Assembly: GCA_963799775.1 (NCBI GenBank)
Contig: CAWCYD010000002.1
Span: 96,001-160,000 of the forward strand
Length of the DNA stretch: 64,000 bases
From: an uncultured archaeon
GTDB taxonomy: Archaea > Thermoproteota > Nitrososphaeria > Nitrososphaerales > Gagatemarchaeaceae
Direction of reading: 5' to 3'
The translations under genes and the position numbers were made by a program. Every line of letters begins with the position of its first letter. Position 1 is the first letter of the stretch. The notes beneath the pieces are model-generated. The model was not told the DNA's origin, searched no databases, and worked only from the letters and a program-made list of their open reading frames with translations. Shown here one piece after another: positions 1-64,000 of this stretch.

Positions 1-842
1 GCCCATCTGGAACAGGAATTACGTAGACCACGTCCAGATCACGGCCGCGGAGACAGTCGGGATAGAGAGCCGGGGGGGCTACTACGAGCAGGCCGGCGTG
101 ATCCGGGACATGGTCCAGAGCCACGTCCTCCAGCTCGTATGCCTCACAGCCATGGAGCCGCCGACCGCTTTCAACGAGACCGCGATCCGGGACGAGAAGG
201 TCAAGGTCCATCGACGCCGTCCGCAAGCCGCGCCCTGCAGACGTGGTCTGGGGGCAATACGACGGCTACAGGTCCGAGTCCTACGTCGCCAAGGACTCCG
301 AGGTCCCTACCTTCGCGGCCCTCAAGCTCTACATCGACAACTGGAGGTGGGACGGTGTCCCGTTCTACCTCAGGACGGGCAAGAGGCTCGCGCGAAAGGA
401 CACCGAGATAGTCCTGAAGTTCAAGAGGATACCTCTGCTGCTCTTCCCGAAGGACAAGGATACCAGCCCCAACAAGCTCTCCCTCTCGATCCAGCCCAAC
501 GAGGGGCTGCACCTGCGTTTGAAGGTCAAGGCGCCCGGGCTAGGGATGAAGACGTCGCCTGCGGACATGGTCTTCCACTACAAGAGGTTCGGTGAGAACG
601 TCATACCCGAGGCATACGAGCCGCTGCTGCTGGACGCCATGCACGGGGATGCGACCCTCTTCGCCAGGGAGGACGAGGTGGAGACCGCCTGGTCGGTCGT
701 GGACCCGCTCCTGAAGCCGCGACAGAACGGGGAGGCGGTCCCGAGGATGCGCATCTACAAGCCGGGCTCTTGGGGGCCCGATGCCGCCGACAGGCTCATA
801 CAGGCCGACGGCCGCTCGTGGGAGCTCAGCGAATCGCCGTAG
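1..842 (+). CDS. zwf: Glucose-6-phosphate 1-dehydrogenase, C-terminal part (5' end outside window; frameshift near 205-240)
   Basis: [45 protein letters not shown] from base 2, then [45 protein letters not shown] and YKPGSWGP in the 243..842 frame. Confidence 0.95.
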
Positions 843-855
843 TCGAGTCCAGGAT

Positions 856-1524
856 TCAGGTCTCTGCTATCACAGTGCACGGCACACTGTCCACGCCGTC
901 CACGAACATGGGGGCCACGATGACCCTCCTCACGTCGTGAGGGTATCGGGCCAGGTGCATGTCCTCGACGATGAAGAAGTCCCTCCCGGTCAGCAGCTTC
1001 CTGTGGGAGCCTCGTCCCTCCTCCCTGTGAACGACGGAGCTGAGTGAGATGGCGTCGAGGCCCAGCGCCTTGAGCCCCCGGAAACGAGTCAGATAGCTCG
1101 CGGCATCGACGGAGAACCCCGGGTTCTGGGTCGAGAACTTCTTCGGGTCGGAGCTCCGGTAGCGCTCGAATCCGGTCCTTACGAGGAGCATGTCGCTCTT
1201 GCCTATCTCTTCCTCGAACCTTTCCAGGTCGCCGGGGAGGACGAGCTCCCCCTCGGCCTTTGGGACGTCAACCAGCAGGGGAGAGTCGAAGACAAGGTCC
1301 TCGGGGGAATACGACGCGATGGGCCTTCCTGCCTCGCTGAAGTGTCTGGGCGCGTCGATGTGGGTCCCAAGGTGGCAGGGCAGGGATATCCAGTAGTTGT
1401 TGCTGCTCCCACCCGTCGCGATCTCCTTGATCGCGTTGATCCGCATGCCCTCGCCCCCAGCGAAGGCGGGCGTGGATGTGCTGAGATGATGAGAGAGCAG
1501 CGTCAGCATGTCCGCAGGGCTCAT
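856..1524 (-). CDS. Cyclase-family (kynurenine formamidase-like) metal hydrolase
   Basis: HLGTHIDAPRHF motif (HxGTHxDxPxH), LLVRTG, GLDAIS, IVED. Confidence 0.85.
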   Translation of the reverse strand: MSPADMLTLLSHHLSTSTPAFAGGEGMRINAIKEIATGGSSNNYWISLPCHLGTHIDAPRHFSEAGRPIASYSPEDLVFDSPLLVDVPKAEGELVLPGDLERFEEEIGKSDMLLVRTGFERYRSSDPKKFSTQNPGFSVDAASYLTRFRGLKALGLDAISLSSVVHREEGRGSHRKLLTGRDFFIVEDMHLARYPHDVRRVIVAPMFVDGVDSVPCTVIAET

Positions 1525-1576
1525 GTCTCCTCCTCATAGATAAGACGATTGACCCGCAGACGCTTGATGCGGCGCG

Positions 1577-3397
1577 CTATCGAGCGCCTTCGGACGACGG
1601 GTTCTGGGTCGGGCGACCCACCGCCGGCATCGCCGTAAGCTCAGGCGTCTCCTGCGGCAGCGCTCCCTTGATGCGCAGCTTCGAGTAAAGGCGGCTGACA
1701 TAGTCGTCCACCATCCGGTAGCAACTGAAGTTGGGGCCGATGGTCGCGATGCTCCGTTTGGCGATCGTCCACCATTCGTCCTTGTTCTGGTAGTAGAGGG
1801 GCAAAATCTGGGACGACAGCTTGTCATAGACGTCCTGCGCGTCCTCCGACTCTGACGAGACGGTCGAGATGTCGTGCCACCCCGACCTCTTCCCTATGCA
1901 CCAGCCGTTCACGCCGTCGATCCCTGCCTCCAGCCACCAACCGTCCTGAGAGCTGAGGTTCAAGACCCCGTTAATCGCCGCCTTCATCCCGCTCGTCCCG
2001 CACGCCTCGAGGGGCCTCCTCGGGCTGTTGAGCCAGACGTCGCACCCTGCGACCAGGGCCCTCGCAGTGTCGATGTCATAGTCCTCGAGGTAGACGAGCC
2101 TCACGTCTGGCGACGCCTTCTCCAACTGCTCCCCCTTGTCCAGGATGTCTCTCAGCATCCCCTTGCCGACGTCATCGGCAGGGTGGGTCTTCCCGGAGAA
2201 GATCAGCTGGATCTTGCCGTGCCTGCTCGCTAGCTCGATCAGCCTCTCGGGGTTCCTCAAGATTAGATTGTTGCTCTTGTAGGCGGTGACCCTCTTCGCT
2301 TGCCCAATGGTCAGCGCGTCCTTCTCGAGCCGTATTCCAGTCCTGTCTCTCACCAGCCCGAGCATCTCTGCCTTGGCTGCTTGGTGTGCGCTCGCGAGCT
2401 CTTCGGAGGGCAGAGTGAGCGCCCCGCCCAGGAGCGATGGGCTCTCTTCCCATCCAGGGGTGTGCCTGTCGTATACCCTCCTCAGCTCGGCGTGGACCCA
2501 ACGGAGGTGGTTCACCCCGTTGGTCACGTACTCTATCCCCTTGTGGCGCAGTATGCTCTCTGCCACGAACCTGTGCTTCAGGGAGACCGCGTTCGTGAGC
2601 CCGCTGTAATGGAGCGCCAGCCTCGAAAGGTTGATCCTTCCGTCTTCCGCCTCCGAATCCCAGTCCATCCCGTGCGCGCGCTGGAACGCCTGCTTCACCA
2701 TCGCTACAGGGAATATGTCGATTCCGGCCGGGACGGGAGTGTGGGTGGTGAAGACCACCCTCTTCCTCACCTCTTCCCTGGACTTGTGCTCCCTCATCAG
2801 CTCGCTCGAGACAAGCGCCGCATGTCCCTCATGGAGGTGATAGATGTCAACATGATATGCCAGGGCTTTCAGCATCCTGTATCCGCCCACGCCCAACACC
2901 GTCTCCTGCGAGAGGCGATGCCATAGGTCTCCGCCGTAGAGCCTGTCCGTGATCATTCGTCCTTCCTCGTCGTTCTCCGGAAGGTCCGTGTGGAGGAAGA
3001 TCACCGGGACGTCAACCTTTCCTCTTATGACGCTCCCCCACGCGCCGACCCAGACCGTCTTCTCGTTGAGCTCGACGGGCACCTTGCTCTTCAATGGAGA
3101 GAGGAACCTGGCCGGCTCGAAGCTGGCGTCGGAGTCGATCTGCCCAGCGTTCCTGTCGAGTTTCTGTCGCGTGTAGCCCTTCCGATACAAGAGAGAGACG
3201 AAGACAGCCGGGACTCCCTTCTCGGCCAAGGAGAAGGCGTAATCCCCCGCGAGTATCCCTAATCCTCCACTGTAAGTGGGAATCTCGCTTCGAAGGCCTA
3301 TTTCCATCACAAAGTTGGCTACTCTAGTGGGTTCCAGTGGCTTGCACGCATCCGTGTAGGCGCTGAGGAGGCTCGCGCCTTCGTCGTCTTTAAACAT
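1577..3397 (-). CDS. glgP: Alpha-glucan (glycogen/maltodextrin) phosphorylase, GT35
   Basis: PTYSGGLGILAGD, ITDRLYGGD, FTTHTPVPAG, PLP-lysine motif EACGTSGMKAAINGV, DGWWLE. Confidence 0.95.
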   Translation of the reverse strand: MFKDDEGASLLSAYTDACKPLEPTRVANFVMEIGLRSEIPTYSGGLGILAGDYAFSLAEKGVPAVFVSLLYRKGYTRQKLDRNAGQIDSDASFEPARFLSPLKSKVPVELNEKTVWVGAWGSVIRGKVDVPVIFLHTDLPENDEEGRMITDRLYGGDLWHRLSQETVLGVGGYRMLKALAYHVDIYHLHEGHAALVSSELMREHKSREEVRKRVVFTTHTPVPAGIDIFPVAMVKQAFQRAHGMDWDSEAEDGRINLSRLALHYSGLTNAVSLKHRFVAESILRHKGIEYVTNGVNHLRWVHAELRRVYDRHTPGWEESPSLLGGALTLPSEELASAHQAAKAEMLGLVRDRTGIRLEKDALTIGQAKRVTAYKSNNLILRNPERLIELASRHGKIQLIFSGKTHPADDVGKGMLRDILDKGEQLEKASPDVRLVYLEDYDIDTARALVAGCDVWLNSPRRPLEACGTSGMKAAINGVLNLSSQDGWWLEAGIDGVNGWCIGKRSGWHDISTVSSESEDAQDVYDKLSSQILPLYYQNKDEWWTIAKRSIATIGPNFSCYRMVDDYVSRLYSKLRIKGALPQETPELTAMPAVGRPTQNPSSEGAR

Positions 3398-3517
3398 GTC
3401 GCTGCATGATTGTTACGAATCCTCTTATCGGGATGGTAAAAATCAGCAAGTAGATTTTCTGTGCTTCGGACGGGGGTTCTCACCCGGTTCGACGGAGACC
3501 CGCACCTCGCGGGACGA

Positions 3518-3796
3518 CTAGCCCTCTTCGACTACGTTCTCCACCGACTGGACCTGGATGACGCTGTATGACCAGATGAGCCCTCTTTCCTTCAGAGACT
3601 TCATGTCAAGGAGCTTGGGCCAGCTGAATCTGAGGTGCTGAGACTGGGAGTGGGGAATCAGGGTCCCGTCCCTCTCCATCCAGTTGAAGAACGTCTCGGC
3701 GGCGCGGACATGGACGATGTAGCGGTACTCGATGTCGGGCTCCTCCGACCCAGCCATCGATTCGACCGAACGTTCGCCGTAATCGTTTTGCTCCAT
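3518..3796 (-). CDS. Small hypothetical protein, paralog of 29562..29825
   Basis: Shares EYRYIVHV, RGLIWSYSVI and terminal EEG with 29562..29825; start taken at ATG 3796, with a TTAAA element ~35 nt upstream. Confidence 0.75.
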   Translation of the reverse strand: MEQNDYGERSVESMAGSEEPDIEYRYIVHVRAAETFFNWMERDGTLIPHSQSQHLRFSWPKLLDMKSLKERGLIWSYSVIQVQSVENVVEEG

Positions 3797-3846
3797 GCAG
3801 CAGAACGACCTGCAAACCATGGAATCTGGCTTTAAGGTTGCCCATG

Positions 3847-3953
3847 ATTCTACTAGAATGGCATCTGGAGGCGAGAACGATGCCCGCGCCGTTAACAATC
3901 TTCTAGAACTGTCCATCAAGGATTTTTATTCCGCGCAGAGCGAAATTTTGCTC
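3847..3953. promoter_or_regulatory. Palindromes in the divergent intergenic region upstream of the tre/glg operon
   Basis: ATTCTA-C-TAGAAT (3847-3859), TTCTAGAA (3901-3908) and near-perfect GAGCGAAATTTTGCTC (3938-3953), flanking a TTTTTATT element. Confidence 0.35.
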
Positions 3954-4050
3954 CCATGCCGAGCGGAAATTCTTGGCGCCGCGTCTCTGGCGGGGCGCTA
4001 GACCCCATGCGCAGCGACCGCGGAAGGAAATCCAAGAAGACTGTCGGCGC

Positions 4051-4713
4051 TTGATTCTTCAAGCGGTTCCCTCGACCCAGCTGGTCCCCGACCTAGACCT
4101 GGTCGCGTTCAGGATACTCGTCTTCGCCGTAGTCCTTCTCATAGCCTGGGCCGCGGGGAAGCTCGCGGGGATGCTCCTCGGGAGGCTAGTCGCCCGCACG
4201 GGAGGGGACGCCGTCCTTCGACAGACCGTCGTGGGGCGGGCCCTCCAAAAGTCAGGCTACAACGCCTACTCGCTAGGCAACTCCCTCACAAAGTGGGTGA
4301 TCTACCTCGTAGGCTTCCTCTACGCGCTGGAGACTCTCGACATCGACTTCGTCTCCGGCTCGGTCGCCTCCTTCCTCGCCTACCTTCCCACCCTCGTCGG
4401 GGCGCTCATCATCTTCCTGGTCGGCGTGATAGTCTCGGACTGGGTCGGTGAGCTCATCAAGAAGAGCGGCCCCTCGGAGGTGAGGGACGTGCTCTACCTC
4501 TCCGTCGTGGGGAACAGCGTCAAGGCCATACTCTACTTCGTCACGATAACGATAGTGCTGGGCCGCCTGGGAGTCGACGTGACCATCCTCAACGTCATCG
4601 CCCAAGCCTTCGCGTGGTCGGTGGCGATAGGCGTCGGCGTCGCCTCGGGACTGGTCGTGGGCTGGATTCTCAAGGACAAGGTAAAGAGCTGGCTTTCGAA
4701 CAACCTGTCGTGA
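4051..4713 (+). CDS. Multi-pass membrane protein of the MscS-associated TM-helix (CmpX-like) type, without an MscS cytoplasmic domain
   Basis: Repeated TM hairpins including FLAYLPTLVGALIIFLVGVIVSD and terminal AFAWSVAIGVGVASGLVVGWILKD; TTG start at 4051 assumed. Confidence 0.7.
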   Translation: MILQAVPSTQLVPDLDLVAFRILVFAVVLLIAWAAGKLAGMLLGRLVARTGGDAVLRQTVVGRALQKSGYNAYSLGNSLTKWVIYLVGFLYALETLDIDFVSGSVASFLAYLPTLVGALIIFLVGVIVSDWVGELIKKSGPSEVRDVLYLSVVGNSVKAILYFVTITIVLGRLGVDVTILNVIAQAFAWSVAIGVGVASGLVVGWILKDKVKSWLSNNLS

Positions 4714-4727
4714 GAGGTCGAGACTAG

Positions 4728-7700
4728 TTGGAGGCTTCCCCCTCGGACGAGGCGACGTGGTACAGGGACGCCATCATCTACGAGGTACACGTCAGGGCAT
4801 TCTACGACAGCAACGGCGACGGCCAGGGCGACCTGCCGGGGCTCACCTCGAAGCTTGACTACATCAAGGACCTGGGGGCTACGGCGATCTGGGTGCTCCC
4901 CTTCTATCCCTCGCCCCTGAAGGACGACGGCTACGACATCGCGGACTACACGCAGGTCCATCCTTCTTACGGATCGCTCAAGGACTTTCGGGACTTTCTG
5001 CGGGAGGCCCACAAGAGGGGGATCAAGGTGATAACCGAGCTCGTCCTGAACCACACCTCGGACCAGCACCCCTGGTTCCAGGAGTCGAGGAGGGCGGAGC
5101 CTGGCTCCGACGCCAGAAACCTCTACGTCTGGAGCGCGACCCCAGACAAGTACAAGGAAGCCCGGATAATCTTCAAGGACTTCTGAGAGGTCCAACTGGA
5201 CCTGGGACAGCGAGGCCGGGGCTTACTACTGGCACAGGTTCTACTCCCACCAGCCCGACCTCAACTTCGACAACCCGCGCACCCAGAAGCTGATGCTCGA
5301 GACCGTCGCCCTCTGGCTCCGCATGGGTGTCGACGGCCTCAGGCTGGACGCGGTCCCTTACCTCTACGAGAGGGAAGGGACCAACGGGGAGAACCTCCCG
5401 GAGACGCACGCGTTCCTCAAGAGGCTGAGGGCCTACATCGACGCCAGCTTCGAGAACAGGATGCTCCTCGCCGAGGCCAACCAGTGGCCCACCGAGGCGG
5501 CAGCGTACTTCGGGAACGGGGACGAGTGCCACATGGCCTTCCACTTCCCGCTGATGCCGCGCATGTTCATGGCAATCCAGATGGAGGACCGCTTCCCCGT
5601 CATCGACATCCTCGAGCAGACGCCTCCCATCCCGGAGAACTGCCAGTGGGCCGTCTTCCTGAGGAACCACGACGAGCTGACTCTCGAGATGGTCACGGAC
5701 GAGGAGCGGGACTACATGTATCGCGCCTACGGGCAGGACAAGCAGGCGAGGCTCAACCTCGGCATCCGGAGGCGTCTGGCCCCGCTCCTCGACAACGACA
5801 GGAAGAAGATAGAGCTCATCAACATCCTCCTCTTCACGCTCCAGGGCACTCCCGTCATCTACTACGGGGACGAGATAGGCATGGGCGACAACTACTACCT
5901 GGGAGACAGGAACGGCGTCAGGACGCCAATGCAATGGAGCGCAGACATCAACGCCGGCTTCTCCAAGACGAACCCTCAGAGGCTCTACCTCCCCGTCATC
6001 ATCGAGCCCAAGTACGACTACACCGCAATCAACGTCGAGAACCAGGAGAACGACCCTGCGTCCCTGCTCGTCTGGATGAAGCGACTCATCTCGACCAGGA
6101 AGCACTACAAGGCGTTCGGGAGGGGGAAGGCGGAGTTCTTCTTCCCCGACAACTGGAAGATAATCGTCTACACCAGGACATATGGCGAACAGGTCCTGCT
6201 GGTGGCTGCCAGCCTCTCGAAGCGCGCCCAAGCAGCCGACATCGACCTCTCGAAGTTCGAGGGCTACACGCCCAACGACGTCTTCGGCGGGATCCCCTTC
6301 CCAGACGTCGGAAAGACGCCCTACAGGCTGACCTTCCCGCCCTATGGGTACTTCGTCTTCTCGCTGACAAAGCGCTCGAGCCCCTCTGCGAGCGCACCTG
6401 AGAGGCCCATCCCCGAGCTCGGCGTCCTCAAGAAGGTCGTCGAGGTCTTCAGGGGCAAGGTGCGAGAGAGGCTGGAGAACGAGCTCCTCCCCAGCTACCT
6501 TCCACGAGCCCGCTGGTTCGCTGGCAAGGCCCGCGTGATCGAGAGGACCAGGATCAGGGACACGATCCCGCTCGACGCAGCCCCGGACTCGCCCTTCCCA
6601 CCCACGCTCGCCATCATAGATGTCTACTACGCCGAGGGCCTTCCCGAGGCCTACGTGCTGCCCCTGGCCTACGCCTCGGCAGAGAAGACCGCCGGACTCG
6701 TCGAAGGCAACCCCGCCTCCGTCCTCGCCAGGATAGCGCTGGAGAAGCAGTCCCCCGGGATCATCTATGACGCCATCCTGGACGCCTCATTCCGCGACCA
6801 GCTGCTCGCAACGATAGCGAAGAGGAGGAGCGCGAGAGGGACGCTCGGCGAACTCGCTGGGGCCCCCCGGCCCGCCCTGAATTCCGTTGGCCTCGACGGG
6901 CTGACCTCCCAGCTCCTGGGTGCCCAGCAGAGCAACACGTCTGTCGCCTACGCCGACAAGCTGATACTGAAGCTTTTCAGGAGGGTCGAAGAAGGGATCA
7001 ACCCCGAGGTGGAGATCGGCGACTACCTCACGAAGCAGTTCTTCCCGGCCACGCCCGCCCTCTACGGAGAGCTGCAGTATCGCCAGCCAGGCTCAGAACC
7101 CGCCACGCTCGCTGTGCTCCAGGAGCAGGTCAGGAACGAGGGGGACGCCTGGTCCCTGTTCACGACGGAGTATGCGAACTTTCTGGAAAGAGCCGTCTCG
7201 TACAAGGGGGAGAACATCCCCGAAATCGAGCGAGCAGGCAAGCCAGGCCCGCGATGGGCCCCCTGGACGGACACGTCAGCGGCCCTCAACGAGCTCGTGG
7301 GCCGTCCTTTCCTCGAGAAGGTCGCGCTCCTCGGCACCCGGACGGCCCAGTTCCACTTGGCTCTCGCCAAAGACACGGACGACGACGCGTTCAGGCCTGA
7401 GCCCTTCACCCAGCTCTACCAGGTCGCGCTGTCTCAGTCGATGATCAGCTACGCTAATCGGGTTCTCCGCCTCGTCGCAGCTCACCGGCCTCCAAATGCG
7501 ACGACCAAGGCCATGCTCGACCAGATCCTCTCGAACCAGGGTGTCCTCATGAGCCACTTCACGAAGCTGAGGCAGACGAAGATCGACGGGCTGCGGATAC
7601 GCATCCACGGGGACTACCACCTCGGCCAGGTGCTCCACACGGGGAAGGACTTTGATATCATCGACTTCGAGGGGGAACCCGCGCGCTCGATGACGGACAG

Positions 7701-8154
7701 GAAGATCAAGCGGTCGCCGATGAAGGACGTGACGAGCATGATCAGGTCCTTCCACTACGCGGCCTACTTCAACCTCCTCGGGCAAGGGTCGAAGACCGTC
7801 GTAAGGGGAGTCACCAACCCAGAGGTTTGGGCGGAGGCCTGGTACGAGAGCGTCTCCTCGGCCTTTATGAGGTCATATCTCGCGTCGTTGCCCGACACGA
7901 TCCTCTACCCCAAGGACCAGGCCGCCTTCGAGACGCTCTTCGACGCATACCTGCTCGAGAAGGCCATCTACGAGCTAAGCTACGAGATGAACAACCGCCC
8001 GAACTGGATGGTCCTTCCTCTCCGAGGGATACTGAGCCTCATCCCGACCCCGTCCTCCGCGTCAGGGACGCCCGCATGGACCCGTCGTCCCGTAGGAGAC
8101 CGGCACGACCCCGAGGCCACTTTATTATGGAAGATTTCTGGGAGACGCCTATAG
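4728..8154 (+). CDS. treS: Trehalose synthase (maltose alpha-D-glucosyltransferase) fused to maltokinase (Pep2/Mak); frameshift near 5184
   Basis: [60 protein letters not shown]; C-terminal [33 protein letters not shown]. An extra T in gac ttc T gag agg tcc explains the split. Confidence 0.95.
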
Positions 8155-8185
8155 GAACGCGGACGACCTCTTGGGGTGATAGACC

Positions 8186-10301
8186 GTGAGAGTATGGCCG
8201 GGAGCCCCCTACCCTCTCGGCGCGGCTTGGGATTCGGGCGGGACCAATTTCTCGATCTTCTCCGAGAACGCGACCGGGGTCAGGCTGCTACTATACGCCG
8301 ATGCTGCGGCGACGCAACCCAAGGAGATAGTCGAGATTAGGGAGAAGACCGGCCACGTCTGGCACGCCTATCTCCCAGACTGCCTGCCGGGACAGCTCTA
8401 CCACTACTCCATTGACGGCCCGTACGACCCGCAGAGAGGGCACCGCTTCAACAAGCACAAGGCCCTCGTCGACCCTTACGCCAAGGCGATATCAGGGACG
8501 GTGCGCTGGGACGACTCTGTCTTCGGCTACAAGGTCGTCGACCCGGCGGCCGACCTCACCATGGACGAGAGGGACTCATACGCCTTCACACCAAAGTGCG
8601 TGACGATCGACCCATCCTTCGACTGGGGAGACGACAAACCTCTCCACATCCCGTGGAACGAGACGATAACCTACGAGCTCCACGTGAAGGGCTTCACGAA
8701 GCTCAACCAGGAGGTCCACGGAGAGGCTCAGGGGGACGTACTCAGGCCTCAGGTCGCCGAAGGTAGTGAAGTATCTGAAGGACCTCGGAGTCACCGCCGT
8801 CGAGCTCCTCCCGGTACACGAGCACATCGACGACAAGTTCGTGGTGGACAAGGGGCTCACTAACTATTGGGGCTACAACACTCTGAACTACTTCACCCCT
8901 CACTCTGGGTATTCCAGCAGCGGAGCCCTGGGAGCCGTTCACGAGTTCAAGCAGATGGTGAAATCGCTTCACTACGCCGGGCTCGAGGTGATTCTAGACG
9001 TCGTCTACAACCACACAGCGGAAGGAAACCAGCTCGGCCCCACCCTCTCCTTCCGCGGAATCGACAACGCCGTCTACTACCGCCTCTCGCGGGAGAACCC
9101 CCGCTTCTACGTCGACTTCACGGGAACGGGCAACAGCCTGAACATGCGCCACCCCAACACAATACAACTCATCATGGACAGCCTCAGGTATTGGATCCTG
9201 GAGATGCACGTCGACGGCTTCAGGTTCGACCTCGCCTCGACGCTCGCGAGGGAGCTGTTCGACGTGGACCAGCTCTCGACGTTCTTCGAGGTGATCCAGC
9301 AGGACCCCGTGATCTCGCAGGTCAAACTAATCGCAGAGCCCTGGGACCTGGGTCAGGGAGGCTACCAGGTGGGGAACTTCCCGACCTTGTGGGCCGAGTG
9401 GAACGGGAAGTACAGGGACACGATAAGGCGCTTCTGGCGCGGGGACGAGAGCCAGGTCGGCGAGCTCGGGCACCGGCTCACCGGCTCGAGCGACCTCTAC
9501 CAGGACACGGGCCGGAGCCCCTTCGCGAGCGTGAACTTCGTCACAGCCCACGACGGGTTCACCCTGGACGACCTGGTGTCATACGAGAAGAAGCACAACG
9601 AGGCGAACAAGGAGGACAGCAGGGACGGCACCGACGACAACCTGAGCTGGAACTGCGGCGCCGAAGGCCCCGTCGCCGACCTGAAGATCAAAGAGCTCAG
9701 GCGCAGGCAGATGAAGAACTTCATGACCACGCTCCTCGTCTCTCAGGGCGTCCCCATGATACTCGGGGGCGACGAGATAATGAGGTCGCAGAACGGGAAC
9801 AACAACGCCTACTGCCAGGACGACGAGCTTAGCTGGGTCTCTTGGAGGATGGACGACGCGAAGAGGGACATGCTCTCCTTCACGAGGAGGCTGATCGCCC
9901 TCAGGAAGGAGCACGTTGTCCTCCGGAGGAAGAAGTTCTTCCAGGGAAGAAAGATCATCGGCTCGCTCAAAGACCTGATGTGGTACCAGCCCGACGGGAC
10001 CGAGATGACGGAGGAGACCTGGAACAAGGCCAAGGTCCACGCGATAGGGATGATGCTCGTGGGGCACGCGATCGACGAGGTGAACGAGCGGGGTCAGAGG
10101 CTCCTCGACGACACAATCCTCGTCCTCCTCAATGCGGGTCGACAGGCCATCCACTTCGTCCTCCCGAAGATCGGCGGCCGCTGGGAGATCGTAGTCACGA
10201 GCCAAGATCCGAAGCTGAAGGAGGAGAAGAGGACGGTCGAGAGCGGAGCGAGCTTCAGGCTCGAACCAGTCTCCTCTGCGCTCCTTCGAAACGTCCCTTA
10301 G
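8186..10301 (+). CDS. glgX: Glycogen debranching enzyme (isoamylase, GlgX/TreX); frameshift near 8720
   Basis: [65 protein letters not shown]. Confidence 0.95.
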
Positions 10302-10326
10302 GAGAAAAGGAAATCGTGAGCATGTC

Positions 10327-13200
10327 ATGGCGCGCAGACCCTCAAAGCAGGTCCGTCTCGGTCAAGCCGAGCTTCCCTGCGCAACATACAGGGTGCAGCT
10401 CAGCAACCGGTTCAGGTTTGCCGAAGCCCGAGGGCTGGCCGACTACCTGGCTCGACTGGGCGTCAGCCACTTCTACTCTTCTCCCCTCCTCCGCGCAAAG
10501 AGAGGGAGCCTGCACTGCTACGACGTCGTAGAGCACGACCAGCTCAACCCAGAGCTAGGGACGATGAAGGAGTTCATGGCCTTCGCGCGCGAACTCGCTC
10601 GCAATGACCTTCGCCTTCTTCTCGACATCGTCCCCAACCACGTGAGCGCGAGCGACGAGAACTCCCTATGGATGAGCGTCCTCGAATATGGTCCGTATTC
10701 TGGCTACGCGGAGTTCTTCGACATCAGGTGGTCTCAGGAGGAAAAGGTCGTGCTGCCGATTCTTGCCGACGAGTTCGACCGCGTCCTGGGCACTGACGAC
10801 CTGGAGGTCCAGTACGAGGCGGAGACCGCTTCCTTCCTGCTGCTCGTCAGCCGCGGCGTGTTCGTCCCGCTGACCCCCCGGAGCTACGCGGACATCCTCC
10901 AGCTAGCGAGGGAGGGAGAGATCCCTCTCCCAGGCAAGGAGGTCAGAGGCCTGGACTCCCTCGTCAAGGGCTTCAACGGCATGCCCGGCCCGAGCGCAGC
11001 TCCTGCCGTCTCCGAAGACCCCGTGGCCCAGCTTGAGGCATTGAGAAGGCGGTTGAGGTCCCTCTGCACGAGATACCCGATGCTCCTCGAGGCCATCGGA
11101 GCGGCTCTCGGCAAGATAAACGACAAGCGGGGCGGTGCCCTGATGTCCTCGATCCTGGCCTCCCAGTTCTTCCGCCTCACATTCTGGAGGAACGCGCCAC
11201 GCGAGATAAACTACAGACGTTTCCTCAACCTGAACGACTACGTCGCGATCCGGGAAGAGGACGACTCGGTCTTCGATGAGTCTCACGCCCTGATAATGGA
11301 CTTGACAAGCAGGGGCTACATCGGTGGTCTCAGGGTGGACCACCCCGACGGTCTCTCTGACCCTCGGCTCTACTTCCATCGGTTGAAAACGGCTGCAAAC
11401 CGTTCCGTGCGCTCCAGCGATGCCAAGGACGCTCCCGTTTACATCGTCGCCGAGAAGATACTCCGGAAAGGAGAGCCGCTCCAGAAGGATTGGGAGGTCC
11501 AAGGGACGACAGGGTACGACTTTCTGAACCTGCTCAACTCCCTCTACGTATTGAGCGCGAACGAGAGGGACTTCGACAAGATCCATTCAGAGTTCACTGG
11601 TCGGAAGTCCACGTTCGAAGAGGTCTCCCGAGGGGCACGAAGGGCGGTCATCGAGAGGACGATGTCAGCTGACCTCCATTATCTTTCAGGACTGCTCGCC
11701 GCCGTGGCCAGAGAGGCCCCGAGGTATCGCGCACTCGGTCAGGAAGCACTCGCGGAAGCCATAGCCGAGGTGGCATCTTGTCTCCCGATCTACCGGACAT
11801 ACTTGTCTCCCCAGAGGCCATCTCTCACCGAGTACGAGCGACGCCAGGTCACCACCGCGATCTCGCGGGCGAAGAAGCGCGAGAAGCCTCCAGACCCCAT
11901 GGCATTGGAGCTGGTGGGAAAGACCTTCCGGCCCAGCCCTCGACTCAGAAAACAGTCCATGCGGTTCGTCATGAGCTTCCAGCAATTCACTCCTGCGGTG
12001 ATCGTCAAGGGGACGGAAGACACCGCCTTGTATCGATTCAACCGGCTCGTCTCGCTCAACGAGGTGGGAGGAGAACCGACCGAGTTCGGGACGTCCGTGG
12101 GGGCCTTTCATGACGCGAACCTCTCGAGGCGAAGGCAGTGGCCCCTCTCGATGCTAGCCACTTCCACGCACGACACCAAGAGAGGCGAGGACTTGAGGGG
12201 TCGGATCAACGTGCTTTCGGAGATGCCCGAGGTCTGGCGATCTGCGTTGTCGAGATGGAGTGCGATGAACAGAGACAGCAAGAGCATCCTCAACGGCGAA
12301 CCGGTGCCGAACACCGACGACGAGTACCTGCTCTACCAGACGCTTCTGGGCGCCTGGCCTCTGGAGGGCTCCGAGCTCTCTGGGTTCGTGGAGCGCGTTG
12401 TCGCGTACATGGTGAAGGCCTCGAAGGAGTCGAATCGTCGCACGAGCTGGGTCTTCCCCAGCCAAGGATACGATTACGCCCTGGAGAGGTTCGTCAGGTC
12501 GTTGTTAAGGGACGGGGAGAATCCATTCCTGTCCGACTTCCTCGAGCTTCAGGCCCGGGTCTCGCGGTTCGGGATCCTCAACTCGCTCTCGCAGCTGCTC
12601 CTGAAGCTGACCTCCCCTGGGGTCCCGGACGTCTACCAAGGAACGGAGGTCTGGGATTTCAGCCTCGTCGACCCAGACAACAGGAGGCCGGTTGACTTTC
12701 AGCGACGCTGGATCATGCTCGATGAGCTGGAAAGAGAGGCCAGGGCCGCAGCGCGGAAGGCGACGGGCTTGCTCGACCTCGCCTCACGATTGGTCGACCA
12801 TCCGGAAGACGGACGGGTAAAGATGTTCGTAATGAGCAAGGCGCTGAGCCACCGTAGAGCACATCCAGGCCTCTACACGAGAGGCGATTACATCCCGGTG
12901 GCTTGCGAAGGCCCAAGGAAGCAGCACGTCTGCGCTTTCCTGAGGAAGGAGAAGGGCCAGAGCGCCTTGGTGATCGCTCCTCGCTTCTTCGCCGTGCTTG
13001 GGGCGGAGAGGTGGCCTTTGACCGATCCCAGAAGCGTGTGGGGGGCGACGAAGCTCCACATCCCGCGAGGCCTGCCCACAAGCTACACCAACCTGTTGAC
13101 CGGGGAGCGGGCAGATGCCACTGGACGCGGGGAGAATCGCTGGCTCGAGCTGGACCGAATCCTCGGCAGGTTCCCGATAGCGCTTCTAGAGGGCGGGTGA
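10327..13200 (+). CDS. treY: Malto-oligosyltrehalose synthase
   Basis: ATYRVQL, DIVPNH, NYRRF, GLRVDHPDGL, VAEKIL, GTTGYDF, TSTHDTKRGED, GVPDVYQGTE, SLVDPDNRRPVD. Confidence 0.95.
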   Translation: MARRPSKQVRLGQAELPCATYRVQLSNRFRFAEARGLADYLARLGVSHFYSSPLLRAKRGSLHCYDVVEHDQLNPELGTMKEFMAFARELARNDLRLLLDIVPNHVSASDENSLWMSVLEYGPYSGYAEFFDIRWSQEEKVVLPILADEFDRVLGTDDLEVQYEAETASFLLLVSRGVFVPLTPRSYADILQLAREGEIPLPGKEVRGLDSLVKGFNGMPGPSAAPAVSEDPVAQLEALRRRLRSLCTRYPMLLEAIGAALGKINDKRGGALMSSILASQFFRLTFWRNAPREINYRRFLNLNDYVAIREEDDSVFDESHALIMDLTSRGYIGGLRVDHPDGLSDPRLYFHRLKTAANRSVRSSDAKDAPVYIVAEKILRKGEPLQKDWEVQGTTGYDFLNLLNSLYVLSANERDFDKIHSEFTGRKSTFEEVSRGARRAVIERTMSADLHYLSGLLAAVAREAPRYRALGQEALAEAIAEVASCLPIYRTYLSPQRPSLTEYERRQVTTAISRAKKREKPPDPMALELVGKTFRPSPRLRKQSMRFVMSFQQFTPAVIVKGTEDTALYRFNRLVSLNEVGGEPTEFGTSVGAFHDANLSRRRQWPLSMLATSTHDTKRGEDLRGRINVLSEMPEVWRSALSRWSAMNRDSKSILNGEPVPNTDDEYLLYQTLLGAWPLEGSELSGFVERVVAYMVKASKESNRRTSWVFPSQGYDYALERFVRSLLRDGENPFLSDFLELQARVSRFGILNSLSQLLLKLTSPGVPDVYQGTEVWDFSLVDPDNRRPVDFQRRWIMLDELEREARAAARKATGLLDLASRLVDHPEDGRVKMFVMSKALSHRRAHPGLYTRGDYIPVACEGPRKQHVCAFLRKEKGQSALVIAPRFFAVLGAERWPLTDPRSVWGATKLHIPRGLPTSYTNLLTGERADATGRGENRWLELDRILGRFPIALLEGG

Positions 13201-15241
13201 AGGAGGTGGGGCGCCTTGCGGCTGTCGCTGCAGTTGCAGGATGTGCGCCGGCTCTTCAGCAGGGTCGAGCCTTACATAGTTTGACTCGCCCTTCCAATTG
13301 AACTCCTTTCTTGTGAGGAGGTCCAGGACGGCGAAAGGCCGATCCGGTTCCACCCCTATCTCGGAGAGCGGGACAGAGACGTTCGTTTCATGGGCGTGGA
13401 AGGGGTCGAGGTTCACCGCGACCAGGACGACGTTCGACTTGTCCTCCGTCCACTTGCCGTAGAAGAAGACGTTGTCGTCGGTGGATTCCAACAGGCGGAG
13501 GTTCTTTGTGGAATGCAGAGCGCGGTTGGTCCTGCGTATCTCGTTGATCTTTGCTATGTAGTCCTTGATGTTCCCGGGCCTGTCCCAGTCCCAGACCTTG
13601 TACTGATACTTCTCAGAGTCCAGGTACTCCTCCGACCCTTCTTCCAGTGCCTTGTTCTCGACCAGCTCGAAGCCGTTGTAGATCCCGTATAGGGACGAGA
13701 GGGTCGCCGCGAGTATCAGCCTGACCTTGAACGCCGTCCTTCCTCCTTGCTGCAGATATGACGATAGGATGTCGGGCGTATTGGTGAAGAAGTTCCCGTT
13801 GAAGTACTCCGACGTCTCCGACGTCACGAACTCGCTCAAGAACTCTTGCAGCTCCTGCCGCGTGTTCTTCCAGGTGAAGTAGGTGTAGGACTCGTCGAAA
13901 CCCACCTTCGCGAGGAGCCTCATCAGCTTGGGTCTCGTGAAGGCCTCCGCGAGGAAGATGACCTCCGGGTTCCTCTTCTTCGCCTCAGCTATCAGCCATT
14001 CCCAGAAGCCGGGAGGCTTCGTGTGCGGGTTGTCCACTCGGAAGGTCTTGACGCCCTTCTGCACCCAGAACCGGACCACCCTCAGAGTCTCCTCCCACAA
14101 GGCCATCCTGTCAGGCCCGTCGAAGCGAAGCGGATAGATGTCGTAGTACTTCTTCGGCGGGTTCTCGGCGTATCTCATCGTCCCGTCGCTGCGGTGGAAG
14201 AACCACTGCGGATGCTCGCTCACATACGGGTGGTCTGGCGAGGCTTGGAGGGCCAGGTCGATGGCCACCTCCATCCCCATGGCGCCCGCGGCCTCGACGA
14301 AGTGCTCGAAGTCGCTCATCGTCCCCAGTTCCGGATTGACCGCGTCGTGGCCTCCCTCCTCGCTGCCTATCGCCCAAGGGCTCCCAGGGTCGCTCTCCGA
14401 GGCGCTGGGACTGTTGTTCTTGCCCCTCCTGTTCTCGCGCCCTACCGGATGGATGGGAGGGAGATAGACGACGTCGAATCCCATGCGCTTCACATCAGGG
14501 AGCCTCCTCTCACAGTCTCGGAAGGTGGCGCCTTTGTTGGGGACCGTCCCCTGTGAACGGTGGAACATCTCATACCACGCCGCGTACCGGGCCTGCTCGC
14601 GATCGACGACGACGCGCAGCATCTTGTGTGAGACGTGGTCCCGTCGTTGAGAATAGGCTCCCAGGAGCTCCGAGAGCCTTGGTGCCTTCGCGACCTCCAG
14701 CGCTTTCGCCTTGTCCGCTTGCTTGATCGACTTGAGGTGCCCCATGAGCTCGGCTTTGTCAGGGCCAATAGCCTTCGCGATCGCCTCTTCGACCAACCTG
14801 TGCAGGTTGTGCACATCGACGGTGACGTCTTCTCCAGCGGCCGCCCATTTTTCTATCGTCAGCAGGGAGGTTTGGAACTCGTCCGTCCAGGCCTCTACGG
14901 TGTACTCGTGGGTGCCCAGGGAGTCGAGGACGAAGCTCCCGGACCATCTGTCGTTGTCGACCGGTCTCATCTCCGACTCCTCCCATCTCGCCTCCCCAAG
15001 CCTCCTGTGCTTGAGCGAGGCCCTGACCTCGTCTCTGCCGTACCTGAATATGTCCGCCCACACGTCGAGCCTGTCGCCCAGGGCCCCGCTTCACATGGAA
15101 GCGCCCGCAGTCCAGCTCCGGGTAGACTTTCTCGATCGAGATCGAGTGTAGAGGCAGGGGACGGAGGCCGGCCCCCTGGCCCGCCGACCGGGCGAGGGCC
15201 GTGTCCGACGTCGGGGCCGGACGGGGCGGAGTCGTCGTCAT
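13186..15241 (-). CDS. glgE: Alpha-1,4-glucan:maltose-1-phosphate maltosyltransferase; frameshift near 15075
   Basis: IEKVYPELDCGRF then WADIF; WYEMF, YLPPIHPVG, GKNN, GSPWAIG, YAENPPKKYYDIYP, FRVDNPHTKP, FLAEAFTRP, NTPDIL, YLDSEKY. ATG overlaps the glgB stop (TGATG). Confidence 0.95.
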
Positions 15242-17470
15242 CACTCCAATCCCAGGATCAAGACGCCGAGAGGGGGGAGCGTCAGCGCCACCGAGAACGG
15301 CCTGTAATTCCATGAGACGCGGGTCGAGTTGACGCCTCCCAGGTTGCCCATTCCGCTTCCTCCGTATTCCTTCGCATCGCTGTTGAGGAGCTCTTTGTAG
15401 AAGCCTTCCGCGGGGACGCCGACCCTGTAGTCAAGCCTCGGGACCGGGGTCATGTTGGCCGCGACGAGGACGTACCTCCCGTCCCGCGACCTCCTAAGGA
15501 AAGTTATGACGGAGCTCTGCTCGTCTTGGAAGTCCACCCACTCGAACCCAGCGCTCGAGAAGTCGAGGTCGTGGAGCTCCCTCCTCTCCTGATACAGGCG
15601 GTTCAGGTCCTTGACGAAGAGCATCAACTTCGAGTGCATCGGCTCGTCTGCGAGCTTCCAGTCCAGGCCGGTACGGAAGTTCCACTCGTCCCACTGACCG
15701 AACTCTCCGCCCATGAACAGCAGCTTCTTCCCTGGATGCGTGAACATCCACCCGTAGCAGAGGCGCAGGTTCGCGAACCTCTGCCAGACGTCCCCAGGCA
15801 TCTTGGAGAGCATCGACCTCTTGCCGTAGACGACCTCGTCATGGGAAAGGACGAGGACGAACCTCTCGCTGAACGCGTACCAGAGGCTGAAGGTGAGGAG
15901 GTTCTGGTGGTGTTTCCTGTGAATCGGGTCCTTTGAGAAGTATTCCAGGGTGTCGTGCATCCACCCCATGTTCCACTTCATGTCGAACCCCAGCCCTCCT
16001 TCCTCCACCGGCCTGCTGACGCCCGGCCACGCTGTCGACTCCTCGGCTAGCATGACCGCGCCCCTGCGGTAGTCGTGCACCGCCGGACTCACCTGCTTGA
16101 GGAACGCGATCGCCTCTAGGTTCTCCCTCCCTCCCATCTCGTTGGGGATCCACTCGCCCTCCTTGCGCGCGTAGTCGAGGTAGAGCATCGAGGCCACCGC
16201 GTCGAGCCGGAGGCCGTCGACGTGATACTTCTCGAGCCAGAAGATCGCGTTCGAGATGAGGAACGACCTCACCTCGTTCCTGGAATAGTTGAAGATTAGA
16301 GTCCCCCATTCCGGGTGCGTCCCCTTGCGGGGGTCCGCGTGCTCGTAGAGGTGGGGCCCGTCGAACATCGCGAGGCCGTATTCGTCCTTAGGAAAGTGCC
16401 CTGGCACCCAGTCGAGGATCACCCCTATCCCGTTCTCGTGGCACTTGTCCACGAAATACATGAAGTCTGCGGGCTCGCCGAACCTCGAGGTCGGCGCGAA
16501 ATAGTTGACCACCTGATAGCCCCAGGAGTCGTCGAGAGGGTGCTCCATGATGGGCATCAGCTCCAAGTGGGTGAAGCCCAGTCCCTTGACGTATGGTATG
16601 AGGCTGTCAGCCAGCTCGCGATACGACAGGTACGACGGAGGCGGTCTCCCGGTCGCCTTCTTCCAGGATCCCAAGTTGACCTCGTAGATGGAGATCGGTC
16701 TCTCAAGGTCCGGGCCCCTCGCCCTCTCCATCCAGGCCTTGTCGTGCCACTCGTATCCTCGGAGGTCTACGACGACCGCTGCGGTGTCCGGCCTCAGCTG
16801 CGTGCGGAACGCGTAGGGATCCGTCTTCAGGAGCACCTTGCCCTCCGGTTTCGACTTGATCGCGAACTTGTAGAGCTCGGAGGCGCGGAGTCGAGGGATG
16901 AAGAGCTCCCACACGCCGCTGGTGCCCCGGCTCGACATGGGGTGAGCTCCTGCGATCCAGTGGTCAAAGTCCCCCACCACGCTCACCGCCAAGGCGTTGG
17001 GCGCCCACACGGCGAACTGCACGCCTTCCACGCCCTCTCTCACCAGCGTGTGCGCCCCCATCTTCTCGAAACTCGTCCTGTGTGTGCCCTCGCCGAATAG
17101 GTGTAGGTCATAGTCGGTCAGCAGGGGCCCAAACGAGTATGGGTCCTCGCGCGTCTCTTCGTATCCGCTCTCGTCGACAAACGAGATGGTGTACCGTGCC
17201 GACCTAGGCGCAGGCTCAACCTTGGCCTGGAAGAACTTCGTCCCGCCTACCTCGGTCATCGCTATTTCGCGTCCGTCCAGGGTCACCCGCGCCCTCTCGG
17301 CCCTAGGAAGGTATGCCCGGATGAGCAGGAACCTCCTTCCCTTTGAGCCTCCGCAGCTTTGGCCCCAAGACCGATGCAGGGTTGGGCTCCTCGAACCCCA
17401 CCACCCTCCTGACCTCACCACTGACCGGTCCGAAAGAAGTTATCACAGCGAAGGCCTACTCAGACTCAAT
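15241..17470 (-). CDS. glgB: 1,4-alpha-glucan branching enzyme (GH13); N-terminal frameshift near 17335, start approximate
   Basis: [61 protein letters not shown]. Confidence 0.95.
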
Positions 17471-17636
17471 CCTCGCACGAAAAATTTCTCACTATTTCGG
17501 GATATTATGGCTTTAAGGACTTTCTTCTAGCCTTCGAGCCTTCCGGGACCGGCCATCCGAGTGAATAGAAGATTGTTCGCCACGCCTATAATCTCCTTCG
17601 ATTCTCGACGGCTTGCATTGGGTCAAGCCGGCTCGA

Positions 17637-19472
17637 TGGCAGCCCAGAGGCGGCAAGGATGGCACCTGCAGACCGGGGCGGGCCTCCACGAAGGGAGAGT
17701 GGAGTTCAGGGTATGGTCTCCTCTCTCGAAGAGAGTCGAGGTCGTCATAGAATCAGGGACCAAGAGCCCAGTCCGGGCCCCGATGAAGAGGAAAGAAGGA
17801 TTTTTCGAAGCCGCCGTGGACCTCGATGCCGGCGCGAGATACATGTATCTGCTCGACGGGGAAAAGAAACGGCCCGACCCCGTGTCGAATGCCCCAGCCG
17901 GCGGGGGTCTTCGGACCTTCGGAAGTGGTCGACCCCGACCTCTTCCAGTGGACTGACCAGAGTTGGAGGGGGACGGCCCAAGATGAACCTCTTGCTCTAT
18001 GAGCTCCACGTGGGCACCTACACGAGGGATGGGAGCCTTCGAGTCCGTCCGTCCTCACCTACGGCAGCTTCGAGAGCTGGGGGTGACCGCGATCGAGCTG
18101 ATGCCCGTCGGGCAGTTTCCGGGCGAGAGGAACTGGGGCTACGACGGCGTCTTCATCTACGCTCCGCAGAACTCGTACGGGGGCCCGAACGGACTGAAGG
18201 CCCTGGTCAACCACTGCCACGAGGAGGGCCTTTCCGTCCTCCTCGACGTAGTCTACAACCACGTCGGACCTGAGGGGAACTGTCTGGCCGACTACGGCCC
18301 CTACTTCTCCTACAAGTACATGCCCCCTGGGGCCCGCCATGAACTACGACGAGCGAGGGTGCGACGCGGTTCGGAGGTTCATCGTCGACAACGCGCTCTA
18401 TTGGGTCACGGAATACCACTTCGATGGACTGCGGCTCGACGCCGTCCACGGGATATTCGATTCTTCGACGACGCACATCCTGGCCGGGGTGGCCGCCGCG
18501 GTAAAAGCCCAAGAATCGAACCTGCAGAGAGAGATCCACGCGATAGCCGAGAGCGACCTGAACGACCCTCGTGTGGTTACGAGCGGGGCTCTTGGAGGCA
18601 ATGACCTCGACGCCCAATGGTCAGATGACTTCCATCACTCTGTTCACGCCTATCTCACCGGAGAGAGGGCCCGATACTACGAAGACTACGGGGACTTGGC
18701 GGACATCGAGAAGGCGTTGAGCGACGGGTTTGTCTACGACCGGAGGTATTCGAGTTATCGTGGAAAGACCTACGGCGCGTCGTCCGTCGGTCTGCCGGGG
18801 AAGAAGTTCGTCGTCTGTTTGCAGAACCACGACCAGGTCGGGAACAGGAGAGACGGAGCACGCCTCGGCACGCTCCTCGGCCCTTCGGAGCTGAGGACGG
18901 CCGTGGGTCTCCTGCTCCTGGCCCCCTACCTCCCTCTCCTCTTCATGGGGGAAGAGTTCGGCGAAGTCGCCCCCTTTCTCTACTTCACGAGCCATCAAGA
19001 CCCCAAGCTGGCTCGCGCAGTCACGGAGGGGAGGAAGAGGGAGTTCGCCTCAGGACCGTCTGACGAGAAGGAGTTCGCAGACCCTCAAGACCGCCAGACG
19101 TTCGAGAGGTCAAAGGTCGACCATTCTCTGCAGAACTCGAAAGAGAACAAGTCGTGGACACGCTACTACTCGGCACTCATCGCGATGAGAAAAGAGCATC
19201 CCGCTCTGCGCAGCCTGGACAAGGAATGCATGCAAGTCCGCAGAATAGGCAGGTCGCTGGGAATGCGCAGATGGGAGCCAGGCGGAGAAGAGGTCGCCGC
19301 GGTCTACTCATTGGGCGATGCGGCGCCGGGGCCCGACGAATTCTTCGACGGCGAATGGAAGCCGATCTTCGATTCCGAAGAGTGGGAGCCACGGGCCGAG
19401 AAGAACGCGGCCACGACCAGAGGTCGCTTCGGTCTGAGGGTATACTGCAAGTCACGTTCAGAGGACGACTGA
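17637..19472 (+). CDS. treZ: Malto-oligosyltrehalose trehalohydrolase; several frameshifts
   Basis: [87 protein letters not shown] spread over successive frames. Confidence 0.93.
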
Positions 19473-19500
19473 GCCGAACGGCCCCGGAGCGTGCCCGTGA

Positions 19501-19922
19501 CTGAGAGCGATCAACTTCGCGATGGTCATTCACAATCACCAGCCTGTCGACAACGACCCCAAAATCATCGAGCTGATCCGGTCCTCGCACCAGGCGGAGG
19601 TGGAAGGGCAGAGCTCAGAGGGTCGTTTGGCGTCGAGGTCAATGTCTCTTCCTTGGGAGACAAGAAGCTCATCAGGACGAACCGGTCCGCGAAAAGACTG
19701 GCAGCGTCCGATACGAAGGCGTTCCAGTATCCTGAGATAGGAACCTCCGTCTCCCTCGAGTTCAGCGGAGCTGCGGAGCTCTTTCAGCTCCCCGTCGTGA
19801 CCGTCTCGCGTTCTGAGGAGGGGTTCCAACAGAACCTGCAGGGCGTCTCAGTCGTGGCACTGTCAGGCCCATTGCTGGGCCGAGAGTCTCATATCGGGGT
19901 CAGACTCTCATGCGGGTGCTAG
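19501..19922 (+). pseudogene. Internally deleted GH57 alpha-amylase/4-alpha-glucanotransferase remnant
   Basis: Starts LRAINFAMVIHNHQPVDN (GH57 N-terminal HxHQP motif), then in another frame the DUF1926-like tail FGVEVN...PVVTVSRSEEGFQQNLQG; only ~420 nt in total. Confidence 0.7.
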
Positions 19923-20035
19923 CTACACAGGGTATTCCTTGAATCGGCCGAGCGCCGCCTTGGAGGCGCCATCCGGCCTGACCCGAAGATCCCTCGAAAC
20001 ACTCTTATCTCGCGTGGGCCGCCTCGTTTGGATGT

Positions 20036-21742
20036 TTGCTCCAGTTGCATCCCACGAGTTTCTCGTTAGGCAAGTATGAGGAACCCGTGGACAAATCACT
20101 ACGAAGCCTCGCAACAGAAGAGACAATCCACCGCATCTGGACACACGACTACTCCGTCTGGAAGTCAGACCCCACCGAGATCAGCGACAGACTGGACTGG
20201 CTTCATACGCCGAGCATGATGCTTCGCCATCTCCCGAGGTTCGCAGAGCTCGTCGACGAAGTCCGGTCAGCGGGCTTCACCGAACTCATGTTGCTGGGGA
20301 TGGGAGGCTCGAGCCTCGCTCCCGCGGTTCTCTCGGAGGTCTTCGGCAACGTGGCCGGATTCCCCCGCCTGAAGGTGCTCGACAACACAGATCCTGACGA
20401 CGTCACCGCGGCCGGCACGGGCCTCGACGTCAGCCGGACCTTGTTCATGGTCTCATCCAAGTCAGGGGGCACTCTGGAGACGCTGTCATTGATGAAATAC
20501 TTCTACGGCCGCGCCCTCGAAACCGTGGGAAACAAGGGCGCGGCTTCTCAATTCCTCGTAATCACCGATCCAGGGAGCAACCTGGCCGCGATCGCCGAGA
20601 GCAATCTCTTCCGTGCGGAGATCCTTAACGACCCGAACATCGGCGGCCGCTACTCCGTGATCTCATACGACGGGCTGGTCCCAGCCGCCCTGATGGGCAT
20701 AGACGTTGAGCGGCTGGCCGGACAGGCCGTGACCATGGCGACCGCATGCGAACCCAGCCTCGAACCACAGAAGAACCCGGGCGCGTATCTGGGGACCGTC
20801 CTGGGCGAGCTCGAAAGACAGGGCAGGAACAAGGTCACCATCTTCCTCTCCAGGAGAATCGCGGGCCTGGGAAGGTGGATCGAGCAGATCATTGCGGAGA
20901 GCACGGGAAAGGACGGCAAGGGCATCGTGCCCGTCGTGGGAGAGCCGCTGGGCCCGGTCGAAGCCTACGGTGACGACAGGCTCTTCGTTGTAATTCAGCT
21001 TGATAGCGACGAAGACGCGGTCGATGAAAGGGCCATCTCCTCGCTAGAGTCCCGAGGGCATCCCGTCATCCGCGTTCGACTCCAGGACGTCTACGAGATC
21101 GGCCAGCAGTTCTTCCTTTGGGAGATGGCCACGGCGGTCGCTGGGAGCATAATGGGAATCAATCCATTCGACCAACCCAACGTCGAGGCCAACAAGAAGG
21201 TATCTCTACGAATGATAGCCGACTACAGGGTCCGTGAGACCATCCCGCGCTTGAACCCCAGCCTGCAGTTGGAGAACGTGACAGTGTACGGGGACGCACG
21301 AGGCGAGAGCCCGGCCAGCGTGCTCATGAACTTCTTGGACGGCGCGTCGCCGGGGGCCTACATAGCGATACAGGCATACATCCATCAGACCGAGCGGACG
21401 GACGTGTCACTGCGACAGCTCCGCGCGGGGCTGATGAGGCGCTTCCGTCTTGCGACCACCGTAGGGTATGGGCCGAGGTTCCTCCACTCCACCGGGCAGC
21501 TCCACAAGGGGGACTCAGGACGAGGGCTGTTCGTCCAGATCACCTCAGACAAGGAGAGCGACCCTCGCGTCCCAGATGAGCTTGGGTCGTCCGTATCGTC
21601 CCTTAGTTTCGCCGTCCTCGAGGAGGCGGAGGCGCTCGGAGACAGGCAGGCGCTCCTTGACAGCGGGCGCCGGGTCATCCGCTTCCACGTCAAGGGAGAC
21701 GTCCCACGCGCCCTTGACGAACTCGCGATGCCGACGGCCTGA
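20036..21742 (+). CDS. pgi: Glucose-6-phosphate isomerase resembling the Pgi half of bacterial Tal-Pgi fusions
   Basis: GMGGSSL, SSKSGGTLET, ITDPGS, IGGRYS, WIEQIIAESTGK, INPFDQPNVE, GPRFLHSTGQLHKG. Confidence 0.92.
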   Translation: MLQLHPTSFSLGKYEEPVDKSLRSLATEETIHRIWTHDYSVWKSDPTEISDRLDWLHTPSMMLRHLPRFAELVDEVRSAGFTELMLLGMGGSSLAPAVLSEVFGNVAGFPRLKVLDNTDPDDVTAAGTGLDVSRTLFMVSSKSGGTLETLSLMKYFYGRALETVGNKGAASQFLVITDPGSNLAAIAESNLFRAEILNDPNIGGRYSVISYDGLVPAALMGIDVERLAGQAVTMATACEPSLEPQKNPGAYLGTVLGELERQGRNKVTIFLSRRIAGLGRWIEQIIAESTGKDGKGIVPVVGEPLGPVEAYGDDRLFVVIQLDSDEDAVDERAISSLESRGHPVIRVRLQDVYEIGQQFFLWEMATAVAGSIMGINPFDQPNVEANKKVSLRMIADYRVRETIPRLNPSLQLENVTVYGDARGESPASVLMNFLDGASPGAYIAIQAYIHQTERTDVSLRQLRAGLMRRFRLATTVGYGPRFLHSTGQLHKGDSGRGLFVQITSDKESDPRVPDELGSSVSSLSFAVLEEAEALGDRQALLDSGRRVIRFHVKGDVPRALDELAMPTA

Positions 21743-21756
21743 AGGTAGAGAGGAAA

Positions 21757-22707
21757 ATGGCAAGAACGAGAGGAGCTCGAACAGAGCTAGGAATCGTGGG
21801 CCTCGGAAGGATGGGCTCGAACATCGCCCGACGGCTCGCCCATGCGGGGCACAATGTCATCGTCTACAACCGCGACCCCAGCAAAGCCCACGCCCTCGCG
21901 AAGGAGTCGACACGCATCTGCTCATCCGACTCGCTCGAGGAACTAGTGCGTCACCTCGCGCCGCCTCGCGTGGTCTGGGTCATGGTCCCCTCAGGCGGAG
22001 CGACGGAGAGGATGGTCGAGAGCCTGAGCCGCCTCCTTTCTCGAGGCGACACGATAATCGACGGGGGGAACTCCCTCTACACCGACACGGTCCGCAGGGC
22101 GGCGAAGGCAAAGAAGGGTGGGAAGAACTTCGTGGACATCGGGACAAGCGGAGGGGTATGGGGTCTGAGGGAGGGATACTGCTTGATGGTCGGTGGAGAG
22201 AAGGAGGCGGTCGAGCGCCTGCGTCCGATCCTCGAGACTTTGGCACCAGGCAAGGACAGGGGATGGGGCTGGGTCGGCCCGAGCGGGGCAGGACACTACG
22301 TCAAGATGGTGCACAACGGGATCGAGTACGGCCTCATGGAGGCGTACGCGGAAGGGTTCGAGATCCTAAGGGGGAAGAAGGAGTTCGACCTCGACCTCCA
22401 TCAGGTCGCCGAGATCTGGCGTGCAGGGAGCGTCGTGAGGTCTTGGCTTCTGGACCTGACGGCCCAGGCTCTGAAGAACGGCCATGGCCTGAGCGACATC
22501 GAAGGCTGGGTCGAGGACTCGGGAGAGGGCAGATGGACCGTCATCGACGCGATCAACCAGGCGATCCCGGCTCCAGTGATAACCCTCGCACTCCAGATGA
22601 GGTTTGCCAGCCGTCAGAAGGAGCGGTTCGCGGACAAGCTCCTCGCCGCTATGCGGAGCGAGTTCGGCGGCCACGAGGTCAGGCGGAAAGGACTGACTAG
22701 CCGCTAG
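21757..22707 (+). CDS. gnd: 6-phosphogluconate dehydrogenase (decarboxylating, short-chain type)
   Basis: GLGRMG, WVMVP, IDGGNS, DIGTSGG, GAGHYVKMVHNGIEYG, DSGEGRWT, FGGH. Confidence 0.95.
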   Translation: MARTRGARTELGIVGLGRMGSNIARRLAHAGHNVIVYNRDPSKAHALAKESTRICSSDSLEELVRHLAPPRVVWVMVPSGGATERMVESLSRLLSRGDTIIDGGNSLYTDTVRRAAKAKKGGKNFVDIGTSGGVWGLREGYCLMVGGEKEAVERLRPILETLAPGKDRGWGWVGPSGAGHYVKMVHNGIEYGLMEAYAEGFEILRGKKEFDLDLHQVAEIWRAGSVVRSWLLDLTAQALKNGHGLSDIEGWVEDSGEGRWTVIDAINQAIPAPVITLALQMRFASRQKERFADKLLAAMRSEFGGHEVRRKGLTSR

Positions 22708-22737
22708 TCTGTATTCGAGAGCATCAGATGTCTCACA

Positions 22738-24223
22738 CTACCATACTTGTCGTCTGGATGACCATCCTCGGCTGACTGGGTCTCCTCCGTCGGCTCCTGG
22801 TAAGGTATCGACTCTACCCTCCATCTCACGATCTGGGTGAGGCAGCTCCTGAGCTCCTCCCCTGTCAGAGAGAGGTTCCTTCGACGGGGAGCTCAATGCG
22901 TCAGCCAGCTCGTGCGATTGCATGACCTCCCTCATCCACTTCTCAAAGTCCCTTCTCCTGGCATGGAACTCGATGGACTCGATGGGAGCCTTCTCCAGAG
23001 CCTCTAGGAACCCACTCGCGGACGACGCCATCAGCCCCGTGTACTGTCCGAAGCTGCTGCAGAAGTAGAAGGCTTTCTCCACAGGAGCTGTGATCGTTCC
23101 AGCCACGACCTCAGCCGGCTTGACCTGAACGTTCGGCCATGTCCTGCTGTCGACCAGCAGCTTGGCGCCATCTCCGACGATAGAACCTGGCCCAACGATG
23201 GACCTGTTCATGAGGACGTTCCGTCCCACTATCGCTGACTGTCCGATGACGCTGTTAATTATCCTGCTCTCTCGGCCGACCTCAGCCCTCTCCATTACCG
23301 CACTCCTTCGAAGGACCGCCCCGCTCAGGACTCGCGCGTCCTTCTTGATGAGGCACCACTCATCGATTGTCGCGTCGTCCTCGATGACGACTCCGGCCTC
23401 AATCAGGGCAGGGCCTGCGATCCTGGCTCCCTTCCCGATGTGAGCTCCTTTCTCGATTATCACGGGGGTGGTGGAACCCATGACAACGTAGTTCTCGGAG
23501 GCCTGCTTCGGCATGCTCTGCAGGGCCCAAGCTACGCCGCGGAGGTATCCATCCAGTCGGCCTATGTCTACCCAAAAAGCATCGGAGACGAATCCTGAGA
23601 TCCTCTTGTGGATCTTCAGAAGATAGGGGAAGAGTTCCATTCGCAAAGTCCCACTTCTCGTGCATGATAAGCTCCACGCACTCTGGGTCGAGGATGTAGA
23701 ATCCGGTGCTGATCAGGTTGCCCTTCGCCTCTCCTCGGGGCGGCTTCTCTTGGAACTCTGTTATCATTCCGTTCGAGTCGACGACAGCAACTCCGAAATC
23801 CCCGGCGTCCTTGACCTCGGTGAGCACAATGGTCGCTGTCGCTTCGCTGCCCTTGTGGAACTCGACGGCCTTCGCAAGAGGCATCTCCGTCAGGGTGTCG
23901 GACTGTGCCACAAGGAATGGTTCGTCGAGCAATCCGTCCACAAGCTTGAGAGACCCGGCAGTCCCACTGCGGAACTCGTCGGGCTTTACCGCGTACGAGA
24001 TTTTCACACCGAATCGGACTCCGTCACCTAGATAGTCCATCAGGTGCTGCTTCATCGGCCCTCCCACAATGACCACGATGTCGTTGAACCCTTCCTTCGC
24101 AAGGTGTGACACAAGGTAGAAGATCGAAGGCTCCGGTCCTACTGGAGTCATCGGTTTCTGTCGCGTGAAGGTCAGTGGCCGTAGCCTCGTTCCTTCCCCA
24201 GCGGCAAGAATGAGCGCTTTCAT
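22738..24223 (-). CDS. NDP-sugar synthase (nucleotidyltransferase + left-handed beta-helix) with a C-terminal DUF5752-like domain; frameshift near 23640
   Basis: LAAGEGTRLRPLT, KPM, GTAGS, FQEKP, FWVDIG, hexapeptide repeats, then KAFYFCSSFGQYTG...SIEFHARRRDFEKW. Confidence 0.85.
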
Positions 24224-24356
24224 GACAAGAATTACAATATGTCAACTGTATACTTAAAATATTTGGAACAATATACGTGAATAATCCTAGTTGGTATTTT
24301 CCAGTAACTCATTATCTTCAAGACGTGTAGGCTGCTACGGTGGCGAGAGAGGGCGC

Positions 24357-26060
24357 CTACGTCGTAGACCGCATGACACCTTTCGAGACCTCGAGAGCCC
24401 TCTCATAGGCTCGAACTGCCATCTCCGCCGCCCTCGGCGCTCCAAATTGCTCTCTCACGCGCCTTCTACAATTCTCTCTGATAATCGAACCGAATGAAGG
24501 ATTGTTTGCGACAAGTTCCCTTATCCCCTCGTCATCGATAGCATCGAGCAAAGACTCGCGTTCACCCGTGCTCATCGTCTTGGGTTCAGCGAGCCGCATC
24601 ATGGCAAGGACTGTGGTCAACCCCCGCGCAAGTGCCAGGGGATTCTCCTTCTCCACGAGCAGCCCAGTTCCCCTCTCCCCGTATGACGCCAAGTCGAGGA
24701 CAGTCTCAGTTATCCCTCCCACCCTGCTCCCCACGACCGGGTTCCCAGTCGCCATCGCTTCGAGGGCGGCGATTCCGAAAGGCTCCCATCGGGACGGCAT
24801 CGCGTAGGCATCCGCGGCGACGTGAGCGAGCCTGTAGATAGATGCGGGGGCATGCCACAGGATCACGCGGACATTGTCAGGAAACCCTGCCGCCAACTCG
24901 TTGGTCGATTCGATTAGCTCTCCGTGTGGCTGCGGGATCATCATCAGGACAAACTTTGCCGTGGGGAGTGCCTCCAGGACTTTGGGGATGGCCTTCATCA
25001 GCACATCGACCCCTTTCTGCTTGTCGAGCCTTCCTGTGGCGATGACTAGCTGGCCGTCCTCTCGAAACGGCTCGAGTTTTCGCCCGCGAGAGGAATTTGG
25101 TGCCGGGCCGTTAGACTTCGGTTCGGGCAGCTTAACCTGCCCCAATCCCACCGTAAGCAGGTATCTCCGCAGGTCACTTCTTCCCTTGAGGGTCGGAGGT
25201 ATCGGCTTTTCCCTCAGGATATCGAGAGTCAGTTGCCTTTCGTCCCATTCGCAGCAGTTGTAGATGAAGCCGCTTTTCTCTCTGGCACCCTCACCCACGA
25301 AAGGGAGAACGTCAGAATTCAGGTAAGACTCGCTCACGGTAGTGAGGAAATCGGACTCGAGCGCGCCAAACCGCTCGATCTTTCCAGTGGAGAGATCCTC
25401 CCAAGCCTGTCTGACCGTGACCGCGCGGGGCCCATCGTCAAGATGTAACGTCTGTTCCTCGTCGCGGACTCCACACCACTCCTCGGAGATGTAGTGCCAG
25501 TCGAACGTCTTGTGGCCTAGAAGATGGATTGTGTAAACGAGCGGCACCTGGGCACCTCTCTCGGAGAACGCCTGACGCATAGACACAGCTGCCGGGATCA
25601 CATTCCAGTCGTGCGCATGAATGAAATCAGGCCTGGTCCCATCAACGCGCTCCGCGAACTGCCTCATCACCCTAGCGAAGAGGCACATCTTTTCGTATGT
25701 CAGATCCTCGCCGTAAATCTCGCTGGCGTCGAGCCATCGACTTGTCTCATCGTCCAGCCCCCTCGCAAGGAAATATCTGACCCCCTCGAACCTCCCTCTA
25801 GAGAGCCCGATCTTGTACGGATACGGCTTCCCATCTGTCCCTCTCCTCGCGCCTTCGCTCCTGAACCCCTCGAATTCCTCGAGGCTGAGCTTCCTCCGGA
25901 TGGAAGGGTCCTTCGTGTCTGCCATGGCTCGGCATGAAGACTGTGACCTGGTACTTCCCGGACAAAGCCTTCGCTAAGTTTGCGACGGCGGGCCCGAGCC
26001 CACCGGCCTGCGCCACGTCCGACGACTCGAAAGACAGCATCCACACCTTTCTCGCCTCCA
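24357..26060 (-). CDS. glgA: Glycogen synthase-like GT-B glycosyltransferase, archaeal type; frameshift near 25925, start approximate
   Basis: KVWMLSFE...AQAGGLG...VFMPSHG, IHAHDW, YTIH, TVSESY, GRLDKQKG, PSRWEPFGIAALEAM. Confidence 0.8.
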
Positions 26061-26198
26061 AACGCTGACGAGGGGTCGTTCGCCCATCCGGAAGTGCTGT
26101 CTTTATTTGCGGGGTCACCTGACCGATTTCACATCTGCTAGGGGCCGGGTCAATTCTTTAGCCTCTGGGATGTTCTTTCTCCTTAAGACTTAAAAGAT

Positions 26199-26615
26199 GT
26201 GACACTTACAAAAACCCTCATGGCTGAAAAGGAAATCTCTACACAAGAGGCGATGCGTCTCCTGGATAAGGTCACTCCCGACAAGGCGTTCCACTTCTAC
26301 ATCGAGATAGGGCGGCCTCTCGGCAAGTCCTCAAGGAGCCTCGAGGAGTTCGCGAACGTTGTCAGCGAAGTCGATGTATCCGTGGTCAGGTTCCACTTGG
26401 GGAGAGGAGATTTTGAGAGCTGGTTCGTCATGCTCGGCGATGACGTCCTGCCAGCCCGCCTTGCGGAACTTCGGACGGCGAACAGCCCCTCAGCAGACGT
26501 CCGGGGAAAGGTGAGCTCCCATGTCAGAACCAGGGTCAGTCAGCTCCATAAGATCGCCAATTCGCGCGACCCCAAGCCTCAGATTTCCACTAGTCGGCGC
26601 TCATCCAGAACGTGA
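26199..26615 (+). CDS. Stand-alone DUF5752-like protein
   Basis: PDKAFHFYIEIGRPLG...SLEEF...SVVRFHLGRGDFESW aligns with the C-terminal domain of the NDP-sugar synthase. Confidence 0.75.
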   Translation: MTLTKTLMAEKEISTQEAMRLLDKVTPDKAFHFYIEIGRPLGKSSRSLEEFANVVSEVDVSVVRFHLGRGDFESWFVMLGDDVLPARLAELRTANSPSADVRGKVSSHVRTRVSQLHKIANSRDPKPQISTSRRSSRT

Positions 26616-26714
26616 AAGGCGGGGCGGTTGGACCAAGCCGGTAGGATGCGCTCGCACTGAAGCGGAGCATTCCCGCTCAAGCTTTTATCGCCCAGGACGG
26701 CTCGTCCGGCTCCA

Positions 26715-27539
26715 TTGCCCGCGAGCATCCATACTGAGAGATATCGCGTCGAGCCAGGGAAGTCAGTCCATCTCGACGAATGGGACCCCAATGACACATC
26801 GGGCTTCGATGGATCCGAGGCGGAGGCAAAAGAAGAATCCGGGAGGCTGACGAAAAAACTCGAGACGCTGCAAGAGATGCTCTACGCCCAGAACGCCCAC
26901 AGCCTCTTGGTCGTCCTCCAGGCGATGGACACGGGCGGCAAGGACGGGACGATCCGTCGTGTGTTCGAGGGAGTGAACCCGCAGGGAGTGAGCGTGGCCA
27001 GTTTCAAGGAACCAACGCCCGAGGAGCTCGCCCATGATTTCCTCTGGAGGGTGGAGAGGAAGGTCCCCGGCAAGGAGAGAGATCGCGATCTTCAACCGCA
27101 GCTACTATGAGGACGTGCTCGCGGTCAGGGTCCACAAGCTCGTCCCCAAGAAGATGTGGAAACAGCATTACGCGGAGATAGTGGACTTCGAACGGAGGCT
27201 GACACAAGAAGGCACGACAATCCTCAAGTTCTACTTGCACATCGACAAAGATGAGCAGAAGAAGCGTCTCGAGGAGAGGCTGGCAGACCCCACAAAAGAA
27301 TGGAAGTTCAGCGAGCATGGACCTGAAGGAAAGGCAGTTCTGGGGCCAGTACATGAAGGCCTACGAGAGCGCCATCGAGAGGACGACAAAGAATTGGGCC
27401 CCCTGGTACATCATCCCGGCGAACCGCCATTGGTTCAGGGACCATCCTTGTCTCGAGCGTCATAGTGAAAACGCTCGAAGATTTCAAGATGAGTTCTCCC
27501 AGGTTGCCGAAGGACCAGCGTTCCATCAAGATCAGATGA
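26715..27539 (+). CDS. ppk2: Polyphosphate kinase 2 (class III-like); several frameshifts
   Basis: LQAMDTGGKDG, NPQG, SFKEPT, HDFLWR, FNRSYYEDVL, KFYLHI, APWYIIPAN. Confidence 0.92.
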
Positions 27540-27588
27540 GACGGACCCGCAGGATTCCCAGATTAATCCTAGAAGAATCTTAGCAGGC

Positions 27589-27720
27589 TCACACATGGAA
27601 ATCTGATATGGGGTTATCGATGTTGAAACTCATCGAGGCCAGCATCTGCAGCATGTGCGCCAGAGCGGCCGTCGTCGACGGACTCATCCATACATGCGTC
27701 GGACGCCGCCGGTCCACCAT
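27589..27720 (-). CDS. Possible 43-aa protein
   Basis: MVDRRRPTHVWMSPSTTAALAHMLQMLASMSFNIDNPISDFHV; third codon positions mostly G/C. Confidence 0.3.
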   Translation of the reverse strand: MVDRRRPTHVWMSPSTTAALAHMLQMLASMSFNIDNPISDFHV

Positions 27721-27815
27721 CTCTTGCAAGTGCCGCCCAGGTTTCTGAGCCACATCGGCCACAAAACCGCAAACATCTAAATACGCATCAGCGTTCGGCA
27801 CTCGAAGGACGAACC

Positions 27816-28127
27816 ATGGTGCAGTACGCGAGGATCAAGCTGACGAGTTCCAACCTTTACGAGCTCGAGCATCTTGCCCGTGAGATCAAGGAGATCACCG
27901 AGAAGACAGGGGTCAAGAGCAAGGGTCCGCAGCCCCTCCCGACGAAGAAACTGAAGATCACGACGAGGAAGGCCCCCACCGGCGAAGGGACTCACACGTT
28001 CGACCACTGGCAGCTCAGGATCCACCGCCGGATCTTGGACATCGAGCCTGACGACAGGACGATGCGACAGATAACGAAGCTGAGGATCCCGGAAGACGTG
28101 AAGATAGAGCTCACTCTTACGAGCTGA
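27816..28127 (+). CDS. rpsJ: 30S ribosomal protein uS10, archaeal type
   Basis: ARIKLTS, KGPQPLPTKKLKITTRKAPTGEGTHTFDHWQLRIHRR. Confidence 0.95.
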   Translation: MVQYARIKLTSSNLYELEHLAREIKEITEKTGVKSKGPQPLPTKKLKITTRKAPTGEGTHTFDHWQLRIHRRILDIEPDDRTMRQITKLRIPEDVKIELTLTS

Positions 28128-28130
28128 GCA

Positions 28131-29033
28131 CTAAGAAAGACCGTTTCTCTTTATCCAATCTATTGTGCGGCGCAGCCCGTCGTCCAGCGTAAGCTCGTAC
28201 TCGTATCTCAGGAGCTTCTTCATCTTCTCTGTGGAGGGATAGCTCACCTGGGGCTCGGCCTCCGCTGGCGACCTCGGAGGAAGCATCTGAAGCTCGGACT
28301 TGGACCCCGTGACCCTCTTGATTCTCTCAGCCAAATCCCTGATTGCGAGGGTCTCCGCCCCCCCGAAGTTGAAGGCCTGCCCGACGGCGGAGTCTTCTTG
28401 GAGGATCTTCGTGACCAGCTTCGCAAAGTTCACTGCGTGCGACGGGGCGGTAACGTCCCTGCCAGAGTTGAAGAGCCCCACGGTCTCGTTCTTGAGGAAC
28501 TTCTTGATGAAGAAAGGGACCGCCCTAGATGGGTGGTCGTACTCTCCGAAGAGCAGCCACGCCCTGGTTATCGAGATCGGCACTCCTTTCGTCTTGTGAT
28601 AGCTCATCGTCAGGTTCTCTCCTATCACCTTGGAGTAGTCGTAGGGCACCCTGGGGCTCATCGCTTGGTCCTCGTCGACCGGGTTCGCCTTTGGCGCTCC
28701 GTAGACGTTCGCAGAGCTGGCGAAGAGGAAACGTTTCACTCCTTTCTTCGAGGCGAGTTCCAGCATGTTCAGAGTCCCGAAGCAATTAACCTGGTAGCAT
28801 GAATACGGGTCCTCGATCGTCTTCTTGAGGTCGGCTATGCCGGCGAGGTGGACTATCGCCTCGAAGTCCAAGCCCTGAAGCTCATGCTTGACGAACTCGC
28901 TATCAACGACGCTCCCAACAACGTCGGCTCCAGGCGCAACGTCGACCCCAAGTGGTTCGAAGCCGTGGTTCGCCAGATAGGTGGTGACGTGCCTTCCCAC
29001 GAACCCCTGGGAGCCGGTGACGAGCACCTTCAA
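28131..29033 (-). CDS. NAD-dependent epimerase/dehydratase (extended SDR)
   Basis: VLVTGSQGFVG, HLAG, ASSANVYG, PYDYSK (YxxxK). Confidence 0.9.
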   Translation of the reverse strand: MKVLVTGSQGFVGRHVTTYLANHGFEPLGVDVAPGADVVGSVVDSEFVKHELQGLDFEAIVHLAGIADLKKTIEDPYSCYQVNCFGTLNMLELASKKGVKRFLFASSANVYGAPKANPVDEDQAMSPRVPYDYSKVIGENLTMSYHKTKGVPISITRAWLLFGEYDHPSRAVPFFIKKFLKNETVGLFNSGRDVTAPSHAVNFAKLVTKILQEDSAVGQAFNFGGAETLAIRDLAERIKRVTGSKSELQMLPPRSPAEAEPQVSYPSTEKMKKLLRYEYELTLDDGLRRTIDWIKRNGLS

Positions 29034-29101
29034 GCTGATTCCTCGTCCCGGGTCAGCGACGCTATTTAACCTGCGGAGATGGACTGGCTCGTGTAGACCG
29101 T

Positions 29102-29500
29102 TCAGGCCTCGCCCAGGATCTCCTCATAGGACCGAACGAGTTCCTTGTCCGCGACACCGGTAACCAGCTTCTCCCTGCCGTCCGGCATCGTAATCGGGAA
29201 CGCGGTGGCGTGAAGCGGGAGGTCCAGGCTCTCAAGCCGCTCCTCGTCTTCTACCTCGTCCGCCTCCAGCACCTCCCCTTCTCCACACCTGAAGTGTGTC
29301 GCCTTGATGACGCGTCTCTCGCCGAAGCCTCCTCCCCTCCCTCCCGCTGCCGTCGACCTGTCGGGCAGCTCGAGGACGTATATCTCGTTCGGCTTGTCCA
29401 GGTGGCTTAGGTCGATCATTTCCTTCGTGACGTAGACTCGCCTTCCTTTGCTCTCCACGAGATCGATAAAGTCTGCAGCTCCAGGAGGAGTGTTGGCCAT
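29102..29500 (-). CDS. Hypothetical protein with a glycine-rich segment
   Basis: Clean 132-aa ORF with genome-like codon usage and an AT-rich element ~30 nt upstream. Confidence 0.7.
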   Translation of the reverse strand: MANTPPGAADFIDLVESKGRRVYVTKEMIDLSHLDKPNEIYVLELPDRSTAAGGRGGGFGERRVIKATHFRCGEGEVLEADEVEDEERLESLDLPLHATAFPITMPDGREKLVTGVADKELVRSYEEILGEA

Positions 29501-29561
29501 GACAGCGCACGCTTCTTCTCGACGCTTAATAATTTAGCAGATAGAAGAGACCCGGGCCATA

Positions 29562-29825
29562 CTAGCCCTCCTCCATGACGTCTTCCTCCTTCCTCACCCT
29601 TATCACGCTATAGGACCAGATGAGGCCCCTCCTCTTGTACTCCTTCGCGTCCAGCCGCCTGGCCGAGACGAAGCTCACGTGCGTCGTGTCTTCCTGGATT
29701 GCGATGCCCTCCCTGCGCATGAGGTTGGCGAAAGCCTCAAGCGCTTTGACATGGACGATGTACCTGTACTCAGTGTCGCTCTCAGTCAGCTGGTGCATTG
29801 AGAACGCCCCCGGTCTATCGTCCAT
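29562..29825 (-). CDS. Small hypothetical protein, paralog of 3518..3796
   Basis: EYRYIVHVKALEAF...RGLIWSYSVIRV...EEG. Confidence 0.75.
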   Translation of the reverse strand: MDDRPGAFSMHQLTESDTEYRYIVHVKALEAFANLMRREGIAIQEDTTHVSFVSARRLDAKEYKRRGLIWSYSVIRVRKEEDVMEEG

Positions 29826-29931
29826 GGTGTAGAATGGGAAGGAACGTTGTCATGCGTTTGCAAGACCGCTACCGAGGAGTCTTCAGGAACTAGTTCTCGA
29901 GAGGCTGCGGCTTCTCTTGTGCGCCCGGCTT

Positions 29932-30400
29932 CTACAGGAGGCCTAGCTGCATCGCCTCGTGAGTCCTGAACTTCAGGACGCTGGCATTGTCGGTGATCTC
30001 GTACATGTGGTGCAGCTTCAACCTCAGGAGCTCGTTGTGCAGGATGATTCCGATGAACAGGGACCACTTCTTGCAGTAATTGTGATAGAGCGACATGCTG
30101 TGCTCGTCCGGCCCATCGCCCGACTGCATCCTGTAGTTGTTCCCAAACCTATCAATCAGGTAGACCATCCTGAGGAAGACCTACGGACTGTATCGCTTTG
30201 AAAATCAAGAGGCTCACATCCTTGAAACAGGACGTCTCTACGATGCGCTCTGCCATCTTCTCTATCGTCTCCTCATCCACGTTCTGGAGCACCGCGTCCA
30301 TCATGTTGGGGAAGAGGGATATCATCTGAACCGCGTCCGAGTAACGGTCCCACTCCACGAACCGCTGGATGCAATGATTTGTCCGGCAAGGCAATGCCAC
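29932..30400 (-). pseudogene. Frameshifted paralog of the RHH regulator 31203..31832, with no intact in-frame RHH domain
   Basis: IQRFVEWDRYSDAVQM...SCFKDVSLLIFK and DRFGNNYRMQSG...SMSLYHNY match 31203..31832 at protein and nucleotide level; similarity stops near 30375. Confidence 0.65.
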
Positions 30401-30487
30401 GTTGAACCCCGGCGGCAGACCAGATTCGTAATCGCACCCTAAAACCAATCGAGATGACTGCCACGGAGTCAAGCACGACTCGCAATC

Positions 30488-30533
30488 GTGCAATGAAGTG
30501 TAAAATCATGCTTCCCACCGTCATCTTTATGTA
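30488..30533 (+). promoter_or_regulatory. 10-bp-phased repeats plus TATA box upstream of 30574
   Basis: GTGCAA (30488), GTGTAA (30498), ATGCTT (30508), then TTTATGTA (30526). Confidence 0.45.
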
Positions 30534-30573
30534 ATCCGTCATCCCACAAATTAACACTGGTCGCGGTGGAGAA

Positions 30574-31158
30574 ATGGTAAAGGCAAAACCAAAGTCCGAG
30601 AAACTTGACGGCGAGTCGGTGAACAAGACTTTCCGCGTAAAGCGTCCGATCATTAGGCGCATAGAAGCGGACGCAGAGCGGGACGGGATCTCCACGAACG
30701 CTCTCGTGAACAACATCTTGGCCAGGTACGTCGATTGGGACAGGGTCGCCAACGAGATAGGATTCGTCTCCCTCGCCCCCAACATGATCCATGGTTTTCT
30801 GGAGTGCTCCACCGAGCAGCAGATGGCAAAGGCCGGGGACATCATAGCCAAGAACTCGTGCTTCAAGGATCTCAGCCTCCACTACTTCCAGAAATACGAG
30901 CCGAAGACGTTCATGAAGCTGGCGCTCCTGCTTCAAAAATACGGGAACAACTACAAGGTCCAGGGGGAGAGGAACGAGAAGGGCGGCACCGACCTGTCCT
31001 TCTACCACGACCTGGGAAAGAAGTGGTCCGCTTTCATAGGGACGCTGCTGCACGACGAGCTCAACCGGCTCGCTTTGGAGCACGAGTACGAGATCAGCGA
31101 CAACGCGGTGGTCTTCAGGTTCGCAGACCACGTGGCGGACGTCAACGGCCAGAATTAG
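30574..31158 (+). CDS. Ribbon-helix-helix regulator with a C-terminal alpha/beta putative sensor domain
   Basis: VNKTFRV strand, RRIEADAERDGISTNALVNNILARY (RHH pattern), then WD...HDLGKKWS. Confidence 0.8.
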   Translation: MVKAKPKSEKLDGESVNKTFRVKRPIIRRIEADAERDGISTNALVNNILARYVDWDRVANEIGFVSLAPNMIHGFLECSTEQQMAKAGDIIAKNSCFKDLSLHYFQKYEPKTFMKLALLLQKYGNNYKVQGERNEKGGTDLSFYHDLGKKWSAFIGTLLHDELNRLALEHEYEISDNAVVFRFADHVADVNGQN

Positions 31159-31202
31159 AAGAACCGAGACGCGCGTCTAGAAGCTTCTGAGACCCATCTG
31201 CC

Positions 31203-31832
31203 TTAGTCGACCACTTGGGTCAGGCCGATCAGAGTGGCTTCCGCCCGGGGGAACTTGAGAACGATGGTGTTGTCGCTGATCTCATGTACGTGCTGGACCT
31301 TCAGCCGCAGGAGCTCGCCGTGCAAGATTATCCCGACGAAGAGAGACCATTTCTTACCATAGTTGTGATAGAGGGACATGCTCCACTCGCCATTCGCGTT
31401 GCCATTCCCCGACTGCATCCGATAGTTGTTCCCGAACCTGTCTAGCAGGGATACCATCTTCAAGAAGACGTCCGGGTCATACCGCTTGAAGATCAGGAGG
31501 CTCACGTCCTTGAAACAGGAGGTTGCGACTATCCTCTTGGCCATCTCCTCTATCTTCTCCTCGGTCGTGAACTCCAAGACTGCATCCAACATGTTCGGGA
31601 AGAACGACGCCATCTGGACAGCGTCAGCGTAGCGGTCCCATTCGATGAAGCGCTGGATGCTGTTCTGGATGAGCGAGTTGACCGAGATCCCTAGCCTGTC
31701 GGCGTCCGCCTCCAGCCTGGCGACACTGGTGGTCTTCAGTCTGAAAGTCTTGTTGACGTAGGCCTCATTGTCCCCTGCCTTACCACCATTCACCAACTTT
31801 TCAGCCCCTGTGCGCCTTGCATTTCCGTGCAT
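31203..31832 (-). CDS. Ribbon-helix-helix regulator, paralog of 30574..31158 (start ATG 31832 or GTG 31793)
   Basis: VNKTFRL...LEADADRLGISVNSLIQNSIQRF, WDR, SCFKD, GNNY, HNYGKKWS, EISDN. Confidence 0.8.
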   Translation of the reverse strand: MHGNARRTGAEKLVNGGKAGDNEAYVNKTFRLKTTSVARLEADADRLGISVNSLIQNSIQRFIEWDRYADAVQMASFFPNMLDAVLEFTTEEKIEEMAKRIVATSCFKDVSLLIFKRYDPDVFLKMVSLLDRFGNNYRMQSGNGNANGEWSMSLYHNYGKKWSLFVGIILHGELLRLKVQHVHEISDNTIVLKFPRAEATLIGLTQVVD

Positions 31833-31898
31833 ATTCGTATATTTCAATGTTTGCTCTGCAAGGGAACGTCGTATAATTCCGGTCTTTGCCTTGCAAAG
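31817..31898 (-). promoter_or_regulatory. 10-bp-phased ATGCA repeats and a palindrome over the start/promoter of the minus-strand RHH gene
   Basis: Plus-strand TGCAT (31818), TGCAT (31828), TATAT (31838), TGTTT (31848); CTTTGC-CTT-GCAAAG (31884-31898). Confidence 0.5.
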
Positions 31899-32017
31899 TC
31901 CTAGATATGCTGGATTTCCTTGGCGAAGCAGGAGGCCCATGCCATGCCATCAAAAAACACCATGGAAAATGTCCCGAACGTCAATTTTTCTTTGGTTTCA
32001 AGCTCTTTCAGTACGTG

Positions 32018-32070
32018 TTACACGGTAATGCAGTGGAATGCAAGGCTATGCACGACAAAGACTTATATTA
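32018..32070 (+). promoter_or_regulatory. 10-bp-phased ATGCA repeats plus TATA box upstream of 32121
   Basis: TTACAC (32018), ATGCAG (32028), ATGCAA (32038), ATGCAC (32048), TTATATTA (32063). Confidence 0.55.
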
Positions 32071-32120
32071 GAAAACGCATGAGATGAACACGAGCGAACA
32101 AAGAGCAGGTTGTTTGAAAA

Positions 32121-32450
32121 ATGGGGATGCAATCGAGGAGAGAAGCGCATTCCGACGGACGTGAGAGCTTACCATCGCTCCAAAACGGCCGCCAGCGGTC
32201 ATACATGCCGAACCGAGACGTCGTAAAGTCGATCAGAAATTCCTTGGACATAAATGTCCAACAGACTCTAGGAGACCTCTATCGCGGGAACAAGAATTAC
32301 GCGTGGACGGATTTCTTGATGGCGGTCAACTACATGATATCAGAGGGATACCTGGAAGGCAAGGGCGACGGTTTCGTAGTCCATTACTCCCTGACCACAA
32401 AGGGCAAGAATGAACTGAAGGACGGTCATGTCTCAAGCGGTTCGGTCTGA
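32121..32450 (+). CDS. Small winged-helix-like protein, paralog of 48170..48478
   Basis: QTLGDLYRGNK...W..FL.AV.Y..SEGYLEGKGDGF.V.YSLTTKG; the end resembles a wHTH wing. Confidence 0.7.
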   Translation: MGMQSRREAHSDGRESLPSLQNGRQRSYMPNRDVVKSIRNSLDINVQQTLGDLYRGNKNYAWTDFLMAVNYMISEGYLEGKGDGFVVHYSLTTKGKNELKDGHVSSGSV

Positions 32451-32494
32451 GATTTCGTCCGAGTAGAAAGCGCGAAAATTCCAAGGGCTGATAA

Positions 32495-32652
32495 TGGCGC
32501 CGGGGGTAGGACATTCGCCCGCCTCGAAGAGGCACCTTTCGGCGTTCATCTCTTGGGCGGGATTCGAACCCACGAGACCCGGAAGGGTCACAGGCTCTCA
32601 AGGCCCGCGCATTATTGTGGATCTAAAAGATTGGCCACTCTGCTACCCCGGC
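32495..32652 (-). tRNA. tRNA-Ser(TGA) with encoded CCA and two non-canonical BHB introns (D-loop 32615-32632; T-loop 59/60 at 32512-32562)
   Basis: Acceptor GCCGGGG/CCCCGGC-G-CCA; anticodon stem CGGGC/GCCTG with loop CTTGAGA; long variable arm; spliced T arm GTGGG-TTCGAAT-CCTAC; BHB central helices GTGG/CCAC and TTCG/CGAA with 3-nt bulges. Confidence 0.92.
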
Positions 32653-32828
32653 GTAGCGTCGGGGTCGTCTTCTCGACATTTATGCATTGAACTCTTTGCC
32701 TGACGACCCACGCAACCTGTCTGCGGAATCGCCGCATGTTCACTATTTTTGACACTAGACTCTAGACAGAGAAATCTACCCGTAAATCTGCTGGTTCTGC
32801 TTTTAGCGTTCGTCGTGTTCCGACTCAC

Positions 32829-33008
32829 ATGCAAGAGGTAGTCGAGCTCAAGTTCACGGTCTCGAGGATTGAGAGCGTGGCGAGGAATGAGAACGTCCTG
32901 GGCTTGGTGTTTTACCAGATGTTGCTCACAAAGAACTCGCTGAGTGTGGTGACCGACCGCCTCCTCGTCTCCGATGAAGCCGTGAGAGTCTTGGACATCC
33001 GTCGTTAG
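32829..33008 (+). CDS. 59-aa protein missed by the ORF track; possible remote member of the 3518/29562 family
   Basis: MQEVVELKFTVSRIESVARNENVLGLVFYQMLLTKNSLSVVTDRLLVSDEAVRVLDIRR; ATG 32829, TAG 33006-33008. Confidence 0.55.
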   Translation: MQEVVELKFTVSRIESVARNENVLGLVFYQMLLTKNSLSVVTDRLLVSDEAVRVLDIRR

Positions 33009-33064
33009 AGAATCCTACCAAGAGCTCGCCAACGATTATTACTGGCTTTCGCAGGCTCCGCCTT

Positions 33065-33964
33065 ATGAGTGGTTCGCACGTGCGCAAGGTGGCGGTGCTG
33101 GGCGCCGGACTGATGGGTCATGGCATCGCGCAAGTCTGCGCTCAGACCGCGGGTTACGAGGTCAACCTCTTGGACGTCAAACAGGACTTCGTGGACAGGG
33201 GCATGTCGATGATCCGAGACAGCCTATCAAGGTTCGTCGCCAAAGGAACCTTTGACAAGAGCAAGGCGGACGAGGTCATCTCGCGGATTCACCCGACCCT
33301 CGATCTAAGGGAGGCGGTCGCCGGCACGCAGCTTGTCATCGAGGCAGCTTCCGAGGACCCGAAGCTCAAGACGGACCTCTATCGCAGGGTCTCGGAGCAT
33401 CTACCGTCCGACTCTATCCTCGCCTCGAACACCTCGTCGATCAGCATCACGCTCCTCGGGTCTGCGACGAGGAGCCCCGAGCGCGTCGTCGGGATGCACT
33501 TCTTCAATCCGCCTCAGCTCATGCCTCTCATCGAGGTGATACGCGGCGCCAAGACCTCAGACGCCACTGTCGAGACGGTCAGGCAGGCGGCGAGGCAGAT
33601 GGGCAAGGACACGGTCCTCTGCAAGAAGGACTCTCCCGGTTTCATCGTCAATCGCGTTCTGGTCCCGGCGCTCACAGAGGCGACTCTCCTCCTCGAGGAG
33701 GGGGTCGCGGACAAGGAGGACATCGACAAGGCGATAACGATGGGCCTGAACTGGCCCATGGGCCCGCTCAAGCTCCTCGACTACGTCGGGCTCGACACGG
33801 CGATGCACATCTCGGAGGTCATGACCGACGGCTTCAAGGACCGAAAGTACGCCCCTTCGCCGCTCGTCAAGAAGATGGTGAGCCAGGGACTGCTGGGAAG
33901 GAAGTCTGGAAAGGGCTTCTACGAGTGGCCCTCGTCGTCCTCCACGAGAAGCAAGTCAGGATAG
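33065..33964 (+). CDS. 3-hydroxyacyl-CoA (3-hydroxybutyryl-CoA) dehydrogenase
   Basis: GAGLMGHGIAQ, ASNTSS, GMHFFNP, PGFIVNR, PMGP, GRKSGKGFY. Confidence 0.95.
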   Translation: MSGSHVRKVAVLGAGLMGHGIAQVCAQTAGYEVNLLDVKQDFVDRGMSMIRDSLSRFVAKGTFDKSKADEVISRIHPTLDLREAVAGTQLVIEAASEDPKLKTDLYRRVSEHLPSDSILASNTSSISITLLGSATRSPERVVGMHFFNPPQLMPLIEVIRGAKTSDATVETVRQAARQMGKDTVLCKKDSPGFIVNRVLVPALTEATLLLEEGVADKEDIDKAITMGLNWPMGPLKLLDYVGLDTAMHISEVMTDGFKDRKYAPSPLVKKMVSQGLLGRKSGKGFYEWPSSSSTRSKSG

Positions 33965-33987
33965 TCGCTGGGATGGCTTTCCTCTGG

Positions 33988-34392
33988 CTACGGGGACAGC
34001 TTCTTCCTGATGTCTTCGGGCAGCTCCTTCGCTCTTCCATCCTCCCCTATCAGGACGTGCACGGTGTGGCCTGTGCACAATAGCTCGTTCTCTGGGAGCT
34101 TGGTGGCCTCGTAGTCGATCCTCACGCTCGACCTGCCGATCTTGCTCGCCCACGCCCTCACCGCTATCTCGTCGTCATAGCGCGCCGAGGCCTTGTAGTC
34201 CGCGTGGGCCTGGACGACGGGCGTGTGGAAGCCCCTCTTCCTCGAGATGACGGTGTAGGGCAGTCCGATAGAGCGGAACAACTCTGTCCTCGCGACCTCG
34301 AACCAGACAAAGTACTCCGCGTAGTATACGACCTGCATCGCGTCTGTCTCGGCGAACCGTACCCTGAGCTTCGTCGTGTGCTCGACCGGCAT
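33988..34392 (-). CDS. Acyl-CoA thioesterase (YbgC/4HBT hot-dog family)
   Basis: RVRFAETDAMQVVYYAEYFVWFEVAR. Confidence 0.9.
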   Translation of the reverse strand: MPVEHTTKLRVRFAETDAMQVVYYAEYFVWFEVARTELFRSIGLPYTVISRKRGFHTPVVQAHADYKASARYDDEIAVRAWASKIGRSSVRIDYEATKLPENELLCTGHTVHVLIGEDGRAKELPEDIRKKLSP

Positions 34393-34444
34393 GGGAGTGC
34401 GGCCACGGGCCTATCCTTTTTACGTTCTCGCTGGCCTGCGGCCG

Positions 34445-35227
34445 TTGTTGGACAGCTATCGGACTATCTCCGTGACCATGGAAGGGCCAATCGCGATCAT
34501 AACGCTGAACAGGCCCGAGGCCCTGAACGCTCTCAACTCTGTCATGGTCCGGGAGCTCGTCGACTCGTTGGGGAGGCTCGATGTCGACGAGAAGGTCAGG
34601 TGTGTAGTGCTGACAGGGAGCGAGAAGGCGTTCTGCGCCGGAGCCGACGTAAAGGAGATGGCTACAAAATCATCGGCGGAGATGGCAAGCGCCGACCACC
34701 TCCGTGGGGTCTGGGAGAAGGCGGCCAATCTGCAGAAGCCTCTCATCGCAGCGCTCAGCGGCTACGCCCTGGGTGGCGGGCTTGAGCTCGCGATGTGCTG
34801 TGACATCATCCTTGCTTCCGAAGGGACGAAGCTCGGTCAGCCGGAGATAAACATCGGGATAATCCCGGGAGGAGGGGGGACGCAGCGCCTCGCCCGAGCG
34901 GTCGGGAAGTACAAGGCGACGGAGATGATCATGACAGGCGCGATGGTCACTGCGGACGAGGCGAAGGCCCTGGGGTTGGTCAACCGGGTCGTCCCGCCAG
35001 GCAAGCACCTCGAGGAGGCTGTCAAGATTGCCTCGGATATCGCGACGAAGGCGCCGCTCGCCGTGCGTGCCGCGAAGAGGGCCATCGCCGCCTCGCAGGA
35101 GAAAGGCCTCTCCCAGGGGCTCGAGCTGGAGCGGACCCTCTTCTACGAGCTCTTCGGGACAGAGGACAAGAAGGAAGGGATGGCTGCCTTCCTGGAGAAG
35201 AGGAAGCCCAACTTCAAGGGCGAGTGA
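34445..35227 (+). CDS. Enoyl-CoA hydratase (crotonase family)
   Basis: LNRPEALNAL, AFCAGAD, ALGGGLEL, GQPEINIGIIPGGGGTQRL. Confidence 0.93.
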   Translation: MLDSYRTISVTMEGPIAIITLNRPEALNALNSVMVRELVDSLGRLDVDEKVRCVVLTGSEKAFCAGADVKEMATKSSAEMASADHLRGVWEKAANLQKPLIAALSGYALGGGLELAMCCDIILASEGTKLGQPEINIGIIPGGGGTQRLARAVGKYKATEMIMTGAMVTADEAKALGLVNRVVPPGKHLEEAVKIASDIATKAPLAVRAAKRAIAASQEKGLSQGLELERTLFYELFGTEDKKEGMAAFLEKRKPNFKGE

Positions 35228-35231
35228 CCCC

Positions 35232-35660
35232 TCACGGGATGGCGAGGACGGGGACCGTCGAGTTCTCTATCACGTTCCTTGCCACGTTCCCGATCGCCTT
35301 TAGGCGGCTCAGCCCATGGAAACCGTGGACTCCCACGACCACGTAATCGAGACTCCTAGACTTCTCGGTCTTGAGGATGACGTCCTGAGGATCGCCGACA
35401 CCGCATATCCCCTCGTAGTGGACGCCGGCGTCGCGGATCTTCTTCACGAGACCATCGACGGTCCTATGGTATTGGTCGAGGTAGTAGTGGTCGGGGATCG
35501 CGTCTCCATGGGTATCCAGGAAACGGGTCGGGACCGACTTGTCCTTTATCACGTAGAGCAGGACGATCTTCGCGGACAAGGCCGCGGCGAGCTCGATCGA
35601 GGCGTCGACTATCTTCACGGCGTGGGGATGCTCGTCCACGGCGACAAGGATCTGCTTCAT
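35232..35660 (-). CDS. Universal stress protein
   Basis: ILVAVD, GDP...I, VVGVHG...IGNVARNV..STVPVL. Confidence 0.9.
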   Translation of the reverse strand: MKQILVAVDEHPHAVKIVDASIELAAALSAKIVLLYVIKDKSVPTRFLDTHGDAIPDHYYLDQYHRTVDGLVKKIRDAGVHYEGICGVGDPQDVILKTEKSRSLDYVVVGVHGFHGLSRLKAIGNVARNVIENSTVPVLAIP

Positions 35661-35792
35661 CGCCTGTCACCAGAGTGCCGATTATTTAGAACTTGAGAAG
35701 TGGCGGCGCCCTCGCGGCAACGCTTATCTCGACAACACATCGTGCCGGCCGCAACCGTTTTGGTCCTCTACAAGCGCGCGAACCGGCAATAC

Positions 35793-36232
35793 GTGGCGAT
35801 GACCCGTACCGAGGTCTGGCGCTTCCTAAAGTCCCAACGAAGGGTCTACCTGGGCTTCACCATGGACGACGGCTATCCTCACGTCACCCCGATCTGGTTC
35901 GCGGTCATCGGCGAGAGGATCTACATGCGCGCACAGGATTACAAGGTGAAGGTCGGGCTCGCGTCCAAGGGCAAGTCGTGCATCGTGATCGATGACGGCG
36001 ACAAGTATCGCGAGCTGCGCGGCGTCGTGATGTGGGGCAGGCCCGGATCGTCAAGGAGCGAGGGCTGATCGCCAGGATAACCGCTGACATGGACGCGAAG
36101 TACGCGGAGCGCCAGTGGAAGGCGGAGGAGATGCCAAGAGGATGGGTCAAGGAAATACCCTCCGAGAGGAGGGCCTTCATCGAGTTCACGCCGGAGAAGG
36201 TGGACTCGTGGGACAACCGCAAGGTCAGGTGA
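35793..36232 (+). CDS. Pyridoxamine 5'-phosphate oxidase-like split-barrel protein; frameshift near 36040
   Basis: DGYPHVTPIWF, YRELRGVVMWG, then PEKVDSWD. Confidence 0.8.
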
Positions 36233-36244
36233 CGCGGTCCGTGG

Positions 36245-36814
36245 CTAGGGTCTCCAGACCTCGTCCTTGACGCCGTCCAAGAGATTCGCGTAGCGAGCCA
36301 GATTGAAGAGGTAGGTCGAGAGCCTGTTGAGGTAGGGCACGAGCTCCGGGTTTATCTTCTCAGAACGGGCCAGGGTCACCACCCTCCTCTCCGCCCTCCT
36401 GCACAAGGACCGCGCGACGTGAAGGGTCGCTGAGAGGCGGCTCCCGCCCGGGAGTATGAAGCTGGTCAGCTTGGGGAGCTTCCCTTGGAGCTCGTCGACC
36501 ATCTTCTCAAGGTCCACGGTGTCCTTGCTCTGGATCCGGGGGACGCTCCTCCCCTTTTGCCCGAGCTCCGTGGCGAGGTCGGCCCCGGCGGTGAAGAGGC
36601 TGGCCTGGACCTTCTTCAGCGGTCTGGCGATTTCAGCGTGTTTGCACTCTGCGACAGCCAGGCCGATGCAGCTGTTGAGCTCGTCGATCGTCCCGTACGC
36701 GTCCACCCTCGGAGAGTCTTTCGGGACGCGCGAGGTCCCCGTAGAGGCTCGTCTCGCCTTTGTCTCCTCCTCTTGTATACAAGGGCGTTTTCTTGTTTTC
36801 ATTATCTTAATCAA
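36245..36814 (-). CDS. pduO: ATP:cob(I)alamin adenosyltransferase, PduO type (N-terminus disturbed by indels)
   Basis: KDSPRVDAYGTIDELNS, FILPGG, RSLCRRAER, YLNRLS. Confidence 0.88.
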   Translation of the reverse strand: MIKIMKTRKRPCIQEEETKARRASTGTSRVPKDSPRVDAYGTIDELNSCIGLAVAECKHAEIARPLKKVQASLFTAGADLATELGQKGRSVPRIQSKDTVDLEKMVDELQGKLPKLTSFILPGGSRLSATLHVARSLCRRAERRVVTLARSEKINPELVPYLNRLSTYLFNLARYANLLDGVKDEVWRP

Positions 36815-36899
36815 GTAATTTAGGCTTGGGGTCTTGATGTTTTTGCCACCGAAGGGATATATGCTAATCTTTCAGAGACATCTGCGACGAGGGATTTAG

Positions 36900-37328
36900 A
36901 CGAAATCTGGATCATCTAGAGACGAACCTGCTCATCTCTTCACCCCACAGGAGGCGATGAGAGTTCTCCCCGACATCAAACTGAAACTGAAGGCGATTAT
37001 GGAAAGGAAGAGGCTCGCCGACTGGCTCTGAGGGATGAGATCGAGCGCTTCAGCCTTGTCGGGTTCGATTCCCCAGAGGCCCGGATCAAGACAGACCAGC
37101 TCGATGCGACTGTCAATGACCTCATGGCGAGGATACAAGAGATCGATGAACCTCGGCGTAAAGCTCAGGGACATCGACACAGGCCTCCTCGACTTCCCAG
37201 CGAAGAGGTTCGGAGAGGTCGTCTACCTCTGCTGGAAATACGGCGAGTCCAACGTCGAGTTCTGGCACACGCAGAGCGAGGGTTTTGCGAGCAGAAAGCA
37301 GCTCAACGTCCAGATAGTCTCGCCGTAG
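36900..37328 (+). CDS. DUF2203-family protein, frameshifted (start approximate)
   Basis: LFTPQEAMRVLP at the 5' end; GVKLRDIDTGLLDFP...YLCWKYGE...FWH...GFASRK at the 3' end. Confidence 0.8.
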
Positions 37329-37387
37329 AACCCTCTTCTCCCGCTAAGGTTTACTAGTGGCTCACCGAGCCCGGCCAAGCGATAGTC

Positions 37388-37857
37388 TTGCCTGCAAGCG
37401 ATGTCGAGGTCGGCCATCTCGCCCCGGACTTTACCCTCCCTTCCTCGAGCGGGAACAGCGTCAGCCTGAGCGGCCTCAGGGGCAAGAACGTCGTGCTTTA
37501 CTTCTACCCAAAGGACGACACGCCCGGGTGCACGAAGGAAGCCTGCACCTTCAGGGACAACCTCCCAAAGTTCGGGGCGGTCGACGCGGTAATCCTCGGG
37601 GTGAGCAAGGACTCCATGGACTCCCACGCCGATTTCATAAAGAAGTACGGCCTGAACTTCACCCTGCTGAGCGACGATGAACCTCGAGGTCAACAAACTC
37701 TACGGTGACCTGGGTGGAGAAGGAGAACTACGGCAGGAAATACTGGGGGACCGAGAGGTCGACGTTCGTGATTGGTAAGGATGGCAAGGTCAAGAAGATC
37801 TTCCGCAAGGTGAAGGTAGACGGTCACGAGCGGGAAGTCCTCGAAGCGCTCGCGTGA
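37388..37857 (+). CDS. bcp: Thioredoxin-dependent peroxiredoxin (BCP/PrxQ); frameshift near 37690-37710
   Basis: VLYFYPKDDTPGCTKEAC, GVSKD, LLSD, then ERSTFVI...VKVDGH. Confidence 0.92.
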
Positions 37858-37883
37858 AATGATGCAGTCGAGGTTTCAGTGAG

Positions 37884-38576
37884 TTGGCCTCTGGGCTTGC
37901 CGGGGGCAAGGCCGGCATCCTCGGGGGGATCTTCTTCGCGGCTGCCGTAGGGCTGGTCAACTGGGCGGTCTTGGAGGCCTTCAGGAGCGAGGCCTTGCAG
38001 GCCCTGTCGACCTACTCCTTCTGCTCCGGGGCAACAGGCCCGCAGGACTGCTTCTCGACGCTCCTGACGACCGACATCCCATCGCTTGTCATGTTTCCCA
38101 TCGCCGTCTCGGGGATCTTGTTCGGCGCCATCTACGGGTTGTACTTCGAGTTCATCCCGGGGCAGGGTTACAGGATCCGGGCCGTGGGGATCGGCCTGCT
38201 GATGCTCATCGTGATGCTCTTCTTCGGGCTCGCGGGCATCACCGTAGACCAGACCACCAAGACGATAATGGACGGCTTTGACAGCCTGGCGATGCTGGTC
38301 TACGCGCTCATCATCGCCCATTACTACAGGAAGTACACGAGGGAGGTCCAGTTCGAGAGCCCCAACCCCGAGAGGCTCAAGATAATGGTTGACGGGAAGA
38401 ACCTCACGGACAAGAAGAAGACGCTCTCCGTCCACTCGTCGCACACGGTGAGAGCACCGAGCGAGAGCGGCGCGTTCCACCAGTGGCTCGTCAGCGGGGG
38501 CGTCTCTGTCCTCGACTCGAAGAGCTTCGAGACCACGATGAGGGTGGACGGCGACGGCCTGCTGAAGATCTCCTGA
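37884..38576 (+). CDS. Membrane protein with about four TM helices and a C-terminal beta domain
   Basis: Hydrophobic helices, a Cys pair in the first loop, soluble tail with FHQWLVSGGV. Confidence 0.7.
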   Translation: MASGLAGGKAGILGGIFFAAAVGLVNWAVLEAFRSEALQALSTYSFCSGATGPQDCFSTLLTTDIPSLVMFPIAVSGILFGAIYGLYFEFIPGQGYRIRAVGIGLLMLIVMLFFGLAGITVDQTTKTIMDGFDSLAMLVYALIIAHYYRKYTREVQFESPNPERLKIMVDGKNLTDKKKTLSVHSSHTVRAPSESGAFHQWLVSGGVSVLDSKSFETTMRVDGDGLLKIS

Positions 38577-38639
38577 GGCCCGAACACGGATTCCAAAGGT
38601 TAATCTGAGCAAGGGCGAACGGTCCCTCCGTAACGACCG

Positions 38640-40000
38640 ATGGTCCGCGACAAGAAGGTAGCCGACTACATACACGACAACCAGAGCAGGTTCGTGAAGG
38701 ACATCATCCGCCTCGCCTCGCAGCCGAGCGTCTCTGCCAGGAAGGAGGGGATAGTGGAGTGCGCCGCCATCGTAAGGTCGATGATCGAGGAGATAGGTGG
38801 GACCGCGCGGTCCTGGAGCTCCCAGGAGCCGCCCCCTTGGTCTACGGGGAGGTCAAGTCGACAAAGTCGAGCAAGACCATCCTCTTCTACAACCACTACG
38901 ACGTCCAGCCGGAGTCACCCTCGAGCTCTGGAAGTCTCCGCCCTTCAAGCCGGAGATAAGGGACGGGCGGCTCTACGGGCGCGGCGTCTCGGACGACAAG
39001 GGGGAGCTCGTCTCGAGGCTGAAGCTAGTCGAGTCTTACATCAAGGAGAACGGGGAGCCTCCTTGCAACGTCAAGTTATGTTTCGAAGGCGAGGAGGAAG
39101 TCGGGAGCGGGCACCTGGAGGAGTACGTCGACAAGAACCCCGACCTTTTCAAGTCGGACGGGGTCATCTGGGAGTACGGGAAGATAGGCGGGGACGGGAG
39201 GCCCGTCGTGGGCCTCGGGGTCAAGGGCATGATCTACCTCGACCTCACGGTGAGGTCTCTCTCGCAAGACGCGCACAGCATGTACGCCGCCGCCCTCCCG
39301 AGCGCCGTCTGGAGGCTGGTCCGTCTGCTCGGCATCATCAAGGACCCGAACGAGCGGATCCTCATCCCGGGCTGGTACGACAAGGTCCATGACCTGTCCG
39401 AGGAGGAGCTGAAGCTCCTCGAGGAGCAGCCCTCCGAGGCCCAGGAGCTCCTCAAGACCTACGGCAGCAAGGAGTTCGTGGGGGGCATGCCCCTCTCGCA
39501 GGCGAAGAAGGCGCTCGTCGCGCGTCCGACCGCGAATGTCGCCGGGATATGGGCCGGATACACCGGCCCGGGCAGCAAGACAGTCCTCCCCGCGGAGGCC
39601 CACTGCAAGATGGACTTCCGCCTCGTCCCGAACCAGGACCCGCACGAGCTCTACTCGAAGCTGGTCGCGTACCTGGCAGCGAACGGGTTCGGGGACGTCG
39701 AGATTGCCGCCGAGACGATGGAGCCGGCCGCGAGGACCAGCTACAAGAGCGACCTGGCGCAGGCCGCCATCAAGGGCGCGAAGGAGGTCTTCGGGAATGA
39801 ACCCGACCATCGAGATCTCGAGCGCCGGGACAGGTCCGCTCTACATCTTCACGAGGAGATACGGCGTCGCGGGGCTCGACATCGGAATCTCACCGGTCGA
39901 CGCGGCTCTCCACTCGCCGAACGAGAACATCCGGTTGGACTTCCTCGAGAAGGGGATGCTCTGGCTAGGCCAGACCGTGGAAAACTTTCTCGGAATCTAG
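38640..40000 (+). CDS. M20-family dipeptidase/metallo-hydrolase; frameshifts
   Basis: YNHYDVQP, YGRGVSDDKG, EGEEEVGS, DFRLVP, HSPNE. Confidence 0.9.
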
Positions 40001-40078
40001 GCCCGCGGGGCGGCTCCGGCCGGAGGCGCAAAGGGTAAGCTTAATTCGGTAATCCAGAGTCCCGTTGGAGTCATATAG

Positions 40079-41293
40079 ATGATAGTCGGCGTCCCGAAAG
40101 AGACGGGGGCCCTAGAAAGGCGCGTCTCCGTGGTCCCGGAGAGCGTCTCCAAGTTCGGCGCTGGGGTCAGCGTGCTCGTCGAGAAGGGCGCCGGCGAGAA
40201 CGCGGGCTTCCCAGACTCCGACTACACCAGCGCCGGAGCCACGATAGCGAACGACGCCAAGTCCCTCTTCTCGCAAGCCGACATCGTCCTGAAGGTGACC
40301 CCCTTCACCCTGGACGAGGCCTCCCTCGTCAAGGAGGGTGCGGTCACGATCTCGTTTCTCTCCCCTCTAGCGAACCTGGAGGCGGTGAAGAGGCTGGCCT
40401 CCCGCAAGGCCACAACCTTCGCGATGGAGCTGATCCCGCGCATAAGCAGGGCCCAGCCGATGGACGCGCTCTCATCCCAAGCCAACGTGGCGGGCTACAA
40501 GGCGGTCATCCTCGCCGCTGACACCGTCCCCAAACTTTTCCCGCTCATGATGACAGCGGCAGGAACCATCTCACCGGCGAGGGTCTTCATCCTTGGGGCG
40601 GGAGTGGCTGGCCTGCAGGCGATTGCAACTGCCAAGAGGCTGGGCGCGGTCGTGGAAGCCTACGACGTCAGGCCGGTCGTCAAGGAGCAGGTCATGAGCC
40701 TCGGCGCGAAGTTCGCCGAGATGCCGGTCGAGGCCAAGGACGCCCAGGACGCCGGCGGGTACGCAAAGGCGATGGGAGAGGAGTTCACCAAGAAGCAGCA
40801 GGAATTCCTGGCGGGACGCGCGAAGCTCATGGATGTCGTGATAACGACCGCGCTCATCCCCAATCAAAGGGCGCCCATCCTCATCACGGAGGAGGCCGTG
40901 AAGGGAATGCGCCCGGGCTCAGTGGTCGTGGACCTGGCGGCCGAGGCCAAGGGTAACTGCGCCATCACCGAGCCCGGCAAGACGGTCGTAAAGTACGGCG
41001 TCACGATACTCGGGCCTCTCAATCTGCCATCGACGATGGCACCCGAGTCGAGCAGGCTGTACTCTAAGAACATCTCATCGCTGCTCCAGATAATGCTGAA
41101 AGACGGAAAGCTGGCGATCGATCCCAAGGACGATGTGATCAAGGGTTCGATGGTGATCAACGCGGGGCAGATCGTGCACGGCCCTACCATGAAGGCCATC
41201 GACCCGAACGCCGTCCCTCCGGCGCCGCCACCTGCCGCCTCTTCTGCACCGCCCGCTCCTCCTGCTCAACCGGGACCCGGAGGCAAGAAGTAG
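40079..41293 (+). CDS. pntA: NAD(P)+ transhydrogenase subunit alpha part 1 (dI)
   Basis: GVPKE...ERRV, PRISRAQPMDALSSQAN, MMTAAGT, GAGVAGLQAI, GGYAK, TTALIP, DLAAE.KGNC. Confidence 0.95.
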   Translation: MIVGVPKETGALERRVSVVPESVSKFGAGVSVLVEKGAGENAGFPDSDYTSAGATIANDAKSLFSQADIVLKVTPFTLDEASLVKEGAVTISFLSPLANLEAVKRLASRKATTFAMELIPRISRAQPMDALSSQANVAGYKAVILAADTVPKLFPLMMTAAGTISPARVFILGAGVAGLQAIATAKRLGAVVEAYDVRPVVKEQVMSLGAKFAEMPVEAKDAQDAGGYAKAMGEEFTKKQQEFLAGRAKLMDVVITTALIPNQRAPILITEEAVKGMRPGSVVVDLAAEAKGNCAITEPGKTVVKYGVTILGPLNLPSTMAPESSRLYSKNISSLLQIMLKDGKLAIDPKDDVIKGSMVINAGQIVHGPTMKAIDPNAVPPAPPPAASSAPPAPPAQPGPGGKK

Positions 41294-41296
41294 AAG

Positions 41297-41668
41297 ATGC
41301 TCCTCGAGCTCGCCGCAAACGCCACCGCGACCGTACCCGCGGCCATCTCCTACACCTCTCAGGACCTGGTCACGAACCTCCTCGTGTTCATCATGGCGAC
41401 CTTCCTCGGCGTCGAGCTCATCCGGCACGTAACCAGGCTGCTCCACACCCCGCTGATGGCCCTCACCAACGCGATCTCCTCCGTCTCGATGATCGCGGCG
41501 CTGATCGTGATGAGCGAGACCACGAACCAGACGCTCCTCATCCTCGCCACGGTCGGCGTCGCGCTCGCATCGACCAACATCATCAGCGGCTTCATACTCG
41601 TGGAGCGCATAGTCCGGCTCTTCAAAGGCAGGCCGAAGGTGAAGCCGAAGGAGAACCCCTCGAAATGA
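41297..41668 (+). CDS. pntA: NAD(P)+ transhydrogenase subunit alpha part 2 (membrane)
   Basis: LLHTPLMALTNAISS, NIISGF. Confidence 0.92.
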   Translation: MLLELAANATATVPAAISYTSQDLVTNLLVFIMATFLGVELIRHVTRLLHTPLMALTNAISSVSMIAALIVMSETTNQTLLILATVGVALASTNIISGFILVERIVRLFKGRPKVKPKENPSK

Positions 41669-43055
41669 CCCTCGACCCCACCTACGTCCTCGCGCTCTAC
41701 GTCGTGGCGGTAGTGCTCTTCATCCTCTCGCTCCGGTTCATGAGCGACGTCAAGACTGCGAGGTGGGGAGGCAGGTCGGCCGCGCTCGGGATGGGCATCG
41801 GAGTCGTCGCGACCCTGGCAGCGTACGCGATACAACGCATCGACCTTCTGGTTGGCGCGATTATCGTGGGTTTCGTGATCGGGACGCCGATCGCCCTGCG
41901 CGTCACCACGACGGCGCTCCCGCAGCGGACGGCCGTCTCTCAGGCGTTCGGCTCTCTGGCCGTCGCTCTGGTGGGGCCGCCGAGTTCTACGACTACCACA
42001 CTACGGCCAACACCTTCACCCTCTCGGTCCTCTCGGCGGAGATGATACTCGGCTTCCTGACCTTCGCGGGCAGCTGCATCGCATTCGCGAAGCTTCAGGA
42101 GCTCATCCCTGGGAGGCCTTTCGTCTATCCCGGAAAGAACTTCGTGAGCATCGCGATACTCATCGTGGCGGCGGCGGTAGGGGTCTTCCTCGTCGCCGAG
42201 CCCGCGCAGACCTTCGCCCTCCCGATAATGGCGGCCCTTGCGCTCGTCTTCGGATTCCTCCTCGTGATGGGTATCGGCGGCGCCGACATGCCGACGGTGA
42301 TCGCGATACTAAACGCATACACGGGAATGTCCGCGGCGGCCCTGGGCTTCGTCCTCAACAACAAGCTCCTCATCGTCGCAGGCTCCCTCGACGGCTCTTC
42401 GGGGTTCGTCCTCGCGTTGATCATGAGCCAGGCCATGAACCGCTCCTTCACGAACGTGCTCTTCGGAGGGGTCGGGGCCAAGGTGGTGAAGGGGGCTCCG
42501 GGAGCGGCCGCCGCCCAGGCCCGCCCGGTCCAATCGATGTCGGCTGCCGACGTCGCGACGATACTCGAGAACGCCAGGTCGGTGGTCGTCGTCCCAGGGT
42601 ACGGGATGGCTGTGGCTCAGGCCCAGCACACCATCAAGGAGGTCGCTGACCTGCTGCAGGAGAAGGGCATCGACGTCAAGTACGGCATCCATCCCGTCGC
42701 CGGAAGGATGCCCGGCCACATGAACGTGCTCCTGGCGGAAGCGAACGTCCCCTATGACCAGCTCTGGGAGATGGAGAAGATCAACCCGATGTTCCCTGAG
42801 ACCGACGTGGCCATAGTCGTGGGCGCGAACGACGTCACCAACCCCGCCGCCAGGACCAACCCGAGCTCGCCCCTGTACGGCATGCCGATAATGAACGTCG
42901 ACAAGGCGAAGACCGTCATCTTCATCAAGCGCTCCATGAGCCCAGGATTCTCGGGAGCTGACAACGAGCTCTTCTACCTCCCGAACACTTGGATGGTCTT
43001 CGGCGACGCCAAGAAAGTCCTGTCCGACTTGGCCGCTGCCCTCAAAGAGAAGTAG
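41665..43055 (+). CDS. pntB: NAD(P)+ transhydrogenase subunit beta; frameshift near 41975
   Basis: IGGADMP, AMNRS, VPGYGMAVAQAQ, IHPVAGRMPGHMNVLLAEA, GANDVTNP, GDAK. Confidence 0.95.
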
Positions 43056-43083
43056 GGCGCCGCCTTTCACTGACTAGGGCCCT

Positions 43084-43551
43084 TCAGGGAGAGGATTTTC
43101 CGAGGGGCCTCGGGAATGTCGACTCTCCCGTCTCGATGGTCTCGGTCCTCATCCACGCGTACCTCACGCTCAAGGCGTACCTGACCGCGAAAGCCACCGC
43201 GATGCCTATGAGGTTCGCTATCGCCGCCGACATCCCGTAGTCCACGCCGACGTCGAGGACCGCTGCGTTCACGACCAGGCCCGCGAGCATCAGGACGTTG
43301 AACTTCACCAGCCTCGAGGCCATTCTCCCGGACCTCCTGTCCTTGAAGGTCCACAGGTCGTTAAGGAAGAAGTTAGAGAGGATCGAGACCTCTATGGCAA
43401 TCGTGCTCGCGTAGAGAAGATACATCCCTGTCCCTTGGAGCACGAGCAGGAGTCCCTCGTTCACCACGACGCCTATCCCGCCGACCACGGCGAACTTGAT
43501 GAACGAGTTGTAGTAGTCCAACGAGAGGAACTTGCTCTTGCTGGAGGTCAT
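43084..43551 (-). CDS. GtrA-family membrane protein
   Basis: FIKFAVVG, SILSNFFLNDLWTF, four TM helices. Confidence 0.85.
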   Translation of the reverse strand: MTSSKSKFLSLDYYNSFIKFAVVGGIGVVVNEGLLLVLQGTGMYLLYASTIAIEVSILSNFFLNDLWTFKDRRSGRMASRLVKFNVLMLAGLVVNAAVLDVGVDYGMSAAIANLIGIAVAFAVRYALSVRYAWMRTETIETGESTFPRPLGKSSP

Positions 43552-44333
43552 GGCCCAAGCCCTATTCCTTGCGACCAAAGGCCCCGAGATAGTAGACCAC
43601 GTACAGGACCGACAATCCCGCGACAGCCACCAAGACGAACCTGCCCGGCTGAAGCGGAAAGAGAGTCGAGGGAGCTCTGCCAGAGGGGGCCTGCGGAGTA
43701 GCCTACGTAGATCAGGATCGCAGACCAGATGAACGCTCCTGCCGTCGTCAAGACTGCGAAGGTCCGGAGCTTCATCTTCAGCAGGCCCGCGGGGATAGAT
43801 ATGATCGACCTCAATCCCGGGAGGAGCCTCGCCACGAAGACGGTCACGGCCCCCTTGGAGTCTATCCACCTCTCCCCGTTGTCGAGGTGCGTCTGGGAGA
43901 CTCCTATCCTTCCCATCAACCTGTACACCAAGGGCCTCCCCAGCCACAGGGCGAGATAGTAGTCCACCAACGCTCCCACAAGGCCCGCGATCGTCGCGTC
44001 GATGATCGCGAGCTCGAGGTTCATCTTTCCGAGGTAGACGGCGTAGCCCGCCAGCGGAAGCACGAGCTCGCTGGGTATGGGGAGCGCGGCGCTCTCCATG
44101 GCCATCAGGACGAAGAGACCGGCATACCCCGTGTTGAGCCATGAGTTCAGCACCCCCATGGAGAAGACCGAGCCAGACGAGACCGCCTTTCCGATGCTGG
44201 ACTCGAACGGCAGGTTCACGATGTCGATAAGCTCGACCAGGCTAAGGCAAAGGGCGAACAGAGCCACCGCTGCGAGATACTTGTTCCTCGGAAGGAATGC
44301 GTAGCCTCGCCTAGGAAGGCCTGGATTCCCCAT
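43548..44333 (-). CDS. DedA-family membrane protein
   Basis: ESAALPIPSELVLPLAG, ARLLPGLRSIISIPAG. Confidence 0.9.
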   Translation of the reverse strand: MGNPGLPRRGYAFLPRNKYLAAVALFALCLSLVELIDIVNLPFESSIGKAVSSGSVFSMGVLNSWLNTGYAGLFVLMAMESAALPIPSELVLPLAGYAVYLGKMNLELAIIDATIAGLVGALVDYYLALWLGRPLVYRLMGRIGVSQTHLDNGERWIDSKGAVTVFVARLLPGLRSIISIPAGLLKMKLRTFAVLTTAGAFIWSAILIYVGYSAGPLWQSSLDSLSASAGQVRLGGCRGIVGPVRGLLSRGLWSQGIGLGP

Positions 44334-44390
44334 ACCTTCGGTCGTCCGTTGGATTGGGCCTTATAGGAGTTATGAGAATTATTCCTGTTC

Positions 44391-44993
44391 CTAGACGGGG
44401 TTCGAATCCGCGAAGCCCATGAGATAGCCGCCGAGACCCAAAAGCCCAATCAGAGCAGGATAGACTATCATCCTCTCCATCCCTCCCTGTCCAAGCCCCA
44501 GAAAGGTGTCGGTCGCGTAAAGGATGGTGGCCGCCAGGGTCAAGACCCCGATCACGGCGGAGAAGTAGGTATAGGGCGCCCTCGCCACCTTGTAGACGAG
44601 CAGCGCCTGGATCCCGGCGGAGACGAACGTCAACGCCGAGACAAAGATGTGGACGCTCCCGAAGCTCTCGTTGAACACGCCCACCCCGATAGCGCCGATC
44701 CCGCCGAGCGCCTGGAAGAACGGGAGCGCCTGTGCCCCCGAGCCTCTCCAGATCAAATAGGCGGCGAAGAGGACCATCACTCCGAGAAAGACGACGGAGG
44801 CGTCGAATATCTCGGAGGACGGCTGGACGAAGGTGCAGACGCCGCTCCTGCAGGTCGCACCCAGGTCGCTGACGGTGTTGACGGAGACATCGTAGCCGGG
44901 ATAGTAGATCTCCGCTAGCTCAAAGAAGAACACGAACTGCCCGGTCGCAATGAAGAGGAGCGCACCCGCCCGCTTCAGGCTCCGCGCCTCCAT
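44391..44993 (-). CDS. DUF998-family membrane protein
   Basis: YPGYDVSVNTVSDLG, GVGVFNE...H, GGMERMIVYP. Confidence 0.8.
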   Translation of the reverse strand: MEARSLKRAGALLFIATGQFVFFFELAEIYYPGYDVSVNTVSDLGATCRSGVCTFVQPSSEIFDASVVFLGVMVLFAAYLIWRGSGAQALPFFQALGGIGAIGVGVFNESFGSVHIFVSALTFVSAGIQALLVYKVARAPYTYFSAVIGVLTLAATILYATDTFLGLGQGGMERMIVYPALIGLLGLGGYLMGFADSNPV

Positions 44994-45176
44994 CGCACCA
45001 AGTGAGGGCGAACGCTTGTTTAAAAATTAGGGGGCGCGCCTTACATTCGGTTGCTCGGCCCTCGAGGGCGCCTCCGCCTTGCAATCATTCCTGGCGAGAG
45101 GCTCCCCACGGGCACCCGGAATTGCTCGCCCGCACGGTCAAATTTTTAACACGTCGGTGCAAAAAGACGCGTTTGA

Positions 45177-45254
45177 TGCTAAACATATGGCTGATTTGCG
45201 TCGAACATGGTAATCATATGTTAGCAGAAATCCGCATAAATTTATATAATATGC
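45177..45254 (+). promoter_or_regulatory. amt promoter with inverted repeats
   Basis: TGCTAAACATATG (45177) / CATATGTTAGCA (45215); GCATA...TATGC flanking the TTTATATA box at 45241. Confidence 0.5.
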
Positions 45255-45272
45255 AAGCCTAGGCTCCGTGAA

Positions 45273-46770
45273 GTGAACGAATCCCTGCCTGTTTCCGACA
45301 GCGCACCGATGCGACTGACGAAATTCCTCACTGCAAGATTCACGCTGCCGATCATCGTGCTGATGGTCCTGCTCCTGGTGCTGAGCGCGCATTCGGCGTT
45401 CGCACAGACGACCACCTACACGCCGCCGGCGAACCTCAGCAGCTTCCCCGCGGCCTCCGTGCCAGCCTGGCTGGACACCGGAAGTAACTCGTGGATGATG
45501 ACGGCAGCCACCTTCGTGGGCCTGCAGAGCATCCCCGGGCTCACGCTCTACTACGGCGGTCTCACGAGGAAGAAGTTCTCAATTAACACGGCCCTGATGT
45601 GCCTGTACGGGTTCTCAGCAGTCCTGGTCATCTGGGTCATTGCTCGGTTACAACTTTGGCTTTGGTGCTGCTAGCGTAAAGGTCGGCTCATACGGAATTC
45701 TCGGAACGCTCAGCTCGGTCGCACCTGGGATTGTGGAAGGGTCCCAGGCGGCTGTCGGCCCTACAGGTCTACTCCTCAACATACCGACCTCCACGGTGGT
45801 CTGGTTCCAGTTCGTCTTCGCTGCGATCACCCCGCTCCTCTTCGTGGGAGCCATCATCGAGAGGACCAACTTCAAGGCGTGGATCCCATTCGTCCCACTG
45901 TGGTCGCTACTCGTCTACAGCCCCATGGCGTACGCGCTATTCGCGGGCGGCTGGCTCAACCAGCTTGGCGCAGTCGACTTCTCTGGCGGTTACGTCATCC
46001 ACCTGAACGCAGGCATAGCCGCGCTCGCCTCTGCCATAGCCATAGGCCCCAGGGCCATCAAGTCCAGAGGAATCAAGCCGTTCAACCTCTACTGGGTCTT
46101 CGTAGGCTGCGGACTGGTGTGGCTAGGCTGGAACGGGTTCAACGGAGGCGACCCGTACGGCTCAAGCATCGACGCCTCGATAGCAGTAATCAACACCGAC
46201 CTCGCGACCGCGGTCTCGGCCATCACGTGGATGGCGATGGACATGCAGTTCCTCAAGAAACCAACGCTGGTCGGCGCGATGAGCGGCGCGATCACCGGAT
46301 TGGTCGCGATCACTCCAGCAGCTGGCTACGTCAGCGGGTGGGGCGCGATAATTCTGGGCATCGCCGGCGGCACCATCCCCTGGGTGGCGACGTACAAGCT
46401 CCTTCCAAGGATGAAAATCGACGACGCGCTTGGCGTCTTCCCTGCGCACGGAGTGGCGGGCCTCACGGGCGGTATCCTAACGGGGATCCTCGCGGACCCC
46501 GCGGTGACCCAGTTCGTCTACCCAGGCCTCACGGGCGCTGCCTTTGGGAACCTGAACCTGCTGGGCATCCAGATCGTGGCGGCCCTGGTCGTGATCGTCT
46601 ACAGCCTCGTGATGACGTTCGCGATATGGAAGCTAATCGGCATCTTCATACCTCTGAAGATGACGGAAGAGCAGTTGAAGATAGGGGACACCGCGATACA
46701 CGGAGAAGAGGTCGAGCCTCAGGACGAGGAACCGGAGGCCTCGGAGATGAAGGCCACTCCGAGCATGTGA
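45273..46770 (+). CDS. amt: Ammonium transporter with a predicted signal peptide; frameshift near 45645
   Basis: [57 protein letters not shown] (both pore His present). Confidence 0.95.
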
Positions 46771-46879
46771 GCTCCGGTCGCACCTGGCGGAGACGCCATG
46801 CGGCCGAGCCCTCACAAGGGCCCCGCGTGGCGAGAAATCTTCCGGAATTCATAAATAATCTCGAGAAGTAAGTTGTAAC

Positions 46880-48136
46880 GTGAATTCCAGCAAGCTTCAG
46901 CCGTACAAGCTTGTGAATCTCGGAAGGCAGCTGAAGACACCAGTGCTCGTCCGTGTGGACATCAACCTGCCCGCCTCGAAAGGCCAGATCGAAGAAGACG
47001 CGCTCAGGATGAGGGTCTACGGCCACGTGCTGGAGATGTATTCGGATTACGCGGGCCTCGTCGTCATGAGCCACCAGGGCAGGAAGGGCGGAGACGACTT
47101 CACATCGTTCATGCCCCACTTCGAGACCCTGAGGAAGCTCCTCCCGCAAGACATGGACGTCGATTTCGTTCCTTACGACAAGGTGTTCACCGAGGACACC
47201 AAGAAGAAGATCAAGGGCCTGCAGCGCAGGCAGCTCATCCTCCTGGACAACATGAGGTATTTCGAGGAGGAGAAGAAGTGGGACGCGGAGAAGAACACGT
47301 ACGTCCCGTTCTTCAAGGGGCTCATTCAGAGCTGCGTCAACGACTCGATTCCCACCTGGCACAGAGAGGACTCTAGCCTCATGTGTCTGCCCTACATAGC
47401 GCCGACCTGGATCGGGTTGCGCTCCTCATACGAGCTGAGGATCCTCCAAGAGGTGATGAACAGCAAGGAGCCAAAGGCCCTGATAATGGGCGGAGCGAAG
47501 ATCCAGAAGGTGAACGACCTGGTCAAGATCGCGCACATGGGAGTCGACATCTTCACCGGTGGGCTCCCGGGACAGGTGATCGCCAGGTCGAGGGGGTACG
47601 ACCTCGGGGAGGCCAACAACAAGTTCCTGGAGAAGAAGTTCAGCACCGAGGACTTTGGCGAGGCCAAGAAGCTCGACTCTCTCCTCAAGTCCAGCGGAGA
47701 ACATACCACGCTGAGGCACCCAGTCGATTTCATGGTCGATGACGGCGGCGTAAGAAAGGCGGTCAAGATCGAGGAACTTCCCAAGACCACGGGAGAGATC
47801 AGGGACATAGGCCCCGAGACGATGGAGACCTACGCCTCCATGCTTCAGGAAAAGCCCCTCAGGATAAGGGCCGGACCTCTCGGCGTCTACGAGAAGGGCT
47901 TCCAGAACGGGCTCGAGCTGACCAAGAGAATCAGCGGCGACGGCCTGATCTTCCTCGGAGGAGACACCTCTCAGGAGCTCAACGCCGGCGGGTTGCTGGG
48001 CCACATCGAGGACTCCGGCGGAAGGATATGCATCAGCGGCGGCTCGTTCCTGCACGGATGGGCAGGCGGCAGGTTCCCGGCGATCGAGTCCCTCTTGAGC
48101 CTGCAGGGACCGCTGGTAATGAACTCCTCAGCCTGA
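46880..48136 (+). CDS. pgk: Phosphoglycerate kinase-family protein, divergent
   Basis: RVDINLP, SHQGR, LLDNMRY, HR, GGAK, DIGPET, GPLGVYE, GGDT. Confidence 0.8.
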   Translation: MNSSKLQPYKLVNLGRQLKTPVLVRVDINLPASKGQIEEDALRMRVYGHVLEMYSDYAGLVVMSHQGRKGGDDFTSFMPHFETLRKLLPQDMDVDFVPYDKVFTEDTKKKIKGLQRRQLILLDNMRYFEEEKKWDAEKNTYVPFFKGLIQSCVNDSIPTWHREDSSLMCLPYIAPTWIGLRSSYELRILQEVMNSKEPKALIMGGAKIQKVNDLVKIAHMGVDIFTGGLPGQVIARSRGYDLGEANNKFLEKKFSTEDFGEAKKLDSLLKSSGEHTTLRHPVDFMVDDGGVRKAVKIEELPKTTGEIRDIGPETMETYASMLQEKPLRIRAGPLGVYEKGFQNGLELTKRISGDGLIFLGGDTSQELNAGGLLGHIEDSGGRICISGGSFLHGWAGGRFPAIESLLSLQGPLVMNSSA

Positions 48137-48169
48137 GTTCTCTCTCTTCGAAGAACGAACGGCAGTCCC

Positions 48170-48478
48170 TCAGTGGTGCCCCGAGAGATCGATCCGACCC
48201 CTGGTCGTCAGTGCGAACTGCACCGCAAAGCCGTCTCCTTTCCCCTCGAGCAAGCCGTCTGAGACGAGGTAATCGACGGCCTTCAAGAATTCGACCCACG
48301 GATGGGCCTTGTTCGCGCGGTAAAGATCTCCCAAGGTCTGCGGCGAGACCACCACGAGGCGCTTCACTATCGAGGCGATTATCTCCTTCTCGACGGGCCC
48401 GGCTCTCCTCCTCTCGTCTTTGCGAAGCTCAGCTCCTTCGGTCCCGTAATTTGTCTTGGACATTGTCTCCTCGCTCAT
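48170..48478 (-). CDS. Small winged-helix-like protein, paralog of 32121..32450
   Basis: QTLGDLYRANK..PWVEFLKAVDYLVSDGLLEGKGDGFAVQFALTTRG. Confidence 0.75.
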   Translation of the reverse strand: MSEETMSKTNYGTEGAELRKDERRRAGPVEKEIIASIVKRLVVVSPQTLGDLYRANKAHPWVEFLKAVDYLVSDGLLEGKGDGFAVQFALTTRGRIDLSGHH

Positions 48479-48496
48479 GCTCTGGCTCTTGGCCCC

Positions 48497-48682
48497 CTAG
48501 CTTGCGAAGAGTCGCTCTGCGATGTGCTGTGGCGCGTGCGCCCTCGCGTGCTTCGTCATGTGGATGTAGCAGTAGGAGTCGCCACACACATGACAAGTGA
48601 AGTGGTATCCGAGGTTCAGCTTTGCTCCACAATACCGGCAGAAGTTCTCGCTCTTCGACTGTGCGTGTGCAGTCTCGCTCAC
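48497..48682 (-). CDS. Small zinc-finger protein (AN1-like)
   Basis: CRYC-x9-CHVC-x4-CYIH-x3-H-x3-H. Confidence 0.75.
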   Translation of the reverse strand: MSETAHAQSKSENFCRYCGAKLNLGYHFTCHVCGDSYCYIHMTKHARAHAPQHIAERLFAS

Positions 48683-48782
48683 CCTCTAGCCGCCTGTACG
48701 AATCAAAGGCCGTGAGAAGTATAGCACTTTCCGAAATGGTCTATATTACGCAATAGCGAATATAGCGTCACAGTACAACGCC

Positions 48783-48938
48783 CTACTTGGAGGGCCACGT
48801 CTTCAGCGTGTCGAGGATCTGCTTGGCCCTCTCTCCCTTGTAGTACTTCGTCACGAGCTTTGTGAACTGCAGGGGCCTGTTCGCATACAGCACCCTCAAC
48901 TCGCGGAGGAGCTGCTCTTCTGTGAGTAATCCAGCCAT
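48783..48938 (-). CDS. 51-aa hypothetical helical protein
   Basis: MAGLLTEEQLLRELRVLYANRPLQFTKLVTKYYKGERAKQILDTLKTWPSK; genome-like codon usage; TTAA element upstream. Confidence 0.6.
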   Translation of the reverse strand: MAGLLTEEQLLRELRVLYANRPLQFTKLVTKYYKGERAKQILDTLKTWPSK

Positions 48939-49040
48939 GCCGATCGATTCCTTATGGCCCGAGTGGCGCGCAGTTAAGCGCTTTGACCCGCCCAACGCCC
49001 GAATTTCTCGTCCCAGAAACGCATTAATCGAGGCTCCGCA

Positions 49041-49500
49041 AGTGAAAGACCTGTTGCTCTTCCTGGTATCCCATCGCCATAGCGTGGACAAGTGTCCGGG
49101 GAACGAGGGGAGGGAGGCGGTAGACAAGCACTACCGGAGCCTGCAGGTCGACGTGGCCGCGAGGCTCGGGATCAAGATAGTGTCCATGTACACGGCCCCC
49201 ATAGAGCACGCGCGTTTCATCGTCCTCCAGACGGACAGCTTCGAGGCGCTTAGAGACTACCTGGAGCCTCTCTACCTCATAGGCAACGTGGAGATCTTCC
49301 CGGTCTCTTCGTTCTCCCAGAGGGTCCAGAACCTCGAGGAGCGCTTGGAGCCGGCTCCGACGGACTACTATTGCATGACGTGCAGGGTGAACTTCTTCGA
49401 GAACGAGATGGAGACGCACCAGGGGCACAAGTACTACAACCAGAAGCAGATGGAGGACATTTGGCCCCACGAGCTGGGGGGCGAAGCCGGCGGCGGCTGA
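49041..49500 (+). CDS. GYD/DUF3303-like dimeric alpha/beta-barrel protein with a C-terminal CxxC...HxxH motif (start approximate)
   Basis: FLVSHRHSVDKCP...IEH.RFIVL...VEIFPV followed by YYCMTC...THQGHKY. Confidence 0.6.
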
Positions 49501-49661
49501 AAATGGCCCTCGCCGAGACATCACGCGCAAACTCGAACCTGTTCCTCTACTTCAACTTCGGCACGAACCCATGCAAGTGACACGCGCTGAAGGCAGGCTA
49601 TGACGAAAACCCGCCCGTCTTCCCACCTTTCCCGGAGGTCGTAAGATATCGTTATAGCCAA

Positions 49662-50324
49662 TTGCCTAACCGCCCGATTCTGATGTTCGCAGCGAGCGTC
49701 GAGGCTTCCGATTCGGGAGGCGTCCCAAAGAGAGGAAGGCGAAACCTGACTGTCTTGGCCGTGGCGTCGATAATCCTCCTCGTGCTCGTGCTTTTCGCCC
49801 TCGGAAGCCTCGGCGGCCCCCCAACCTCGAGCAACAGCCCGGCCTCCACCACATCGTCCACCTCCTACAATGTCGAGGCGTCATCCGTCCTGTCATCCGC
49901 CTCGAACGACGCCCCGTACGGCTACTCCCAAGGCTCCACGAAACCCCTCAACCCGAGGGAAAACGGTCTCACCAGCGCCGGATACGCGCTATACTCCAAC
50001 CAGGGAGGAGCCCTGGCGAACGTGACGATCCTGGTCTTCAACTCCACCGTCTCGGCGCAGACCTACGTGACGAGCGTCATCGCCAACGCCAAGGCCGTCT
50101 CGGGCTACTCCGACTCGACGTCTTCCCTGTCCTCGTTCGAGCACTATGGGACTTGCTACGGGTACGCCGAGAGCGACCCGGAGGGAGGTCAGTACGTCGC
50201 TAACGGGGTCTGCACGAAAGGCAACGTCTACATCCAGGTCCACGTGGCGACGACATCCTCGCTGACCTCTGCCGAGAGCGACGCGTCCGGTTTCGTCGGG
50301 GCCGCCTACCAGGCCCTAGCCTAG
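49662..50324 (+). CDS. Membrane-anchored Ser/Thr-rich extracellular protein
   Basis: Basic KRGRR + TM helix, S/T linker, two Cys in the globular part. Confidence 0.7.
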   Translation: MPNRPILMFAASVEASDSGGVPKRGRRNLTVLAVASIILLVLVLFALGSLGGPPTSSNSPASTTSSTSYNVEASSVLSSASNDAPYGYSQGSTKPLNPRENGLTSAGYALYSNQGGALANVTILVFNSTVSAQTYVTSVIANAKAVSGYSDSTSSLSSFEHYGTCYGYAESDPEGGQYVANGVCTKGNVYIQVHVATTSSLTSAESDASGFVGAAYQALA

Positions 50325-50716
50325 TCTGAGCGGGACTCTATCGCGTGAGGTCTCTGCATCTCGATCATTGCATATTCGTTCCCGCTCTCGTCCCTGAAGT
50401 TGTAGCATGGGCCGTCGGGGCATCGAAGCTCCCCCCGTCGGGCTTCCATCCACGAGCCTTCAAGTCCCTGGCCGCCTCCTCCAAGTCATCCACCTCGTAG
50501 ATTAGCCTCTTGCTCGGGGCCTTCACATGGTCGGCGATGAGCAGGTAAGGCTCCCCGCAGAGGTCGAATGCGGCCACCCTGGCGCCGAATGCCCTGCGGT
50601 TCCAGACAAGCTTCGCTCCGAGCTTCTTCTCGTAGAAAGCAAGGTCGTCGTCGAAGTTGGAGGTGCACCACATAGACGTATACGAGGCGGCTGAAGACGG
50701 ACTTGCTCTTCCCCAT
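50321..50716 (-). CDS. VOC/glyoxalase-family protein, frameshifted
   Basis: YVY...FYEKKLG, LIYEVDDLE, PDGPCYNFRDESGNEY across frames. Confidence 0.8.
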
Positions 50717-50721
50717 GACCT

Positions 50722-51366
50722 TCACCTCGCTATCTTGAAGTTGAAGTTCGGGCTCTGGAAGTTCATGTAGAGCCTCAGCCAGAGGGGGAGGAGCATCTCG
50801 AGGCCTCGTGCCGCCGTGATGTCTCCCAGGTCGATCGGTTTCTTCCACCCGAAAGCCTTCAAGATCTCGACCACCTTCGCCTTTCCTTGCGCGTCGTTTC
50901 CAGCCACGAAGATGTCGTGCTCCCCTGGGACCAGGCCCGGATTGACCATTATCACATGGCTCACCGTGTTGAGCGTCTTCACCACCTTCGCGTCCGGAAA
51001 CGCCCGCTGGATCTGCTCGCCGACGGAGTCTGTGTTGCAGACTGTCAGGGTGGGGGGCATCCCCTTGGAGAAATCCAGAGGGTTGGAGACGTCGACCACA
51101 ACCTTGCCGCGGAGGTTCGCCGCCCCAGCCAGGTTGAGGGCCTCCAGCGAGACCGAACCGGCCGTGCAGTTGAAGACGACCTCCCCGAACTTGGCGGCAT
51201 CCTCGAAAGTGCCGGCGGACGCTCTTGGTCCACTCGCCTTCGCCCATGCGGCCGCCTTTGGGTTGTTTGCCGTCCGTGACCCCATCTTCACCTCGTTACC
51301 GAGCGTGACCAGCTTGGAGGCGAGGATGCTCCCCACATCTCCCGTCCCTAGAATCCCGATTCGCAT
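50722..51366 (-). CDS. F420/NADP oxidoreductase-family dinucleotide-binding enzyme
   Basis: GILGTGDVG, GSR, VVDVSNPL, VVKTLNT, IDLGDI..ARGLE. Confidence 0.85.
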   Translation of the reverse strand: MRIGILGTGDVGSILASKLVTLGNEVKMGSRTANNPKAAAWAKASGPRASAGTFEDAAKFGEVVFNCTAGSVSLEALNLAGAANLRGKVVVDVSNPLDFSKGMPPTLTVCNTDSVGEQIQRAFPDAKVVKTLNTVSHVIMVNPGLVPGEHDIFVAGNDAQGKAKVVEILKAFGWKKPIDLGDITAARGLEMLLPLWLRLYMNFQSPNFNFKIAR

Positions 51367-51484
51367 GGGGCCCGGAGGGCGCTCCTTCTGTATTAAAGGG
51401 GCGTGAGCCAAAGGCGGAAGTCGACCCTCTGCTCGAGAGCGCAAGGCTCAGGTTAAATGGTGGCCGTAGGCCGGTGCCTCGGGC

Positions 51485-52989
51485 ATGAGCAGCGGTCCGG
51501 ACGGTCCTTCACAGAGTGCAAGTGTCGCAACTCCTGTCCAGGCGAGCGCTCCGAAGGACTCGAAATACCCGACTAGAGTGCTGCTCTGCGTCACTGCGGT
51601 CGCGCTGCTCGTCAACTACGTCGAGACGATGGTCATCCCGGGAGTGCCCGCGATACAGAAGGATTTCGCGACCACGGCAACGATCGCTTCCTGGATCACG
51701 TCTGCGTTTTTGATAGTGGGGAGCGCCGTGGCACCCCTCTTCGGAAAGCTCGGCGACACTTACGGCAAGAAGAGGATGATCCTGATCTCCCTGGTCTTCT
51801 ACACGTTCGGGGTCGGGATCGCGGGCTTCTCCCCTTCCATCTACTTCCTTCTCTTCGCACGCGCCATCCAGGGAATGGGGTTCGCGATCGTGCCCCTAGG
51901 CCTGGCCCTCATCACGGACGTCTTCCCTCGAAACAAGATAGCGCAGGCCCAGGGCATCATCAGCGGGGACACTTCGCGATTGGCGCCGCGGCAGGCCTTA
52001 TCTTGGGCTCAGAGGTCGTCCAGCAGCTGGGCTGGCAGTACGCCTTCCACAGCGCCTTCGTCCTGAGCATCATCCTCTTCGTCCTCGTCCTCAGGGTCAT
52101 CAAGAGGGACTCCCCCGGCCCGAAGCGGAAGGTGGACTACCTAGGGGCGCTCATCCTGATGTCCGGGGTAACTCTCCTCCTCGTGTACGCCACCGAGGGC
52201 CCCTCGCTCGGTTGGCTGAGCGGCGAGGAGCTGGCTTTCCTGATACCCGGGATCATCCTCACCATGTTCTTCTTCTACTTTGAGACGAAGCGCGCAGAGC
52301 CGCTCATCCGTCTGGACCTTCTTCGGATTAGGAACGTCCTCGTCGCCAACCTGGTCGGGTTGGTCTCAGGCGTCGTGATGTTCCTGCTCTTTTTCGCTGT
52401 CATCTACTACGCCGAGTTGCCAGCGCCCTTCGGCCTCTCTTTGGCCATAACCGCGACCGGCTTCACGATGGCTCCCGCGACGCTGGCGATGCTCGTCGCC
52501 GGGCCGCTCGCAGGACGGTCTGTAGGCCGCTTCGGTCCCAGGCCCATCCTCTTCTTGGGCGCCTTGTCGATGGGCTTGGGCCTGGTTCTCTTCATCTTCA
52601 ACAGGGCGACGACAGTGGACCTCTCGGTTGACCTGGTCTTCGGGCTCGTAGGGATCGTCTGCACGATCATACCCATAGTCAACATGATTTCCATCTCCCT
52701 GCCCCGCGAGACGATCGCAGTAGGCCTAGGAATCAACACGATGCTCCGCAACCTCGGGGGCGCCATCGGGCCTGTGCTCGCCACAGCAATAATGGCGAGC
52801 TACACCTCTCCCTTGATCCAGAGCATCGGAGGTCACAACGTCACCGTCGCTCAGCTCCCGAACGCAACGGCATTCAACATCGTCTTCGGCGTGGGTATAG
52901 TCCTGACCGTAATCGTCTTCCTCCTCAGCTCCCTGGGAAAGAACTACACCTTCAAGCAGTCTTCCCAGCCCTCAAATCCTCAAGCGTGA
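51485..52989 (+). CDS. MFS transporter, DHA2-like; frameshift near 51965
   Basis: Motif A GKLGDTYGKKR, ARAIQG, RNLGGAIGP. Confidence 0.9.
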
Positions 52990-52992
52990 CTA

Positions 52993-53010
52993 ATTCCCAA
53001 CATTGGGAAT
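52993..53010. promoter_or_regulatory. Perfect 8-bp inverted repeat with a 2-nt spacer
   Basis: ATTCCCAA-CA-TTGGGAAT immediately after the MFS stop and upstream of TATA-like elements. Confidence 0.4.
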
Positions 53011-53257
53011 GATTCCTTCAAGACCTTATAGAGCAATGCTCCATAACGTCTTTAATATTCGCAAACGAACCAGAATCTGCTATCGAAGGGAGTAGGGTTG
53101 CGGAGGAGTGGACGGAAAGGATCCCGCCTCCGCGCTCGCCTCTCTGTTCTTCAGGAACCTGATATTCTCTCTAGACCAGCGATTTTCCCCAGGAAAGGCC
53201 GGAAGACAACTGGACCGGCCAGCCCCGGGGGAGCAACATGGACACACAGCCCGTGAG

Positions 53258-53428
53258 CTACTTCTTCGCTGACTTGGACTCGGCGGCCGAAAGAATCCTG
53301 TAGACGTTGATGCCGGTCACCGCGCTCTTTCCCTTCACAGCGTAGCGGCCGTTCTTCATCTTGACTACTTTCGGGTCCACGACCTTTACCTTCTTCTTGG
53401 CCTTGACGTCATATGCAGTGTAGTCCAT
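53258..53428 (-). CDS. 56-aa basic DUF5679-like protein, Cys-free (missed by the ORF track)
   Basis: MDYTAYDVKAKKKVKVVDPKVVKMKNGRYAVKGKSAVTGINVYRILSAAESKSAKK; TATATA ~25 nt upstream. Confidence 0.8.
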   Translation of the reverse strand: MDYTAYDVKAKKKVKVVDPKVVKMKNGRYAVKGKSAVTGINVYRILSAAESKSAKK

Positions 53429-53555
53429 GGTTGTTACATGGATTCCGAGACTATATATGATTTATGTTACAAACGAGTCAAATGTTAATAGCAATTCAAG
53501 GCTCGTTTTTCTGTAGCCTCAACGCTCAATTACGCTCCGAACATACTGCCTTGGC

Positions 53556-54075
53556 ATGGCGGGCAACGCCGAGTCGCTGACGAGGGACGAGAAGATCAAG
53601 AACCTCATAACGAATCACACGCTGATATTCATGGGCATGTTCGAGGAGGCTTTCTCGACGATAGCAGAGAAGCTCACCGAGACGATGTCGCTGGCTGGCT
53701 CGGCGATAGCCGATGCAATTGCGGGGTCAGGAACCGGTCAAGAGATCAAGGAGATGGCGAAGGCCGACATCGCTCCTGAGGTCAGAAGGGAGATTGAGCG
53801 GGCCTTCTCCGAGATCCGTGAAGAGATGGCTTCCCAATGGCCGAAGAACCCTGAGGTGTTCAATCGATACATCTCCAACCCTGATTTCGACAAGGGGATA
53901 TTGATCGTCGAGAAATTCGACTTTGGAAGGCCGAAAATCACCGAGAGATTGGACGACCAGGTCCATGGCTTCCTACATCTTCCTGCTAAAGGGCGGGGAC
54001 AAGAAGCTGTCAGAGATGTTCTCTGAGCTAGCAGACTGGCAGAAAGCGCTGCCGAGGCCTCCTTGGGCCTCATGA
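53556..54075 (+). CDS. Hypothetical helical protein; frameshift near 53965
   Basis: 156-aa ORF whose frame-shifted continuation SYIFLLKGGD...PRPPWAS ends at TGA 54075. Confidence 0.65.
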
Positions 54076-54150
54076 TCTCTATTTGTCGTTCGCGGGTGCG
54101 GGAGTTCGTCCCTATCTTTAAGACCAGGGGATGGTGCATCCCTGGCCGGA

Positions 54151-54249
54151 ATGAACCAATTTGTAGTGTTCATGCTCGCGATGGGGGTAGCGATGCTCGC
54201 TGTAGTCGTGATCATCGCCCTCGCCCTTACCAGCGGACCTCTGATCTAG
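54151..54249 (+). CDS. 32-aa single-pass membrane peptide (missed by the ORF track)
   Basis: MNQFVVFMLAMGVAMLAVVVIIALALTSGPLI; TTTAAG ~30 nt upstream. Confidence 0.55.
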   Translation: MNQFVVFMLAMGVAMLAVVVIIALALTSGPLI

Positions 54250-54359
54250 GTCACGGTCTAGCAGACCGGGAGCGATAGATGCTTCAGGATAATCGGAACC
54301 TTCGTTAGAGCCGGGTCTCGCTTAAGTAGCAGTCTCCCCCTTTCTACAAAGCCTTCTCG

Positions 54360-54836
54360 TTGGTAGACAGCACCGACCTGATAATCGCCACCTCGGTCGC
54401 CCAGACAGTGGTCATAACGCTCACCCTCGCGGTCTTCATCTTCCAGTTTCGCAGTCAGGAGAAATCGATCCGGGAGGCTGCCGTCCAGAACGTCATGGGG
54501 CGCTACACGGACTATGTCAGGATGCTGGTCGAAAAGCCGGAGCTCTCGCGGCTCCTTACTCTCAATGCAAGGGTCCAAGGTGGTCAGCTAGAGAAGCTCT
54601 CTCCCGAAGAGGAGACGGTGCAGGCTTACGTCCTCTTGGGATACGGGATCTTTGAGGAGATCTTCACGCTCCACAAGAGAAAGTGGATGGACGACGAGAC
54701 GTGGGAGCAGTGGTCGTCATTCCTCGAGAGGATGGCAGAGCAGCCGACGTTCAAGCGGGTCCACAACTTCACCCAAGGGACCTTCGACAAGGACTTCCAA
54801 GACTACGTCCAAAAGATCATCGACGGGAAGAAATGA
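54360..54836 (+). CDS. Hypothetical protein with an N-terminal TM helix
   Basis: TM segment followed by a helical domain ending WEQW...FDKDFQDYV. Confidence 0.7.
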   Translation: MVDSTDLIIATSVAQTVVITLTLAVFIFQFRSQEKSIREAAVQNVMGRYTDYVRMLVEKPELSRLLTLNARVQGGQLEKLSPEEETVQAYVLLGYGIFEEIFTLHKRKWMDDETWEQWSSFLERMAEQPTFKRVHNFTQGTFDKDFQDYVQKIIDGKK

Positions 54837-54883
54837 GCGCACTGGTTAATATCTGGGGGCCCTTCTAGGCTCTTCGAGTTAGC

Positions 54884-55318
54884 ATGAAGCCACTTCCAGA
54901 CTCCGTCAAGACACTCATCGAGGCGAAGACCTTCGCGAACGTCGCGACGCTGATGCCCGACGGCTCGCCACACGTGACACAGACGTGGGTGGACCACGAT
55001 GGGGACATCGTCCTGATCAACACGAACGAAGGCAGCCAGAAGTACAAGAACGCTCTGAGGAACCCGAAGATCGCCCTCGACGTCTGCGACCCCACGAACC
55101 CGTACCACATGGCCGTGATCCGCGGCCGGGTCAGCGCGGTCACCTTCGACGGGGCCGAGGAGCACATCGACAAGCTAGCCAAGAAATACCTGGACGTCGA
55201 CAAGTATCAGAACAGGCAGCCGGGGGTCAGGAGGGCGCTCATCAAGATTGAGCCGACGCACGTGGTCGCGCCCTGGACCGACAATCCTCGCTGGAAGGCC
55301 TGGCAGAACAAGCAGTAG
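54884..55318 (+). CDS. PPOX-class (probably F420-dependent) oxidoreductase
   Basis: VATLMPDGSPHVTQTWVD, KYKNALRNPKI, IRG, HIDKLAKKY. Confidence 0.88.
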   Translation: MKPLPDSVKTLIEAKTFANVATLMPDGSPHVTQTWVDHDGDIVLINTNEGSQKYKNALRNPKIALDVCDPTNPYHMAVIRGRVSAVTFDGAEEHIDKLAKKYLDVDKYQNRQPGVRRALIKIEPTHVVAPWTDNPRWKAWQNKQ

Positions 55319-55366
55319 TGAGAAACCGCGGCCAAAGCGGCCGCTTGGATTCTTGGGTCGATCGCT

Positions 55367-56940
55367 CTACGAGAAGGTCTTGATGAGCGGCCAGACAGAC
55401 GCGAGGCTCTGAGACGGATTCGTGGCCACATAGACTGGCAGGTTGTCCTCGGTGGTCATGCAGTAGGTGCACGTGACCGTGGCAGCGAGCGTGACGTTCC
55501 TGTAGAGCTTCTCCAGCTGAGTGGCGTTCACACCGACCGTGATCAAGACGGCCCCGCAGGAGCCTGGCCCCCAGATGTAGTAGTTGTTGTGGCCGCTTAT
55601 CACAGGGGGCAGCTTGTCGGACTTTCCAAGAAATGTCAGTGCGCTCGCCTCCCCGTAGTTCGAGGCGAAGATGCAGCTCGCAGACTGCTCCGAGAGTGGG
55701 AGGGAATCGTAGACCTGGGCGATGGTCGCGGTCATCGTGTCCCAGCCGAACCGGTCTCCCAGGTACTGGGGGAACTGCCCGGCGTTCCCCTGAGCTGAGG
55801 CTCCGTTGGCGGCTCCTGTGAGCGCAGAGTACGACCCGACGAAGGTGCTGGGAGGCAGCAGCGGCATCTCAAGAGGGGCGAGAAGTATCCCGCTGAGGAC
55901 GAGGGCGATGAGCATCACCTTCGGAACCCAACGGCGAGGCTGCCCTAATTTCTGCGAGGCGAGGACTGAACCGGCAGAGATCAAGATAGGATACGCGGCT
56001 TCGTAGAAGTATGGTTTGGCGTTGATGACCACGAAAAGCACGAACAGAAAGACGAGCGCGACGCCGAACAGCCGATACGAGGCCCCTTCTCTGCTGCGCA
56101 GCAGGAAGTAGAGCCCTAGGAACACCAGTGGGATATTGACCGGGTTCGCCACCAGGATCTGGGTCACGACGAAATCCAGGGTGTCCTCCCCGCTCAGCCC
56201 GCCGTGGTGGATGTAGAAGTCGACCGTCGGCCACCCGGTGCTAGCGTTCCAAACGATGTAGGGGAGAAGAAAGACGAAAGCGATGAGCGCGCCCATCAGG
56301 AACCAGCGCGAGCGCAACCGGCTGCGAGCGCTCGTCGACGCGATTCCGACAAGCAGGGCGAGGAGGAAGAAAACAATCGTGAGCTTCGTGAAGAGCCCTA
56401 TCCCGGCAACCAGCCCGAACGCGACCCAGAGCCTTGGGTTGTCTCGACGGACGAGCCTGATCAAGATGTAGGCGCCGAGGGACCACCATAGCGCGTCGAG
56501 TATGTCCATGGAGAAGATCGATGCCATCGCGAGTTGGGCCGTGACCAAGGTGCCCCACTGCCGCAAGCGATTGCGCCCAGACGTTCCCTCCGAGCTCTCT
56601 CGCGATCAATCCGGCCACAATGACGAGGGTCGCTCCTGCGAGGGCCGGCACGACGTGGATCGCGACGAGGTTGTCCCCGGCGAGCCATCCCGTCAACGCC
56701 CCGAGGTAGGCCATCATCGGAGGGAAGTCCACGTAGCCGGCCTGGAGGTGCTGCCCGCTTACGATGTAATAGAGCTCGTCTCGGAAGTAGCCGTAGTTTC
56801 CAGCCACGGCCATGTGCACAAGGAAGTTGATCGCACCTATGGTGAGAAGAAGACCAACTATTTCGTTGGGCCTGGGGAGACAGCTCCAGAAGACCGCGCC
56901 GTCTCCTGGCGACGGTCAAGGCGCACCCATCGCTTCTCAT
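55367..56940 (-). CDS. GT-C (PMT/ArnT-like) membrane glycosyltransferase; frameshift near 56555
   Basis: YFRDELYY, GYVDFPP, GLFTK, PYIVWN, KPYF, NYGEA, SGHNNYYIWG. Confidence 0.85.
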
Positions 56941-57065
56941 GGAGGGGCGGACGATTTAGGCTTGACCGATGGGGGACTCGACAGCAATACACCCACTCCA
57001 AGGACTCAGTGAGCGGCGAACTCTGCGATTATGGAAATCCATCTCTTCGTCGAGCTTTCGGCCCT

Positions 57066-58996
57066 TCAGCTCAGGCCCATCTTCTTTAGGAACGTCACGT
57101 ATCTCGCGTCGTCTCTGACAGGGTCCATTCCAACGGAGTTCTTGATGTCCATGAGGCTCTTGTCCTTCTTCTGATATGACTCTTCAAGCCACTCGAACCC
57201 CTTGTCGATGTTCCCCAAGAAGAAGCAGAGCTGAGCCATCTCGAACCTCGAAGTGAAGGACTCGCCGAGGTGACCTTCGAGCTTCGATAGGAGTCGCCTC
57301 ACGGCCAGTTTGTCTCGCTTCAAGAATGCCAACCACGCATCGGCATCTTCCCCTATGTGAGGATAGGGCAGCCTTTCAGACTCTTCACGACCATGTCCAG
57401 CTCCCGCTTTGCCTCGTCGAACATCTTCAGCCTTCCATAAACGAAAGCAAGCGCCTCTCTGCCAAAGGGAGACGCGGGACTGAGCGCTATCGCTTGCTTG
57501 TAAACCTGCAAGGCCTTCCTGTAATCTCTTCTCGAGTCATAGTAGTGTGCGAGGTTCAGGTTGATTACCAGCGATAGAGGATCAAGCTCGACCGCCTTCT
57601 CGAGGTGCTCGATCGAATCACTCCATCTCTGCTCTGAACGCAGCAGCTGTCCATACCACATGTGGGCAGGCGCATAGCTGGGCTTTAGCTCGATGGCCCT
57701 GCGGTATTGTCTCTCTGCCCCTCTGAAATCGAAATCACTTGAGAGGACGAGGGCCTTCGACGCGTGGGCTTCCGCGAGTTCTGGATCGAGCTCGAGGGCC
57801 TTCGTGACCATCTTGCTCGCCTTCAAGTGGTTGGCCTGCCTCTCAACGCCCCAATTCACCGAGAGCAACTCATGGCAGTCGGCTAGTCCAACATACCCCA
57901 ACGCGAAGTGGGGGTCGGCCTTGATCGCGCGCTCGAAGAGCTTCGCGGCCTTCCTTGTGTCCTCGAGCCCCCTCTTGTTGAGGAAGCTCCTACCCTTCAG
58001 GTACAAGGTGAACGCTCTTGAGCTCTCCGTCGGCTTCTTCCTGATCCTGTGCATCTCCGGCGAGAGTATCTTGACGCGGAGCGCTTCGGCGACGTTCTTT
58101 GCGATGTCCGACTGGACGGCGAACACGTCGTCCAGCTGCCTGTCGAACGTCTGCGCCCAGAGGTGCCTGTCGCTGGCGACGTCGATCAGCTGCGCCGTGA
58201 TCCTGATCTTGTTCCCGGCCTTCCTGAAGCTCCCTTCCAAGACCGACCCTACCTCCAGCTCCCTCCCTATCTCTCCCACCCTCTTCGTCGTGCCTTTGTA
58301 GCCCATGACCGACGTCCTTGAGATCACGCTTAGGTTGCTAATCCCCGCCACGGTGGAGATGATCTCGTCCGTGATCCCGTCGGCGAAATACTCGTCGTTG
58401 GGATCTGGGCTCATGTTGGCGAACGGAAGCACGGCGATCCGCTTCTGGTCAAGGCCTCCAGAGTGCCTAGTCTTCTGCTCCCAAGGCATCGTCATCCTGA
58501 ACACCTCCACCGCCGAGCTCACGTTCTTCAGCGACTTGGTCCCGAGGCTGGTGAGGGGTAGCTCGAACTTGTTCTGCACCTGGTCGTAGACCTGCCGCGT
58601 CATGCAGACGCCGCCGTCCTCCGCGAGCCCCACGATCCTCGACGCGACGTTCACCGCGTCTCCAGAGATGTCGCCCTGGGAACTCACGACGTCCCCCAGG
58701 TGGATGCCGATCCTGAGCTGGATCCTCCTATCGTCGGGCTGCGAGATGTTGTACTCCCTCACGTTCCGCTGGATGTCATACGCGCATCTCACCGCATCGA
58801 GGGCGCTCGGGAACTCGACGAGGAACGCGTCGCCCATCGTCTTGATCTCGTTCCCATAGTGCTTCTTGAGGATCGGACGGATTATCTTCCGCTGTCCGTC
58901 GACGAGCATGAGAGAGAGGGACTCGTTCCTCTGCCCTAGGGCGGTGTACCCGACCAGATCCGTGTACATTATCGCCGCTAGCCTACGCTGACTCAA
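57066..58996 (-). CDS. Class III adenylate/guanylate cyclase + TolB-N-like domain + TPR repeats; frameshift near 57350
   Basis: YTDLVGYT, IKTMGDAFL, RIGIHLGD, GDAVNVASR; IAVLPFANMS...EYFADG; several TPRs. Confidence 0.9.
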
Positions 58997-59095
58997 CAGA
59001 TTCTACGTGTTGATTGTTTGCCGGCTTTGATAAATCCATTTTGGGGTAGCGGCGGCCACAGACTGTGAGTTATTTCTCACAAAGGCGCTCTAGTT

Positions 59096-59317
59096 CTACG
59101 CCCTTCGCGAGTAGACCGTCTCAAATCCGTCGGAGCTCTTGACCACGGACCCTTCTGCCATAAGGCCCTCCAGCGCCGCCACGAGGTCCGAATATCTTCC
59201 GCCGGTGGCTGACGCGAGCTCCAAGAAGCCCTTCTTGAGGCCTCCCTCAAGCTCGCCCATGACCTTGAGCTTGAGTCTGGAATTGCCGCTGTTAATCGAG
59301 TCTGATGTCGTGACCAC
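59096..59317 (-). CDS. Small winged-helix-like protein
   Basis: FLELASATG...DLVAALEGLMAEGSVVKSSDGFETVYS; weakly resembles 32121 and 48170. Confidence 0.55.
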   Translation of the reverse strand: MVTTSDSINSGNSRLKLKVMGELEGGLKKGFLELASATGGRYSDLVAALEGLMAEGSVVKSSDGFETVYSRRA

Positions 59318-59441
59318 GGCGTCTGGCTCAGATTCGAACAGGAGGTGTAGAATTATAAGTCTTGTTCAGCGCTCTGCGTAATCCGTAGGTGGCCACCTTC
59401 TCGGGAGAAGACGTGTGGTCGGTGAGCCTTGAACTCCCTAT

Positions 59442-59819
59442 TCAAGCAGCAATCAGGGCCCCAAGAGTTTTCCTTTTCGTGACCATCTCTTCGAGTATGT
59501 AGCGGTGGCACGGCACGCCTGATTTCTCGTAGCAGAGCAGAGTCACGTTGGCTTTCCTACTCTCTTTCTTCAAGGCGCGGAGTGTCGGCATGCTCGAGGG
59601 ATTCGCCTTGAGCTCCGCGATCAACTCTGACTTGAAGGTCTCCCAACCCTTCTCCTTTGAGCGATAGGCTCGAAGAAGCTCGCGACTGGGCGAGAGCTCC
59701 CTCGCCCATCGGTCGAATCGACTCTTCTTCACACCCCTGGGGTAGAAGCGGGTGACAAGCACCCTCGCTCCATCATCGTCTGCCTTCGGCTCGTAGATGG
59801 ACTTGGTCTTCAGTGTCAA
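59442..59819 (-). CDS. DUF488 (YeaO-like) protein
   Basis: KSIYE...DDGARVLVTRFYPRGVKK, LSPSRELL, VTLLCYE...CHR. Confidence 0.88.
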   Translation of the reverse strand: MTLKTKSIYEPKADDDGARVLVTRFYPRGVKKSRFDRWARELSPSRELLRAYRSKEKGWETFKSELIAELKANPSSMPTLRALKKESRKANVTLLCYEKSGVPCHRYILEEMVTKRKTLGALIAA

Positions 59820-59902
59820 CTTCGATTCTCCTGAGGGGTTATTCGATGGGCAGGCATCCGGCCATCATCCAAGTATCGGCTTACCAATTAGAATAGGAAT
59901 GA

Positions 59903-59995
59903 TGGGGTCGGTGAGATTTGAACTCACGGTCTCTCGCAATTTGGATCGTTGAGGTTCCCCAAGCGAGAATCTTAACCAATCTGGACTACGACCCC
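59903..59995 (-). tRNA. tRNA-Pro(GGG) with a canonical 37/38 intron (59939-59956); CCA not encoded
   Basis: Acceptor GGGGTCG/CGACCCC-A; anticodon stem CTCGC/GCGAG, spliced loop TTGGGGT; T arm GTGAG-TTCAAAT-CTCAC; BHB helix TTGG/CCAA. Confidence 0.92.
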
Positions 59996-60194
59996 AGCTA
60001 GGCCCCGCGTCCGAAAGGACGTATACATGCTTATCGCATCCCAATTGGCACACGCTCGAAAGAAGCGCTAGGACGGCCACCGCTTGCGGGTCTCGGGGGC
60101 CATCTTGGCGGCCTCGGCCAGTCCGCCCTACAAAAATATCGGACGTCCAATATGCTTTTATCTGATGTGCGGTATGGGACGTGCGATAATAGCC

Positions 60195-60593
60195 ATGCCT
60201 GTCAAAGTAGCACAAAAGACCGAGATACCCCCGGGGACGATGAAGCGGGTCGCTGCGTTCAAGGAACACGTCCTACTCTCCAACGTCGCGGGCAAGATAT
60301 ACGCGACCCAGGACGACTGCGGCCACCAGAGAGCGAGCCTCTCCAAGGGGGCCTTGGAAGGCAGGATAGTCACCTGCCCTCTCCACGGGGCAAAGTTCGA
60401 CGTGGTGACCGGCAAGAACGTCGGCGGCGTCCAGATGCGAATGTCGCCAGAGCTGATGCAGAAGCTTCCTCAGGAGATGATAACAATGTTCCAGAGGACG
60501 AGCGAGATAGTCTCGGCAATCGAGATCCGACCGTTGAAGCGATACAAGGTGACCATCAAGGGAGATTCCATCTACCTGGACCGGAGGGCTTGA
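60195..60593 (+). CDS. Rieske [2Fe-2S] ferredoxin with a C-terminal insertion
   Basis: CGH...CPLHGAKFD. Confidence 0.88.
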   Translation: MPVKVAQKTEIPPGTMKRVAAFKEHVLLSNVAGKIYATQDDCGHQRASLSKGALEGRIVTCPLHGAKFDVVTGKNVGGVQMRMSPELMQKLPQEMITMFQRTSEIVSAIEIRPLKRYKVTIKGDSIYLDRRA

Positions 60594-60595
60594 GT

Positions 60596-60986
60596 TTGTC
60601 GAACCTGAGCCTCCCCCAGACGAGTTTTGTCACCGTAGCCGACGAGAAAGACGTCCACGAAAGGGTCGATGCTTGGAGTGGCCGTCGCAGGCACCGCGAT
60701 ATTGTTGTGCAAGAGCGGTGGTAAGATCTACGCGATGGACGCGGTTTGCTCACACTACAACGGATATCTCCCAAGGGGGGAGTTGACCACGGGATATCTC
60801 GCCGACGGAAACGTGAAAGACCGCGTAGTGGTCTGTCCGGTCCATAAGGCACAGTTCGAGGTCGCAACGGGCAAGGTTGCGAAGAACGTCCCGGGCCTTC
60901 TCAAGCTTGCGACCCACAGGGAAGCTACCGACCTTCGCACCTACGAGGTCCAGGTCGTCGACGGCGGCGTCCAAATAAAGGTCTGA
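60596..60986 (+). CDS. Rieske [2Fe-2S] ferredoxin; frameshift near 60661
   Basis: CSH...CPVHKAQFE. Confidence 0.88.
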
Positions 60987-61001
60987 TGAGTCTGACGCGA
61001 G

Positions 61002-61301
61002 ATGGCCCTCCAGCTATTCCTCATCTGGTATTTCGTGATGGGCTTCCTGCTGGGGAACGGGATGCCGCACTTCGCCTTCGGCTCCGCGGGCAAGGTCTTC
61101 AGGAGCCCGTTCGGCCAGAAGTCCTCTCCTCGCACCAACGTGCTGTGGGGCCTATCGAACTTTCTGCTCGCGACGCTGATCGCCGCTGGCCTGATAGCAC
61201 TGAACCTCTACAGCAGCTACGCGCTTGTCGCCCTGCTGATCGGGTTCTGGCTGACGGCGCTCATGTTCGGGACGGGCATCAAGAGGTTCTTGAACGAATG
61301 A
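61002..61301 (+). CDS. Small three-TM membrane protein
   Basis: GFLLGNGMPHF...FRSPFG...NVLWG. Confidence 0.7.
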   Translation: MALQLFLIWYFVMGFLLGNGMPHFAFGSAGKVFRSPFGQKSSPRTNVLWGLSNFLLATLIAAGLIALNLYSSYALVALLIGFWLTALMFGTGIKRFLNE

Positions 61302-61332
61302 CCGCGACCTTCGACGACGGAGGCTTGACCTG

Positions 61333-61545
61333 ATGGCCGCGGCCAGGTGGGCCAGCATCATCGTGGGGCTTCTCCTCGTGCTCTTCGGGACGGTCTTCGC
61401 CCTGCAGGGCGCCAATGTCCTCAAGGACAGCCCGGTGATGAGCGGGAACTCTGCCTACATCTACGTCGGCGCGGCGCTCGTCGTGGTCGGGCTCATTCTG
61501 ATCGTCGTGGGCGCGGCTCGGAAGCCCTCCCAGCAGACCTCCTGA
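61333..61545 (+). CDS. Small two-TM membrane protein
   Basis: GTVFALQGANVL..SPVMSG helical hairpin. Confidence 0.7.
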   Translation: MAAARWASIIVGLLLVLFGTVFALQGANVLKDSPVMSGNSAYIYVGAALVVVGLILIVVGAARKPSQQTS

Positions 61546-61558
61546 GGGCCGATCTGCG

Positions 61559-63047
61559 TTGACCCCTGAAAAGCCGGCCTTCGACGAATCCTACGCCAAC
61601 AAGGTCATCGTCCTCTTCTCCGTGCTCGCCGCCTTCGTCCTCTACGTCGACATAATGCTCACTCCCTCGCTCCCCAAGATAGCGTCGGACTACAAAGTGA
61701 CCATCGCCGAGGTGAGCCTGGTGATCTCGCTCTACACGGTCTTCGGGACCGCCGTCAACCCCGTGATTGGGAAGCTAGGGGACATCGTGGGGAAGAAGCG
61801 TGTCCTGATCTACGTCCTCGTGATCTACTGCGTGATGGTGGCCCTCACCTCCTTCGCCACGAGCTTCACGGTGTTGCTGATCTCGAGGACCGTCCAGGGT
61901 ATAGGGCTCGGGATATTCCCGCTCGCGTTCAGCCTCGTGAGGGAGGAGTTTCCGCGAGAGAGGGCCCGCGCGCGCAGGGGATCCTTAGCGCGATGTTCGG
62001 GGCGGGGGCCGCCTTCGGCCTCCCGATAGGCGCCTGGGTCGCAAACTCCTACGGGTGGCAGGCCAACTACCACATCGCGCTCCCGCTGATAGCCGTCCTG
62101 ACGATCCTGATCTACTTCACCGTCAAGGAGTCCTCGATCACCGACCCCAACGCCAAGTTGGACTACGTCGGGGCCGTCTGGCTCGGCGCGGCGATGGGTG
62201 CGATCGTGTTCGGGCTCTCAGAGGGGTCGACCTGGGGCTGGACGTCCCTCAGCGTACTCGGCCTGATCTTCGGTGGCCTGGTGGCGCTGGGGCCGCTGGT
62301 CGTCTATGAGAGAAGGTCCTGGAGCCCATCCTCAACCTCAAGCTGCTTGCGATAAGGAACGTGATGGTCTCGAACGTGATAGGGCTTGCCTCCGGCGCGG
62401 CGCTGTTCATCGCGTTCCAGGGGATAACCTTCCAGCTGGAACTGACCCCGCCCGCTGGCTACGGGTTCGACATCCTCACCACCGGAATCTACCTGCTCCC
62501 TCTCGCAATCGCCATAATCATCGTGGCCATCCCGGTGGGGCGGCTCACACCGAAGTATGGGGCCAAGCCGTTCCTCTTCATCGGATGCGTGCTCGGGGCG
62601 GCGGGCTTCTACCTAATCTCGACCGCGACTTCGGCTGGCCTCATAGCGGGATACCTGGTTGTCGCTTCGGTGGGCCTCGGGATGCTTCTGGTGGCCAGCC
62701 AGAACCTGCTCGTGCTCTCGGTCAGAAGGAGGGAGATGGGCCTTACCACCTCTCTGAACACGGTCTTCAGGAACATCGGCTCCAGCCTCGGAGCTCCCGT
62801 CGCGGGATCGCTGATGTCCACTTTCGTGGTGAGGTATGTCATCGCGGGCCAGACCGTCTCCCTCCCCACGGCGACCGCGTTCCACTACGCCTACTACATC
62901 GCCATGCTGGGGTTCGCGCTGGCGCTGGTGGTCTCCACTTTCGCCCGGGAGGTGATGGGCAAGAACGCGAACAAGCTCACGCTCGAGCAAGCGGGCGATG
63001 CTCCGCCAGCAGAGGCCGGCCCCACGGAGTCGTCTCCGGCTAGGTGA
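61559..63047 (+). CDS. MFS transporter, DHA2-like, paralog of 51485; frameshifts near 61965 and 62320
   Basis: GKLGDIVGKKR, SRTVQG, RNIGSSLG. Confidence 0.9.
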
Positions 63048-63834
63048 CCACTCCAAAAGTCGCGAGGAAGCGGACGTAGTTTTCGTCTGACATGTCTCTC
63101 TTGTAACTCCGCAGCGCCTCTAGGATCGGCGTCTGGTTCCTTATGCTCAGTATCCTCTTGATCCTGGGGGAGAGCCTGCTCCCTACGAAGAGATACTGTG
63201 CCGCCGTCGTCACGTTCCGGGGGGCCCTCTTCTGGCTCGCAGACTCAAAGTCGATTATGTAGGGGGTCTCTCCCTCGATGAGCAGGTGCTTCCTGAGGTT
63301 GCTGAGCTCCCCATGGTCCAGCCCGATCAGGTCGAGCTTCCTGCACTGGTTCAGGACCGAGTGAGCCATCTCCCTCACCCGCATGGCTCTCCCTCTTCCG
63401 CTTGCCGCCTTCACGTAGTCCTCCAACTCCACCCCGTCTATGAACTGCATCGAGATGATGTCCTTCGTGCACCCGGAAACCTGGGCGCCCACCCTCACCT
63501 TGTTCGCGAGCCGCGTCAGCCTGAACTCCTCCATCATGGACTCACGGTTCGCATCGGCCCTACGAATCTTGAGCGCGAAGACCTGGCCGCCCCTCCTTCC
63601 CTTCACGACGAGCCCAACGGTCCCGATTCCCACCAGGCTGAGCCTCCCGATCTTGGGGTGGCCTTCAAACGTCACAGTCTCTACGCCGAGCTTCACGAGC
63701 TGTTTGATCTTCGACCTCGCCTGTCTCAGGTTCGGCCTCGGATACGTAAGGATCGCAAGGTAGGGCATCCTGTCGAACTGGTCGACGGTTATCGTCTCGC
63801 TGGTCCCTGTCATGCGCGATGGAGGGGAAGTCAT
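63040..63834 (-). CDS. Archaeal RIO/Bud32-like Ser/Thr protein kinase
   Basis: GIGTVGLV, ALKIRR, DHGELS, IIDFESAS. Confidence 0.85.
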   Translation of the reverse strand: MTSPPSRMTGTSETITVDQFDRMPYLAILTYPRPNLRQARSKIKQLVKLGVETVTFEGHPKIGRLSLVGIGTVGLVVKGRRGGQVFALKIRRADANRESMMEEFRLTRLANKVRVGAQVSGCTKDIISMQFIDGVELEDYVKAASGRGRAMRVREMAHSVLNQCRKLDLIGLDHGELSNLRKHLLIEGETPYIIDFESASQKRAPRNVTTAAQYLFVGSRLSPRIKRILSIRNQTPILEALRSYKRDMSDENYVRFLATFGVVT

Positions 63835-63855
63835 CGCTCCGAGCCCGCTCGCGGC

Positions 63856-64000
63856 TCAAACACCAACCGAGTCAGACAACGCCCTGGCCAGGCCTTCTCG
63901 AAGCCACTCTTTCTTCTCGGATTCCTTTCGAAGCCTGTCGCCCCGAAGGAGCCTTCCGCTCGTCTTCAGGCCTCGCCCCACCTCCTTCGAGACGCCGATG
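63856..64000 (-). CDS. C-terminal end of a gene continuing beyond the window (possibly the CCA-adding enzyme, from gene-order recollection only)
   Basis: Open frame IGVSKEVGRGLK...LSDSVGV ending in TGA at 63856-63858. Confidence 0.4.
   Translation of the reverse strand, partial: IGVSKEVGRGLKTSGRLLRGDRLRKESEKKEWLREGLARALSDSVGV

Follow-up and report, generated by a model that had tools for sequence, protein, structure and literature searches.

The genome of a non-ammonia-oxidising soil archaeon, belonging to the order titled Nitrososphaerales at NCBI, carries an accessory island of ~28.5 kb in which genes for glycogen synthesis, branching and degradation stand together with genes for trehalose interconversion. 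The window analysed here is a stretch of 64,000 nucleotides on contig C2 of this genome (G000), and the island spans ~95.2-123.8 kb of G000:C2, which corresponds to -0.8 to 27.77 kb of the window, whose coordinates are used below. We consider it probable that the following hold jointly: the island was inserted in the spacer between a HAD-hydrolase gene and uS10, it encodes a glucan-trehalose pathway, its history includes an archaeal donor, and the frameshifts in its genes are assembly errors. The original prediction had described a complete bacterial-type package. Judged by named relatives, trees and gene order, the block is instead a mosaic, in which the GlgA-like synthase is of archaeal type and the GH13 core falls in a clade whose named members are archaeal, with a gene order that recurs in other Nitrososphaerales and is absent from the bacterial loci examined.

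Insertion Site and Extent of the Island

The left edge of the island lies ~0.8 kb before the window, where G000:C2:95195-96000 encodes the N-terminus of zwf, and the right edge falls at ~27765, as placed against the HAD-uS10 spacer of the one-contig congener G007. Because the HAD-hydrolase gene and uS10 are only 85 bp apart in G007 and ~28.5 kb apart here, the block is, by synteny, an insertion between these two genes. The 1.7 kb directly upstream of the G007 uS10 matches G000:C2:92919-95164, and from 27821 on the window is collinear with four congeners (G007, G009, G011, and G014). The right border (27466..27815, unstranded) retains a promoter-like uS10 spacer, recognised by comparison with that of G007, and leads into the archaeal uS10 (27816..28127, +; TIGR01046, 133 bits; cut-off 96), with which the conserved backbone begins; another uS10 copy, 82.5% identical, is located at C3:1284530-1284838. 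At this site close relatives lack the island, the spacer being empty in G007 and taken up by a different insert of 5.8 kb in G011. The empty same-genus spacer and the lack of GlgE in 22 of 22 congeners bear out the originally predicted horizontally acquired accessory island.

The tetranucleotide distance of the island lies at the 70th percentile of 84 windows of the same size and is thus not deviant, so that the features commonly taken to mark recently acquired DNA are missing; its GC is ~0.61 against 0.588 for the genome. Pfam and NCBIfam scans detected no integrase or transposase families among the island ORFs, and tRNA searches placed none at the border. A scripted comparison of the two island edges returned no common repeat of 10 nt or more (one 9-mer is in common), nor did a repeat search of each border region taken separately return anything. 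No contig bridging an island border was present among the listed pieces of three short-read runs (X1, X2, and X3). The X1 pieces listed are 8 of 98 contigs, each at most 631 nt, where stretches without cover prove nothing, and this run possibly derives from the same sample as the assembly and is therefore not independent; X2 and X3 gave mostly short pieces that are 90-95% alike over conserved GH13 parts and represent other organisms.

Gene Content

Genes were called by a Pfam scan of 28 ORFs and an NCBIfam scan of 27 ORFs. These recovered every gene that had been named from the sequence beforehand (treS-maltokinase, glgE, glgB, glgX, treY, treZ, glgP, a synthase with its NDP-sugar gene, pgi, ppk2, and uS10) within 1-27539 and the adjoining uS10, and extended the list by a cyclase-family gene (856-1524), an MscS-like gene (3973-4713) and a gnd-type gene (21757-22707).

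The island opens with zwf (glucose-6-phosphate dehydrogenase), which starts upstream of the window at G000:C2:~95195, where the G6PD_N domain lies. Its C-terminal two thirds occupy 1..842 (+), broken into two frames (2-595 and 243-842) that match TIGR00871 positions 199-269 and 297-484. On the minus strand follow the putative cyclase-family protein (PF04199), an intact alpha-glucan phosphorylase of 606 aa (1577..3397; GT35-like, “more_P_ylases” type; TIGR02094, 471 bits against 191.7), and a small hypothetical protein (3518..3919) without Pfam or NCBIfam match, which belongs to a multi-copy family with 10 tblastn matches outside the island at about nine places (35-52% identity). The MscS-like membrane protein (+; PF05552, NF033912) adjoins treS, as does its 54% identical homologue on the Nitrososphaerales contig L046.

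The treS-maltokinase fusion (4728..8154, +) holds both domains in one frame, ORF 5293-8154 matching TIGR02456 positions 180-538 and TIGR02457 positions 18-529 (456.7 bits against a cut-off of 375); TreS positions 2-142 are found on 4728-5186, one frameshift off the main ORF (shift near 5176-5186). In the PDB, TreS matches 5x7u (4.5e-163) and the maltokinase 4o7o (1e-41). The debranching enzyme gene glgX/treX (8186..10301, +; TIGR02100, 764.2 bits against 640.9) is followed by an intact treY of 957 aa (malto-oligosyltrehalose synthase; 10327..13200, +; TIGR02401, 865.9 bits against 498.65), then by glgE (13186..15142, -) and an intact glgB of 726 aa (GH13 branching enzyme; 15241..17421, -; TIGR01515, 937.8 bits against 463.95).

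The glgE product, in which a shift near 15080 sets the first ~22 residues in a different frame, contains PF11896 at 110 bits (cut-off 25), PF21702 at 94.7 bits (cut-off 27) and PF00128 at 28 bits, and its residues 3-613 align with the Streptomyces GlgE structures 4u2y and 3zss at ~1e-183. D344, E373, and D431, which we take to be the catalytic nucleophile Asp, the acid/base Glu and the third Asp, align with 4u2y positions 394 and 423 and the NTPDIL-motif aspartate, and are invariant across 26 aligned relatives. On these sequence grounds the protein is assigned as a predicted maltose-1-phosphate maltosyltransferase.

Downstream of glgB, treZ (malto-oligosyltrehalose trehalohydrolase; 17659..19472, +) was delimited by TIGR02402 positions 212-537 on 18339-19472 and by alignment to the TreZ of the Nitrososphaerales genome G450. 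Because at least four single-base shifts cut the gene, three between ~17900 and 18035 and one near 18325, its largest fragment reaches 373.1 bits, below the equivalog cut-off of 538.8. It is followed by a small ORF of uncertain status (19491..19922, +) with a weak match to an AmyA/glucanotransferase C-terminal domain (PF09095, 38 bits; no NCBIfam match). The pgi gene (glucose-6-phosphate isomerase; 20036..21742, +) is of a type fused to transaldolase in some bacteria; here the PGI part stands alone and covers NF007080 positions 383-941 with 629.7 bits, under the cut-off of 712. The gnd-like gene (+) encodes a short-form decarboxylating 6-phosphogluconate dehydrogenase (NF007161, 453 bits against 271).

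The NDP-sugar pyrophosphorylase (22738..24223, -) lies in two frames, with the PF00483 match covering 23399-24223 and hexapeptide domains spread over 22738-23646; no NCBIfam model matches at its cut-off, and the assignment extends to the enzyme class, whatever the sugar and nucleotide used. Next to it is the glucan synthase of archaeal (TACK) type (24357..26052, -; PF08323, PF00534), in which a shift near 25910 separates the first ~49 residues from the main frame. We call it GlgA-like because it misses the curated GlgA cut-off (TIGR02095, 121 bits against 328) yet resembles archaeal glycogen/starch synthases, the names given by the sources of its mostly archaeal named relatives, and Pyrococcus abyssi GlgA, its best PDB match (3.8e-15). 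A hypothetical protein of 138 aa (26199..26615, +; no Pfam or NCBIfam match) has two copies in congener G011, at 52-55% identity, which adjoin glgP-like genes. The last island gene is ppk2 (polyphosphate kinase 2 family; 26715..27465, +), with TIGR03709 on both of its fragments. Neither phosphoglucomutase nor 6-phosphogluconolactonase was seen within the island.

Proposed Glucan-Trehalose Pathway

From the family assignments, glucan would be synthesised by two routes. In the first, the NDP-sugar pyrophosphorylase would supply the archaeal-type GlgA-like synthase; both proteins fall under NCBIfam cut-offs, and this route thus rests on weaker assignments. In the second, TreS-Mak would take trehalose to maltose and then to maltose-1-phosphate, from which GlgE would add maltosyl units to the chain, and GlgB would branch the products of both routes. 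For the return from glucan to trehalose, GlgX/TreX would debranch the polymer, TreY would rearrange the chain end and TreZ would free trehalose. Breakdown by the phosphorylase would yield glucose-1-phosphate, and Pgi, Zwf, and Gnd may link hexose phosphate with gluconeogenesis and the oxidative pentose-phosphate route, with Ppk2 and the MscS-like protein as presumed companions of the pathway. Two synthesis routes and a glucan-to-trehalose return, as originally proposed, do appear to be encoded on the basis of gene content, and the island would fit a module for storage and for osmotic or desiccation stress.

Distribution and Cluster Architecture

None of the 40 relatives searched, 22 congeners included, gave a PF11896 match; beyond these it turned up in 2 of 96 other family genomes and in 1 of 400 genomes sampled from the rest of the class; the congeners without GlgE include a one-contig genome that is 95% complete. 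The HMM search that had been suggested as a check finds GlgE rare among these sampled genomes. Public records already name Thaumarchaeota proteins GlgE. The GH13 GlgB is patchy as well (16 of 97 family genomes).

Two genera of the family contain the cluster, and so do at least two further Nitrososphaerales genomes. The same rearranged form is present in four other Nitrososphaerales genomes (G422, G450, and two titled “Nitrososphaerales archaeon”), in which treS-mak, glgX and, in G422 and G450, treY face glgE-glgB. The bacterial loci that we fetched mostly run glgE, treS-mak, glgB, glgX, treZ, treY in a single direction, and the archaeal order is absent from those examined. A metagenome scan returned at least 80 loci at up to 59% identity, the archaeal order being in none of the matches listed, and bears no inference on how common the archaeal cassette is. 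The GlgE clusters returned from a protein atlas were all bacterial.

Phylogeny and Origin

The five TreS-Mak rows anchored in archaeal genomes group into a single clade (SH-aLRT 100), and the five corresponding GlgB rows do the same (SH-aLRT 99), each clade having Omnitrophota as sister. In the GlgE tree of 102 rows, the smallest clade holding the nine archaeal-labelled rows comprises 23 rows (support 96) and no named bacterium, and Omnitrophota is the next named group (support 98). The named members of this clade are all Thaumarchaeota or Nitrososphaerales; most of its rows are unnamed metagenome proteins (63 of 72 rows in one relative set). Since the named members are all archaeal and the gene order is common to four other Nitrososphaerales genomes and absent from the bacterial loci examined, the most recent donor was probably an archaeon as well, and the Omnitrophota sister group points to an earlier, bacterial origin. 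Of the bacterial donor sought by gene trees, this leaves the older origin standing but probably not the immediate source. Within the archaeal clade, the GlgE tree branches in a different order from the TreS-Mak and GlgB trees, and the archaeal donor is therefore one that we infer and do not observe. The GH13 core (treS-mak, glgX, treY, glgE, glgB, and treZ) would have been acquired a single time by Nitrososphaerales, from a bacterial donor close to Omnitrophota, and would then have been reordered into the archaeal-specific arrangement; its arrival in this genome would be later, with another archaeon as the most likely source, and archaeal-type genes would have come with it.

Alternatively, the cluster may have been inherited vertically from an ancestor of the family or order and massively lost elsewhere, its present position being ancestral or the outcome of an internal move. 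Its spread over two genera and further Nitrososphaerales genomes would suit such a history, as would the fully ameliorated composition of the island, the patchiness of GlgB, and the deep divergence of the archaeal cluster sequences, which show 52-68% identity against 71-83% for aEF-2. However, we hold this to be unlikely when GlgE is missing from all 22 congeners, the near-complete one-contig genome among them, and when the site is cleanly empty in G007 and filled by another insert in G011. The homologous classical glycogen genes of congener G011 share only 44-62% identity, less than might be expected of same-genus orthologues.

Returning to acquisition from another archaeon, a broader proposal can be made, which we offer tentatively and lean slightly toward doubting. 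The soil Nitrososphaerales that do not oxidise ammonia may own a distinct GlgE/TreXYZ lineage, derived from a single uptake from an Omnitrophota-like bacterium, independent of Thermoplasmatales, then rearranged, and now a mobile accessory module for trehalose-glycogen cycling in drying and rewetting soil. If so, this would be the first GlgE route in TACK archaea, and the unnamed metagenome proteins of the same clade would all be archaeal.

Frameshifts and Integrity of the Assembly

At least 11 frame disruptions fall within ~28.5 kb, and single-base frameshifts affect at least eight of ~17 island genes (zwf, treS-mak, glgX, glgE, treZ, the NDP-sugar gene, the glgA-like gene, and ppk2), so that unless assembly errors are recognised, the window resembles a field of pseudogenes. 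Were the shifts real, the island would be decaying and its pathway no longer functional, and the four or more shifts in treZ by itself might speak for this. The short-read check covers four sites, in glgX, in ppk2 and at two of the four shifts in treZ. Yet at all four single-base differences from run X1 (8718, 17984, 18035, and 27065) the position is a frame break and the short-read contigs omit the extra base. Deleting the base at ~8718 restores a 705-aa open frame in glgX and deleting that at 27065 a 267-aa open frame in ppk2, and for treZ an X1 contig lacks both 17984 and 18035. Backbone genes outside the island are split too, clearly so for two MFS genes and probably so for Amt, PntB and a PMT-like gene, and, shifts aside, the frames align from end to end with homologues at 47-74% identity. 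Decay is thus a poor explanation to which we give little weight: the frameshifts are most probably assembly errors, with some real decay possible in zwf, treS-mak, glgE, the NDP-sugar gene, the glgA-like gene and at the other two treZ shifts, and the genes are therefore probably intact in the organism.

Least probable of all is a bacterial GlgE-cluster fragment misjoined into an archaeal long-read contig, which the error-rich assembly (many single-base indels, 81.67% complete despite 3 contigs), the lack of a border-bridging contig among the listed short-read pieces and the GlgE-free congeners (22 of 22) might suggest, but which is unlikely given the synteny on both sides: the flanks are collinear with congeners and lie 85 bp apart in the same orientation in G007, so that a chimera needs two false joins at adjacent points, the composition equals that of the rest of the genome, the core gene order and tree position match four other Nitrososphaerales assemblies and not bacterial loci, and the island contains the archaeal-type GlgA-like gene and a member of the small-protein family with ~9 further copies in the genome.

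An archaeal host is supported by the species marker aEF-2, which is 83% identical to that of a congener; it was used because the PGK of the window, dropped as a candidate marker, is only ~30% identical to the PGK of relatives. A search for amoA gave nothing in G000, G007, or G422 and detected three of three positive controls.

Relation to Known GlgE and Trehalose Systems

The GlgE route is best known as a mycobacterial drug-target pathway. All four activities of the Mycobacterium/Streptomyces TreS-Pep2(Mak)-GlgE-GlgB system (“non-classical pathway I”) are predicted to be encoded here. The island GlgE aligns end to end with that of S. coelicolor and keeps the catalytic motif residues, TreS and the maltokinase match solved mycobacterial proteins, and TreS-Mak is fused as in many of the fetched bacterial loci. 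Unlike in Mycobacterium and Streptomyces, the host is archaeal and treS-mak, glgX and treY face glgE-glgB; the sequences are only ~50% identical to the fetched bacterial loci. The same six genes stand in one place in Alphaproteobacteria (glgE-treS(mak)-glgB-glgX-treZ-treY) and in Omnitrophota (treY-glgB-glgE-treS-mak-treZ), and the glgB-glgE adjacency is common to the island and to loci of Omnitrophota, the sister group in three gene trees. In contrast to both, the archaeal version consists of two converging units and, in this genome, sits amid archaeal-type GlgA, phosphorylase, pentose-phosphate genes and ppk2. As in the TreX-TreY-TreZ route of Sulfolobales, which leads from glycogen to trehalose, genes for a debranching enzyme, TreY and TreZ lie side by side and adjoin glycogen genes; unlike there, the three Tre genes share one cluster with GlgE, TreS-Mak and GH13 GlgB, and the relatives of TreX, TreY and TreZ among the fetched loci are those of bacterial GlgE clusters.

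This is not the first archaeal GlgE route. The original account gave GlgA/GH57 plus TreXYZ as the usual description of archaeal glucan metabolism; the GlgE route is already in print, the available text of two reports describing it for Picrophilus, Acidiplasma, and Cuniculiplasma (PMC6355812, PMC11046441). As described there, Thermoplasmatales likewise have TreS, maltokinase, GlgE and GlgB in an archaeon; the present lineage is TACK/Nitrososphaerales and not Thermoplasmatota. A Chem Rev review, in its available part, assigns the route to few Euryarchaeota only, and the available portions of reviews list nucleotide-sugar glycogen synthesis alone for the lineage that includes the soil ammonia oxidisers, to which the island extends the GlgE route. 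The family that these archaea resemble is said, in the accessible sections of PMC10640624, to be without phosphofructokinase and possibly to rely on the pentose-phosphate route; in the island, zwf and gnd are coupled with glycogen genes. A testable idea follows on how uncultured heterotrophic soil Thaumarchaeota may store carbon and survive drying.

tRNA Genes and Other Features of the Window

The genome GC is 0.59, and Pnt genes are located at 40079-43055; with the soil origin and the lack of amoA, these features would fit Gagatemarchaeaceae as the family. BHB-intron tRNAs had been noted on the contig beforehand. ARAGORN called no tRNA in the window in its default mode, the intron option being needed, and the sole intron-containing tRNA called by tools is tRNA-Pro(GGG) at c[59901,59996], whose intron measures 18 nt. 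The tRNA-Ser-like gene at ~32497-32656 (-) was read by eye only.

Insertion of the Gene Cluster into an Archaeal Backbone

The glycogen-trehalose block, which starts ~0.8 kb before the window and ends at ~27765, has been inserted into an archaeal backbone. In a DNA search of five same-genus genomes, G007, G009, G011 and G014 were collinear with the window from 27821 (uS10) onward at 67–79% identity, and almost nothing in the opening 20 kb of the window had a match in them, the exception being scattered glycogen genes of G011. In G007, which is assembled as a single contig, the 1.7 kb upstream of uS10 matches G000:C2:92919-95164 of the source assembly (G000), directly before the window; an HAD-hydrolase gene and uS10 are spaced by 85 bp in G007 vs. 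~28.5 kb in G000, where a promoter-like stretch ahead of uS10 is kept. The same site in G011 holds a different insert of 5.8 kb, consisting of a PQQ dehydrogenase gene and three unknowns. A chimera, in which the island was wrongly joined to an archaeal contig, is unlikely as it requires two false joins at adjacent backbone points, although no border-spanning read was seen and the pieces from the public soil-metagenome run X1 are at most 631 nt among the 8 of 98 contigs listed. As for the inserted block itself, comparison of the two borders gave no common repeat of ≥10 nt, profile scans of the island ORFs gave no integrase or transposase families, and its tetranucleotide composition is ordinary (70th percentile of 84 same-size windows).

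Gene Content of the Island

When the ORFs from 1 to 29.5 kb were scanned with Pfam and NCBIfam profiles, every gene that the original prediction had named within 1..27539 was recovered. These are zwf (2-842; TIGR00871, two frames), an alpha-glucan phosphorylase gene (1577-3397, minus strand; TIGR02094, 471 bits), a treS-maltokinase fusion (treS-mak, 4728-8154; TIGR02456 and TIGR02457), glgX (8186-10301; TIGR02100), treY (10327-13200; TIGR02401), glgE (13186-15142, minus strand; PF11896 and PF21702), glgB (15241-17421, minus strand; TIGR01515, 938 bits), treZ (17659-19472; TIGR02402), pgi (20036-21742; NF007080), an NDP-sugar pyrophosphorylase gene (22738-24223, minus strand; PF00483 with hexapeptide domains), a GlgA-like glycosyltransferase gene (24357-26052, minus strand; PF08323 and PF00534), and ppk2 (26715-27465; TIGR03709), followed by archaeal-type uS10 (27816-28127; TIGR01046). 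Missing from that list were a cyclase-family gene (856-1524), an MscS-like gene adjoining treS (3973-4713) and a short-form 6-phosphogluconate dehydrogenase gene, gnd (21757-22707). Residues 3-613 of GlgE align to the solved Streptomyces coelicolor GlgE (~1e-183), with the motif aspartate, glutamate and aspartate kept and invariant in 26 relatives. A genome search found no second glgB, treY, treZ, treS, glgE, pgi, zwf, gnd or ppk2 elsewhere in G000, and a second pair of phosphorylase-like and glgX genes on its contig C3.

Two further ORFs belong to no known family. The small protein at 3518-3919 (minus strand) recurs at ~9 other places in G000 with 35–52% identity, one of them just outside the island at ~29565-29801. 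The 138-aa protein at 26199-26615 (plus strand) has homologues in two stretches of G011 (L089:19293-19676 and L090:16017-16355), both adjoining glycogen-phosphorylase-like genes, and is possibly an unrecognised partner of archaeal glycogen metabolism.

Distribution and Origin of the GlgE Cluster

Many of the searched genomes are incomplete, so that the following counts read as "not found" rather than as proof of absence: the GlgE N/S domain (PF11896) was detected in 0 of 40 relatives including 0 of 22 congeners, in two of 96 other family genomes (G422 and G450, of another genus) and in one of 400 other sampled genomes of the class, GH13 GlgB (TIGR01515) in 16 of 97 family genomes counting G000, and zwf (TIGR00871, E at most 1e-30) in six of the 97 with G000 and none of the 22 congeners. 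G011 carries a classical glycogen cluster without glgE (G011:C7:180001-220000, L089-L090), composed of GH13 glgB, glgA-like, NDP-sugar, pgi and glgX genes and two phosphorylase-like genes, 44–62% identical to the window genes. In a passage of a 2024 review, the GlgE route is attributed to only a few Euryarchaeota (PMC11046441), and our full-text literature search, covering passages of the main texts of PMC12525153 and PMC10640624, returned no description of it in Thaumarchaeota; the cluster is therefore a known kind of pathway in a lineage where it is not yet discussed. The sequences already stand in public records under automatic GlgE labels.

Among the closest GlgE proteins in a large protein collection are those of "Thaumarchaeota archaeon" (74, 60, and 55% identity) and "Nitrososphaerales archaeon" (56%); unnamed proteins of the archaeal GlgE clade include some with 63–74% identity. 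G422 and G450 share the cluster and orientation of the window, with treS-mak, glgX and treY facing glgE and glgB; treZ follows glgB in G450, and the G422 contig stops at glgB. Of 80 loci from a scan of species-representative genomes, two are titled Nitrososphaerales archaeon, both with the same converging layout without treY and one with an MscS-like gene beside treS. On L046, a Nitrososphaerales contig lacking treY, a 652-aa ORF without NCBIfam match lies between treZ and glgB (L046:5594-7552, plus strand). Bacterial loci with these genes mostly run glgE, treS-mak, glgB, glgX, treZ, treY in one direction, and the order in Omnitrophota loci is treY, glgB, glgE, treS-mak, treZ.

In a FastTree phylogeny of 202 GlgE rows, all nine archaeal-labelled rows fall in one 72-row clade (support 100), whose other members are unnamed. 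A quick maximum-likelihood analysis of 102 rows (nine long or truncated locus rows omitted, 28 of 119 database rows used) placed the nine within a smallest clade of 23 rows with no named bacterium (SH-aLRT 96), outside of which come four unnamed rows, then an Omnitrophota-dominated group of eight (98), and beyond it Cloacimonadota, Wallbacteria and Elusimicrobia (98). In the TreS-Mak tree (46 rows; 100 and 100) and the GlgB tree (40 rows; 99 and 92) alike, the five archaeal sequences anchored in genomes form one clade with Omnitrophota as sister. None of the trees has an inferred root, and the choice of loci through GlgE similarity biases the sampling. Branching inside the archaeal clade varies by gene, and we therefore claim no particular archaeal donor. 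The named relatives of the GlgA-like protein, among 120 listed, are mostly archaeal (Thaumarchaeota, Bathyarchaeota, Nitrososphaerales, Thermoprotei, Metallosphaera, and Acidianus), with two bacterial names. On these affinities the island is a mosaic, in which an old bacterial-derived GH13 cassette (treS-mak, glgX, treY, glgE, glgB, and treZ) is combined with archaeal-type genes; the original prediction of an acquired bacterial-type cluster holds for the insertion, but the GlgA-like gene is of archaeal type and the cassette's immediate donor was probably another archaeon.

Frameshifts and Assembly Quality

The G000 assembly comprises 2.47 Mb in three contigs (GC 0.588), the window being positions 96001-160000 of contig C2, and its estimated completeness of 81.67% is probably an underestimate. 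Frame breaks occur in at least eight of ~17 island genes, with 11 or more disruptions in total: splits run through zwf, the NDP-sugar gene, ppk2, treS-mak (near 5176-5186) and glgX (about 8718-8734), the frame moves near 15080 in glgE and near 25910 in the glgA-like gene, and treZ has at least four shifts. Among 41 ORFs scanned beyond the island, the genes of two MFS transporters (51485-52989 and 55367-56566) are clearly split, and PntB (41763-43055), Amt (45273-46770) and a PMT-like gene (61559-63043) are probably cut or truncated in the same way, and hence the whole assembly needs polishing. X1 carries 0.32 of the sampled words from 12000-21999, and 98 of its short-read contigs were compared over 8101-28100, 36 of them matching it at ≥99%. 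Relative to the window, these lack one base at each of four sites (8718, 17984, 18035 and 27065), every one at a frame break. Without base 8718, glgX reads through as a 705-aa frame, and without base 27065 ppk2 as a 267-aa frame; treZ is still interrupted after its two corrections, since it has more shifts beyond the stretch that X1 covers. With X1 cover at four of the break sites, the frameshifts are most probably assembly errors. X1 may be the source sample of the assembly and is thus not independent evidence for the organism's existence, but it is a fair check of base-level errors even so.

Predicted Glucan-Trehalose Metabolism

From family assignments, the GlgA-like enzyme would build glucan from NDP-glucose, and a parallel route would lead from trehalose through TreS-Mak and GlgE to glucan, the product of both being branched by GlgB. 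Glucan would be returned to trehalose by GlgX/TreX, TreY and TreZ, and phosphorylase would free glucose-1-phosphate. Pgi, Zwf and Gnd may tie both gluconeogenesis and the oxidative pentose-phosphate route to the hexose phosphates; no phosphoglucomutase or lactonase was seen among the island genes. An osmotic-stress and reserve context might, by conjecture, be read from the MscS-like gene and ppk2.

Host Lineage and tRNA Genes

The aEF-2 of G000 is 83% identical to that of G007, 80% to those of G422 and G450, and 71% to that of G492. Searches for archaeal amoA found none in G000, G007 or G422, with positive controls in three of three genomes of another family of the order. G000 resembles Gagatemarchaeaceae, as described in parts of PMC10640624, in its GC content, its origin from soil, the missing amoA and the presence of Pnt genes (40079-43055). 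G000 has a second uS10 gene ~12 kb from aEF-2 (C3:1284530-1284838), its protein being 82.5% identical to that of the window copy, and congeners have two or three uS10-like DNA matches. The phosphoglycerate kinase at 46880-48136 (plus strand) is ~30% identical to those of five related genomes including a congener, and is a divergent or foreign copy; cross-domain transfer of this gene in Nitrososphaerales is mentioned in a passage of a review (PMC12525153).

The archaeal markers expected on the contig were confirmed by tools for uS10 and for an intron-containing tRNA-Pro(GGG) with an 18-nt intron (59901-59996, minus strand), called by Rfam and, solely with the intron option, by ARAGORN. The proposed tRNA-Ser is a tRNA-like gene recognised by eye alone (32497-32656, minus strand), with no call from either program. 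Its parts are an acceptor 5′ strand, a UGA (Ser) anticodon arm, a T arm preceded by a long variable arm and, ~48 nt beyond the T arm, CCA and the 3′ strand that pairs with the acceptor 5′ strand. Two introns would follow from this layout, the first within the D region and the second downstream of the T arm. Congeners match the core of this gene at 77–95% identity.
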